A stretch of DNA of 64,000 nt from Atractiella rhizophila (lineage: Eukaryota). Positions within the stretch are counted from its first letter, which is position 1. Every line of letters starts with the position of its first letter. The translations under genes and the position numbers were made by a program. The DNA is taken from the NCBI GenBank assembly GCA_021432655.1, contig MU271363.1, positions 3,757 through 67,756 of the forward strand, given 5' to 3'. Below are positions 1 through 64,000 of the stretch, in pieces. Under the pieces are notes generated by a model, which made no database searches, had not been told where the DNA came from, and saw only the letters and a list, made by a program, of their open reading frames with translations.

Positions 1-1352
1 AGCCTGAGACAGAGGGAGGGAGGGGACACAGATTGGAGAGACGCAAACCAGTGAGGGTGAGTGGGAGAGAGAGCGATTGGAGAGGCGGGTATGTACGAAG
101 CTTTAGTTCTTTGAGGTCAGTCGATAATTGAAGCCCTGGTGACGTCGACGAGGCAGAGTCCGTGACGTCTTCAGCACGGAAGCTTCTGATCCTGCCACCC
201 ATCCTCCGTGTAAAATTTTCAATCTCGTCCTTCTTCCACTTTCTCCAACCTTGCCCTCCAAACATTACGTCATCCAACCTCGTCCAGCCTTCAATCGCAT
301 GCAACACAATCTTCGCCTCCTCGTCATTCCAAATTGCGTCCATGTACACATACGTGACATTCGGCGAGCCAGCAATAACGTCTTCCGCCATCGCAACGCT
401 GATGCCATCGTCAAGCTCTCTCTCAAACGAGAGGGATCTCCACAAATGCCCGGCATTAGGATAAGCTGTCAAACGAGCATGCATCTCCTTCACAGAAACA
501 TCTTCACTCAAATATGGGGCTGAAACAGCCTTCCAAAGCTGACAGACGGCAGAAAGTCGCTCGAAGGAAACGAGATATTCATCTTCGAGATCTTCAATGA
601 GCCTTTCATCTTCATCAAATGAAAGAAACTCGAAGATGAGTGAGAGGATCTCAGGAGGAAGGTGTGCGATACTGCATAAACTAATACTTGTAGGTCGAGT
701 TGTGGAGAGCGAGAGTTGGATGGTTGTCCCCAGACCGGTGGATGGGATGGTTGATTCCTCCCATTCGCTGAGAGGAATGAAACGCTGTTGCTCCTTGGAG
801 TATAGGGCAACGGGTTCAAAGAGGACCTCAGAGCGATTATCTGGAAGGTGAAACGTGCATGTGAAGGGCGGCTCGTCCAGGTCATCCATATCCACGGATA
901 CAAGATATTTAGCATCCCCAAAAGTCACTGCAATACTTTCCTCCTCCAATGCGATGCAAAGAATCACTGTACCGTCGGGTTCTACTTCATTTTCGAGACT
1001 TGCCAGAGAGAAGTAGGATGATTTCGACGGCCCATAATACTCGCTCCAGAAGTCAAGAGTCAAGACAAATGTGATCTGGAGCATGTGAATCGATGGAGGT
1101 AGGCGAGAAAGGAAAGGGGAGAGAACGGAGAGGTGGATCGGAGTGCCATGTTCTAACGTTACTGGGGTGATGAGATGGACCAGTGCCATCGACTCTGTTC
1201 CCTGATCATCCTCCCGTAAAATCAATGTCTCCTTCTCAATTCTTCGCAGAGAAGATACACTAGACTAAAGCCCACGAATTCATGTTAAACGAGGCAAGGG
1301 CAGGGGAAAGATCATATCATGCCTGCAGTACATCAGCGCGTTGTTCAGCCAT
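1..1352 (-). CDS. F-box/LRR-like protein, copy 1 (3' end runs off the window). Exon 1 1323-1352, GC-AG intron 1265-1322, exon 2 from 1264 to <1
   Basis: Manual minus-strand translation aligns with the other copies: LPPEILSLIFEFLSFD...ERLSAVCQLWKAV and IRSFRAEDVTD...DLKELKLRTYPP. Codon phase is the same at 1264 and at 40, so there is no net frameshift. The ORF track lacks it because no stop lies inside the window. Confidence 0.85.
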
Positions 1353-4079
1353 CTCGACGTTCTCGGGGCAATGATCAGACAGCACAATCGTGAGGATGGA
1401 GATCCCGGAACTGTTCGTGGGAGTCGATGGATTAGGCGATCGTTGCAATTAGGACGGATTAGGATGTTGTTGGTGGAGTGGGCGTCCGGACTTTGAAGGC
1501 TTTAGTTCTCCAGCACTTGACTAACAGATAGTGCTACAGGAAGTCCTAAAATGTGTAAAAGAATCCTTTGCAATACTAGTACCTAAATTACACTGAAAAT
1601 CAAACGAGAGCTAGTGCAGAACGCTCTGATATTGATGCTTTGTTTCGTAATGATTGATTGTGAGAGGAAAGGCTAGATGTGGCTGGGACTTAGAGAGGCA
1701 GTTACCTATCTGGATGACAGAGGAGGCAGAGGAACTACTCGCGAGAACATAGATGACACTTGAGTCACTAGCGGGAGACAAGAGGGATGGAGGACGGAGG
1801 CTCAGGAACACGAGGAAGGACCAACCTAGATGTCCACTTGTGGTCCTTTGATGCCACACTGCACACTTTGCCCTCCTCTTTCTCCATCAGCCATTTCATT
1901 TGTTGCCCTCAATGTCATGAAGCAAGCGTCTGTGGAAAAGAGCCATGAAGTGCAAGCCGGAGTGCGATTGAAGGTGGGGTGCGAGAGAGAATAGGATGGC
2001 GGCATGGGAACACGATAAGGCATAGGATGAAGACGGATGGCGAGGAGTGCGAACGGAGGTGCGACAAAGTGTGATGCGTATCTCCGACATCCCATCGTGA
2101 CTATGGACCCGTTATCACTTCTTCCTCTCCCTTTTCGCTTTCGAACGATCAACCTCCACTCCGAGTCCAACTTCCGAGCCACGGGCTTGGTGGAGGCGTG
2201 AGGGCAGGTGGAGTGCGATAGGAGGTGGAGTGGGGACTGGAAAGGGGAGCGGCAGAGGAGTGGACCTAGTGTGCATGGCAGTTAGGATACTCATAGCTGG
2301 AGAGAGGAAGGGAGAAACGAAACACACTGCCAGCAGAAAGAAAACCCTAACAGGCCAGAATGCGAAAAGGCGGGGGGTTGGTGGAAGGCGAAATGAAGGG
2401 TGAACGTTAGCGGAGAGGGATGAGAGGTGGGGCGAGAGGGTATCTGAGGCGAAAGGACATGACGGAGAGTGGAAGAGACGCCGGGACGATCCTTCTCACG
2501 TCTTTCTTCCATCACCCACCACGTTCCCTCTATTCCCCTCTGTCTACCCTTTAGCCATTTAATGTGTCCCCTGTGCTCTGTATTGATATTAAATGACCAG
2601 TATGCGAGGTAAAGGCTTCAGTAGAGAGGAGGTGACTTGTCTAAGCAAACAAGCCGCGATGGCGAAAGTTGGCGGCGCGAGTTGGGGATTGGCGGTGTCG
2701 CAGTCTTCCATCAAATGCCCTACGCTTCGCGGTTGGTTTCTGATGTCTAGTGCGAAGCAAGGCGAAGGATGCGGGCGTGAGAGATGATGTTGGAGAGCGA
2801 GGTGAAACGGGACGGCAACGCCGGGTGAGAGAAAGCATATCATGCTTCTCCGATGTCCATCCTCAATCTTGACCAGCTGTGTCACCTCCGTCCTCTGCTT
2901 TCACGATCCGACGTCCAGCTTTCACGCGCCGTTCGTTGCGGAGTGCACAGAAGTTGCTGGAGGAGCAGAGGAAGACGGATGGCGAGAGTAGCACGGAAGA
3001 GGGATGTTGGAGCAAGAGGGGCAGGTGTACGGGAAGCGTGAAAGGAGGATAGATCGGAGCAGGTGGTGAAACTGGTGCTGGACGGCGCTGTCCTGTCTCC
3101 TTTTTGCATCCCACACTTCCCTCGCACTGCTCTCTCGTTTCCAAGCCCCATCACCGAAGGTGACTCGGAACACTGGGAGGGTAGAGGGGTTTTGTGCTGG
3201 GTCAGCGAAGCAGGAGTCAGAGCAGTGATGAGCGTACAGGGTGAGGGGACGAGGAATCTGATCCTTATGTCATTAAGCACAAATGCAAAAGAGGGAGAGG
3301 GGGAGGGAAGGCACCTCTTCTCTCGCACCTGGCTTTGCTATAAAAGTGTTAGCCCTCCATTGACTATAATTGGATCCATACCTGGCCTCTCTTTCGCCCT
3401 TACTCGCTCGTTCTTGCCCTCCACTGCACATCGCGTGCATCCTTTGTCGTGCTATGCCGTTCTCAGGCGCACTTTCACTGGGCAGCAGATCAGCAATGCT
3501 CGCATCTTCCTTTTCAGTCAGTGTTGTCTGTCGTGGTCTCGTGCTTCGCACTCCCCTTTCCATCTCTGTCACACTTCACCTAACTTTTATGTACCATCTG
3601 TTCACAATGCATCTCAGTTCCCCTCCCTTCTTCGCTCTGGTTGTACTCGTCCATTCATTACTCGCTTACGCCAGCGCTACCAATTACATAAGCCTTCGCG
3701 TGTGGGAACAGTACGTGAGCAAAAAGGAGGACGGTGGAGGATAGCTGAGGTGAAAGAGGAACGTGGAAGAGAGCGGAGCTGGAGATGACGAAGTAGACTG
3801 AAACAGGAGAGGGACACCAAACCAGCCAGAGTGAAGGAGACCGGGGACGGTGAGAGGACGTGAGATCGAGAGAGGCGAAGAGCCTGTGAGAAAGGAGCGA
3901 ACTGAAAGGGTGAAGGGCGGGAACCAGGAACGACGGCCGAGATACAATGGACGGGGAATGAAGGATAGAAGGCGTGGAGAACAGTTGGTCTGTTGGAGAC
4001 TGCACGCAGAGGGCGGAGGAGTAGACAAGAAGACACAGGAAGGTGGCGATCGTAGAAAATCTTTCAACTACGTGACACT

Positions 4080-6025
4080 TTTCGTGCAACGATCTACCCA
4101 AACAAAGACTGTCACGATTTACACCTCGCCGCCGTGTTTCCCATTCCGTGTGGCCTTTGACACATTCTTAGCTAGACTAGACTGAGGGATGGAGTTGACA
4201 GGAATGAGACTGAGAGGAGGCTAATCAACGGTGCCAATTTGTGTGTTTTTCTTCAGTTCTTGAAGCAAATTGTCAGGGGAAAATTTGGTTATACTGCGGT
4301 ATGTCGAGAATGCTGCTGAGAACCTGAAAGAAAAATTGTTGCCGGAGCTGATGATGCTCTCCTCGCTGTAAACAAAGCTTCCTATCCATCTCTCCCATCG
4401 TGTGAGAGAGGGACTTCTGTAGCTCTTCATTATGGCATCGCTCTCTGGATTTCGTGCACACTCGACAATGTGACGCCTTCGAGCCGTCCTTGCCTTTTTG
4501 CATGCATGGAATGTTGGCTGAAGGAGATTCCAAGCAGATAAAGAAACCACCCCACCGTTAAAACGCTACAGCAGTGACGATTTCCTGCAAGTTCATGGTC
4601 ACATTGATGGGCAAGCATCAAATCGTCATTCCCAGTGAGCAATGGCCGATGCCAGTCACTCCTTTCGTCCAGATGCCAGGCAATAGCGCCAGTGAAAGAT
4701 ATCAGTCCAGCAGATGCTCCTTTGACTGCTCTTCTCATTTCCACACTCGACACGTTCCTCACCCATATCGTGCGTTCACTGATATCATGATGAGTGATTA
4801 CCGCCTCTCAAAAGATCTCGCTTTCACGACAGTTAAACGAGGGGAAGATGATTGGTATGTTGGAATTGTGCATATGAAGCTGAAGCTGGAGGACGTGGTG
4901 TGAATATGTGCCATCATGTTGGAGCTGCAGGAAGTAGGAGGGGAGAAGGTGGGCGGGGAAGTGCCGTATTGTCAGTGACCAGGAGCGAGGTTCCCCCTAT
5001 GTGGACAGACATCTTGAGTGCGTTTATCTTCGTTTATCTCTGACGAAGACCGATGGAGACAAAGATACATAAGATATTTGGGCTCCTCGGAACTCTATAA
5101 GGACGAGAGAGGAACACCAGGAACTTCCTGAAGAGTCCCCATTCACTGGCGCGACGATGGCATATTGATGGGTCAACCCGCCGAGCGAGACCATTTGAAT
5201 ATCACATCAAGGTGGTTAACTTCCATTCTGTCACTGCCTCTGCTAAAAGGCGACAGGTGGCGCGATCCCTCCCTCTCCCCAGAAGTAGCAAGAAGCATAC
5301 TTCTGCTCCTTCAGCACTTGCAACAACATCAACATCCTCTGGCGCCGTTTCTCCTCCTCCGGCTCCAAAGCCTTCTGCCGTTCCTCCAGCTGCAACCCCA
5401 GTGAGTGTCGACTCTCCCTAGCTGATGTGTTGACCTCAGCACCATCTCCTGTGCCTGCATCTGTACCAGTTGGCCCAGATCTCACCGCTGCCGTGATGTC
5501 GACTGGTCCGGCCAGTTCTACCTCATCAATCCTCAGTACCACCCACATAGGAGAGAACGAATACGGCAGTGTAGCAACACAGACGTTTACACTTCCTCCT
5601 CGTCCGCAGCCGTTTTCTATCCCTCCATCGCCGGCCACCAGAGCCCAAATCAACAAGTACAGCTCCTCGATTCTTGAATTGCTCAGTCCAGTGGTGGTGC
5701 GTTGAATAGCAGGTTCTCTGTTTTTTCGCTGAGATAACGAATGAAGGTGGGTTTGACTTCAGATATAAGAATGAGGAGGAAGCGAAGGAGGAAACTGTGA
5801 GGAAGGATGGGGATTGCGTAGGAAGATGTGGTCAATTCCCACCGGAAATCTCGACAGCATCTTCTTCCTTCTCCATGGTTGCTAAAATGTGGAGGGAAGT
5901 CAAGCCGAATCGGAGACATTCGTTCGTCGCAAACATGCGTTCCTGTCCGATTCGTGTTCTGTTTTATGTTTCTGTTTTCTTGGATGTGGCATGTTGATGT
6001 TGATGCTTTAGTGAAGAAGGGAGAG
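4080..6025. repeat. Secondary duplicated segment (sister copies at about 24157-26225 and, partial, 50578-51085) with unidentified coding-like relics
   Basis: High identity between copies. Contains ORF 4574-4903 (= 24668-24976) and a Ser/Pro/Ala-rich exon-like stretch followed by GTGAGT at 5401. No family recognised. Confidence 0.75.
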
Positions 6026-6580
6026 AGAACAAGCCTGGAAGGGCGAAACACAGGCCTGGGATGGATCAAGGAACGGCTGCAAAGCCTTGAAAGCAAAGCA
6101 CATAGTGTTACCAGAGAACAGTAACCTTCTTCATCCCTCTCTGTTTCGCATTTACGCTTATTGCATATGTATTATTTTTCCCCGTCAACCTGGACGCTCG
6201 TCACCGCTGTCCCTCTTGCTGCCCCGTTCCGCCTCAGCACTGCTTGACCTTCCAACCTTCCCGACTTACCTTCGCTGCTGAGGCTACGAAGCGAGAGAGC
6301 AGCGCAAGGCAAGCGCTTGGGGCAAAAGGAGACGGGGAAGCGCCGTCCAGCACCAATCTCGATACTTCCGATCCATCCCGCTATCCCGTAACTCTACCTC
6401 TCTTTCTCCAGCATCCCTTTCTCCGCACCTCAGTGCTCCTCTCGTCATCCATCATCCCTCCGCTCCTCCAGCAACCTCTGCGCCATCCGGAAGGAACGGC
6501 GAGTGCGTGTTGGACGTCGGATCGAAAACAGAGGACAGATGTGGCAGAGCGGGTAGGGGATTGAGCATGGACATCGGAGT

Positions 6581-7738
6581 AAGAGACCTGTAAGTCCTCT
6601 CTCTCTCTCCTCCCTCCTATCACTGGCTTATCTCGTCTAACATCAATATAGACAAACTTCTTGACATGAGTTCCAACTCTACTTCATCGAAAATCTCGTA
6701 CAACGATATCGGCTGTTGCTGTGATAACAGAATGTCTCCTTAGAAGAGGAAGTGATGATCGAGCTGCTCTCTATGCTGCAAAGTGTGGCGCCTATCGGGG
6801 GGATGAAAGGTCGGTTGAACGTTTCCATCTGCGGGTTCGTCTTCCTCCCCTTCTCCTCCTCTACCCGTAAAAGAAAGAATAATAACGGTGCTGTGAAGAT
6901 CTGGTCCTATAGGACTCCTTGCACAGTCAGCCGTGAAGGCCTTAGACGCCAGAAAGATAATCGCCGTCGACATTCAAGTGCGACAGGCTCGCTTCGGAGA
7001 CTGTCGTTCCTCCCAACGTGTGTCAACCTCTAGCCTCTCTCATGCACGTTTTGCCTTACATTTCTATTCCTTTTTATGGGTGTGCGGATTTGTGTTTCTG
7101 AGTATGAGGAGAGGAGAGGATTGCGTATTCCAGGAGGGTTGCAGGGATCATGAAGGAGGAGCTTAAGGTTGCAGACAAAGGATTGGAGGTATCGACCTCC
7201 CCGTAGACTGCACGGGGGTGATGTCCGTTTGTCCTTGCTTTCCATCCTACAGTTTGCAGATCGGTGTCCTGATAGTGATGGACGGACGAGAATAGGCGTG
7301 CCTTCATGCTATCTATCTCGTCATGGACAGCGGAACATACGCCTAAGTCGGCAAGGCAATGAGTTCGTCCAGATGCCCGTCGCTGCTATCCTCACGGAGG
7401 GGACAATCGACGATTCTTTCCAGTCCGTCCTCCCTCCTACCGCTTCCACTATAGTGTGGTTCTGACGCTTCTTAGATTTACTCGATGGATGCGGACGGGC
7501 AAGCAATTGATTTGTTCGCTAGGGGCGTCGTAGACTGCTGAGCCACTCATCACACATCGCTTCAAGCTCAGGGATGCAATTCGCACTTTTAAGATAATAC
7601 AGTCTCGCCACCTCTCTTCTCTTCTGCCTTGATGTCACAAAGTTGCAACCTAATGACGATAGTTCGCCCTATGACGAGAAGGGAGGGGATGGGGGGGACG
7701 CGATAATGATCATCATCGACAGATACGACGACGACTGA
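6581..7738 (+). pseudogene. Zn-dependent polyol (xylitol/sorbitol) dehydrogenase pseudogene, 3' half
   Basis: Relic exons NVSLEEEVMIELLS, GPIGLLAQSAVKALDARKIIAVDIQ (Rossmann fold), IDLPVDCTG, NEFVQMPVAAILT, PLITHRFK and IIIDRYDDD*. Contains frameshifts, stops and decayed splice sites. Confidence 0.85.
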
Positions 7739-8554
7739 GCCTTGCAGCTACACGAATGCAAGGCTCGGGACTATTAAGGAATTGAAGGAACAAAAGATGG
7801 GATATGTACTACACAAAGGGTTCAAGGAATGGTACCATTGTTATACCACAGCTTCGATCTTCGATGGCAGCTCCGTTTGTTCTCTTAACTACTCCGCCAT
7901 CGAATGCACAAGTCGTCGTCAACCGTAAGAACAAATCAGGCAAGACTGAAAGGGTGGGTCAGCTCGATTACATTGTGGCACCTTTGGACAGAACTTGACG
8001 TCTTCAGCACTTCTAAAGGGAATCAGTAGAATTGTTGCATGGAAGACATCCGTAATACACACAGCTAGCGTCCTCCTCACAAACCCGGTCTCTCATGCCC
8101 TGAAGTTTCCTCAAGGAATGAAATTATCATCAACAGCAATTCTACTTCTCCCCATCCATCGCCGTCATTGCCTGCATCCCTCATTTCCTGATCCCCAAGC
8201 AACCCGCAGATAAACACTAGGAGACCGACTCACTCCCGAAATAGCTATGACCTTTACATCATTCTGTTCTAATAGTGCGCAAGGACAGACTTGGTGCGGG
8301 TCGGTTCCAAGATTGCTCATAACCATCAAGCATGAGGTGTCGAGTACAAGAGAGGTGACCTTTGTGCGGTGACCCTTGAGGAGTAGTACGTTGAATAGCT
8401 GGGCGTACGGATGGAGGGATGGCATTGTCCCGAACGAAGTCCAGCCCTGTTCCTGTCACCCATTTCAATGTTGTGTTCGATGGAGAGGGATACGGACTGC
8501 GCGACTTTCTCTCGTGTCTTATCAAGAACGAGTGAATTCTAAGTATCTCCAGCA

Positions 8555-10380
8555 TCACTTCTCCCCACCCTCCCGAACCCACGTCCTTTTACTCCACTCG
8601 CTCACCCCGAACTCTCTCAACGTGCTCCTTGCCTTGCACATCTCGTCCTCAAGCCACCCTCCAAAGAATAGCTCAACCCTCAACTCGCGTCTTCTTGTCA
8701 TCTTCACCTTTTCAGCTCCATCTGCCGTATCCCCCTCCTCGTTCACCCCCCTGTCCCCAAAGAACCAGCAGATGAAATCTGAGAATACGAACCCTGTGAA
8801 TTCCCAGTCCACCACACAGTAACGAACAACTGTGGTATTTATCGCTTTTGCATTTCTGAGAGAGTGGAAGAATTGGGGGGAAACGAGGTTGGAAGTTTCC
8901 TCACCACCGTCGAGGTAGAGTTCGGTGAGATGTTTGAGGTGTGATAGGTCGAGTGGATTGGGTAGGATGGAGGTCTTTCCATCAGGCGAGTAGGGGGCGA
9001 GTGTGATATCGAGATGCCATAGAAGAGGTGGCAGACAGGAGCCTGAGACTGAGGGGGGGAGGGGACACAGGTTGGAGAGAATCAGCCGTGAGAGGGAGAG
9101 TGGGAGGGAGAGCGATGGGAGAGGCGGGTATGCGTCAAGGTGTAGGCGAATGAGGTCAGATGATAATTGAAGGCTTGGTGATGTCGACGAGGCAGAGTCC
9201 TCGACGTCGAAAGCATGGAAGGCTTTGATCCTGTCACCCATCCTCCACATAAAATTCTCGACCTCATCCTTCTTCCACTTTCTCCAACCTTGCCCTCCAA
9301 ACACTACGTCATCCAACCTCGTCCAGCCTTCAATCGCATGCAACACAATCTTCGCCTCCTCGTCATTCCAAATTGCGCCCATGTACACATACGTGACATT
9401 CGGCGAGCGTGCGATGATGTCTTTCACCATCTCAAGGCTAACATCATCGTCCGTTATCCGAAACTCGAGTGTTGTCCACAAATGCCCGGCATTAGGATAA
9501 GCTGTCAAACGAGCATGTAACTCCTTCACAGAAACTTGTTCACTCAAATGTGGGACTGAAACAGCCTTCCAAAGCTGACAGACGTCAGAAAGTCGCTCGA
9601 AGGAAACGAGATATCCAGTACCCAGCCTTTCATATTTATCGAATGAAAGAAACTCGAAGATGAGTGAGAGGATCTCAGGAGGAAGTTGTGTGATACTGCA
9701 TAAACTAATACCTGTAGGTCGAGTTGTGGAGAGGGAGAGTTGGATGGTTGTCCCCAGACCGGTGGATGGGATGGTTGATTCCTCCCATTCGCTGCGAGGA
9801 ATGAAACGCCGTTGCTTCTTGGAGTATAGGGCAACAGGTTCAAAGAGGACCTGAGAGCGATTATCTGGAAGATGAAAAGTGCATGTGAAGGGCTTCCGAG
9901 ACAGGCGCTCCAATTCCACGGATGCACGACGTTTATTATCCCCAAAAGCTACCGTAATACTTTCCTCCTCCAATGCAATGCAAAGAATCATTGCACCGTC
10001 GGGTTCGACTTCATTTTCGAGACCTTCCACAGAGAAGTAGGACGATTTCGACGGCCCATAAGAGTTGCTCCAGAATTCCAGAGGCAAGACAAATGTGATC
10101 CGGAGCATGTGAGTTGATGCAGGTAGGCGAGAAAGGAAAGAGGGAAGAATGGATAGATGTAGCAGACCGCCATGTCGTAGGGTTACTGGGGTGATGAGAT
10201 GGACCTGTGCGATTGACTCTGTTCCCCGATCATCCTCCTGTGAAATCAATGTTCTTCTTTTTTTCATTCTGGGAGATAACATGCCGGACTAAAGACCACG
10301 AATTCATGTTAAACGGACAAGAGAAGGGGAAAGAGATATCATGCCTGCAGCGCATCAGTGCATTGTCCAACTTGAGCCAT
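8555..10380 (-). CDS. F-box/LRR-like protein, copy 2. Exon 2 8555-10288, intron 10289-10344, exon 1 10345-10380 (further in-frame ATG at 10425)
   Basis: 575-aa ORF with the F-box motif ITQLPPEILSLIFEFL...LSDVCQLWKAV, followed by LxxLxL repeats (LSRLILSNL, LWHLDITL, LKHLTELYLDGG). Confidence 0.9.
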
Positions 10381-12996
10381 CTCGCCGTTCTCCACACAAT
10401 GATCAGGCTGATCAGATATTACCATCGTGCGTGAAGATAGAGATCGCATATCCGCTCGTAGGAGTCGAAGGATTAGGCAACTGGTTGCACTTACAATGGT
10501 GTTGGGTGGAAGTCGGCGTCCGGACGTTGAAGGGTTTGGTTCTCTCGCACTTAACTACCAGATAGGAATCCTAAATATGCAAAAGAACTGAAATCCTTTG
10601 CAATACTAGTACTTAAATTACACTGCAATTCAAACCAGAGCTAGGCAGAACGCCTGATATTCATGCTTCGTCCATATCTGATAGTGAGAGCAAGGCTAGA
10701 TAGGGCTGGGACATTATGGAGGGCAGTTAGCAATCAGGATGACAGAGGAGGCAGACATGGCCACTTGCGAGAAGTTATATGACACTTGAGTCAGTAGCGG
10801 GAGATTAAAGGGATGGATGGCAGAGGCTTAGGAGCACGAGAGGGACCGACCTAGATGTCCACTTGTGGCCTGATCCATTACTGCCCACATTTCCCCTCCT
10901 CTTTGTCCATCAGCCATCTCTTTTTTGACATCGATGTCACGAAGCAGGCGTAGGGTGAAGGTGATCTATGTAATGCGACCTGGCATGCAACGGAGGATAG
11001 GAGAATGAGGTGGGAGAGAGAGTAGGAGAGCGGGATGGAACATGGGCGAGGAGGGATCGAACGGGAGTGCGAACAGAAGTTGGAAAGAAAATGTGAGGCG
11101 TCACTGTGACATCCCACGTTGATTATCGGCTTCGTGACACTTCTTCCTTCCCCTTTCGCTCTCCGACGTCCAACATTCAGCCCACATTCGACTTCCGTAC
11201 GCTCCTCAGGCTTGGTGGAGGCGTGAGGGACGGTGGAGTGCGAGAGGAGGTGGATTGAGACTAGCAGAGAGCGGAGCGCAACGGATCTAGTGCGCGTGTT
11301 ATAAGGACACTTGTATCAGGGAGAGGGGAAGGGAGAAAGAAAATACACTCCGGCAGAGAGGAAAGCCCAACGCGGCGAGAATGCAAAAAGGCGGACGGGT
11401 TGGTGGAAATGAACGGTGAACATAGGCGGAGAGGGATGCGAAGTGGAGTGAGAGGGTAAGTGAGGCAAAATGAGTTGGCGAATGTCAAAAAAGGAGCTGG
11501 AGAGACGCCGGGACGGTCACTCTCTCTTCCTTCTGCGATCACCAACCGAAGTTGTTCCTCTGTCCAAGTTTTTCGCCATTTGACGTGTCTATCGTGCTCT
11601 GGGTTTGCCTTAGATGACCATTATGCTGGGATTGGAGGGGGAATAGGCAATAGTAAAGCGTAAGAGAATGGGCTAGGCAGCGAAAGACGGCGGCACGAGC
11701 GGGATGGGCGAACGGCAGGGACTTTACTCTGAACCCCTTCCGACCCCATCTGAGCCACAGTCCACCTCCTTCGCCACCACGCGTCCCAACTACGCTTCGT
11801 GGTTGACTTCCGATATCTAGGGTGAAGCAATTTGCTTACAGTCGAGGGACGGCTGAAGCGGGCGTTGGCATGTTAGAGAGCGAGTGAAACGAGAGGGCCA
11901 GTGTGGGTGAGAGAAAGCATATTACACCCCGCCGACTGGGCTCAATCCCCGACCCGCTGTGTGAGCTCCATCCTCTACTTTCACGATCCGACCTCCAACT
12001 CGACCTGGCGTTCGTTTCAGAAGACAGAAACATTGCTGGAGGAGCTGAGGATGATGGATGTCGGCGGGGCGGGGGTGTGGGGAGAGAGGGATGATTGACC
12101 GAGAGAGGCGAGAGTCGTGGCGAAGATTATGGGAAGTGGGATAGGTCGGATGGAGGTACTGAGACTGGTGCAGCGGGGCGGCGCTTCCTGCTTCCCTCTA
12201 ACTGCCCTCTCGCTTCGTAGCCTCGGCAGCGAAGGTAAGTCAGGAGGCTAGGAGGGTCGAGCAGTGCTGAGGTGGGATGGGATTGCAGGGGGAGAAGGGC
12301 AATGGCTGGCAGGGTGACGGGGGAGGAAGCTAATACCTATGTCAGTAAACGCCAATGCAAAGAGGGAGAGGGAGCGGGACGGCCTCTTCTCTCGTACCTC
12401 TCTGCCCCTCCATCTCTGCCACACTTAGCCTTCCATTATGCCCCATTCTGTTGGCAATCATCTCATTCCCCCCCTTCTTTGCGCTGATTGTACTTGTGCG
12501 TTCATTGCTTGAGCACACCCTCGCTACCATCTCCTCCCTGCGCCACCCCACCCTGTCAAGCCTGCTCTGTCACCAGCTGTCCAAACATTTCGATTCCTAC
12601 CGACTCCATTACCTTAGTCTAGGAATAGGAAGGGTCCATCAGCAAAAGAGGACGGTGTGGGATAGCTGTGGTGAAAGAATACTGAGGAGGAGAGAGGAGC
12701 CGGAGGGTATGACGAAGGAGGCTGAGACAGGAGAGTGACGCCAGAACCAGCAACAGTGAAGCAGACCAGCGAGACGACAGAGATGTGCGGATGTGAGCAT
12801 GGGACTGCATGAAAGAAACGGCTAGCTCAGAGCGAGAAAGAGGGAAGGGCGGCGGACTCGGAGATCGAGAGCCGATGGAGGACGTTCGGAGACGGTGTAG
12901 TAGTGACTGCTTGCGGAGGCGGAGGAGATGAAAGGAAAGGAACTGCCAGCCAAGTGGCAGCGTTAGTTTCGGCCGAAAATCCTTTCACTTTCACAG

Positions 12997-14673
12997 ATCA
13001 TTCGGGACGCGCCGAGTTCCCAACGCGCAAGACGCACCAGTAGCCTGTCGTCCTTTCTTCGGATGTCCAACTTGCAACCAATCAACGGATAGATGCAGGA
13101 TTCACGCAAGGGCGTCTTTGAGCCGACTTCCGCTAATGGGAAGACCGCAGATGTCAAGGTCAAAGATCCTATCGTCTTGGGCATGAAACTGCTGGCATAG
13201 TGGCGTAGTCGTTGCTGGTACGTTTCCACCTCTCCCCTCTCGTCTCTCCACTTGCGAAATGAACATAGTTTGGCCCAAAGTCACACACCTCAAGAAGGGA
13301 GATCGCGTCGCACTTTAGCCCTGACAGTGACTTTTAGGACGTCTTACGACTGCGAAGCGGGAAGGCAAGAGCAATGCCTTCCATCAAGTTCGCCGCTACT
13401 CCTCCTTTCGTGAGTTTTCCTCTTCCTTCTGTGGTACATGTTTGGGTCCTAACATCACTGGATGACAGGACGGAACTCTCGAAGGGTTCTACAATCTCCA
13501 AGGCGACGTGTACGACCGCTCCCTCTCGTCTACTGCTCTCTTTGATCGCTCACTTATCATGTCTATGCTGGAGTGCCTGCAAACTTCAAAATGTGCATTT
13601 CATTCCCTCTGCCCCCTAAAATGTCTTCTATAACGAAATTGACTGGATAGAATGTTTCGTAGACGAAGGAAAGATGATCGGAACCACTTTCTGTGGATGT
13701 CCAGAGCCTGGCACGTATGGGGGATGAAGGCATGGTTGAACGGAGCGATCCGTGGATTCGTTTTCCTCCCCTCCCCTACTGCTCCTCTGTCTGGTGAATA
13801 ACAAATAATAACGTTGTTGTGAAGCACTGGTCCCGTTGGACTTCTCGCACGGTCAGTCGCGAGACGCTTGAAAGACAATACCGTCGACATCCAAGAGCGT
13901 GAGCTGACTTTCGCGAAGAGTATGTGGGATCGGAGGAGTTTGTTCCTCCGCAACGTGCGTCCAATTCTCACCTCTGTTATGCGTGTTTTGTCTTACGTTT
14001 CTTTTTGCGTGTGGCGTGTTTGCGGTCGTGGTTTAGCGGAGGAGGGAGAGTAAGTACAGGATCGCGTATTCGGGGAGGGTCGCAGAGAGCATGAAGGAGG
14101 AGGTCAAGGTTGCAGACGGGGCTGGATGGCATCGACCTGGCCGCAGGCTGAGGTCCGTTTCTCCGTCACTCCCGTTCTGCACTTTTGGATATTGGTGTAT
14201 CGATGCACGAATGAGAACAGGCGTGCATCCAGACCGCCCTCTATCTTGTAGAGGAAGGCAGAACGTGGCCCGGGTCGGAATGGGTACGAGTTCGTCCAAG
14301 CTCCCATCACCGTCATCCTCATGAAGGAAGGCTCCTTAGGCTCCTTCTGTTGCTTCTCCTTCTACTGCCTGTACGCATTTCTGAAGCTTCTGGGTTGGTT
14401 ATTGATTTGCGTGATAGATAAGGGCCAAGAGAGTTGAGCCAGTGATTGATTTGGTTGCTAGGGCTCTTGTCGACTTGAAATCGCTCATCATACAGTGCTA
14501 CAAGTTCAAAGATGTAACTCGCGCCTTTAAGACAATGCAGGCTCGTCTCCCGTATCCTCACCGTCCCCGATGTCACAAAGTCTGGTGATGATGGTTCGCT
14601 CTATAGGACACGAAGGGACAGGATGTGGGAGGACGCGATAAAGAGCGTCATCTATGGATACGACAACGATTGA
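12997..14673 (+). pseudogene. Polyol dehydrogenase (MDR family) pseudogene, near full length
   Basis: VKDPIVLG/HETAGIV (GHE Zn motif, frameshifted), PKVTHLKKGDRVAL, CPSIKFAATPPF followed by a GTGAGT donor, GPVGLL, VGMG.EFVQAPITVILMKE. Many disablements. Confidence 0.85.
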
Positions 14674-14989
14674 ACCTTGCACCGACGTGCATGCAACTCT
14701 CGGAACCATTACGGAAATGAAGGAGCAAAAAGATGGATTTGTGCTACCACAAAGGGTTCAAAGAATGGTACCATTGTTATATCACATCTTCGATCTTCTA
14801 CTACAGCCTTCTCTTCTTTTAAGTTATCCTTCCTTCAATGCACGAGTCGTCGTCAACCGTAAGAACAACTCAAGCAAGACTCAAAGGTGAATCAGCATCT
14901 TTACATTGTGGCACTGTTTGACAGAACTTAATAATGTCTTTGGCGCTTTTAAGGGGAATTGGCAGAAGTTGTTTGCATCAGAGAAGACA

Positions 14990-15409
14990 ACCATAATACA
15001 CGTAGAGAGCGTCCTCCTCACAAGCCCCATCTCTTCATGCGCTAAAGCTTTCTCAAGGACTGAAATAGTCATCGACCAGCAATTCTACTCCGTCCCATCC
15101 ATTGCCGTCATGGCGCCGTATCCCTCGTTTCCTGATCCCCAAGAACCAGCAGATAAACATTGGGAAACCGACTCCCTCCACGCAGTACGAAATAGCTATG
15201 CCTTTAATCGCATCGGATGTCAACAGTGTGCACAGAAGACTGGTACGAATTAGGCCCCAAGATTTGTCACAATCGGTCAGGACAAGGGACGCCAGCGTGG
15301 TCGAGTGTTTGGCAAGTTGAACGAATAAGGGAATCATCCCTAACGTGGGCTGTGCGACGTGAACGCCACAGCCTGGCTCCGTTATCAACTCCTGCCTATC
15401 CCTAGTCAC
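14990..15409 (-). pseudogene. Relic of a diverged paralog's LRR C-terminus (best-preserved copy). Other copies at about 8050-8470, 28310-28690, 42960-43310, 49824-50271 and 56970-57375
   Basis: LASLVLTDCDKSWGLIRTSLLCTLLTSDAIKGIAISYCVEGVGFPMFICWFLG aligns by eye with the F-box C-terminus LTELYLDGGEETSNLVSPQFFHTLRNAKAIEIIDVRYCVVDWGFTGFVFSDFICWFFG. Confidence 0.65.
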
Positions 15410-15505
15410 TCATTTTCAATGCTGCATTAGAGCCTGTAGTGTTATGAACATCGCACCTTCACTCTCGTGTGTCCTATAGAACACAAGTGGGAAATATGTG
15501 CATCC

Positions 15506-17361
15506 TCATTGGCGCTCCTCTCCACCCTCCCGAATCCATATCCAGTAATCCCCCTCGATAACCCCAAACTCATCCCCCTCGATAAACCCCAACTCTCTCA
15601 ACATGCTTCTGGCCGTACATATCGCTTCCTCAAGCCACGCTCCAAAGAATAGCTGAACCCTCAACTCGCGTCCTGTCGTCCTCTTCACCTTTTCAGCATC
15701 ATCCACCGTATCCCCCTCCTCCTTCACCCCCCTCTCCCCAAAGAACCAGCAGATAAAGTCTGAGAATACGAACCCTGTGAATCCCCAGTCCACCACACAA
15801 TACCGAACATCTATGATTTCTATCGCTTTTGCATTTCTGAGGGTGTGGAAGAACTGAGGGGAAACGAGATTGGAAGTTTCCTCACCGCCGTCGAGGAAGA
15901 GGTTAGTGAGATGTTCGAGGTGTGAAAAGTCGAGTGGACTGGGTAGGATGGAGGTCTTTCCAGCGGGGAAGTAGGGGGCGAGCTTGATCTCGAGATATTC
16001 GAGGAGAGGCGGCAGACAGGAGCCTGAGACGGAGGGAGGGAGGGGACACAGGTTGGAGAGAATCAGCCGTGTGAGGGAGAGTGGGAGGGAGAGCGATGGG
16101 AGAGGCGGGTATGTGTGAAGCTCTAGGGAGTTGAAGTTAGATGATAATCGAAGGCCTAGTGATGGCGATGAGGCAGAGTCCTCGACGTCGAGAGCACGGA
16201 AGATTCTGATCCTGTCACCCATCCTCCGCATAAAACTTTCAACCTCATCCTTCTTCCACTTTCTCGAACCTCCACTTCTAAAGGCTACGGAATCCAACTT
16301 CCTCAAGCCTTCAATCGCATGCAACACAATCTTTGCCTCCTCTTCATTCCACAATGCATCCATCCACACGTACGTAACGTTCGGTGCGCCCGCGATGACG
16401 TCTTTCGCCATCTCAACGCTGATGTCATCGCGAAACGAGAGATCTGTCCACAAACGCCCGGCATTAGGATAATCTGTCAAACGAGCATGCCTCTCCTTCA
16501 TAGAAGCATACAAATCATCTATATATGGGACTAAAACCGCCTTCCAAAGGTGACAGACGTCAGAAAGTCGCTCTAAGTGAACAAGATATCCAGTATCTTC
16601 CATGAGCGCTTGATATTGATCGAATGAAAGAAACTCGAAGATGAGTGAGAGGATCTCAGGAGGAAGGTGTGTGATACTGCATAAACTAATACCCGTAGGT
16701 CGAGTTGTGGAGAGGGAGAGTTGGATGGTTGTCCCCAGACCGGTGGATGGGATGGTTGATTCCTCCCATTCGCTGAGAGGAATGAAATGCTGTTGCTCCT
16801 TGGAGTATAGGGCAATGGGTTCAAAGAGGACCTGAGAGCGATTATCTGGAAGATGAAAAGTGCATGTGAAGGGCTTCCGAGACAGGCCCTCCAACTCCAC
16901 GGATGCACGACGTTTAGTATCCCCAAAAGCTACCGTAATACTTTCCTCCTCCAACGCAATGCAAAGAATCACTGCACCGTCGGGTTCGACTTCATTTTCC
17001 AGACCTGCCAGAGAGAAGTAGGATGAATTCGACGGCTCATAGTATTTCTTCCAGAATCGAATAGGCAAGACAAACGTGATCCGGAGGGTGTGAATTGATG
17101 GAGGTAGGCGAGAAAGGAAAGAGGAGAGGATGGAGAGGTGGATCGGAGTGCCATGGAATAACGTTACTGGGGTAATGAGATGGACCAGTGCGATGGACTC
17201 TGTCCCCTGATCATCCTTGCATGAAATCGATGTTTTTCTTCTTTTCATTCTTGGGGATAACATGCTGGACTAGAGCCCACAAACGCACATTAAACGAGAC
17301 AACAAGGGGAGAGATCGGATCCTGCCTGCAGGGCATCAGTGCATTGTCCAACTTGAACCAT
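15506..17361 (-). CDS. F-box/LRR-like protein, copy 3. Intron 17270-17325, exon 1 17326-17361
   Basis: 585-aa ORF with the F-box ITHLPPEILSLIFEFL...LSDVCHLWKAV and LRR-like repeats. Confidence 0.9.
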
Positions 17362-20182
17362 CTCGAAGTTCTCCGCGAAATGATCAGACTGATCAGATAT
17401 CACCAATCGTGAAGATGGAGATCGCATAACCGTTTGTAGGAGTCGAAGGATTAGGCGACCGTTTGCGATTAGGATGGTGGTTGGGTGGAAGGTGGCGTCC
17501 GGACGTTGAAGGCTTTGGTTCTATAGCACTAGACTACCAGATAGTGTCATAGGGTGTCCTAGCATATGTAAAGGAACTGAAATCCTTTGCAATACTAGCA
17601 CCTAAATTACACTGCAATTCAAACGAGAGCCAGAGCAGAACACTTTGATATTGATGGTTCGTCCCCTAATGATCTGACTGTGAGAGGGAAGGCTGGCTCG
17701 ATAGAGCTGGGACAGTTAGGGACGGCAGTTACCTATCTGGACGACAAAGAAGGCAGAAGAAACTATTGGCGACAACATAGATGACACTTGAGTCACGAGC
17801 GGGAGACAAGAGGGATGGAGGACGGAGGCTCAGGAGCACGAGAGTACCAACCTAGATGTCCACTTGTCGTCCCTGATGCAACACTGCACACTTTGCCCTC
17901 CTCTTTCTCCATCAGCCATTTCATTTTTGCCCTCAATGTCATGAAGCAAGCGTCGGTGGAAAAGGAGCCATGAAGTGCAAGCCAGAGTGCAACAGAAGGA
18001 GGGGATGGGGTGGGAGAGGGAGTAGGACGGCGGCATGGGGACACTGGGAAGGCATAGGATGACGAGGGATGGCGAGGGAGTGCGAACGGACCGGCGAGAC
18101 AAAGTGTGGCGCATACCTCCGACATCCCATCTTGATATGGACCCGTTGTCACTTCCTCCTTTCGCTTTCGCTATCGAACCTTTAACCTCCGGTGCGCGCT
18201 CAACTTCCGAGCTACGGGCCTGGTGGAGGCGTGAGGGCCGGTGGAGTGCGATAGGAGATGAAGTGGGACTGCCAGGAAAGGGGAGCGGCGGAGGAAGGGA
18301 CCTATGTGCATGTAAGTTAGGACACTCATAGCTGGAGAGGCGAAGGGAGAAACGAAACACACTACCAGCAGAAAGAAATGGCCCAATGCAGCCATAATGC
18401 GAAAAGGGGGAGGGGTTGGTGGACGGCGAGGGTGAATGTTGGCAGACAGGGATGCGAGGCAGAGTGAGAGGGTAAGCGAAGTGAAAGGAGATGGCAGAGA
18501 CTAGGAGAACGCCGGGACGATCCTTCTCACGTCTTTCTGCCGTCACCAACCGCGTTCCCTCTATCCCCTCCGTCTACCCTTCGCCATTTGATGTGTCCGC
18601 CGTGCGCTGTGTTGATATTAAATGACCAGTATGCGAAAAAAGGTAGAAGCGCTGAGTGGAGGGAGGTGACTTGCCTAGGCAATGGTGGAGAACAAGCCAG
18701 GATGGCAAAAAGGATGGCGGCGCGAGTTGGGGATTGGCACCATCGCAGTCTTCCTTTTTCTCCATCTCATGCCCCTACGCTTCGTGGTTGGATTCTGATG
18801 CCTAGTTTAGAAGCGAGTTTTTGAGGCGAAGGACGGCGGAAGCGGACTTGAGGGGTGGTGCTGGAGAGCGTACTGAAACGGGAGGGCAACCGTGGGTGAG
18901 AGAAAGCATACCATGCTGCTCCGATGTCAATCCTCAATGCCGCACCGCTCTGTCGCCTCCATCCTCTGCTTTCGCGATCCGACGTCCAGCATTCACGCGC
19001 CATTCCTTGTGGAGTGCACAGAAGTTGCCGGAGGAGCAGAGGAGGACAGATGGGGAGAGTAACACGGAGGTGAGGAGACGGATGGCGGAGCGAGAGAAGC
19101 AGGGCAATGGTTACGGGGAAGCTGGATATGTTGGACGGAAGTATCGAGACTGGCGTAAGACGGCGCTCACACAGCGCAACACGTCTCCTTTTGCCTCCCA
19201 CGCTTCTTTCGCACTGCTCTCTTGCTTCGAAGCCCCAGCAGCGAAGGTAAGTCGCGGTGCTGGGAGGGTCGAGCAGTGCTGAGGCGGGGCGGGGCTGCAA
19301 GTGGGAGCAGGGTGAGGAGCGTCATTGGTGAAGGCGAGGAACCTGATCCTTATGTCATTAAGCACACATGCAAAAGACGGAGAGGGGGAGGGAAGGTCAC
19401 CTCTTTTCTCGCGCCATCTCTTTGCTGTAAAGTTTTAGCCCTCCGTTGATCATAGTAGGATCCATACCTGGCCTCTCTTTCGCCTTCCTGCTCGTTCTTG
19501 CCCTCCACTGCACATCGCGTGCCTCCTTTGTCGTGCTATGCCGCCCTCAGGCGCACTTTCACTGGGCAGCAGATCAGCAGTGCTGGCACCTTCCTTTTCA
19601 GTCAGTGTTGTCTGTCATGGACTCGTGCCTCGCTCTTCCTCTCCATCTCTGTCACGCTTCACCTACCATTACGTACCATTCTGGTTACTATGCATGTCAC
19701 TTCCCCTCCCTTCTTCTCACTAATTGTACTTGTCCATTCATCTCTCGCTCACACTAGCGCTACCGACTAAGTCGGCCTTCGCGTGTGGGAAGGGTACATG
19801 AGCAAAAGCGGACAGTGGAGGATAGCTGAGGTGAAAAGGAATGTGGAGGAGAGCGGAGCTGGAGATGACGAAGTAGACTGAAACAGGAGAGGGACACCAA
19901 ACCAGCCAGAGTGAAGGAGACCGGGGACTGGTGAGAGGACGCGAGATCGAGAGAGGCGAAGAGCCTGTGAAAAAGAAGCGAACTGAAAGTGTGAATGGCG
20001 GGAACGACGTCGGAGACTCGATAGACGGCGAATGAAGGATAGAACGCGAGAAGAACTGTGGGTGGAGACTGTAGCGGAGGGCGGAGGAGATGACATAAAA
20101 GGGAGCTGCTCGCAGAGTCCACATCCCATCCTGGCGATCGTAGAAAATCATTCAACTACTGGAGACTCTTCATGCAACGGTC

Positions 20183-23100
20183 CAGCGCTGCCACCAGTAA
20201 GCGTCCGGATATGGTTTACGGCCGTATTGTACGGGATGTGCCGTATCCGTAATGCTCTCCTGAGCCCCTCATTACTGGCAATATCGCTATTGCCATACCC
20301 ATCCGCAATCAAGGTATGTTTTCCATATACTGCATATACTGCCGTGTCAACATTCTCTAAGAAGGGGCCACAACACAGATCAGCCAGGTGCAGACGGTGT
20401 GTTGCCGGGATGCATTCAGTCTGGTGGGTCGAGGTGCGTTCTTCTTTTTTCTTTCATTTGCCCTTTCCGACGACTTCCGACCCTGCAGCTTCCAGAAGAT
20501 TCTATTCCAAGCGCTGTTGACGTGGAAGATTCTGCAGAGAGGGTTATAGAAGGTGTGCCACCTCTTTCTCCTCTTCATCCCAGCGTCGAATTTGATGCTC
20601 ATGGTAGAGCCTGTCCGATCTGAGGAAATCAGGTCGTCCCCACGTCGCAACAAGGGGGCTCGCCCTCAATCTCTCGACGTGTTTTATGTCACCTCTGGCA
20701 GCAATGTTCTCCCCCCTGTCGAAATCGATCGTCCCCGATCCCCTTCCAGACCATCCCTCTGCCAACTTAACGGAGATCACTATCCACATGAGAAATCACC
20801 GCTCCAGCAGACTCAACCATCGGATAAACCAGAACTTGGGAGTGAACAAGAGGAGGGGAGAGACCAGCTTAATCTGAAGCGGAAGAGGACGACATATATG
20901 GACACAGAAGAGGAGGAGTCCAAAGAGGAACTGGAGAGTGAGGATGGGATGGAGATAGACTCAGAAGTTGAGATTATGAAGGTAGGTGTCACGTACTGTC
21001 TTTCACTGATGTGGTGAGCTGAAGATCTACTATGTATTTAGGTGCGAGCAATGCCAAAGCGGAAGAGGGAACGCGACCATCCCGCTCCAAAGAAGGTACG
21101 CTGTCCTTGACTCTCTGCTGGTTAATTACTTATTTCTCTCATCATTGAAGAGTGCACGAGCAACAAAGAAGCCTGCAGAAGCACAACTGAAAAGATTAAA
21201 GAAGAAACTCAAAAAGAGTGTCCCCCAGTTACGTGCTGAAATGGATGCAAGTGGACCTCCTCCGGATGCAAGCGAGGATGATAGGGATGGTATGCCAAAG
21301 AAAGGAAGTGGCTTTAAGGGCAAAGGAAATCCACTGATATGGGGTTGCTGGAAGGTGCTTTGATCCTGCAAAAGTCTCGTATTCACGAGTTCTGACTGAT
21401 GTGTCCTGTTGTAGCACGATCCAAATACACCTGCTTATCCGGAAGGCACGGAAGGTGACCGTTCGATTTATGAGTGCGCTCTAGGGTGTGGGTATGATAT
21501 ATCATCTCACATATTGAATACATCTAATAGGCATGCTAAAGGACAATCTATTCCTTCATTGGTACGGAGTACTCAAACCTCAATAAGCACACCCATGAGT
21601 GCAAGAAACGGCACCTTGCCAATCAACTCGGTATTACCCTCCCGCCTCTCCCTCCGCGGCTGCAGAAACAGGAAGGAGACCCGAATGCGCTCAACAATTT
21701 CCTCATCAGGAAGCGGAGCAAGGAAGAGATTGATCAGCTCTTTCGCAAGATTGTCGAGTGGATCGTCCGAACAGATAAACCTTGGTCAGTAGTAGAGGAG
21801 AACGGTTTCCGAGAGATTCTCGAATCATTGGACGGCGGGGTGGCGGTCTATGGTCGAATGACAGCTTGTGCATGGGCATCACGCCTCCACAATGTGCTGA
21901 AGGAGCATGTGCAAGCAGAAATTGATGTGGGTGATTTGGTTTTATATTTCAATGGCTGTGCTTCATGTGAAATAGACCCACGAAGGTGAAATCCACGTTA
22001 ACACAGACTGCTGGACTAGCTTCGGGTCTATGCATGCGATTAGTGCAATGATTGGCTATTGGATCGACAATGATTGGAATCATGTCCGACGTGTTCTTCG
22101 CTGCTCTATCCTTGAGGAGTCCCACACCTCAATCAATCTTGCGCGAAGAATGAGACAAATGTTGATGGACCGGAAGATTGTGAATAAGCTAGGTATGATT
22201 CTCTTTCCATCCGTTACTCAACAAACTAATAAACTACAAGGAAATGTTGGCTCTGATCACGCATCAAATATCATCTCTTCCCTGCCTTATCTTCAAGCCG
22301 GCTTAATCTCTGAACGACACGAAATCTGGGAGGCTGACAAGCGACATAACGGTTGCTCACTCCACGCAATTGCTCTCTCTGCACAAGCTGGACTTTCAGC
22401 CATGGGAGTCGGAGATCCTCCGGAAGTCGAGGATCATTACTTGAAGGACAAGAATCTTGGATTGCGTGGAGGTGATATGGCTGATGAGGGAGTGGGAGAG
22501 GACGAGGAGCTGAAGGAGGTCACAGGTTTGGATAATGACAAGCTGTCCGATGTTGATGAGTCTGATTGGGAGGATGAGATGGGAGGTGGAGGTGACGAAG
22601 AGGAGCTGAAGCGCCGCTTGTTTGTTAAAAAGAGTAAATGGTCAACACAGAATAAGGTGTGCCAGCATATTTCCTCTGCTCCTCCCCCATTCCTCTTCTT
22701 GAAAGAGGGGACAAACACTGCTGACAACTTGTATATAGCTCTTTAAACTTTGCCGCATCATTCGCTCGACTACAAATCGTCGTTGTGCCTTCAAGTGTGT
22801 CTCCAACGAGACCTATCCTGATGGCCATCGGAATCGAGGTGCCATGCCAAAGAGAAACAATACAACACGCTGGAATTCTGAATATAATGTCCTGGCTAGA
22901 GGATATCGATTGAAGCAAGTGAGCAATTACTGCCTAAGTGCCCACTGCCTCCCCTCACCAAACTATCCAGGCTCTGCATAGATTTGTTTATAAGTTTGTT
23001 GATTCATATGGCCGTTATGCGATGAAAGAAGCAGAGTGGAAGCAAGTTCAGGTAGTATCTAAAGGGCTGAAGGTCTGTTGTTCTTTGTTTTTGTTTCAGC

Positions 23101-24156
23101 AGGGAGTACATACTTAGTTAAATATGGTGTGCAGCCTTTCAAAGAGGTAACACTTATTCTGGAGAAAGAAGATGCATCTCTGTCAGAAGTCCTCCCCACT
23201 TTCGAGCGATTGCGGAAGACCCAAACCAACTTCAAGAGTGATCCAACTATGGTGGCCTGGCATGCATCCGCAGAGGCAGCTCTCAAAAAGCTTGATAAGT
23301 ACTACATTATTGCGAAGAATACCTGGTGCTATCAGTTAGCCACCGGTCTGTCTTTTGTCTATTATGTGTCCAAGCTGCTGAGGTCCCTAATAGCAGTTGA
23401 TCCACGTTATGGGCTCCCTTTCCTTGGTGACACATATGGAAGCGAGTTTCGGAAGTTCGTTGAAGGTAGGCTTAAAATGGAATATAACCGGCGAGCTGCA
23501 ACATTTGGGCGGAGAGAAGCAGTCACTGAGACCCGGTCTGCGAGTGAGAAAGTTCAAGATATGGGTGATGATGACGATGAGGAGGCGACGGTGCTTGTTG
23601 ATTTGCCATCAAATGGCGACCCCGAAGACGGTTTACATGAGGTTGACCGCTTTGCTGGAATCAAATATCTCACGACCCACGATCCCCTTCAATGGTGGAA
23701 GGTGTGTCCTCAATTGACTTCCCTCACATTCTTATAAAGTCCTTCTTTGCTAGCGCCACGAAGACACTTATCCGATTTTAAGGCTTATCGCCCGTGATCT
23801 TCTTGCTATCCCTGCTTCAACAGCTGATGTTGAACGTCTTTTTTCATGGGCCAAAAACATCAATACCCATCAGAGGGGCTCAATGTCTGCGTCCACCCTT
23901 GCTGAAACCATGATGTCAAAGGCATGGCTGATGCAAGGTGTCAAGAAGCCAAATAAATGGTAATTCGGGTGGGTTCTTGGAAGCGTGAAATATGATGTTC
24001 CATTACCATGTATATGCCGTTATAGCAGTCACCATACCAGTATAAAGAGACCGAGCTGATGTTGTAAGGTTGTCCGTATGCCTACCGCATTGGGAAAGGT
24101 GGATACTGCCAGTATTTTTACGGCCATACCCATATACTGTACTGGTTACAGCGCTG
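20183..24156 (+). mobile_element. hAT-superfamily DNA transposon, 3,974 bp, complete
   Basis: 17-bp TIRs CAGCGCTGCCACCAGTA (20183-20199) and TACTGGTTACAGCGCTG (24140-24156), 15/17 match. Perfect 8-bp TSD CAACGGTC (20175-20182 and 24157-24164). Single-copy empty site CAACGATC at ~4087 in the sister unit. Confidence 0.96.
20410..23963 (+). CDS. hAT transposase, multi-exon (start position approximate)
   Basis: Motifs TDCWTS (~22006), SDHASN (~22252), CSLH (CxxH, ~22354), TRWNS (~22865) and DPLQWWK...YPILRLIARDLLAIPASTADVERLFS (dimerisation domain). Many short GT-AG introns; stop TAA at 23961-23963. Confidence 0.88.
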
Positions 24157-26109
24157 CAACGGTCTACCCGAACAAAGACTGTCGCAATTTACACCTCGCC
24201 GCCGTGTTTCCCATTCCCGCGTGGCCTTTGACACATTCTTCGCTAGACTAGACTGAGGGATGGAGTTGACAGGAATGAGACTGAGAGGAGGCTAATCAAC
24301 GGTGCCAATTGGTGTGTTCTTCTTCAGTTCTTGAAGCAAACTGCCAGGGGAAAATTTGGTTATACTGCGATATGTCGAGAATGCTGCTGAGAACCTGAAA
24401 GAAAAATCATTGCCGGAGATTTTATGCGCGTACTCGCAGAGCTGATGATGCTCTCCTCGTGTACATAAAGCTTCCTATCCATCGCTCCCATCGTGTGAGA
24501 GAGGGACTTCTGTAGCCCTCCATTAAGGCAACACATCGCTCTCTGGACTTCGTGCACAGTTGACACTGTGAGCCTTCGAGCCGCCCTTGCCTTTTTACAT
24601 GCATGAAATGTTGGCTGCAGGAGATTCCAAGCCGATAAAGAACGTTAAGACGCTAGAGCGGTGAAAAATGATCACGTTGATGGGCAAGCATCAAATCGTC
24701 ATGTCCAGTGAGCAATGGCCTATGCCACTCACTCCTTTCGTCCAGATGCCAGGCAAAAGTGCCAGTGAAAGATATCAGTCCAGCAGATGCTCCTTTGACT
24801 GCTCTTCTCATTTCCACACTCGACACGTTCCTCACCCATATCGTGCGTTCACGGATATCATGATGAGTGATTACCGCCTCTCAACAGATCTCGCTTTCAC
24901 GACAGTTAAACGAGGGGAAGATGATTGGTATGTTGGAATTGTACACATGAAGCTGAAGCTGGAGGACGTGGTGTGAATATGTGCCATCATATTGGAGCTG
25001 CAGGAAGTAGGAGGGGAGAAGGTGGGCGGGGAAGCACCGTATTGTCAGTGACCAGGAGCCAGGGTCCCCCTATGTGGACAGACATCTTGAGTGCGTTTCT
25101 CTTTCGTTTATCTCTGGCGAAGACTGATGGAGACAAAGATACATGATATTTGGGCTGCTCAGAAGTCTATAAGGACGAGGGAGGAACACCAGGAACGTCC
25201 TGAAGAGTCCCCCTTCACTGCCGCGACGTTGGCATATCGATGGGTCAGCCCGCCGACACCATTTGAATATCACATCAAGGGGGTTAACTTCCATTCTGTC
25301 ACTTCCTCTGCTAAAAGGCGACAGGTGGATGAAGAGTCCCCATTCACTGGCGCGACGATGGCATATTGATGGGTCAACCCGCCGAGCGAGACCATTTGAA
25401 TATCACATCAAGGTGGTTAACTTCCATTCTGTCACTGCCTCTGCTAAAAGGCGACAGGTGGCGCGATCCCTCCCTCTCCCCAGAAGTAGCAAGAAGCATA
25501 CTTCTGCTCCTTCAGCACTTGCAACAACATCAACATCCTCTGGCGCCGTTTCTCCTCCTCCGGCTCCAAAGCCTTCTGCCGTTCCTCCAGCTGCAACCCA
25601 GGGAGTGTCGACTCTCCCTAGCCGATGTGTTGACCTCAGCACCATCTCCTGTGCCTGCATCTGTACCAGTTGGCCCAGATCTCACCGCTCCCGTGATGTC
25701 GACTGGTCCGGCTGGTTCTACCTCTTCAATCCTCAGTACCACCCACATAGGAGAGAACGAATACGGCAGTGTAGCAACACAGACGTTTACACTTCCTCCT
25801 TGTCCGCAGCCGTTTTCTATCCCTCCATCGCCGGCCTTACCAGAGCCCAAATCAACAAGTACAGCTCCTCGATTCTTGAATTGCTCAGTCCAGTGGTGGT
25901 GCGTTGAATAGTAGGTTCTCTGTTTTTTCGCTGCGATAACGAATGAAGGTGGGTTTGACTTCAGATATAAGAACGAGGAGGAAACGAAGGAGGAAACTGT
26001 GAGGAAGGATGGGGATTGTGTAGGAAGATGTGGTCAATCCCCACCGGAAATCTCGACAGCATCTTCTTCCTTCTCCATGGTTGCTAAAATGTGGAGGGAA
26101 GTCAAGCCG

Positions 26110-27998
26110 AATTGGAGACATTCGTTCCTCGCAAACATGCACGTTCCTGTCCGATTCATGTTCTGTCTTATGTTTCTGTTTCTTGTATGTGGCATTTTGA
26201 TGTTGATGCTTTAGTGAAGAAGGGAGAGCGGTTGATCCGTATCAGATAGAGGTCACAGGGATCAGGAAGGAAAGTTCAAGATGGCAGATAGGGGATTGCA
26301 TGGTATCGACCTCGCCGTAGACTGCACTGGAGCTAAGGCCCGTTTCTCCTTGCTTCCCACCCTGCACTTTGGATACCAGTATATGGATAACTGATGGATG
26401 GATGGGAGCATGTGCGAATCCAGACTGCTCTCTAGTTTCGTCAAGGACGACAGAACATATACATCTCAACCGAGTCCTTCCCATCACAGCCATCCTCACA
26501 AAGAAGTAGCCGTCAAAGTTCATATAGGCCCAAAGATCCGATGGTCTTGGGTCACGACACCACTGGTCTTGTCGTCGCTGGTATGTCTCCACCTCTCCGC
26601 TCCTCCTCTCATCTACTTAGCTAAACAACATGAACACAGCGAGGCTCAAATTCATGCAGCTCCAGCAGGGAGACCGCGTCGCCCTTGAACCCAAAGAGAC
26701 ATGTGGGACGCAAGGCGGGCAGGTATAAGCTGTGCCCGTCCATCGAGTTCGCCGCTACCTTCCTTTCATGAGTTCTTCTCTCCTTCCTTTCTCCTCTTTG
26801 TGGCGCGCGCTGACCGCATTAAATGGCAGCATAGAACTCTGCAAGGCTTCTACGAGATCCTAAGAGACCTATAAGTCCTCTCTCTCTCTCCTCCCTCCTA
26901 TCACTGACTTATCTCGTCTAATATCAATATAGACAAGCTTCCTGACATGAGTTGCAACTCTACTTCATTGAAAATCTCGTATAACGATATCGGATGCTGC
27001 TGTGATAACAGAATGTCTCCCTAGAAGAGGAAGCGATGATCGAGCCGCTCTCTATGGTGCAAATTGTGGCGCTTATCTGGGGGATGAAAGCTCGGTTGAA
27101 CGTTTCCATCTGCGGGTTCGTCTTCCTCCCCTTCTCCTCCTCTACCCGTAAAAGAAAGAATAATAACGGTGCTGTGAAGATCTGGTCCTATAGGACTCCT
27201 TGCACAGTCAGCCGTGAAGGCCTTAGACGCCAGAAAGATAATCGCCGTCGACATTCAAGTGCGACAGGCTCGCTTCGGAGACGGTCGTTCCTCCCAACGT
27301 GTGTCAACCTCTAGCCTCTCTCATGCACTTTTTGTCTTACGTTTCTGTTCCTTTTTATGGGTGTAGCAGATTTGTGTTTCAGCGTATGAGGGAGAGGAGA
27401 GGATTGCGTAATCCAGGAGGGTCACAGGGATCATGAAGGAGGAGCTTAAGGGTGCAGACAAGGGATTGGAGGGTATCGACCTCCCCGTAGACTGCACGGG
27501 GGTGATATCCGTTTGTGCTTGCTTTCCATCCTACAGTTTGGAGATTGATGTCCTGATAGTGATGGACGGACGAGAACAGGCGTGCCTTTAGACTCTCTAC
27601 CTCGTCAAGGACAGCGGAACATACGCCTAAGTCGGCAAGGGCAATGAGTTCGGCCAGATGCCCGTCGCTGCTATCCTCACGGAGGGGACAATCAATGGTT
27701 CTTTCCGGTCCGTCTTCCCTCGTACCGCTTCCAGTTTCACGTTGTTCTGACGCTTCTTAGATTTGCTCGATGAATACGGACGGGCAGGCAATTGATTAGT
27801 TCGCTAGGGGCCTTGTAGACTGCTGAGCCGCTCATCACACATCGCTTCAAGTTCAGGGATGCAATTCGCACTTTTAAGATAATACAGTCTCGCCACCTCT
27901 CTCCTCTTCTGCCTTGACATCACGAAGTTGAAACGAATGACGATAATTGGCCCTACGACACGATAAAGACCATCATCCACGGATACGACGACGACTGA
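26110..27998 (+). pseudogene. Polyol dehydrogenase pseudogene: a 3' fragment (26110-26525) followed by a second copy starting at the GHE exon (26533-27998)
   Basis: GLHGIDLAVDCTGA...PITAILTK precedes DPMVLGHDTTGLVVAG, GDRVALEPKETC, KAGRYKLCPSIEFAAT, NVSLEEEAMIEPLS and GPIGLL. Confidence 0.85.
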
Positions 27999-28790
27999 GC
28001 CTTGCAGCACGTGAATACACAGTCTCGACACTATTAAGGAATTGAAGGAACAAAAAGATGGGATATGCACTACACAAAGGGTTCAAGGAATCGTACCATT
28101 GTTATACCACAGCATCGATCTTCAATGGCAGCTCCTTCTGTTCTCTTAAGCAGTCCATCGTTGAATGCACAAATCGTCGTTAACTGTAAGAACCACTCAA
28201 GCAAGACTCGAAGGCTGAATCAGTTTGTTTAACAATTATGGCACTTTGGACGGAACTGGTCTTGGGCCCGTTCACAGGGAATCAGCAAAATTGTTTGCAT
28301 GAGAGAAGACTCCTTAATACACACAAAGAGCATCCTCCTCACAAACCCACCCTCTCAAGCCCTGAAGCTTCCTCAATAATCAACAGCAATTCTACTCCCT
28401 CCCATCCATCGTCGTCATTTTTCCTCGTTTCTTGATCCCCCAAGAACCAGCAGATAAACACTGGGGAATCAACTCGCTGCATAGAGTAACAAATAGCCTT
28501 GTCTTGTGCCGCATCGAGTTTCAATAGTGTGCATGGAAAGACTTGGTGCAACAGGGTTCTAAGATTGCACATAACAATCGAGCATGAGGTGTCAAGTATG
28601 AGGGAGGTGACCTTTGTGAGGTGCGGTGTGTTGAACAGCGGGAGATGGATGCACGGCATTGTCCCGACCAAAGTCCAGCCCAGTTCCTAGTCACCAATTT
28701 TAAATCCTGTGTTAGATAGAGAGGGATATGAACTGCGCAACTTCTTCTCACGTCGTCTAGAACGCGAGTGAAATCTGAGTATCTCCAGCA

Positions 28791-30626
28791 TCACTCCTCC
28801 CCACCCTCCCGAACCCATGAATATTCGTCCTCCTTGCTCACACCAAAATCTCCCAAGGCGCTCCTGGCTATGCATATCTCTCCCTCAGGCCACGCTGCAA
28901 AGAATAGCTGAACCGTCAACCAGTGCCCTCTAATTGTCTTCATCTTTTCAGCTCCATCCACCATATCCCCCTCCTCCTTCACCCACCTGTCCCCAAAGAA
29001 CCAGCTGATGAAGTCTGAGAATACAAACGGAGTGACTTCCCAGTCCACCACACAGTACCGAACATCTATGGTTGTTATCGCTATTGCATTTCTGAGGGAG
29101 TGGAAGAACTGGGGGGAAACAAGGTTGGAAGTTTCCTCACCACCATCGAGGTAGAGTTCGGTGAGATGTTTGAGGTGTGATAGGTCGAGTGGATTGGGTA
29201 GGACGGAGGTCTTCCTATCGGGCGCGTAGGGGGCGAGCGTGACCTTGAGATAATCTAGAAGAGGCGGTAGACAGGACCCTGAGATGGAGGGAGGGAGGGG
29301 ACAGAGGTTGGAGAGATACAAATCCGTGAGGGTGAGTGGGAGAGAGAGCGATGGGAGAGGTGGGTATGTGCTAAGCAGTAGGCTTTTGAGGTTAGATGAT
29401 AATTGAAGGCCCGGTGATGTCGACGTGGCAGAGTCCTCCACGTTATAAGCACTGAAGAATCTGATCCTGTCACCCATCCTCCGCATAAAATTCTCGACCT
29501 CATCCTTCTTCCACTTTCTCCAACCTTCATATCCAAAGATTATGTCATCCAGCCTGGTCAAGCCTTCAATCGCATGCAGCACAGTCTTCGCCTCCTCTTC
29601 ATCACAAAATGCATCAATCCACACTACCGTCACATTTGGCGAGCCCGCGATGACATCTTTCGCCATCTCAACGCTGACATCATAGTCCTCCTTAAACCAT
29701 AGGGATCTCCACAAATGCCCGGCATTAGGATAAGCTGTCAAACGAGCATGCATCTCCTTTATAGAAACTATGATATTATTCAAATATGGGACTGCAACAG
29801 CCTTCCAAAGCTGACAGACGGCAGAAAGTCGCTCGAATGAAACAAGATATCCGGTACCTTCTATGAGGCTTTCAGCTCTATCGAATGAAAGCAACTCGAA
29901 GACGAGTGAGAGGATCTCAGTAGGCAGCTGAGTGATAGTGCATGGACTGGTCCTTTGAGTTCGAGTTGAGCACAGCGAGAGTTGGATGGTGGTCCCCCAT
30001 CCGGTGGATGGAATGGTTGATCCTTCCCATTCGCTAGTGGGAACGAAACAATCATCGATTTCAGAGTATAGGGCGATGAGGTCGAAGATGGCCTCAGAAC
30101 GATTGTCTGGAAGGTGAAACTTGCATGCGATGGCCTTCACGTCCAGGTCGTCCAAATCCACATATGCATGATGTCTGAAATCCCCAAAGGCTACCATAAT
30201 ACTTTCCACCCCCAAAGTCATGGAAAGGTGCATTGCGTCGTCGTATTCGACTGCATTTTCGAGATCTTCCAGAGAAAAGAAGAACAATTTCGACAATATG
30301 GTGCGCCAGAATCGAAGAGGCAAGAGAAATGTGATCCGGAGCATGTGAATTGATGGAGGTAGTTGAGAAAGGAAAGATGGAAGGATGGAGAGGTGGATCG
30401 GAGTGCCATGTTCTAACGTTACTGGGGTAATGAGATGGACGAGTGCGATTGACTCTGTTCCCTGATCATCTATCATTCCTGGAGGAGATACGCAGGACTA
30501 AAGCCCATGAATTCATGTTAAACGAGACAAGTGAGGGCAAAGGTCAGATCATGCCTGTAGCGCTTGTCCAACTTGAGCCTTCTCGCCGTTCTCCGCACAA
30601 TGATCAGGCTGATCAGATATTACCAT
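28791..30626 (-). CDS. F-box/LRR-like protein, copy 4. Intron 30498-30554, exon 1 30555-30626
   Basis: 561-aa ORF with the F-box ITQLPTEILSLVFELL...LSAVCQLWKAV. Its N-terminal domain is more divergent than in copies 2, 3, 5 and 7. Confidence 0.88.
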
Positions 30627-30718
30627 CGTGAAGATAGAGATCGCATAACCGTTCGTAGGAGTCGAAGGATTAGGCAACTGGTTGCACTTAGAATGGTGTT
30701 GGGTGGAAGTCGGCGTCC

Positions 30719-33541
30719 TTGAATCAGCATCAAAAATGAAATCAATCGGCCTAACCCTGTCAGACCAAGATATTACGGATGTCCTGACATCCAACCTTGC
30801 AGAAACATGGGGAAGCCTCGCCAGCACACTCATAGCCACGAAAGGGGAGCAGACAATTGATGAAGTCGTTTCAGCACTCAGGGATGAAGAGAGGAGAAGA
30901 GGTGGAATACCAGGAGAGATAGAGATAGCTGCAATGGCTAGAGCAGCGCCTAAATGGGGAAGGAAGGAACAACAGAGGGAGAATAGTCGAAGATTTGAAC
31001 AATATTCAGAATCCCAGAATAACGGTACCTCACGAGCTTGTTGGATATGTGGCAATCCCACTCACATTGCTCGAGATTGCGACAGAAAAGCGAAGCCACA
31101 GGAGAGTACACACCTAGCTATCAATGAAGCCTTGATAGATGCAGCTTTTTAAAAGAAGAAAAGAAGATTGAGGGGAGTAATAGTTGAATGGTCTCAAGAT
31201 CCGGTGAAATTTGTTGAATGGAGGCCGTGTATCATCTTCAGGCGTAGGAAGAAGATCTTTCATCGTTGGTGAAGCATCATGGGACAGCTTATGACCTCGT
31301 ATTGATGTGCCTTGAAGCTGGCAGAAGCAAGAAATCGGTGGAAGTTTTGATGAGTATTAAAGTTTGAGATCCCCTTGTTGAGAATTGAATTGACTCTTGT
31401 TTACCTTTTAATGACCTTATCGATTAACTTTACTTTCTATTGATTTAGGGGCACCCATATTACAAAATGGGAAGTATATGCCGCTGCCACTCACTGGAAC
31501 GGTAACCTAGATGAACCTTCCTTCCGACAGGCACTCGCGGCGCCTGATGCTGACAAGTGGTGGGTAGCTATCTTAGCGGAATTCGCAGCACTTCAGGCCA
31601 TGGGGACTTGGGAGGAGAAACTAGTCGACCTTCCGCAAGGAAAAAGAGTGATAGGCTCGGAGTGGGTTTTGCTGATCAAGAGGGATTTAGATGGGAACGT
31701 CCTTAAGTACAAGGAGTGCTTAGTAGCCAGAGGGGATCGTCAAATAGAAGGGGTTGATTTTGGCGAGACTTATGCGCCTACGGTACGGATGGTGTCCGTG
31801 AGGTCCGCTCTATCCCTCGCTGCCACGAATAGGTGGTATGGCGGCCAGTTTGACGAGTCCAATGCTTTTCTCAACGGCACATTGGAAGAGGAAGTATATC
31901 TCAGACAACCTCAAGGGTTTGTTGACCAGAGTCAACCTGACAAGGTGTTTAGGCTTCTAAAGACGCTGTATGGCCTCCGACAAGGGTTGGAACGATACGT
32001 TACACAACTTTCTCTCGCAACATGGCTATTTGCGCATGAATGCTGACAGAGGAGTTTACATCAAGAGGAGGGGAGCAGATATGATGATCATCTGCCTCCA
32101 TGTCAACGACGGACTCGTAGTTGCTTCATCTCAACATCTCATCGACGAGCTATGTGCTCTGTTGTGGATTCAGTTCAAGATAACCACAGCAGAGGTTGGA
32201 AATTTCCTAGGGATGCGTATTAACTGGGATAGGAGTTCTGGGCATATCACTTTGGATCAGCAAGACTACGTCCGAAAATGCTTGGAACGTTTTGGTATGT
32301 TGGATGCGAACTCAGTGAATACCCCCTGCGACATAAACGAGAAAGTTTCAAAAGCCTGGGCGCCCCAAACGGAAGAGGAACGTGAGTACATGAAGAGAAT
32401 ACCTTACAGAGAGGCGATAGGTGCTCTAATATACGCTGCTGTGAACACGCGCCCCGATATCTTATTTGCGGTCAACAGGGCGGCTAGATACAGTGCTGAT
32501 CCTGGCAGGAGGCATTGGGCAAGCGTTCAGAGGATTTTTAGATATCTTATTGGCGCTATTGACTTTAAACTCACATGGGATGACACAGGTTCCACCAAGG
32601 TACAAGGATTTTCGGATTCTGACCACGCAGCGGATGTAGATACACGTCGCTTAGTCTCTGGCGTAGTATTTCGACTAGGCAGATCGGCAGTCTCTTGGAT
32701 ATCGAAGATGCAGCCAACCGTAGCCATCTCTTCGACGGAGGCAGAATATATCGCGCTCTCAAGTGCAGCTAGGGAGGCGACGTGGTTGAGGGGACTATTG
32801 TCGGAACTGGGTTTTCCTCAGCAGGGACCGACGACGATAAAAGGGGATAATCAGGGTGCACTTACTTTAGCGAAGCATCCTGCGAACCATGGCCGCACGA
32901 AACATGTTGAGGTACACTATCACTTTACAAGAGAGAGGGGTGAATCGGGTGAGATAATATTAACATGGATACTGACGGTGCAAATGGCAGCAGACGTTCT
33001 CATGAAGGGTATAGGCAGTGTCCAGCACTGGAAGCTATGCTCGATGCTTGGATTGTTGGAGAATTAAGGGGTTACGTTGTGTTCATTTACCGGGCTGATA
33101 TAGGATGTTTATGGTTGCGATTTTTGTTGAAAGGACTTCATCTTGGGGTTACTGATTTTGGTATGGGTATTCAACTATTTTTCCCTGTTTGTTCATTTAT
33201 CTGTGTTGATTTCTTCTGACCAATATTTGCTATCATTTCGCACTTTCCTTATCTTTCTCCTGGTTCCGTTCATTCTTCTCTCTTCCTTTCCCTCTTCGGT
33301 TTTCTTTCCATTCTTTCCTCGGCTGCTGAGTGAGGGGTGGTGTGAGAGATATGGCTCTCATTATCGGTGCTTCCACAAGTTGCGGTTAGGGTTAGGGTCT
33401 TGTCTTCTGGATCCACAGCGTTTTGACCACCGCCTTTGTGTACCCTGTGGATCCAGGTATGTAGTGTTCTTTGCATTGTGAACAGCGTTTTGACCACCGC
33501 CTTTGTGTACGCTGTGGATCCAGATCCGGCTCGTTCTCACA
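30719..33541 (+). mobile_element. Truncated Ty1/Copia LTR retrotransposon (gag fragment, RT-RNase H, 3' LTR; no 5' LTR, protease or integrase)
   Basis: Gag zinc knuckle CWICGNPTHIARDC (30719-31152). RT motifs KYKECLVARGDRQIEGVDFGETYAP, AFLNGTLEEEVYLRQPQGF and LHVND, frameshifted near 31985. RNase H motifs GFSDSDHAAD, SSTEAEY, DNQGA and TKHVEVHYHF end at 33067. Purine tract GAGTGAGGGGTGG precedes the LTR. Confidence 0.92.
33341..33541 (+). repeat. 3' LTR (201 bp) of the truncated Copia
   Basis: Begins TGTGAGA directly after the purine tract and ends TCTCACA, a perfect 7-bp terminal inverted repeat. Host unit sequence resumes at 33542. Confidence 0.85.
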
Positions 33542-33733
33542 GTCATGTGCTAGATGACTTTTATGAGGAAGTTACATTGAATAGTGGGGAGGGACGGCAA
33601 CGTTCGGAACGTATTCCAGCCATTTTCCTAGTCACCAATTTTCAATGCCGTGTTAGATGGAGAGAGATACGAACTGTGCACCTTCTCATTGTGTCTTCTC
33701 TTGAACGCAAGTCAAATCTGATAATTCCCCGCA

Positions 33734-35582
33734 TCAACACTCCCCACCCTCCCGAACCCAGGTATCTTCATTCTCCTCGCTCACCCCGAACTTTCTCAAC
33801 GTGCTCCTTCCCTTGCATATCTCGTCCTCAAGCCACCCTCCAAAGAATAGCTGAACCCTCAACTCGCATCCTCTTGTCGTCTTCACCGTTTCAGCTCCAT
33901 CCTCCGTATCCCCCTCCTCCTTCACCCCCCTGTCCCCGAAGAACCAGCAGATGAAGTCTGAGAATACAAACCTTGTGAATTCCCAGTCCACCACACAGTA
34001 CCGAACATCTATGATGGTTATCGCTTTTGCATTTGTGAGGGTGTGGAAGAACTGGGGGGCAATGAGGTTCGAAGTTTCCTCACCACCATTGAGGAAGAGT
34101 TGGGTGGGATGTTTGAGGTGTGATAGGTTGAGCGGAGTGGAGAGGATGGAGGTCTTTCCATTGGGTGAGTAGGGAGCGAGTGTGATATCGAGATGTTCGA
34201 GGAGAGGTGGCAGACAGGAGCCTGAGACGGAGGGAGGCAGGGGGCACAGATTGGAGAGATGTAAATATGTGAGGGTGAGTGGGAGAGAGAGCGACGGGAG
34301 AGGCAGGGGTGTGTGAAGTGTTAGGATTTTGAGTTCAGATGACAATTGAAGGCCTGGTGATGTTGACGAGGCAAAGTCCTCCACGTCAAAAGCACGGAAG
34401 AATCTGATCCTGCCACCGATCCTCTGCATAAAATTCTCAACCTCATCCTTCTTGCACTTTCTCCAACCTTGCCCTCCAAATGTTACCTCATCCAACCTCA
34501 TCAAGCTTTCAATCGCATGCAACACAATCTTCGCCTCCTCTTCATTCCACAATGCATCCATCCACACTGCCTCAACATTCGGTGAGCCAGCGATGACGTC
34601 TTTCACCATCTCAATGCTGACATCATCCTCAAAGCTTCTTTCAATAGCTATATATGTCCACAAATGCCCGGCATTAGGATAAGCTGTCAAACGAGCATGC
34701 AACTCCTTCACAGAAACATGTTCACTCAAATATGGGACTAAAACAGCCTTCCAGAGCTGACAGACGGCAGAAACTCGCTCGAAGTCAACAAGATATCCAG
34801 TACCTTCTATGAGCCCTTCAGATTCATCCAATGAAAGAAACTCGAAGATGAGTGAGAGGATCTCAGTAGGGAGGTGTGTGATACTGCATAAACTAATACC
34901 TGTAGGTCGAGTTGTGGAGAGGGAGAGTTGGATGGTTGTCCCCAGACCGGTGGATGGGACGGTTGATTCCTCCCATTCGCTGAGAGGAATGAAACGCCGT
35001 TGCTCCTTGCAGTATAGGGCAACGGGTTCAAAGAGGACCTGAGAGCGATTATCTGGAAGATGAAAAGTGCATGTGAAGGGCTTCCGAGACCGAAAAGTGC
35101 ATGTGAAGGGATTCCGAGACAGGCGCTCCAATTCCACGGATGCACGACGTTTGGTATCCCCAAAGGCTACTGAAATACTTTGCTTCTCCAACGTGATGCA
35201 AAGAATCAGTGCACCGTCAGGTTTGACTCCATTTTCGATGGCTGCCAGAGAGAAGTAGGAAGATTTCGACTTCAGCTTCCAGAATCGAATAGGTAAGACA
35301 AAAGTGATCCGGAGCATGTGAATTGATATAGGTAGGCGAGAAAGGAAAGAGGGAAGAATGGAGAGGTGGATTGGAGTGCCATGGAGTAATGTTACTGGGG
35401 TGATGAGATGGACCAGTGCGATAGACTCTGTTCCCTGATCATGCTTTGGTGAAATCAATGGTTCCTTCTCAACGTTTCCCCGAGATGCACGGGACTGAAG
35501 CTCATGAATTCATGTCAGATGAGACAAGAGAAGGGGACAGATCATATCATGCCTGCAGCGCATCAGCGCGTTGTCCAACCAT
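33734..35582 (-). CDS. F-box/LRR-like protein, copy 5. Intron 35495-35552, exon 1 35553-35582 (further in-frame ATG at 35612)
   Basis: 574-aa ORF that the track starts at TTG; exon 1 supplies an ATG. F-box ITHLPTEILSLIFEFL. Carries an in-frame 30-nt duplication at 35061-35120. Confidence 0.88.
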
Positions 35583-37929
35583 CTCGACGTTCTCCGCGCA
35601 ATGATCAAACATCACGATCGTGAGGATGGAGATCGCAAAACTGTTCGTGGGAGACGGTGGATTAGGCGACTGTTGCAATTAGGACAGATTAGGATGGTGT
35701 TGGGTGGAAGAAGTCTGTGTCTGGACGATGAAGGCTTTAGTTCTCCAGCACTTGACTCCCAGATAGTGCACAGGGGAAGTCTAAAATATGTAAAAGAACT
35801 GAAATCTTTTGCAATACTAGACCTAAATTACACTGCAATTCAAATGAGAGCCAGAGCAGAATGCTCTGATATTGATGCTTCATCGGTAATGATCTGATTG
35901 TAAGAGGAAAGGCTAGATAGGGCTGGGAAATCCTCCGTATCCCCCTCCTCCTTCACCCCCCTGTCCCCGAAGAACCAGCAGATGAAGTCTGAGAATACAA
36001 ACCTTGTGAATTCCCAGTCCACCACACAGTACCGAACATCTATGATGGTTATCGCTTTTGCATTTGTGAGGGTGTGGAAGAACTGGGGGGCAATGAGGTT
36101 CGAAGTTTCCTCACCACCATTGAGGAAGAGTTGGGTGGGATGTTTGAGGTGTGATAGGTTGAGCGGAGTGGAGAGGATGGAGGTCTTTCCATTGGGTGAG
36201 TAGGGAGCGAGTGTGATATCGAGATGTTCGAGGAGAGGTGGCAGACAGGAGCCTGAGACGGAGGGAGGCAGGGAGCACAGATTGGAGAGATGTAAATACG
36301 TGAGGCAGGTGTGTGTGAAGTGTTAGGATTTTGAGTTCAGATGACAATTGAAGGCCTGGTGATGTTGACGAGGCAAAGTCCTCCACGTCAAAAGCACGGA
36401 AGAATCTGATCCTGCCACCGATCCTCTGCATAAAATTCTCAACCTCATCCTTCTTGCACTTTCTCCAACCTTGCCCTCCAAATGTTACCTCATCCAACCT
36501 CATCAAGCTTTCAATCGCATGCAACACAATCTTCGCCTCCTCTTCATTCCACAATGCATCCATCCACACTGCCTCAACATTCGGTGAGCCAGCGATGACG
36601 TCTTTCACCATCTCAATGCTGACATCATCCTCAAAGCTTCTTTCAATAGCTATATATGTCCACAAATGCCCGGCATTAGGATAAGCTGTCAAACGAGCAT
36701 GCAACTCCTTCACAGAAACATGTTCACTCAAATATGGGACTAAAACAGCCTTCCAGAGCTGACAGACGGCAGAAACTCGCTCGAAGTCAACAAGATATCC
36801 AGTACCTTCTATGAGCCCTTCAGATTCATCCAATGAAAGAAACTCGAAGATGAGTGAGAGGATCTCAGTAGGGAGGTGTGTGATACTGCATAAACTAATA
36901 CCTGTAGGTCGAGTTGTGGAGAGGGAGAGTTGGATGGTGGTCCCCAGACCGGTGGATGGGATGGTTGATTCCTCCCATTCGCTGAGAGGAATGAAACGCC
37001 GTTGCTCCTTGCAGATAGGGCAACGGGTTCAAAGAGGACCTGAGAGCGATTATCTGGAAGATGAAAAGTGCATGTGAAGGGCTTCCGAGATCGAAAAGTG
37101 CATGTGAAGGGATTCCGAGACAGGCGCTCCAATTCCACGGATGCACGACGTTTGGTATCCCCAAAGGCTACTGAAATACTTTGCTTCTCCAACGTGATGC
37201 AAAGAATCAGTGCACCGTCAGGTTTGACTCCATTTTCGATGGCTGCCAGAGAGAAGTAGGAAGATTTCGACTTCAGCTTCCAGAATCGAATAGGTAAGAC
37301 AAAAGTGATCCGGAGCATGTGAATTGATATAGGTAGGCGAGAAAGGAAAGAGGGAAGAATGGAGAGGTGGATTGGAGTGCCATGGAGTAATGTTACTGGG
37401 GTGATGAGATGGACCAGTGCGATAGACTCTGTTCCCTGATCATGCTTTGGTGAAATCAATGGTTCCTTCTCAACGTTTCCCCGAGATGCACGGGACTGAA
37501 GCTCATGAATTCATGTCAGATGAGACAAGAGAAGGGGACAGATCATATCATGCCTGCAGCGCATCAGCGCGTTGTCCAACCATCTCGACGTTCTCCGCGC
37601 AATGATCAAACATCACGATCGTGAGGATGGAGATCGCAAAACTGTTCGTGGGAGACGGTGGATTAGGCGACTGTTGCAATTAGGACAGATTAGGATGGTG
37701 TTGGGTGGAAGAAGTCTGTGTCTGGACGATGAAGGCTTTAGTTCTCCAGCACTTGACTCCCAGATAGTGCACAGGGGAAGTCTAAAATATGTAAAAGAAC
37801 TGAAATCTTTTGCAATACTAGACCTAAATTACACTGCAATTCAAATGAGAGCCAGAGCAGAATGCTCTGATATTGATGCTTCATCGGTAATGATCTGATT
37901 GTAAGAGGAAAGGCTAGATAGGGCTGGGA
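33899..37929. repeat. Recent ~2.0-kb tandem duplication (33899-35928 repeated as 35930-37929)
   Basis: The offset steps from 2031 to 2002 to 2001 across two small deletions. Junction GGCTGGGA-A-ATCCTCCG at ~35929. Confidence 0.92.
35930..37583 (-). pseudogene. F-box/LRR-like pseudogene, copy 6 (duplicate of copy 5)
   Basis: Near-identical to 33899-35582, but lacks the last ~55 codons and has a 1-bp deletion (~37015) and a 29-bp deletion (~36305). It is split into ORFs 36809-37459 and 36111-36833. Confidence 0.88.
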
Positions 37930-40149
37930 GAGATAGGGCAGTTAGCAACAGGATGGCAGACGGAGCGGAAGTCACTTGCATCTCAGCGAGAATATAGGTG
38001 ACGCTCGAGTCAGGAGTGGGAGACAAGAGGGACAGAGGGCAGAGGCTTAGGAGCGTGAGAGAGGGGCTGACCTAGACATCCTCTTGTGGCCCATGATCCA
38101 ACACTGTCCCCATTGCACTCCTCTTTCTTCATCAGGTATTTCATTGTTGACCTTGATATCACGAAGCATGCGCCAGTGGAAGGTAATCAATCGAGTGCGA
38201 GCCGGAGTGGGATGGAAGACGCAGGATGAGGTGGGAGAGAGAATAAGATGGCGGCATGGAACACGGGAGAGGCATAGCAGGTGAGAGATGCGAGGGAATG
38301 CGATCAGAGGCGTGCGAAGAAGTGACACGCGTCCCTCCGACATCCATACCCTCACTGCTACCCGACATCCAACCTCGAGTCCACGTTCGACGTCCGACTT
38401 CCGAGCGCTCATGGCTTGGTGCAGCCTGTGAGGGGCAGTGGAGTGCGAAAGGACGTGGAGTGAGACGAGCAGAAAACGGAGTAATGGGCCTAGTGCGGAT
38501 GTCAGTTAGGACACTTGTGGCAAGGAAAGAGAGGGAGAAAGGAATACATTGCCAGCAGAAAGGAAAGTCCTAACCAGCTAGCGTGCGAAAAAGGCGAAGG
38601 GGTTGGGGGAATGCGAAATGAAAGGCGAACCTTGGCGCAGAGGCTAAGTGCAGCAAAGAGAGATGGCAGAGGTCGAAAAGGAGTAGAAGAGACGCCGGAA
38701 CGGTCCTTCTCACGACCTTCTGTGATCACCGACCGAATTCATCCCCTCTGTCCACCATTTTCAGCATTTGGGTTGATTTTAGATGACTATTTTGCCAGAG
38801 AAGGTGGAAGGGATTGGTGGAGGGGGGAATAGCCAATAGTGAAGGGCCAGAGAAGGGCGAGGCGGCGAAAGACGGCGGCCCGAGTGGGATGGGCGAATGG
38901 GTTGGCAGGCGCTTCTTTCTGACCTCTTTTCCGACCCCATCTGAGCCACAATCCACCTCCTTCGCCCCATCACACGCGTCCGTACTACGATTCGCGTTGA
39001 CGTGCAATATCTACTGTGAAGCAAGTTGCTTAGAGTCGAGGGACGGCTGAAGCGGGCTTGGGATGTTAGAGAGCGAGGTGCAACGAGAGGGCGACTGTGG
39101 GTGAGAGAAAGCATATCATGCCTCTTCGATGTCCAGGCACAATCCCCTACCCGCTGTGTCAGCTCCATCCTCTACTTTCACGATCCGACCTCCAACTCGA
39201 CCTGGCGTTCGTTTCGGAAGACAGAAACATTGCTGGACGAGCTGAGGATGATGGGTGTTGGCGGGTGTGTAGGGAGAGAGGAATGACGGAGCGAGAGAGG
39301 CGAGAGGTGTGGCAAGGGTTATGGGAAAGACGGATAGGTCGGATGGAGGTATTGAGACTTGTGCAGCGGGGCGGCGCTTCCTGCTTCCCTCGAACTGCCC
39401 TCTCGCTTCGTACCGGCAGTGAAGGTAAGTCCGGACGCTGGGAGGTCGAGCAGTGCTGAGGGGGGACGGGGTTGCAGGGAGGAGAGGGGCCATGGCGGAC
39501 TGGTTGACGGGGGAGAAACCTAATACCTATGTAAGTAAACGCAAAGGGAGAGGGAACGTGATGGTCACGTCTTCTCTCGTACTCTCTGCCCCTCCATCTC
39601 TGTCACACTTCGCCTTCCATTATGCAACATTCTGTTGGCAATGCATCTTATTCCCTCCATTCTTCGCGCTATTGTACTCGTCCATTCATCACTTGCGCAT
39701 ACTCCCGCTACCATCTCCCGTCCTTGTGCCTGCCTCCTCTCCCTGTTGAGCCAGCTCTGTCACCAGCTGTCCAAGTATTTCGGTTCGTGCCGACTCCATC
39801 ACCCGTAGTCTAGGAACGGTACATCTGCAAGCAAAGAGGGCGGTGGGGGATAGTGCGATGGAAGAGTACTGCAGAAGAGAGAGATGCTGGAGGGGATGAC
39901 GAAGGAGGCTAGAACAGAAGAGTGACACCAGAGTGAAGGAGACTAGCGAGACGCAAGCGAGGTGAGGCTTGGGACTGCATGAAAGAAACGGCTAGCTCAG
40001 AGCGAGAAAGAGGGAAGGGGCGGCGGAGATCGAGAGACAATGGAGGATGTTCGGAGACGGTGACTAGTGACTGCTTTGCGGCGGCGGAGAGAGATGAAAG
40101 GAGCTGGAGCAGTTAGGTCATTTCTGATGGCCGAGATTCGCTTCACGGG

Positions 40150-42655
40150 TCAAATTCGCGACGCGCCCCGTTCCCAATGATGCGCAAGCAAGGATCTCAC
40201 GAGACACCACTCTGTCTTCCTTTCTTTCCTATGTTCGACTTGCAAAAGAATGGATGCAGGATCCACGCAAGAACATCTGTGGTACCACTGTCGGTGCATG
40301 GGCTAGATCGCAGATGTCATTATCGAGATCCTACAGAATCGTCTAGAGTCACGAAACTGCAATAGTCGCTGCTGGTACGTCTCCACCTCTCCTCTCTCGT
40401 CTCGCTTGCTAAAGAAAATGAAACACAGTTTGACACAAAGTCATCCACTCAAGAAGGGAGATCGCGTCGCATTTGAGCCCGGAGAGAGACTCTTAGGACA
40501 TGTCATGACTGCAAGGCGGGAAGGTATGAGCTATGCCCTTCCATCAAGTTCGTCGTGACCCCGCCTTTCGTGAGTATTCCTCTTCCTTCTGTGGTACCTG
40601 TGTGGGTTCTAACTCATTGGATGGCAGGACGGAACTCTCCGCGGGTCTACAAGCTCCAAGGCGACCTGTACGATCTGTCCCTCCCCCGTCTACTCCTCTC
40701 TCCGATCGCTAACTTTGGCTTATCATGTCTGCAGTAGAAGCGCCTACACTTCCAGATGTGCTTTCGATTCCCTGATCGCAGGGATTATCTTGTAAAACAA
40801 CACCGACTGGACTGAACGTTTCCCTAGAAAGAAGGAGCGAGGGTCGAACAGCTCTCGTGGCCGTCCAAAGTGTGGCACGTATCGATGCATGAAAGCCGTG
40901 TTGAACGTCGCCATCTGCGGGCTCTTCTCCCCTCCCCCTACCTCTCTACCAGTAGAACAAAATAANNNNNNNNNNNNNNNNNNNNNNNNNCGCTAGAACG
41001 ATAATCGCCGTCGAGATTCAAGAGTGGTAGGATCACTTTGGCGAACAAAGGGGCGTGGGATCGAAGTTCATGCCTCCCAGACGTGCGTCCAACTCTAACG
41101 TCTCGTATGCATGACTTGTCTCATGTTTCCGTTTCTTTTTGACCGTCGTGTTTTGCGTTTGTGGTTTCGCGAAGGAGGGATAGCAGAGGATAGCGTACTC
41201 GAGGACGACGGAGAGGATCATGAAGAGGAGTTCAAGGTTGCATACTACGGATTGGAGGGTATCGACCTCCCTGTAGACATCACGGGAGGTGTGGACCAGG
41301 AGAATGGTGTCTCGTTCCCCGTTCCAACCTCGACATCCCAGCACAACATTGTGTGAGCCGGGAGTAGGCGCTCGTGTGTCTTAGGCGGTATGTTACCGCT
41401 CCTTCATGTGCCATGTATATATGGCAGAGTGTTGAGGTCAGTTTCGAGGAGACCGTATCTACCTCGAGCACGGAGAGTCATGTAGGATATGCTACGAATC
41501 CAATGCGGGAAGGTGCGAGCTCTGTCCCTTCATCGAATTCCCCGCTACTTTTCTTTCCGTGAACTTTCCCTCTTCCTTCTCTCTCCTTTTCGTGGTACGC
41601 AACTTCGTGCTGACTTGATTGGTTGGCAGGGCGCTAGCTGCGAGACTACAGACTATGCAAGACTTGTACATTATTTTACAATACCCCTCCGCTCTCCAAA
41701 CGCTGACTTATCTGGTCCGTGATGACAGAGCCTACAGATTTCCCGATGTACGTTCCAGGTCCCCTACTCTCGTCGAATATGTCGTATAACGGACTGCTGG
41801 TGTGATAACAGAACGTCTCCGTAGATGAAGGGTTCCATGATCGAACCGCTCTCCGTGATCCTTCAAAGCCTAACACGTATCGGAGGATGAAAGCAAAGTT
41901 GAAGGTTGAACCTTACCTTTGTCGGGTTTATCTCCCTCCCTTCTCTTATACCCTTCCAATAAAAACGCAATACGCGCCAATTTGTGTTGTGAACAGCCGA
42001 TCCAAGAGTGCTACTCGCACAGGCAGTCACGAAACCGTTAGGTAGTTGAAGGATAAAGTTGTCGATATTTAGGAGCGTAGGCTAGCTTTCGCAAACAAGT
42101 ACGTGGGGTTGGAGACTTTCGTTCCTCCCAAACGTGTGTCGACCTCTAACCTCTCTCATGCGCGTCCTGTCTGACGTTTCCGTTCCGAGAACAGGCGTGC
42201 ATTCAGACCGTCTAACTTGTCAAGGATGGCAGAACGTGCGTCTAAGTGGGAATGGGCACCGAGTTCGTTCCAGGCGCCCGTCACTGCCATCCTCACGAAA
42301 GAGGTGACCCTCAAGGTTCTTTCAGTTCAGTCCTCCCTCCTACGTTTTGCACTATAATGTTGTTCTGACGCTTCGTAGTTATTGATTTGCTCGATGAATA
42401 CAGAGCGAGTGTTATGAGTAAGCAAATGATTTGTTCGCTAGCGGCCCTCGTAGACTGCTGAGCCGCTCATCACACATCGCCTCAAGTTCAGGGATGCAAT
42501 TCGCATCTTTAAGACAATAAAGACTTGCCAACTCTCTTCTCTGCTGCCTTGATGTCACAAAGTTGAAACCTAGTGATGATAGTTCGCCCTAGGACGTGAA
42601 GAGAGGGGATGAGGAGGACGCGATAAAGACCACCGACGGATACGACGACAATTGA
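40150..42655 (+). pseudogene. Polyol dehydrogenase pseudogene, two partial copies (about 40150-41290 and 41480-42655)
   Basis: GDRVAFEPGE, CHDCKAGRYELCPSIKF, IIAVEIQE, GLEGIDLPVDITG; then a restart at the Cys-cluster exon, running through PLITHRLKFRDAIR to DGYDDN*. Confidence 0.8.
40966..40990. other. Assembly gap (25 N)
   Basis: Run of N. Confidence 1.
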
Positions 42656-43399
42656 GCCTTGCAGCTACGTGAATGCAACTCTCGGGACTATTAAGGAATT
42701 GAAGGAACACAAAGTACTACACAAAGGGTGGAATGGTACCATTATTATACCACAGCTTCGATCTTCAATGGCAGCAGCTCATTCTGTTCTCTTGATTAGT
42801 CCATCATCGAATGCACGAGTTGTCAACCGTAAGAACAACTCAGGCGAGACTCAAAATGTGAAGGGCTTTTTTACGTTGTGGCACATTTTGGACGGAACTT
42901 GATATCTTCGGCGCTTAAACAGGGAATCAGTAAAATTGTTTGCATGAGAAAAGACATCCGTAATACACACAGCTAGCGTCCTCCTCACAAACCCGGTCTC
43001 CCATGCCCTGAAGCTTCCTCAAGGAAATGAAATAATCATCAACAGCAATTCTACTTCTTCCCATCCATCATGAACCCACACATAAACACTGGGGGACTGA
43101 CTCACTCCATGCGGTACGAAATAGCTATGACCTTTACCTCATTCTGTTCTAATAGTGCGTAAGGACAGACTCGGTGCAGACCGGGTTGTAAGATTGCTGA
43201 TAACCATCGAGCACGAGGGAGGTGACCTTTATGAGGTGCAGTATGGGGAACGGATGGAGGGATGGCATTGTCCCGAACGAAGTCCAGCGCTGTTCCTGTC
43301 ACCCATTTCAATGCTGTGTTCGATGGAGAGGGATTCGAACCACGCACCTTCTTCTTGTATCTTCTCTGGAACACGAGTGAAATCTGAGTATCTCCAACA

Positions 43400-45228
43400 T
43401 CACTCCTCCCCACCCTCCCTAACCCATATGTATTCATTCTCGTTGCTCACACCAAACTCTTTCAGTGTGCTCCTAGCCTTGCATATCTCTTCCTCAAGCC
43501 ACGCTCCAAAGAATAGCTGAACCCTCAACCAGCGTCCTCTTGTCTTCACCTTTTCAGCTCCATCCACCATCTCTTCCTCCTCCTTCACCCCCCCGTCCCC
43601 AAAGAACCAGCAGATGAAATCTGAGAATACGAACCCTGTGAATTCCCAGTCCACCATACAGTACCGAACATCTATGATGGTTATTGCTTTTGCATTTGTG
43701 AGGGTGTGGAAGAACTGGGGGGAAACGAGGTTGGTAGTTTCCTCACCACCGTCGAGGTAGAGTTCGGTGAGATGTTGGAGATGTGAAAGATCGAGTGGAC
43801 TGGGTAGGATGGAGGTCGTTCCAGCAGGCGAGTAGGGGGCGAGTGTGATATCGAGATTTGCTAGAAGAGGCGGCAGACAGGAGCCTGAGACGGAGGGAGG
43901 GAGGGGACACAGATTGGAGAGGCGCAAATCTGTGAGGGAGAGTGGGAGGGAGAGCGATTGGAGAGGCGGGTATGCATGAAGCTCTAGTTCTTCGAGGTCC
44001 GATGATAATTGAAGGCCTGGTGATGTCGACAAGGCAGAGTCCTCCACATCGTAAGCACGAAAGATTCTGATCCTGTCACCCATCCTCCGCACAAAATTCT
44101 CAACCTCATCCTTCTTCCACTTTCTCAAACTTCGCCCTCCAAAGGCTACAGAATCCAACTTCACCAAGCCTTTAATCGCATGCAACACAATCGCCGCCTC
44201 CTCTTCATTCCAAATTGCGTCCATCTCCACCCCCGTAACATTCGGCGAGCCTGCAATGACGTCTTTCACCATCTCAACGCTGATGTCATCGTCAAGCCCA
44301 CTCACAAACCAGAATTTTGTCCACAAACGCCCGGCATTAGGATAAGCTGTCAAACGAGCATGCCTCTCCTTCATAGATATAACATCATCCAAATATTGGA
44401 CTGAAACAGCCTTCCAGAGCTGACAGACAGCAGAAAGTCGCTCGAAGTCAACGAGATATGCAGTACCTTGAATGGAGAGCTCCTCATATTTATGGGATGA
44501 AAGAAACTCGAAGATGAGTGAGAGGATCTCAGGAGGAAGGTGCATGATACTGCATGGACTAATACCTGTAGGTTGAGTTGTGGAGAGGGAGAGTTGGATG
44601 GTTGTCCCCAGACCGGTGGATGGGATGGTTGATTCCTCCCATTCGCTGAGAGGAATGAAACGCAGTTGCTCCTTGGAGTATAGGGCAACGGGTTCAAAGA
44701 GGACCTGAGAGCGATTATCAGGAAGATGAAACGTGCATGTGAAGGGCTTCAGGTCCAGGTCATCCATATCCACGTATGCAAGATATTTGGCATCCCCAAA
44801 AGTCACCGCAATACTTTCCTCCCCCAACGCCATGCAAAGAATCCCTGTACCCTCAGGTTCGACTTCATTTTCGAGACCTGCCAGAGAGAAGTAGGATGAT
44901 TTCGATGGCCCATAAATCTCGCTCCAGAATTCAAGAGGCAAGACAAATGTGATCCGGAGCATGTGAGTTGATGCAGGTAGGCGAGAAAGGAAAGAGGGAA
45001 GAATGGATAGATGTAGCAGACTGCCATGTCGTAGGGTTACTGCGGTGATGAGATGGACCTGTGCGATTGACTCTGTTCCATGATCATTCTCCTGTGAAGT
45101 CAATGTTCTTCTTTTTTTCATTCTGGGAGATAACATGCTGGACTAAAGACCACGAATTCACGTTAAACGGACAAAGAAGGGAAAAGAGCGTCTCATGCCT
45201 GCAGCGCATCCGCCAGTTGTCCAACCAT
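43400..45228 (-). CDS. F-box/LRR-like protein, copy 7. Intron 45143-45198, exon 1 45199-45228 (further in-frame ATG at 45258)
   Basis: 578-aa ORF with the F-box IMHLPPEILSLIFEFL...LSAVCQLWKAV and LRR-like repeats. Confidence 0.9.
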
Positions 45229-45381
45229 GTCGACGTTCTCCGCGCAATGATCAGACATCACGATCGTGAGGATGGAGATCGCAAAACTGTTCGTGGGAGC
45301 CGGTGGATTAGGCGACCGTTGCAATTAAGACAGATTATGATGGTGTTCGGTGGAAGAAAGTTTGCGTCCGGACGTTGAAGG

Positions 45382-47459
45382 TTCCTAGACTACGGGTGAT
45401 GGAGGTGCTACGAACCGAAATACTTGGACAGCTGGTGACAGAGCACGCTCGACAGGGTGGCGACGCACAGGGAGGGTAGACGGTAGTGGGGGTGTGCGCA
45501 AGTGATGAATGGACATGTACAATCAGTGCGAAGAAGGGAGGGAATAAGATGCATTGCCAACAGAATGTTGCATAATGGAAGGCGAAGTGTGACAGAGATG
45601 GAGGGGCAGAGAAGTATGAGAGAAGAGGTACCGTCCCGTTCCCTCTCCCTCTTTTGCATTTGCGTTTACTGACATAGGTATTAGATTCCTCCCCCCGTCA
45701 CCGTGTCCACCATCGTCCTCGACCCTCTGCAACCCCGTCCCGCCTCAGCACTGCTCGTCCCTTCCAGCGTCTTGACTTGCCTTCACCGCTGGGCTACGAA
45801 GCGAGAGGGCAGTTAAAGAAGCAGTAAACGCCATCCGGCACCACTCTCTCTACCTCCATCCGACCTATCCCACTTTCCCATAATCCTTGCCACACCTCTC
45901 GCCTCTCTCGCTCCATCATCGCTCTCTCCCTACACCCCCGCCGACATCCATCATCCTCCGCTACTCCAGCAACATTTCTGTCCTCCACGAACGCAAGACC
46001 GAGTTGGAGGTCGGATCGCGAAAGTAGAGGAAGGAGCTGACACATCGGGTCGGGGATCGATCCTGGGCATCGGAAAGAGGCATGTTATGCTTTCTCTCAT
46101 CCGCAGTTGCCCTCTCGTTTCGACTCGCTCTCTAACATACCAAACCCGCTTCAGCCGTCCCCCTCGACTCTAGGACCTTGCTTCACCCTAGATATCGGTA
46201 GTCAACCGCGAAGCGTTGTAGGGGTGCGTGATGGCGAAGGAGGTGGACTGTGGCTCAGATGGGGTCGGAAAGGAGGTCAGAAAGAAGTCCCTGCCAACCC
46301 ATTCGCACATCCTGCTCGTGCCACCGTCTTTCGCCGCCTCGCCCTTCTCTGGCCCTTCACTATTGGCTATTGCCCCTCCACCAATCCCTTCCACCTTCCC
46401 TCGCAATATAGGCACTAAAATCAACCCAAATGCTGAAAATGGTGGACAGAGGGGATGAAGTCGGTCGGTGATCACAGAAGGACGTGAGAAGGACCGTCCT
46501 GGCGTTTCTTCTACTCCTTTTCGACCTCTGCCATCTCTCTTTGCTGCACTTACCCTCTGCGCCAAGGTTCGCCTTTCATTTCACATGTCGCCAACCCCTC
46601 TGCTTTTTTTCGCATGCTAGGTTCGTTGGGACTTTCCTTTCTGCTGGCAGGATATTCCCTTTCTCCCTCTCTTTCCTTCCCACAAGGGTCCTAACTGACA
46701 TGCAGACTAGATCCTTCACTGCCCCCTTTTCTGATAGTCTCACTCCACGTCCTTTCGCACTCCACTGCCCCTCCCGGGCTGCATCAAGCGTGAGCGCTCG
46801 GAAGTCAGACGTAGAATGTGGACTTGAGGTTGAATGTCGAATAGCAGGGAGGGCAGATGTGACAAGGGGATGTCAGATGGCCGCGTCGCACTTTCTTCAC
46901 ACTTCTGTTCGGACTCCCTCGCCATCTCTCGCCATCCTATGCCTGTCCTGTGTTCCATGACGCCGTCCTATTCTCTCCTCGACCTCATCCTCTTCCACAC
47001 TGTCCCACACTCCGTTGGTCACCTTCGACCGACGCTTGCTTCGTGACATCGAGGTCGACGATGTAACGGCTCATCGAGAAAGAGGGTCGCAAGAAGGACT
47101 GTTTAGTCAAGGACCACAACAAACAGTCTGCGTTGGCCCAGCTCTCGGGCCCCTAAACCTCTGCCTTCCCTCCTGACTCGAGCATCACCGATGTTCTCGC
47201 TGAGATGCAAGCGAGCTCCCCTACCACCTCCGCCAGCCTGATTGCCGACTGCCGACCATTGTTCTCCCAGGCTTATGTAGCCTTCCTCTTGCATTCAGAT
47301 CATTAGGGAACGAAGCATCATTATCAGAGCGTACTGCTCTAGCTCTCGTTTGAATTGCAGTGTAATTTAGGTACTAGTATTGTAAAGGATTTCAGTTCTT
47401 TTACATATTTTAGGATTTTCTGTGGCACTATCTGGTAGTCAAGTGCCAGAGAACTAAAG
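45382..47459 (-). other. ~2.08-kb inversion of the upstream block and spacer of copy 7
   Basis: The segment is the reverse complement of the unit sequence seen at about 37736-39815. Breakpoints are GACGTTGAAGG|TTCCTAGAC and GAACTAAAG|ACGGTACATC. Confidence 0.92.
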
Positions 47460-47845
47460 ACGGTACATCTGCAACAGAGGACGGTGGAGGATAGCTGAGG
47501 TGACTCGGACAGAGGAGTGTGGAGGAGAGAGGAGCCGGAGGGGATGCCGAAGGAGGCTGGGACAGGAGAGGGACACAGCACTATCCACAGCGAAGGAGAC
47601 CAACGAGACGCCAGAGATATGAGGATGTGAGCATGGGGCTGCATGAAAGAAACGGCTAGCTCAGAGCGAGCAAGCGGGAAGGGCAGCGGACTCGGAGATC
47701 GAGAGACGATGGAGGACGTTCGGAGACGGGGGAGCAGGGACCGCTTGCGGAGGCGGAGGAGATGAAAGGAACCTGGAAAGGAACTGCCAGCCAAGTGGCA
47801 GCGTTAGTTTCGGATGACTAACCGACAACCCTTTCGCTTTCACAG

Positions 47846-49544
47846 ATCAAATTCGGGACGCGCCGAGTTCCCAACGCACAAGACGCACCAGTAGCCTGTC
47901 TTCCTTTCTTCGGATGTCCAACTTGCAACTAATTAAAGGATGAATGCAGGATCCACGCAAGCGCCTGCGTGGTTGCGACCTCCGCTAATGGCAAGATAGC
48001 AGGTGTCATGGTCAAAGATCCCGTCGTCTTGGGTCACGAACTGCCAGCGTAGTCGTTCCTGGTATGTCTCCATTGCTAAAGAAAATGAACATAGTTTGAT
48101 CCAAAGCCACGCACCGCAAGAAGAGACGTCGCGTCGCACTTGAGCCCCAGAGAGGCTCATAGGACATGTTATGACTGCAAGGCGGGAAGGTATGAGCTAT
48201 GCCCTTCCATCGAGTTCGCCACTACCCTCTTTTCGTGAGTTTTCCCCTTCCCTCTGTCCCCTCTGTGGTACATGTTTGGGGTGCTAACTGCATTGTATGG
48301 CAGGACAGAAACTCTCCAAGGGTTCTACAAGCTCCTTGGCGACCTGTACGACTGCTCCGTCTCGTCTACTCCTCTCTCCGATCGCTCACTTATCATGTCT
48401 ATGCTGGAAGCGCTTACAAACATCAGGAAGTGCGTTCCATTCCCTCTGCTCCATGGAATATCTTGTATAACGAAACTGACTGGATAGAACGTTCCTGTAG
48501 AAGAAGAGTGATGGTCCAACCGCTCTCGGTGGCCATTCAAAGCGTGGCACGCATCAGTGGATGAAGCTGGGTAGAACGTTCCCATCTGTCGGTTCGTCTC
48601 CCTCCCACTTCTCCTCCTATGTCTGTTGAATAAAGAATAATAATGTAGTTGCGAAGAGCTGGTCCTGCTGGACTCTTCGCAAACTCAGCCGCGAGACGCT
48701 AGAAAGACAATCGCCATTGATTCCATTGACATGCAAGAGCGTAAGCTGGCTTTCGCAAACAAGTATGTGGTGTTGGAGGAATCGTTCCTCCTAACGTGCG
48801 TTTAATTCTCTCTTCTGCGTGTTCTGTTTTACCTTTCTTGTTTTCATGTAGCCGGTTCGTGATCGTGGTTTAGCGGAGGCGGAGAGTAGAGGATGGGCTG
48901 TTGGAGGAGGTTCGCCGTGATCACGAACGAGGAGTTCAGGGTTGCAGACAGGGGATTGGATGGTATAGACCTAGACATAGACTGCATTGGACTGAGGTTC
49001 GTTTCTCCTTCAGTCCCATTCTGCACTCTTGGATATTGGTGAACTAAAATACTAAAATACTGATGGACGAATGAGACCAGGCGTGCATCCAGAGCGCCTT
49101 TATCTATCAAGGACAGCAGAATGTACGTCCTAGTCGGAATGGGCAACGAGTTCGTCCAACTTCCATCACATCCATCCTCGTCAAGGAAGTGACCGTCAAG
49201 GGCTCCTTTCCGTCCCTTCTCCCTCTACCGCCGGCACCATAACATTGTTCTGACACTTTCTGATTGGTTGCTGATTTGCGCGATAGATACGGACTAGACG
49301 TATACGAGCAAGCAAACGATTTGGTCACCAGAGCCCTTGTAGACTCGAAGCTGCTCGTCACTCATAGACACCACTTCAAACGTGCAATTCATGCCCTCGA
49401 GACCACTTGGGTTTGTCTCTTCCCTTTTCGCTGCAAGTGTGATATCGTGAAGGTGACATTGAGTGATGGTCCATCGTTCCAGGAGGCGACAGGAGAGGAT
49501 GGAGGGGACTCAAGACCATCATCGATTGATACGACGAAGATTGA
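47846..49544 (+). pseudogene. Polyol dehydrogenase pseudogene, near full length
   Basis: VKDPVVLGHE, RVALEP, CYDCKAGRYELCPSIEFATTP, TLQGFYKLLGDL, GPAGL, GLDGIDLDIDCIG, VGMGNEFVQLP, ILVKEVTVKGSF. Confidence 0.85.
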
Positions 49545-50367
49545 GGGTCGCAGCTTTGCCAATGATACTCATGGGACAACGGTTAAGGCATTGAAGGAAC
49601 AACAAGGGTGGGATTTGTACTATCAGAAAGGGCTCAATGAATGGTGCACATTGTTATACCACATCTTCGATCTTCATCCTTCTGTTCTCTCTTAAGTCGC
49701 CCATGGTCGAGTGCAAAGTTGCGTCAACCGTAAGAACTCAAGCAAAGCTCAGATGGTGAATAGGCCTCTTTACATTGTGGCACTTTGGACGGAACTGAAT
49801 GTCTTAGGCGCTTTTACTGGGAATCAGCAAAATTGTTTGTATGAGAGAAGACATCCGTAATACACAAAGAGCCTCCTCCGCACCGACCCGATCCCCTCAT
49901 GCGCTAAAGCTTCCTCAAGGAATGAAATAATAATCATCAGCAAGTGTACTCCTTCCCATCCATCGTCGTCGTTGTCCGTATCCCTCATTTCCTGATTCCC
50001 CAAAAAGCAGCAGATGAACACTGGGAAACCGACTCCCTCCACGCAGTACGACATAGCTACGCCTTTAATCGCATCGGATGTCAACAGTGTGCACAGAAAG
50101 ACTGGTACGAATTAGGCCTGAAGATTCGTCACAATCGGTCAGGACAAGGGACGCCAGCTTGGTTGAGTGTTTGGCAAGTTGAACGGATAAGGGAATCGTC
50201 CCTAACGTGGGCTGTGCGGCGTGAACGCCACAGCCTGGCTCCGCTATCAACTCCTGCCTATCCCTAGTCACTCATTTTCAATGCTGCGTTAGAGCCTGTA
50301 GTGTTATGAACATCGCATCTTCTCTCTCGTGTGTCCTTTAGAACACAAGTGGGAAATATGTGCATCC

Positions 50368-50577
50368 TCAGTGTCGCTCCTCTCCACCCTCCCGAATCCA
50401 TATCCAGTAATCCCCCTCGATAACCCCAAACTCTCTCAACATGCTTCTGGCTGTACATATCGCTTCCTCAAGCCACCCTCCAAAGAATAGCTGAACCCTC
50501 AAATGGCGTCCTCTTGTGCTCTTCACCTTTGCAGCCCCATCCACCGTATCCACCTCCTCCTTCACCGCCCTGTCCCC
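50368..50577 (-). pseudogene. F-box/LRR-like gene, 3' fragment (copy 8; last ~70 codons)
   Basis: GDRAVKEEVDTVDGAAKVKSTRGRHLRVQLFFGGWLEEAICTARSMLREFGVIEGDYWIWIREGGEERH* is closest to copy 3. It is fused at ~50578 to an unrelated spacer segment also seen near 5520 and 25720. Confidence 0.85.
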
Positions 50578-50979
50578 CTCTTCAATCCTCAGTACCACCC
50601 ACATAGGAGAGAACGAATACGGCAGTGTAGCAACACCGACGTTTACACTCCCTCCTCGTCCGCAGCCGTTTTCTATCCCTCCATCACCCTTACCAGAGCC
50701 CAAATCAACAAGTACAGCTGCAGACAGACTCCCCTCGATTCTTGAATTGCTCAGTCCAGTGGTGGTGCGTTGAATAGTAGGTTCTCTGTTTTTTCGCTGC
50801 GATAACGAATGAAGGTGGGTTTGACTTCAGATATAAGAACGAGGAGGAAGCGAAGGAGGAAACTGTGAGGAAGGATGGGGATTGTGTAGGAAGTTGCGGT
50901 CAATTCCCACTGGAAATCTCGACAGCATCTTCTTCCTTCTCCATGGTTGCTAAAATGTGGAGGGAAGTCAAGCCGCATC

Positions 50980-51686
50980 GGAGACATTCGTTCCTCGCAA
51001 ACATGCGTTCCTGTCCGATTCGTGTTCTGTCTTATGTTTCTGTTTCTTGCATGTGGCATTTTGATGTTGATGCTTTAGTGAAGAAGGAAGAGTGGTTGAT
51101 CCGTATCAGATAGCGGTCACAGGGATCAGGAAGGAAAAGCTCAAGATGGCAGATAGGGGATTGCATGGTATCGACCTCGCCGTAGACTGCACTGGAGCTA
51201 AGGTCCGTTTCTCCTTGCTTCCCACCCTGCACTTTGGATACCGGTGTATGGATAACTGATAGATGGACGGGAACATGTGCGAATCCAGACTGCTCTCTCG
51301 TTTCATTAAGGACGACAGAACATTTACATCTCCACAGAGTCCTCCCCATCACAGCCATCCTCACAAAGAAGTAGCCGTCAAAGTTCATATCTACTTAGCT
51401 GAAAAATTGAACACAGTGAGGCCCAAATTCAGGCAGCTCAACCAAGGTGACCGCGTCGCCCTCCAGCCCAAACAGACATGTAGGATGGAAGGCGGGCAGG
51501 TATAAGCTGTGCCATCCATCGAGTTCGCCGCTACCTTCCTTTCGTGAGTTCTTCTCTCCTTCCCCTAAGTCAGCAAGGGCAATGAGTTCGTCCAGATGCC
51601 CGTCGCTGCTATCCTCATGGAGGGGACAATCAACGGTTCTTTCCGATCCGTCCGCCCTCCTACCGCTTCCACTAAAACGTTGTTTT
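50980..51686 (+). pseudogene. Polyol dehydrogenase pseudogene fragments, interrupted by the Copia element and continuing at 56393
   Basis: GIDLAVDCTGA, GDRVALQPKQTC, GRYKLC and NEFVQMPVAAILM. It is an internally deleted sister of 26110-27998. Confidence 0.8.
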
Positions 51687-51954
51687 TGTTGGATTATGAC
51701 CTTTCACAGGGCTTTCCCAGCTGGTGGTTGTTGGGCTCTTCACTTCGTTCTAGTTATGTCTTACATCTCATATCCTCCCACACTTAGCCAACGCCATCCG
51801 CTCATATATACCTCCTCTTTGTTCACTGGATTCCCCATCGTCTTCCACCATCGTGAACGATTGGGGAATCCAGGTCTGTCTCCTCCTACATAGTGTTTTG
51901 CATTGCTGATCGTCTTCCACCATCGTGAACGATTGGGGAATCCAGATTCTATCA
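51687..51954 (+). repeat. 5' LTR, 268 bp
   Basis: Direct repeat of 56125-56392; followed immediately by the PBS. Confidence 0.95.
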
Positions 51955-52986
51955 GGTTATGAGCCCAAACCCTCGAATCTGAGGCATCTCTGTTTCAGGT
52001 GGCAAAATCGATTTTTTTTCTTGATCGGACGACGTATCTTCTGGAGTCCGGAGCGACTATAAATCTCGTACATCTCATCTATTCGTTACATGTCACGTAG
52101 GACACGACTCAGGAGCAACCAAGATCACCTTCAACCTCCTCCATCTCTTCCGGCGTCTTGGAGTCCTTTCAAGGTCTCAACATCGAAGAACCAAGCATTC
52201 CCACGCCATCTACGGCTGATCCGCTCAGCTCACCACCTTCTTTCTTCACACGTGACAACTCTTTCTATCTTCCCATCGAAATTGACGACGAAGTGCCCAT
52301 CATGTCTCCAGACAATATCAAGATTTCGGAGAAACTCACTCGGGCGAATTGGTCGTCATGGTCAGAAGAGGCGAAAGAATGCTTGAAGACGATGCTTTGG
52401 GGATATATTGCGGAGAATGCCAAAGGGGAAGTCCTAATGGCGCGACCGGTTAGGGAGCTTTACGAGGTGGCTGGACCGTCTCAGGCTATTCTTTTCAGCA
52501 AAGAGAATTCCGCCTGGCTGAAAGGGGATTGGGCTGCCAGTGCGTTCTTAAAGGCTTCGGTTGACGATGCTTTGAAAGAAGTTACTTCGCGAAGTCCTCT
52601 ACGTCCCTGCCATTCGGACCCCTCTCCTGTCTGTTTCTCAGATCGTTAAAGACGGGGATCATGAGGTTTTGTTTACTGCAAAAGGTCTCTACGTCCGTGT
52701 TTCTGTTACTGGTGCTACCGTTGCCACCGCTTCTCTCCGCCATGTTGTCTATTGGATTGACGGTGATCCTATCCCTGCCCCTTCGTTCAGCTCTCCCCCA
52801 AGTGCGATTGCGAACTCAGCTGTGTCTTTGGACGTTTGGCACCGCCGCCTTGGTCATCCTGGAAAGGACAGGCTAGAGAGACTTTGAAGGAGGATCTGGT
52901 GACTGCTTTTGATGTTGTTGGCCCCAAAAAGGTTGATCTTAAGTTAGAGGATTGTGAGGCTTGTATCATGGGCAAGCTGACGAGGG

Positions 52987-53044
52987 GGTCCTTCCCTCAG
53001 AAGTCTGGTCCTTCCCTCAGAAGTCTGGTCCTTCCCTCAGAAGT
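52987..53044 (+). repeat. 20-bp tandem repeat x2.9 (GGTCCTTCCCTCAGAAGTCT) inside the Copia integrase
   Basis: Read directly; the 40 extra bases shift the frame between the Zn-binding motif and the catalytic core. Confidence 0.9.
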
Positions 53045-56000
53045 TTTCTGCTTTAGAGTATCTTCCTGGCGAGTGTATTTCTACTGATCTCTGTGGTCCT
53101 ATGGAAGTCCCATCTTTGGGCGGTTCTCTGTACATGGTGACGCACGTTGATTATGGTTCACGCACTTTTCACGTTGAGTTCTACTCTGGCAAGCTGGCAT
53201 CTGAGATCATTTCTTCCTTTAAGTCGTTCAAATCGTGGATCGAACTCAACTCTGGTCGCCGCATCATTCGCTGGAAGGTTGATGGAGGTGGAGAATTCAT
53301 GAACGGGCTGCTCAGTCATTGGATGTTGGATGCAGGGATCAACAAGACTCCTACCACACCCTAATGCTCTCCTGAGAATGGGGTTGCGGAACGTGCTCAT
53401 CGCACGATTGTCACCTCTGCAGTATGTATGCTTCACCACGCAGGTCTTGACAAGAAATTCTGGTCCTACGCTTGCGCATATGCAGCTCATTTGCACAATC
53501 GCCTTCCTTCCAAACCGCTCGATGGTCGTACTCCTCTGGAGGTCTCCACAGGTCGCAAGCCTCCGGTTGATCACTGTCGCGTTTTCGGTTGCACAGCTTA
53601 TGCGAAGATACTACATCAGTCTGGAAAGTTCTCAGGTCGTGCCCACGAAGGTGTATATCTGGGCCCCGACGTTCAACACAAGTCTCACTTTATTTTCGTT
53701 CCTCAGTTGCAGCGTGTTTTGCGTGCCCGTTATGTTCTATTCCGTGAAGATCACTTTGCAGGACGGGTACCTGGCGACACTCTGCTTTCCTCAAATTTTG
53801 TTCCTAACTTCGATCTCTCTCATACATTTCCGCAATCTCTTCCGGAAGAGCCCTCCTTCCCTGATTCGACTGCCCCGGTTGCAACGGACATATCGCCACC
53901 GCCTATTCTCGTACCCCCTACAGGTGGTTCTGGTTTGGTGGGAGCAGTTCTACACCATTGACGGGTGGCTTGTATGCTCATGGGGATGGTTACTCGGAAG
54001 GGGTGTTCAGTGCATGATGGTGGATGTAAGACCCACCCAAACGATGAGTTCTAGCTCTCCTGTTCATGTGCGGCATGCTGATACTTCCTCTCTCGTTGCT
54101 CCTGTGCCAGTCCACACTTCGAGAAATGGCCGTACCATCAGGCCTAATCCACGGTATTTCAACGATAATTATGTTGTCGATGCTATCCCGTCGACATCAC
54201 TGGCCAACTCTGCGGTTGAGGTTGTTGACCTACCCTCTGGTATTGCTTATTTCGCCTCTGCTTTGGCCACTCCTGCGGCTCCATCCTCGTCGTATGCGTT
54301 TAGTCTGCAACACCATCTTGACTCTGGATGGACTGATATTCCTGATGATCTTGCTTACCTTCTCTCCTCCAATGCCGCACCATCTTCTCCTCCTAGATCT
54401 TGGAAGGAGGCCATGTTTGGCCCGCACAAGTAACACTTGCGTGCTCAGATGGAGAAGGAATGGACCCATGGCATGGTCAGCCAAGGGGTTGTTGGAGAAC
54501 TTATGCCGAAGCCTGATGGGGGTCAAGGCCATAGGTTGGCAATGGGTCTTCACCATTAAGGATCATTTACGAGGGACTGGAGAAGAGTTTAAGGCCTGTC
54601 TTTGTGTACATGGCGATCAGCAGCCTTCTTCACCAACGAATGCCTCCAATTACTCCCCTGTTACCAACTGGAACACCACTCGGGCGGCTTAGCCTATGCT
54701 GCCAGGGAGAACCTTCATGGTCACCAAGCTGATTATTCACAGGCCTTCCTTAACTCCCCCCTTGACGATCTCACGGTTTTCGTCAAGCAGCCTCCGGGGT
54801 TCGTCGTTGAAGGCCGGGAGGACTGGGTTTATCTGCTCAAGAAAGGTGTCTATGGACTGGCCCAGGCTTCTCGTTTATGGTATAAGACACTGAAGACGGA
54901 CCTACTTTCCAAAGGCTGGCAGGAAGGTCTGATTCCTGTGTCTTCATCAAGGTCATTGATGGGGTTTCTTATATCCTAGTTGTCTATGTTGACGACACAC
55001 TCACGGTTGGACCGGTCGAATCTGCAGTCATTGCCTTGCAGCGGGATCTTGCTTCCACTTTTCACATGCGCCTACTTGGTCCGGCAAAGAACTTCTTGGG
55101 GACGCTGATTGAACGGGATTGGTCTAAAGGCACATTGTCTATCTCACAATCCTCATTCATCGTCGACACCATTCGTCATTTTGGCTATGACCAGTTGCCT
55201 TCCGCCCGCACCCCTGTGGATATCAATGAACGCCTGGAGCCTTTCGATGGCCCGTAGTCTGAGGAGGATCTTCGCTCGAAACCATCCTGGTCCTTTAACT
55301 CCGTTATCGGTTGCTTAGGTTGGCTTGCCACTGCCACACGCCCCGTCATTTCCTTTGCGCTCTCAAATATTTCTCGATTTCAATCGAATCCTGGTCCCAC
55401 CCACTTTCGTGCTGCTGACCGCATTCTATGCTATCTCAAAGGCACTCCTACTCATGGCATAGTCTACGACCGCCCCAATCGACAACCTCTATCCTTCTAC
55501 TCCGACGTCTCCTTCGCAACACTCCTTCCCAACCTTCGGTCTCAGACGGGTGTTGTTGCCATGTTAGCAGGTGGGCCAATCTCTTGGGTGTCTCAAGCTC
55601 AGAAACTTGTGGCTGGTTCATCGGGGGAGGCGGAATACAGCGCTGCTCATGTTGCGGTTAAACAAGCCATTTGGACATGTGGTTTCCATCAAGAATTAGG
55701 CGCTCTCAACCTGGTCCACAATGTGGATCCTTCTGCCCCTGCTCCGCCGACTACTATCTTTGAAGATAACCAGGCGACCATTGCAATCTCTCAAGACGGC
55801 TCTCACCAAGCGCAATCGAAGCACTTTCTGCTACACTACTACATCATTCAGGATCGGGTCAATCATCATGAAGTTGTATTGCGTTACATTAGTACACGTT
55901 CCCAGATTGCGGACTGTCTCACCAAGGCCGTCTCCTACGTTCCTCTGCAAAAGGCTATGGACGCTCTGGGAATTCGCATGATAGGGTCGAAGTTTCTGTG

Positions 56001-56124
56001 GTCTGGAGGATCTTGATTTGTCTTATTCCATTTGTTTACCCTTGCATTATTTTGGTACTATTCTTTTGGTTTCCTTTCGTTGTCATGTCTTGCATATGAG
56101 CTCTCACCGTCGTTGCGGTGGGAG

Positions 56125-56392
56125 TGTTGGATTATGACCTTTCACAGGGCTTTCCCAGCTGGTGGTTGTTGGGCTCTTCACTTCGTTCTAGTTATGTCTT
56201 AAATCTCATATCCTCCCACACTTAGCCAACGCCGTCCGCTCATATATACCTCCTCTTTGTTCACTGGATTCCCCATCGTCTTCCACCATCGTGAACGATT
56301 GGGGAATCCAGGTCTGTCTCCTCCTACATAGTGTTTTGCATTGCTGATCATCTTCCACCATCGTGAACGATTGGGGAATCCAGATTCTATCA
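56125..56392 (+). repeat. 3' LTR, 268 bp
   Basis: Direct repeat of 51687-51954; preceded by purine-rich GCGGTGGGAG. Confidence 0.95.
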
Positions 56393-56659
56393 GTTCTGAC
56401 GCTTCTTAGATTTACTCGATGAATACGGACGGGGAAGCAATTGATTTGTTCGCTAGGGGCCTCTTAGACTGCTGAGCCGCCCATCACACCTCGCTTCAAG
56501 TGCAGAGAGGCAATTCGCACTTTCATGGTAATACAGTCTCGCCACCTCTCTTCTCTTCTGCCTTGATATCACGAAGTTGAAACGTGGCGATGATGCGCTC
56601 TAGAATGGCAAGGGACAGGATGGGGAGGGAGATCAACTGTCGGATACGTCAATGACTGA
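56393..56659 (+). pseudogene. Polyol dehydrogenase pseudogene, terminal exons downstream of the Copia insertion
   Basis: The sequence resumes with GTTCTGACGCTTCTTAG, as in the uninterrupted copies at ~7460 and ~27745. Contains AIDLFARG...PITPRFK. Confidence 0.8.
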
Positions 56660-57461
56660 ATCTTGCACCTACGTGCATGCAACTTTTGGGACCATTAAGG
56701 AAATGAAGGACAAAAAGATGGGATTTGTACTACAACAAAGGATTCAAGGCATGGTGCCTTTGTTATACCATATCTTCATTCTTCGATGACAGCTCCTTCT
56801 GTTCTCTTAAGCAGTCCATCGTCAAATGCACAAGTCGTTGTTAACTGTAAGAACAGCTCAAGCAAGACTTCAAGGGTGAATCAGTTTGTTTACATTTAGG
56901 CAGAAGTTGATGTCTTCGACACTTTACAGGGAATCAGAAGAATTGTTTGTATGAGACAACACATCTGTAATACAGACAGAGAGCATCCACCTCACAAACC
57001 CAACCTCCTCATGCCCTGAAGGTTCCTCAAGGAATGAAAACTACAATTGTACTCCTTCCCATCCATCATCATGATTTCCCATATTCCTCATTTCCTGATC
57101 GCCCAAGAACCAGCAGATAAACTCTGGGAAACTGCATACTCCATGCAGTACAAAATAGCTATGTCTTTTACCCCATTATGTTTTAATTGTATTCTAATAG
57201 TGCACATGGGAAGATTTGTTAGGGATGGGGTTCCAAGATGGCTCATGACCATGAAGCATGAGGTGTCAAGTACAAGGGAGGTGAGCTTTGTAAGGTGCAG
57301 TTATTGAAGAGTGGAGGTATGGATGGAGGGGTGACATTGTGGCAAACAGAGTCAAGCCCTGTTCCCAGTCACCAATTTGAATGTGTTAGATGGAGAGGTA
57401 TACAAACTGTGAACCTTCTTATTGTGTCTAGAACACAAGTCAAATCTGAGAATCTCCCGCA

Positions 57462-59347
57462 TCACCACTCCCCACTCTCCCGAACCCACGCATCTTCATC
57501 CGCCTCACTCACACCAAACTCTCTCAACGTGCTCCTAGCTTTGCATATCTCTTCCTCAAGCCACCCTCCAAAGAATAGCTGAACACGCAACTCGTGTCCT
57601 CTTGTCGTCTTCATATTTTCAGCTTCATCCACCACATCCCCCTCCTCCTTCACCCTCCTGTCCCCAAAGAACCAGTAGATGAAGTCTGAGAATACGAACC
57701 CAGTGAATTCCCAGTCCACCACACAGTACCAAACATCTATGAAATTTATCTCTTCGGCATTTCTGAGGGTGTGGAAGAGCTGGCTGGAAACGAGGTTTGA
57801 AGTTTCCTCACCACCATCGAGGTAGAGTCTGGTGAGATATTTGAGGTGTGACAAGTCGAGTGGAGTTGTTAGGATGGAGATCTTTCCATCAGGCCAGTAT
57901 GAGGTGAGCTCAATCTCAAGATGTTCAAGGAGAGGCGGCAGACAGGTGCCTGAGACAGAAGGAGGCAGGGGACACAGGTTGGAGAGAATCAGCCGTATAA
58001 GGGAGAGTGGGAGAGAGAGCGATGGGAGAGGTGGGTATGTGTGAAGCACTAGACGTTTGAGGTTAGGCGACAATTGAAGGCCTGGCGATGTTGACGAAGC
58101 AGAGTCCTCCACGTTTTCAGCACGGAACTTGGTGATCCTATCGTCCATCCTCCACATAAATTTCTCGACCTCATCCTTCTTCCACTTTCTCAAACTTCGC
58201 CCTCCAAAGGCTACAGAATCCAACTTCACCAAGCCTTTAATCGCACGCAAAACAATCTTTGCCTCCTCTTTATTCCAAAATGCATCCATTTCCACCTCCA
58301 TAACATTCGGCGAGCCAGCGATGACGTCTTTCGCCATCTTGACGCTGATGTCATTGTCAAACCTTCTTGCAAACTGGAGGGACGTCCACAAGCGCCCAGC
58401 ATTAGGATAAGCTTTCAAACGAGCATGCCTCTCCTTCATAGAAGCAAACAAATCATCCAAATATGCGACTGAAACAGCCTTCCAGACCTGACAGACAGCA
58501 GAAAGTCGCTGGAAGGAAACAAGATATTCTTTATCAAGACCTTTGATGGGACTTTTGTATTTATCGAATGATAAGAACTCGAAGATGAGAGAGAGGATCT
58601 CGATGGGTAGCTGTGCGATAGGGCGTGGACTAATACCTGGAGTTCGAGTCGGACAGCATGACATTTGGATGGTTGTCCCCAGACCTGTGGATGGGATGCT
58701 TGATTCCTCCCATTCACTGAGAGGAACGAAACACTCTTCCTCCTTGTAGTATACAGCAATAGGTTCGAAGAGGGCCTCAGAGTGATTATCTGGAAGATGA
58801 AAAATGTATGTGAAGGGCTTCATGTCCAGGTGGTCCAAATCCACTGATGCATGATGTTTGGTATCCCTGAAAGTTACCTTAATACTTTCTTCCTCCAAAG
58901 TGATGCAAAGATTGACTCTGCCGTCAGTCTCGACTGCATTTTCTAGATCTTCCACAGAGAAGTAGGATGATTTCGACGGCCCATATTCGAACCTCCAGAA
59001 TCGAATAGGTAAGACAAATGTGATCCGGAGCTTTCGAATTGATGAAGGTAGGTGAGCAAGAAAAGAGGGAAGAATGGAGAGATGGATCGGACTGCCATGT
59101 TGTAATGTTCCTGGGGTGAGGAGATGGAGCAGTGCGATAGACTCTTTCCCCTGACCGTCCTTGCATAAAATCGATGATTTTCTTTTTTTCACTCTGGGAG
59201 ATAACACGATGTACTAATGCCCACGAACACACATTAAACAAGACAAGAGCGGAACAGATAAGGTCATGCCTGCATCGCATCTGTGCATTGTTCAACTCGA
59301 ACCACCTCAACATTCTCTGGGGAATGATCAGGCCGATCAGGCATCAT
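57462..59347 (-). CDS. F-box/LRR-like protein, copy 9. Intron 59214-59269, exon 1 59270-59347
   Basis: 581-aa ORF that the track starts at GTG; exon 1 supplies ATG. F-box IAQLPIEILSLIFEFL...LSAVCQVWKAV. Confidence 0.9.
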
Positions 59348-59499
59348 CGTGAGGATGGAAATCGCAAAGCCGTTCGTGGGAGTCGATGTTTAGGCGGCCG
59401 TTTGGGACAGATGAGGATGGAGTTGGGTGGAAGTGGGCGGCCGGACGTTGAAGGCTTTAGTTCTCTCGCAGTTAACTACCAGATAGTGCCACGGGAAAT

Positions 59500-59605
59500 C
59501 CCAAAATATGTGAAAGAACTGAAATCCTTTGCAATACTAGTACCTAAATTACCCTGCAAATCAAACGAGAGCTAGTGTAGAACACTCTGATATTAATGCT
59601 TCGTT
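59500..59605 (-). promoter_or_regulatory. Conserved AT-rich block upstream of the F-box genes (putative promoter/5' UTR). Also at about 1545-1650, 10570-10672, 17560-17662, 35780-35885, 37781-37886 and, inverted, 47310-47415
   Basis: AAAGAACTGAAATCCTTTGCAATACTAGTACCTAAATTACACTGCAATTCAAACGAGAGC recurs ~150-300 bp upstream of exon 1 and appears by eye better conserved than the flanking spacer. Confidence 0.5.
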
Positions 59606-62067
59606 CCGTAATGATCTGATTGTGAGAGGGAAGGCTAGATGTGGCTGGGATATTTAGGGAGGGCAGTTAGCAATCAGGATGACAGAGGAGGCAGAGGAAG
59701 CCACGTGCGAGAAGATAGATGACACTTGAGTGAGTAGCGCCAGACAAGAGGGATGGAGGGCAGAGGCTTAGGAGCACCAGAGCGGCCGACCTAGCCGTCC
59801 TCTTGGTCCCTGATCCAACACTGTTACCGGGGCCTTCTTTCTCCATCGGTCATTTCATTGTTGACCTCGATGTGACGAAGCAAGCATCGGTAGAAGGTGA
59901 TCCATGAAGTGCGAGTCGGAGTGCGACAGAAGTTGAAGAATGGGAAATAGGATGGAGGCGGCATGGAACAGAGAGGCATAGAACGGCGACGAGTGGGAGC
60001 AGAGGTGCGAAGGAAAGCGTGAGGTGTCCCTCTGACATCCTATGTTGATTATCCGCCTCCCGCCTCCCCCTTCGCTATCCGACTTCCGACCTTCAGTCCG
60101 CGTAGGACTTCCGAGCTTTCGCGGGCTTGGTGGAGGATGAGAGACGGTGGAGTGTGAGAGGAGGGTGGAGTAAGTGTAGCAGAAAATGGAGCGGCGGAGC
60201 AAGGGACCTAGTGGGGATGTCAGTTAGGACACTTGTAGCAGGGAGAGAGGAAGAAACGGAATACGCTGCCACCAGAACGGAATGCCCCAACGAGGCCAGA
60301 GCGTGAAAAGGCGGAGGCGTTGGGGGAAGGCGGGATGAAGGATGAACCGAGGCGGAGAGGGATGCGAGGTGGAGCGAGAGGGTAAGTGAGGCAAAAGGAG
60401 ATGGCGGATGGATAAGGAGCAGGAGAGCCGCTGAATGGTCATTCTCCCGTTCTTCTGTGATCACAAACCGAACTCGTTCCCTCTGTCCAAATTTTCGTCG
60501 TTTGATATGCCCGTCGCTCTCTGGGTCCATTTAGATTACCAATATGCGAGAGAAGATAGAAGAGCGATGGTGGAGTAGGAATGCGTTGCCTATGCAATGT
60601 GGACAGCGAGGAAATAGGCTCGTGGGCGAAAGATGGCGGCACGACTGGGGGATGGGCGAATGGGTGGGCCGCGACGTCTTTCTGTCCTCTTTTTTACCCC
60701 ATCTGTGCCACAATCAAGTTCTCTGGCCATCACAAGTCACCACTACGCGTCGTGGTTGATTTCGAATGTCTAGGACGAAACAAAGTTGGCTACAGGTGAG
60801 GGACGGCGGAAACTAGTTTGAGTGATGTTGGAGAGCGAAGTGAAACGAGAGGCAACAGTGGGTTAGAGAAACCATCCCATGCCCTCCCATGTCCATCGCA
60901 ATACCCGACCTGCTGTGTCACTTCCGTCCTCTGCTTTCGCAATCCGACTTTCAACTTGGCCTCGGCGTTCATTTCAGAGGGCATAGAAGTTCCTGGAGGA
61001 ACGAAGGATGATGGGCGGCGAGAGGAGCACGCAGGTGAGGAGGAGAGAGAGACGCCGCGAGAGAACCAACGCGAGGGGGTTACGGGAAAGCGGGATAGGT
61101 CGCAACGGAGTATTGAGACTGGTGCAGGATGGCGCTCACTGGGTGCCCGCGTCTCCTTTTGCGTCCCACGGTTCCCTCGCATTGCTCTCTTGCTTCGTAG
61201 CCTCAGCAGTGAAGGTAAGTAGGGACGTTGGGAGTATCAAGCAGGGCTGAGGCGTGAAAGGGCTGCAGGAGGGAGACCGGTGGGGAGTGCACATGGGTGA
61301 GTAGGCGGTGAGCCTAATTCCTATGTCAGTAACCGCGATTGCAGAAACAGGAGAAGGGGAGGGGACGGTCATCTCTTTCTTTAGTAACTCTTTGTACTAT
61401 ATAGGGCTTTTAACCCTCCTTTGATCCAACCATGGGCCCTGTTTCCCACTCTTTTTCGCTCCTTCTTGCCGTACACTTCCCGTCGATTACCTGCTGCTCA
61501 CACACTCTTTCGCTGGTTAGCAGCCCGGGCACTTCCTTCTCAGTCAGTGACGTCCGTCATGGTGTCGTGTCGTGCGTGTCGTGCTTTGCTCTCCCTTTCC
61601 ATCTTTGTCATACTTCACCTTCCATGACAACCCATTCTGTTCACAATGCATCTTGATATCTTTCCCTTCCTTCCTCTCGCCGATTGTCCTTGCCCATTCA
61701 TCACTTGCTCACACCAGAGCTACCGAATAAGTCGGCCCCCGCGTGTGGGAACGGTACATGAGCAAAAGTGGGCGGTGGAGGATAGCTACGGCGAAAGAGG
61801 ATGTGGAGGATAGCGGAGCTGAAGGATGACGGAGTAGGCTGAAACAGGATAGGGACACCAAACCATCCAGAGCGAAGGAGACTGTGGACGGAATAGACGA
61901 CGCGATAGAGGTGAGGCAGAGAGGAGTGGGACTGCATGACATCTCAGAGCGGGAAGAGGGAAGAACGGCGGAGGGACGGCGGAAGACGTGAGGCACAGCG
62001 GTGTGAGATGTTCGTAGTTTCGGGGAGAAGGACTAACCGAAAACTTGTTCGCTTTCGCTCTCACAGA

Positions 62068-63686
62068 TCACATTCGCGACGCGGCGCGTTACCAATGCGC
62101 AAGATCTCACGAGACACCACTGGAGAATTCACGCAAGGGCGTCTGTGGTCCCGTCTTCCGCTAATGGCAAGATCGCAGGTATCATCGTCAAGAGATGCTA
62201 TCGTCTTGGGTCACGAACTGCCAGCGTAGTCGATGCTGGTACGTCTCCACGTCTCCTTCCCGCCTCTCATCCACTTGCTAAAGAAAATGAACATCGTCTG
62301 GCCCAAAGTCACACACCGCAAGAAGGGAGATCACGTCGCACTTGAGCCTGGAGAGAGAGAGAGGCTCTTATGACTGTTACGACTGCAAGGCAGGAAGGTA
62401 TGAGCTATGCCCTTCCATCAAGTTCGCTGCTAGCCCTCCTTTCGTCCGTCATTCCTCTTCCTTCCGTTCGCTCTGTGGCACATGTTTGGGTGCTAACTGC
62501 ATTGGACGGCAGGACGGAACCCTCCAAGGGTTCTACAACCTGAGGCGACTGTACGACCTCTCCCTCTCCTCTACTCCTCTTTCCGATTGCGACTTATCAC
62601 GTCTGTGCTGGAAGCGCCTGCAAACTTCAGGATGTGCGTCCGATTCCCTGTGCTCCATGGATTATCTATTGTACGAAACCCACTGGATGGAACATTTCCC
62701 TCAAAGAAGGATGGTCGGGTCGCTCTCTCTGGCTGCCCAAGCGTGGCACGTATCAGTAAATGAAAGCTGCATTAAACGTCGCCATCTGTGGGTTCGTTTC
62801 CCTCCCCCCACTACTACTCCTTTGTCTTGTTGAATAAAGAATAATAACGTTGTTGTGAAGAGCTCGTCCCTTTGGACTCTTCTCACACTCAGTCGCGAGA
62901 TGCTAGAAAGACATTCACTGTCGAAATCCAAGAGCGTAAGCTGTCTTTCGCGAACTGGTATGTAGGGTTGGAGACTTTTGATCGTCCGAAAGTGCGTCCG
63001 AATCTCACCTCTCGTATGCGTGTTCTGTCTTACCTTCCTTGTTTTCATGTGGCGGGTTCGTGATCGCGGTTTAGCGGAGGCGGGAGAGTAGAGGATTGGC
63101 TGTCGGAGGAGGTTCTCCATGATCGTGAAGGAGGAGTTCAGGGTTGCAGACAGGGGATTGGATGGTATCCACCTGGGCCGCAGACTTCATGGGGCTGAGG
63201 TCCGTTTCTCCATCACTCCCGTTCTGCACTTTTGGATATTGGTGTATCGATGCACGAATGAGAACAAGCGCGCACCCAGACCGCCCTCCATCTTGTCGAG
63301 GAAGGCAGAATGTGGCCCGGGCCGGAATGGGTACGAGTTCGTTCAAGCTCCCATCACCGTCATCCTCATGAAGGAAGGCTCCTTTCGCTCCTTCTGTTGC
63401 TTCTCCTTCTACTGCTTGCACGCATTTCCGAAGCTTCCGGGTTGGTTATTGATTTGCGTGATAGATAAGGGCCAAGAGAGTTGAGCCAGTGATTGATCTG
63501 GTTGCTAGGGCTCTTGTCGACTTGAAGTCGCTCGAAATACAGCGCTACAAGTTCAAAGATTACAACTCGCGCCTCGAAGACAATGCAGGCTCATCTCCCG
63601 TGTTCTCTTCCGCCTCGATGTCACAAAGTTGAAAATCTGGTGATGATGGTTCGCTCTATGGGACACGAAGGGACAGGATGTGGGGG
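62068..63686 (+). pseudogene. Polyol dehydrogenase pseudogene, near full length
   Basis: NGKIAGIIV, IVLGHE, PKVTHRKKGDHVALEPGE, CYDCKAGRYELCPSIKFAASPPF, DGTLQGFY, EEFRVADRGLDGI and YEFVQAPITVILMKE. Frameshifted. Confidence 0.85.
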
Positions 63687-64000
63687 GAGAACTTAGATGA
63701 CACTTGAGTCAGTAGCGGGAGATAAGAGGGATGAATGACAGAGGCTACGGAGCACGAGAGGGACCGACCTAGATGTCCACTTGTGGTCCTGATCCATCAC
63801 TGCCCACATTTCTCTCCACTTTGTCCGTGAGTCATCTCTTTTTTGACCTCGACGTCACGCAGCAAGCAGCGGTGGAAAGAGAGCCATGGAGTGCGATCCG
63901 GAGTGCGACAGAAGTTGTAGGATGAGGTGGGAGAGAGAATACGAGGGAGGGCGGCAGCATGGAACACAGGAGGGCATAGGACGCTGAGGGGTGACGAGGT

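What the first reader, a model, noticed from the sequence alone, without database searches (positions are those of the whole stretch)
1..59347. Tandem array of F-box/LRR genes hypervariable at predicted exposed LRR positions: candidate fungal non-self recognition/degradation system
Seen: nine paralogs, seven with open frames, keep near-invariant scaffolds (LPSLSLP, SNLCPLPPSVSGSCLPPLL, LDGGEETSNL) but change the residues between the hydrophobic core positions of each repeat. One strand reads DLIRLHLDAY / NFNSLELHTY / NLKSLLLSTY / ELKILTLHTP / DLEELELHAY / NLKRLVLHTY / DLKELKLRTY. Another reads IKAFHAFD / IRIFRALD / IRFFSAYN / IRIFRAYD / ITKFRAEN / IRSFRAED. A third reads VTYVYMG / VTYVWMD / VTVVWID / VEAVWMD / VTGVEMD / VMEVEMD. 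Known: xxLxLxx exposed positions form the ligand surface of LRR solenoids and are under positive selection in plant NLRs, and F-box proteins are SCF substrate adaptors whose rapid expansion in nematodes and plants has been attributed to pathogen defence. Inference: this locus is a repertoire of variable SCF adaptors that target foreign or fast-evolving proteins (viral, transposon, competitor or host). A toxin-antidote or meiotic-drive role is an alternative.
Basis: partly seen in the sequence, partly recalled or inferred. Interest (0 to 1): 0.9.

Follow-up and report, generated by a model that had tools for sequence, protein, structure and literature searches.

The report
Fast-diversifying fungal F-box/LRR gene array
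A root-associated fungus carries a tandem array of lineage-specific F-box/leucine-rich-repeat genes that stay intact while the predicted ligand-binding residues change faster than neutral DNA, as expected for a repertoire of variable ubiquitin-ligase adaptors whose targets are still unknown.

Summary
The window holds nine minus-strand copies of one gene. Six are full-length and open, one is open but cut by the window edge, one is a frameshifted 98% partial duplicate, and one is a 67-aa remnant. They sit in ~7-kb tandem units. All named relatives come from Atractiella rhizophila.

Each protein has an orphan N-terminal beta-rich domain, an F-box, and a ~10-repeat LRR solenoid. The best structural match is FBXL2 in its SKP1 complex (Z 15.9).

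The genes are maintained. Coding indels are few and all in frame, whereas the spacers are full of indels. Neutral simulation keeps under 1% of frames open.

Replacement is concentrated at 40 a-priori exposed LRR strand positions: dN 0.565 against 0.168 protein-wide, about twice the synonymous and spacer divergence. My own M1a/M2a tests are significant, also with segment-specific trees and with synonymous-rate variation. A per-site test with free synonymous rates is weak, because synonymous rates are also raised at those codons.

Not tested or only weakly tested: Skp1 binding, substrates, clean transcription evidence. The immune or non-self role remains an inference. I rate this a new variant of a known kind (rapidly evolving F-box adaptor families), of moderate to high interest.

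The parts
2..1376 (-). Copy c1. Exon 1 lies at ~1323-1376. Exon 2 is open but cut by the window start, so the C-terminal ~160 aa are missing.
   Evidence: The annotated protein P0026 maps at 100%.
8555..10449 (-). Copy c2, the reference copy. Exon 2 is 8555-10288 (575 aa from the internal ATG at 10282), the GC..AG intron ~10289-10344, and exon 1 10345-10449.
9713..10219 (-). c2 N-terminal beta-rich domain, aa 22-190. It is an orphan domain with ten predicted strands.
   Evidence: In the full-length model pLDDT is mostly 57-86 over these residues, with one 10-residue block (121-130) at 48. Modelled alone, pLDDT is only 48. Matches to this part of the profile were seen only among the stronger hits; the one such hit that was looked up (P0113) is A. 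rhizophila.
9548..9694 (-). c2 F-box, aa 197-245 (LPPEILSLIFEFL ... VCQLW).
   Evidence: Pfam F-box-like: 17.8 bits for c2 and 23 of 34 family members at E<=0.01. L200, P201, E203 and W238 are invariant in 34 paralogs. The FBXL2 alignment starts at residue 196.
8648..9499 (-). c2 LRR solenoid, aa 262-545. About 10 repeats, with LxxLxL strands starting at aa 269, 296, 323, 352, 377, 397, 421, 452, 481 and 531. Hypervariable positions are p+2 and p+4 of repeats 1-6.
   Evidence: DSSP strands, fold matches, selection tests.
15506..17427 (-). Copy c3, intact (585-aa exon 2 plus exon 1).
28791..30626 (-). Copy c4, intact. It equals the annotated protein P0012.
33734..35612 (-). Copy c5. The frame is open. 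It has no internal ATG but exon 1 has one. It carries a 10-aa internal duplication.
35930..37613 (-). Copy c6, a recent partial tandem duplicate of c5. It is 98.1% identical over 1902 nt (35930-37801 against 33899-35800), lacks the 3' ~160 nt of the coding sequence, and is frameshifted.
   Evidence: The annotated 810-aa model P0001 fuses c6 and c5.
43400..45258 (-). Copy c7, intact.
   Evidence: P0059 equals its C-terminal 274 aa.
50377..50577 (-). Copy c8, a remnant of the last 67 aa only. It ends exactly where a dispersed spacer repeat begins.
57462..59347 (-). Copy c9, intact through exon 1 (59270-59347). It equals the annotated protein P0011.
51687..56393 (+). LTR retrotransposon inserted in the array. 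Its 269-bp direct repeats are 98.9% identical (51687-51955 and 56125-56393). It contains copia-type RT-like frames.
   Evidence: tblastn 54928-55974, 30% identity to the other RT fragment.
31970..33067 (+). Ty1/copia reverse-transcriptase fragment between c4 and c5.
   Evidence: Pfam RVT_2, E 6.8e-17.

Best explanation
What the locus is: a birth-and-death tandem array of a gene family found only in Atractiella rhizophila among the named hits. The family encodes intracellular F-box/LRR proteins.

Structure (shown): each protein has a family-specific N-terminal beta-rich domain, an F-box, and a ~10-repeat LRR solenoid.

Function (inferred by analogy with FBXL proteins): the F-box docks on Skp1-Cul1, and the concave LRR face, perhaps together with loops of the N-terminal domain, holds a substrate that is then ubiquitylated.

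How the array evolves (shown):
- It grows and shrinks by unequal crossing-over of ~7-kb units.
- Copies exchange segments.
- The reading frames are kept open by selection.
- Amino-acid replacement piles up at the outward-facing strand positions (p+2, p+4) of LRR repeats 1-6, at about twice the neutral rate.

Meaning (inferred): each paralog presents a different binding surface, so the family is a repertoire of adaptors tracking diverse or fast-changing targets. The targets are most likely non-self or selfish proteins such as viral, transposon or competitor proteins, but they are unidentified.
For: Architecture:
- AlphaFold2 model: pLDDT 71 overall, mostly 82-96 over residues 251-440 with one block at 73.
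- VIA-align top hit is FBXL2 in the GGTase3-FBXL2-SKP1 entry 6o60_C (Z 15.9, rmsd 4.1, 287 residues aligned, model 196-567). FBXL17 scores Z 15.6, Skp2 13.0 and TIR1 12.9. Foldseek also returns LRR and F-box-LRR chains.
- Pfam F-box-like matches 23 of 34 members, best E 5.8e-9. L200, P201, E203 and W238 are invariant.

Maintained genes:
- Coding indels number 3-6 per pair and are all in frame. The ~1.85-kb spacers have 41-55 indels per pair, 30-48 of them not multiples of 3.
- Neutral simulation keeps 0.05-0.85% of frames open.
- Exon 1 and its intron are conserved in 8 of 8 copies that reach that far.

Diversification at 40 a-priori exposed sites:
- dN is 0.565 against 0.047 for the core and 0.168 overall.
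- Beta is 2.85-3.0 times the gene-wide synonymous rate, LRT 109.6.
- Spacer JC distances are only 0.20-0.36 and gene-wide dS is 0.27.
- M1a/M2a LRT is 179.4 with omega2 of 9.0 on 6.3% of sites. Of 24 sites with NEB>0.9, 13 are among the 40 exposed sites (hypergeometric 1.7e-10).
- With each segment's own tree, the F-box/LRR1-6 segment gives LRT 114.7, with 9 of 12 sites exposed.
- With gamma synonymous-rate variation the LRT is still 32.8, p 7.5e-8.
- In 28 paralogs outside the window, the same sites show 2.63 bits of entropy against 1.48 overall.

Array dynamics:
- ~7-kb units and the c5/c6 98.1% duplicate.
- Segment trees reject each other in 5 of 6 cross-tests, AU p 1.6e-4 to 0.035; the sixth gives p 0.11.

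Lineage restriction:
- 52 of 54 hits are named A. rhizophila and the other 2 carry no name.
- 10 of 10 weaker hits that were looked up are the same species.

Intracellular location: 53 of 54 annotated paralogs lack a hydrophobic N-terminus. This is a crude hydropathy check.
Against: - Skp1 binding and substrates are untested.
- All four window copies scanned alone fall under Pfam's F-box cut-off (15.6-22.5 bits against 24.3).
- No Pfam LRR family matches any of 34 members at E<=0.01.
- The best PDB sequence hit, the FBXL5 F-box, has E 0.23.
- The F-box region as a whole shows omega 0.95, not different from 1. Whole-gene omega is high, at 0.77 in M0.
- Synonymous rate is also raised at the exposed codons (alpha 2.33, LRT 15.3). 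Against that local baseline omega is 1.22, LRT 0.84, not significant.
- A FUBAR-like grid finds only 9 sites at P>0.9, of which 2 are exposed.
- 286 of 506 differing codon pairs at exposed sites differ at two or more bases. Multi-nucleotide changes could therefore inflate site-model tests.
- Only 7 sequences were available. The codon models are my own code, with relative branch lengths fixed.
- 'Exposed' was assigned from the LRR register and DSSP, not from model coordinates.
- The C-terminal segment (repeats 7-10) gives only LRT 7.7.
Confidence: 0.55

Rival explanations
1. Endogenous regulatory adaptors. The family is an ordinary expanded F-box family that tunes turnover of the fungus's own proteins in development, signalling or symbiosis, as proposed for the large F-box expansions of mushroom-forming fungi. 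Fast change would then reflect sub- and neo-functionalisation after tandem duplication, not recognition of foreign molecules.
For: Passages read in the preprint 10.1101/349894 say that Agaricomycetes have 67-1,199 F-box genes, mostly from recent tandem duplications, many of them developmentally regulated. PMC10282164 (passages) calls F-box proteins fast-evolving. The architecture and intracellular location found here fit this reading equally well.
Against: Replacement at about twice the neutral rate, focused on two ladders of surface residues, is more typical of arms-race surfaces than of housekeeping adaptors. No relative was found outside one species among the named hits.
Confidence: 0.22
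2. Host-directed effectors. The proteins are delivered into plant root cells and mimic plant F-box/LRR proteins to hijack the host SCF, as described for the Hessian fly SSGP-71 family and Ralstonia GALA/RipG. The LRR face would then co-evolve with host targets or escape host receptors.
For: The review PMC4617103 (passages) describes both families as F-box plus LRR effectors that interact with host Skp proteins. The organism name attached to the relatives is that of a root-associated fungus (titles and abstracts). Short contigs matching the family occur in root and soil metatranscriptome libraries.
Against: 53 of 54 annotated paralogs have hydrophilic or basic N-termini with no signal-peptide-like stretch, by a crude hydropathy check. 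No delivery signal is known for this fungus.
Confidence: 0.08
3. Relaxed constraint or a decaying family. The copies are drifting duplicates with no maintained function, and the variable positions are simply unconstrained.
For: Whole-gene omega is 0.77 and F-box omega 0.95. Omega at exposed sites is not above 1 against the local synonymous rate. Two of nine copies are broken. Transcription evidence is weak.
Against: Six full-length frames stay open where simulation leaves under 1% open. All coding indels are in frame, against 30-48 frame-breaking indels per pair in the neighbouring spacers. Core LRR positions have omega 0.26 and 36 sites are under purifying selection at P>0.9. Exposed sites change faster than spacer DNA, which drift alone cannot produce.
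Confidence: 0.05
4. Selfish or mobile element cargo, such as a toxin-antidote pair, a meiotic driver or a transposon-borne gene. The ~7-kb unit would spread by its own activity.
For: Members lie on many contigs, often several per contig, judged by equal contig lengths. Retrotransposon insertions lie inside the array.
Against: Of 16 spacer ORFs scanned, 15 have no Pfam match. The one hit is a weak RVT_2 inside the separate LTR element. No second conserved protein gene that could serve as a partner was seen in the unit. The units are head-to-tail with neutral-level spacer divergence, as expected from unequal crossing-over. The substitution spectrum is ordinary, with 59% transitions and no RIP-like bias. 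I did not search for terminal repeats of the unit.
Confidence: 0.04

Closest known systems
FBXL-type F-box/LRR substrate adaptors of SCF ligases (FBXL2, FBXL17, Skp2, TIR1/COI1)
   Same: An F-box followed by an LRR solenoid. The best structural matches are FBXL2 (Z 15.9, covering both F-box and LRR), FBXL17 (15.6), Skp2 (13.0) and TIR1 (12.9). LPxE...W F-box residues are invariant.
   Different: There is a ~190-aa orphan beta-rich domain in front of the F-box. There is no sequence-level LRR family match. Sequence identity to the solved chains is 8-16%. The later repeats have proline-rich, non-helical backs. Skp1 binding is not tested.
Rapidly evolving F-box families of Caenorhabditis and plants
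   Same: [quoted passage not shown] PMC8120010 (passages) cites Thomas 2006 for positive selection among C. elegans paralogs in the substrate-recognition domain.
   Different: In those families the recognition domains are mostly FTH or FBA, and the F-box is reported to be under purifying selection. Here the recognition domain is an LRR, the F-box region as a whole has omega 0.95, and the family is confined to one fungal species among the named hits.
F-box expansions of mushroom-forming fungi (Agaricomycetes)
   Same: Basidiomycete F-box families expanded mostly by recent tandem duplication and described as fast-evolving (10.1101/349894 and PMC10282164, passages).
   Different: The relatives here are named for a fungus that the title and abstract of PMC13347111 and my own recall place in Pucciniomycotina, not Agaricomycetes. 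In the passages I read, those papers interpret the expansions as developmental and do not map selection onto LRR surfaces. My two literature searches listed no paper on positive selection in fungal F-box/LRR genes.
Hypervariable-repeat recognition repertoires: plant NLR LRRs and Podospora HNWD/NLR WD40 repeats
   Same: Tandem or clustered paralogs, exchange of segments between copies, and positive selection on surface positions of a repeat solenoid or propeller. The Podospora work was seen as listings and abstracts only (PMC1805685, PMC2873952). The plant NLR xxLxLxx pattern is recalled.
   Different: No NACHT, NB-ARC or death/HET effector domain is present. The output module here is an F-box, so recognition would lead to degradation rather than cell death. 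That fungal NLRs generally lack LRRs is recalled, not checked here.
Secreted F-box/LRR effectors (Hessian fly SSGP-71, Ralstonia GALA/RipG)
   Same: Large diversified families combining an F-box with LRRs (PMC4617103, passages).
   Different: Those families carry secretion signals and act in the host. 53 of 54 paralogs here show no signal-peptide-like N-terminus.

Membership tests
F-box proteins (SCF substrate adaptors) | Sequence match to an F-box profile (Pfam PF12937/PF00646) | tested here: met
   23 of 34 family members match PF12937 at E<=0.01, best 5.8e-9, and 5 of 34 match PF00646. The four window copies scanned alone score 15.6-22.5 bits, under the 24.3 cut-off. The feature is therefore met for the family and only sub-threshold for these copies.
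F-box proteins (SCF substrate adaptors) | Helical F-box fold placed directly before the substrate-binding domain | tested here: met
   The model has helices at 202-212 and 228-245. The alignment to FBXL2 (6o60_C) starts at model residue 196 and chain residue 15. pLDDT is below 50 for residues 187-201 and 210-225.
F-box proteins (SCF substrate adaptors) | Binding to Skp1 | not testable with these tools
   No fungal Skp1 sequence was available from the window or from any search result, so no co-fold was run.
Leucine-rich repeat proteins | Tandem LxxLxLxx(N/C) units, each giving one strand of a curved solenoid | tested here: met
   Ten units were found. In all ten the DSSP strand begins at p+2. 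There are 188 PDB representatives with Z>=8, and all 50 listed rows are repeat-solenoid proteins, most of them LRR.
Leucine-rich repeat proteins | Match to a Pfam LRR family | tested here: not met
   0 of 34 members match any LRR family at E<=0.01. None of the 4 window copies matches at E<=1.
Positively selected recognition LRRs (plant-NLR-like pattern) | Excess replacement at the solvent-exposed x positions of xxLxLxx | tested here: met
   dN is 0.565 at 40 exposed sites against 0.047 for the core. 13 of 24 M2a sites are exposed. The dual-rate LRT is 32.8. Caveats: omega is 1.22 and not significant against the local synonymous rate, and only 2 exposed sites are recovered in the free-alpha grid.
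Fungal NLR / HET non-self recognition proteins | NACHT or NB-ARC nucleotide-binding domain, or a HET domain | tested here: not met
   No such Pfam family appears in 34 members at E<=0.01.
Secreted F-box/LRR effectors (SSGP-71, GALA) | N-terminal secretion signal | tested here: not met
   The maximum 12-residue hydropathy within the first ~40 residues exceeds 2.1 in only 1 of 54 annotated paralogs. This is a crude test, and unconventional secretion is not excluded.

The most novel reading that the evidence does not exclude
The array is part of a fungal intracellular 'degradative immunity' repertoire. In this reading, dozens of F-box adaptors each use two variable surfaces, the concave LRR face and loops of a family-specific N-terminal beta domain, to seize viral, transposon or competitor proteins and send them to the proteasome. 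New specificities would arise by tandem duplication, segment exchange among paralogs and selection. That would be an LRR-based recognition repertoire in a fungus with an F-box, rather than an NLR cell-death module, as its output.
Probability: 0.25. Interest if true: 0.8.

Novelty: new variant of a known kind. Interest (0 to 1): 0.58.

Why it matters
Rapidly diversifying F-box adaptor families are documented in nematodes and plants. F-box expansions are known in mushroom-forming fungi, where they have been read as developmental.

This locus gives a compact, testable fungal case. The fast-changing residues form two ladders on the predicted ligand face of an LRR, and the genes are clearly maintained.

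If the targets prove to be foreign or selfish proteins, this would show a ubiquitin-ligase-based recognition repertoire in fungi alongside the NLR-type systems. If the targets are the fungus's own proteins or plant proteins, it would instead inform how a root endophyte rewires proteolysis or manipulates its host.

The orphan N-terminal domain, with its own selected loops, is a further unknown.

Tried and rejected
- Whole genome. None is held for this window. Codon analyses are therefore limited to the 7 window copies, and the other paralogs were used only as proteins.
- RIP-like hypermutation as the driver of divergence. Rejected: singleton changes are 59% transitions in both spacer (262 of 446) and coding sequence (205 of 350). 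GC-to-AT against AT-to-GC transitions are 156:106 and 115:90.
- c6 as an old divergent paralog. Rejected: the 73% identities are an ungapped-register artefact, and blastn gives 98.1% identity to c5.
- N-terminal domain identity. No Pfam match at E<=1 apart from a chance-level UBM hit at E 0.2 in c4. ESM Atlas feature scores are 0.75, below the useful range. The PDB profile search gives nothing. The domain modelled alone has pLDDT 48. Its best VIA match is Z 3.4, with 0 chains at Z>=5. Galectin-type beta-sandwiches recur at Z 2.7-3.0 over residues ~24-184, which is a lead only.
- Second protein gene in the spacer. Stop-to-stop ORFs are short, and 15 of 16 ORFs have no Pfam hit.
- Transcription. 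The run search returned only small shares, 0.05-0.10. When laid, two soil metatranscriptome contigs (250 nt and 179 nt) match c2 at 8950-9204 with 1 mismatch each, and a root metatranscriptome gives 76 contigs at 90-99+% identity. These are contigs from RNA libraries that may contain DNA and paralogs of other strains. I do not count them as proof of expression, and uncovered parts say nothing.
- Recombination check by longest identical runs. It is dominated by the c5/c6 pair. In 6 further pairs the longest run exceeds the maximum of 200 shuffles by at least 20 nt. I relied on the AU tests instead.
- Literature. One search was rejected for an over-long term and not repeated. Searches listed no paper on this family or on positive selection in fungal F-box/LRR genes. 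Supplements were not consulted.
- One search was an empty script, run by mistake.

Full report
**What is in the window**

ORF listing and tblastn show nine minus-strand copies of one gene.
- c1 2-1252, cut by the window start
- c2 8558-10282
- c3 15515-17263
- c4 28794-30470
- c5 33740-35470
- c6 35930-37471, read in three frames
- c7 43403-45136
- c8 50377-50577, the last 67 aa only
- c9 57468-59207

Translations have no internal stop in c1, c2, c3, c4, c5, c7 and c9.

The repeated unit is larger than the gene. A 7.5-kb query around c2 aligns to the other units over gene and spacer at 67-83% identity, with one inverted spacer block next to c7.

c6 is a 98.1% identical, 1902-nt partial duplicate of c5.

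A conserved upstream exon (M..SDQPDHC.ENVEM..VGQ..DALQ) followed by a ~56-nt GC..AG intron precedes all eight copies that reach that far. This explains why c5 and c9 lack the internal ATG, and it matches the annotated model P0011.

The array is interrupted by a copia RT fragment and by a young LTR element whose 269-bp LTRs are 98.9% identical. There is a 25-N assembly gap at 40966-40990.

**Whose genes these are**

The word-indexed search returned 54 proteins at 37-78% identity. Of these, 52 are named 'hypothetical protein ... Atractiella rhizophila' and 2 carry no name.

A profile search of 1.84 billion representatives gave 104 hits at E<=1e-3, 72 at E<=1e-10 and 43 at E<=1e-30. Ten of the weaker hits were looked up, and all ten are the same species. 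Hits at E 2.4e-8 and weaker mostly cover only the F-box part of the profile.

Matches to the N-terminal ~190 aa of the profile occur only among the stronger hits. The one such hit that was looked up is A. rhizophila.

Five annotated proteins map into the window. Two further members on a contig of the same length (P0004, P0014) do not map into it. The array therefore probably continues beyond the window. This is inferred from equal contig lengths.

**Architecture**

The AlphaFold2 model of c2, built from a 34-sequence alignment, has mean pLDDT 71, and mostly 82-96 for residues 251-440 with one block at 73. It shows three parts:
- a beta-rich region at residues 24-185
- helices at 202-245
- an alpha/beta solenoid at 271-540

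Foldseek returns LRR proteins, including FBXL2, FBXL17, COI1, TIR1, D3 and Dia2, at weak E-values of 2e-4 to 1e-2.

The alignment against 48,161 PDB representatives is clearer. The top hit is FBXL2 from the GGTase3-FBXL2-SKP1 entry (Z 15.9, rmsd 4.1, 287 residues aligned, model 196-567). Then come RanGAP (15.8), FBXL17 (15.6), Skp2 (13.0) and TIR1 (12.9).

At sequence level, Pfam F-box-like matches 23 of 34 members at E<=0.01, with best E 5.8e-9. The four window copies scanned alone are sub-threshold, and no LRR family matches. L200, P201, E203 and W238 are invariant in 34 paralogs.

The N-terminal domain remains unidentified.

Of 54 annotated paralogs, 53 have no signal-peptide-like N-terminus.

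**Are the copies maintained?**

Pairwise dS is 0.16-0.41, dN is 0.13-0.21 and omega is 0.49-0.82 over 21 pairs. M0 omega is 0.77. That is high, but the copies are not decaying:
- Homologous 2-kb upstream spacers differ by JC 0.20-0.36 (10 pairs) and carry 41-55 indels per pair, 30-48 of them frame-breaking.
- The coding sequence has 3-6 indels per pair, all in frame.
- Simulated neutral change of 0.08-0.17 substitutions per site leaves 0.05-0.85% of frames open.
- Core LRR positions have omega 0.26.

**Where the variation lies**

Before looking at variability I fixed the LRR register from the conserved LxxLxL pattern and the DSSP strands. The ten repeats start at p = 269, 296, 323, 352, 377, 397, 421, 452, 481 and 531. 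I called p+1, p+2, p+4 and p+6 'exposed' (40 sites) and p, p+3 and p+5 'core'.

Nei-Gojobori sums:

| Class | dN |
|---|---|
| Exposed | 0.565 |
| Core | 0.047 |
| Rest of LRR | 0.110 |
| Whole protein | 0.168 |

None of 5000 random 40-site samples reaches the exposed value.

In 28 paralogs outside the window, the same sites have mean entropy 2.63 bits, against 1.48 overall and 0.61 for the core (0 of 5000). Of the 40 most variable columns, 17 are exposed sites. Other variable columns cluster in N-terminal loops at 36-39, 68-75, 106, 124-129, 156 and 175.

**Is it positive selection?**

I wrote a Goldman-Yang-type likelihood. Relative branch lengths came from IQ-TREE.

Class fits for the exposed sites give alpha 2.33 and beta 2.85.
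- Beta is far above the gene-wide synonymous rate (LRT 109.6).
- The synonymous rate is itself raised there (LRT 15.3).
- Against that local baseline omega is 1.22 (LRT 0.84, not significant).

M1a against M2a on the whole gene gives LRT 179.4, with omega2 of 9.0 on 6.3% of sites. Of 24 sites with NEB>0.9, 13 belong to the 40 exposed sites (hypergeometric 1.7e-10), and 11 of those 13 are p+2 or p+4 of repeats 1-6.

Segment trees reject each other in 5 of 6 cross-tests (AU p 1.6e-4 to 0.035; the sixth gives 0.11). The copies have therefore exchanged segments.

Repeating the test per segment, each with its own tree:

| Segment | LRT | Sites with NEB>0.9 |
|---|---|---|
| N-terminal domain | 38.8 | 6 |
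| F-box to LRR6 | 114.7 | 12, of which 9 exposed |
| LRR7 to end | 7.7 | 2 |

Adding gamma-distributed synonymous rates still gives LRT 32.8 (p 7.5e-8) for the F-box/LRR1-6 segment and 11.5 for the N-terminal segment.

A FUBAR-like grid with free per-site alpha is much weaker. It finds 9 sites at P>0.9, of which 2 are exposed and 5 are in the N-terminal region.

The codons themselves show saturated, often two- or three-base differences at the variable positions. There, 286 of 506 differing codon pairs are multi-base, against 841 of 3638 elsewhere. These codons sit next to core codons that are identical in all copies.

My reading is that diversifying selection is the best explanation, because these residues change about twice as fast as both synonymous sites and spacer DNA. 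The formal tests still need repeating on the whole family, with established software and multi-nucleotide-aware models.

**How it most likely works**

Shown:
- the domain order
- tandem unit structure
- recent duplication (c5/c6) and loss (c8)
- segment exchange between copies
- maintained frames
- focused replacement on the strand positions that face outward in LRR solenoids

Inferred:
- The F-box recruits Skp1-Cul1.
- The LRR face, and possibly the N-terminal loops, bind the substrate.
- The family is a repertoire tracking diverse or fast-changing targets.

What those targets are is open. An ordinary substitution spectrum argues against RIP-like hypermutation. No transposon gene belongs to the unit.

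**Expression**

Only environmental libraries held matching words. Short contigs from two soil and one root metatranscriptome match family members, two of them with a single mismatch to c2. This is suggestive at most.

**Comparison with what is known**

- Tandem F-box expansions with positive selection in the recognition domain are described for C. elegans (PMC8120010, passages).
- Large, tandemly expanded, fast-evolving F-box families are described for Agaricomycetes and interpreted as developmental (10.1101/349894 and PMC10282164, passages).
- F-box/LRR effector families exist in the Hessian fly and Ralstonia (PMC4617103, passages).
- Hypervariable-repeat non-self recognition genes are known in Podospora (listings and abstracts).

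The present family fits the first kind. It differs in three ways: it has an orphan N-terminal domain with its own selected loops, an LRR is the selected surface, and it is restricted to one fungal species among the named hits. My searches listed no paper describing this family. Supplements were not consulted.

**Verdict**

The architecture and the diversifying pattern are well supported. SCF function and the non-self role are inferred. I rate it a new variant of a known kind, with interest 0.58.

Noticed in passing
window 14282-14418 (+): One contig of a root metatranscriptome library skips 14283-14338 and 14371-14417. Both skipped pieces have GT..AG ends on the + strand, so they look like two small introns of a spliced plus-strand transcript in the spacer between c2 and c3. 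The spliced sequence has no long open frame.
   Followed up: partly
window 51687-56393: A ~4.7-kb LTR retrotransposon with 269-bp direct repeats that are 98.9% identical. It holds copia-type RT-like frames at 54066-54692 and 54928-55974. It appears to be a young insertion between the c8 remnant and c9.
   Followed up: partly
window 4085-8040, 24155-28300, 50577-51390: Spacer blocks share 89-97% identity, which is more than the flanking genes share (c2 against c4 is ~81% identical, dS 0.30). The c8 remnant ends exactly at the border of one such block. This could be a dispersed repeat or recent block exchange between units, and recombination there may have deleted most of c8.
   Followed up: partly
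window 45382-47458: About 2.1 kb of the spacer upstream of c7 is inverted relative to the other units (74% identity on the opposite strand).
   Followed up: no
window 10289-10344 and the equivalent place in the other copies: The intron after exon 1 begins with GC rather than GT (GCATGA...) in all eight copies. The annotated model for c9 uses it. It looks like a conserved GC-AG intron.
   Followed up: partly
window 2001-4000, 10001-14000, 18001-20000, 38001-40000, 60001-62000: A block upstream of the genes that keep the standard spacer (c1, c2, c3, c6, c9) is GC-richer (0.52-0.56) with positive GC skew (+0.08 to +0.17). On the genes' own strand it is therefore C-rich. It contains no convincing ORF.
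   Followed up: no
exposed LRR codons of all copies (c2 aa 270-537): The synonymous rate estimate is 2.3 times the gene average exactly at the hypervariable codons, while interleaved core codons are often identical in all copies even at third positions. More than half of the differing codon pairs there differ at two or three bases. The cause is open: repeated hits under selection, multi-nucleotide mutation, or a model artefact.
   Followed up: partly
c2 aa 24-184 (window ~9731-10213): The low-confidence model of the N-terminal domain alone repeatedly aligns to galectin-type beta-sandwiches (Z 2.7-3.0, 90-105 residues). This is far below significance, so it is only a lead to a lectin-like fold.
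   Followed up: partly
proteins P0051, P0023, P0001 (relatives, not all in the window): Some annotated family members look like fused gene models. A 562-aa 'RhoGAP-domain' protein carries the family's N-terminal domain at residues 281-528. A 973-aa protein has four matched stretches. The 810-aa P0001 joins c6 and c5.
   Followed up: no
window 40966-40990: A run of 25 N, an assembly gap, lies inside the spacer upstream of c6.
   Followed up: no
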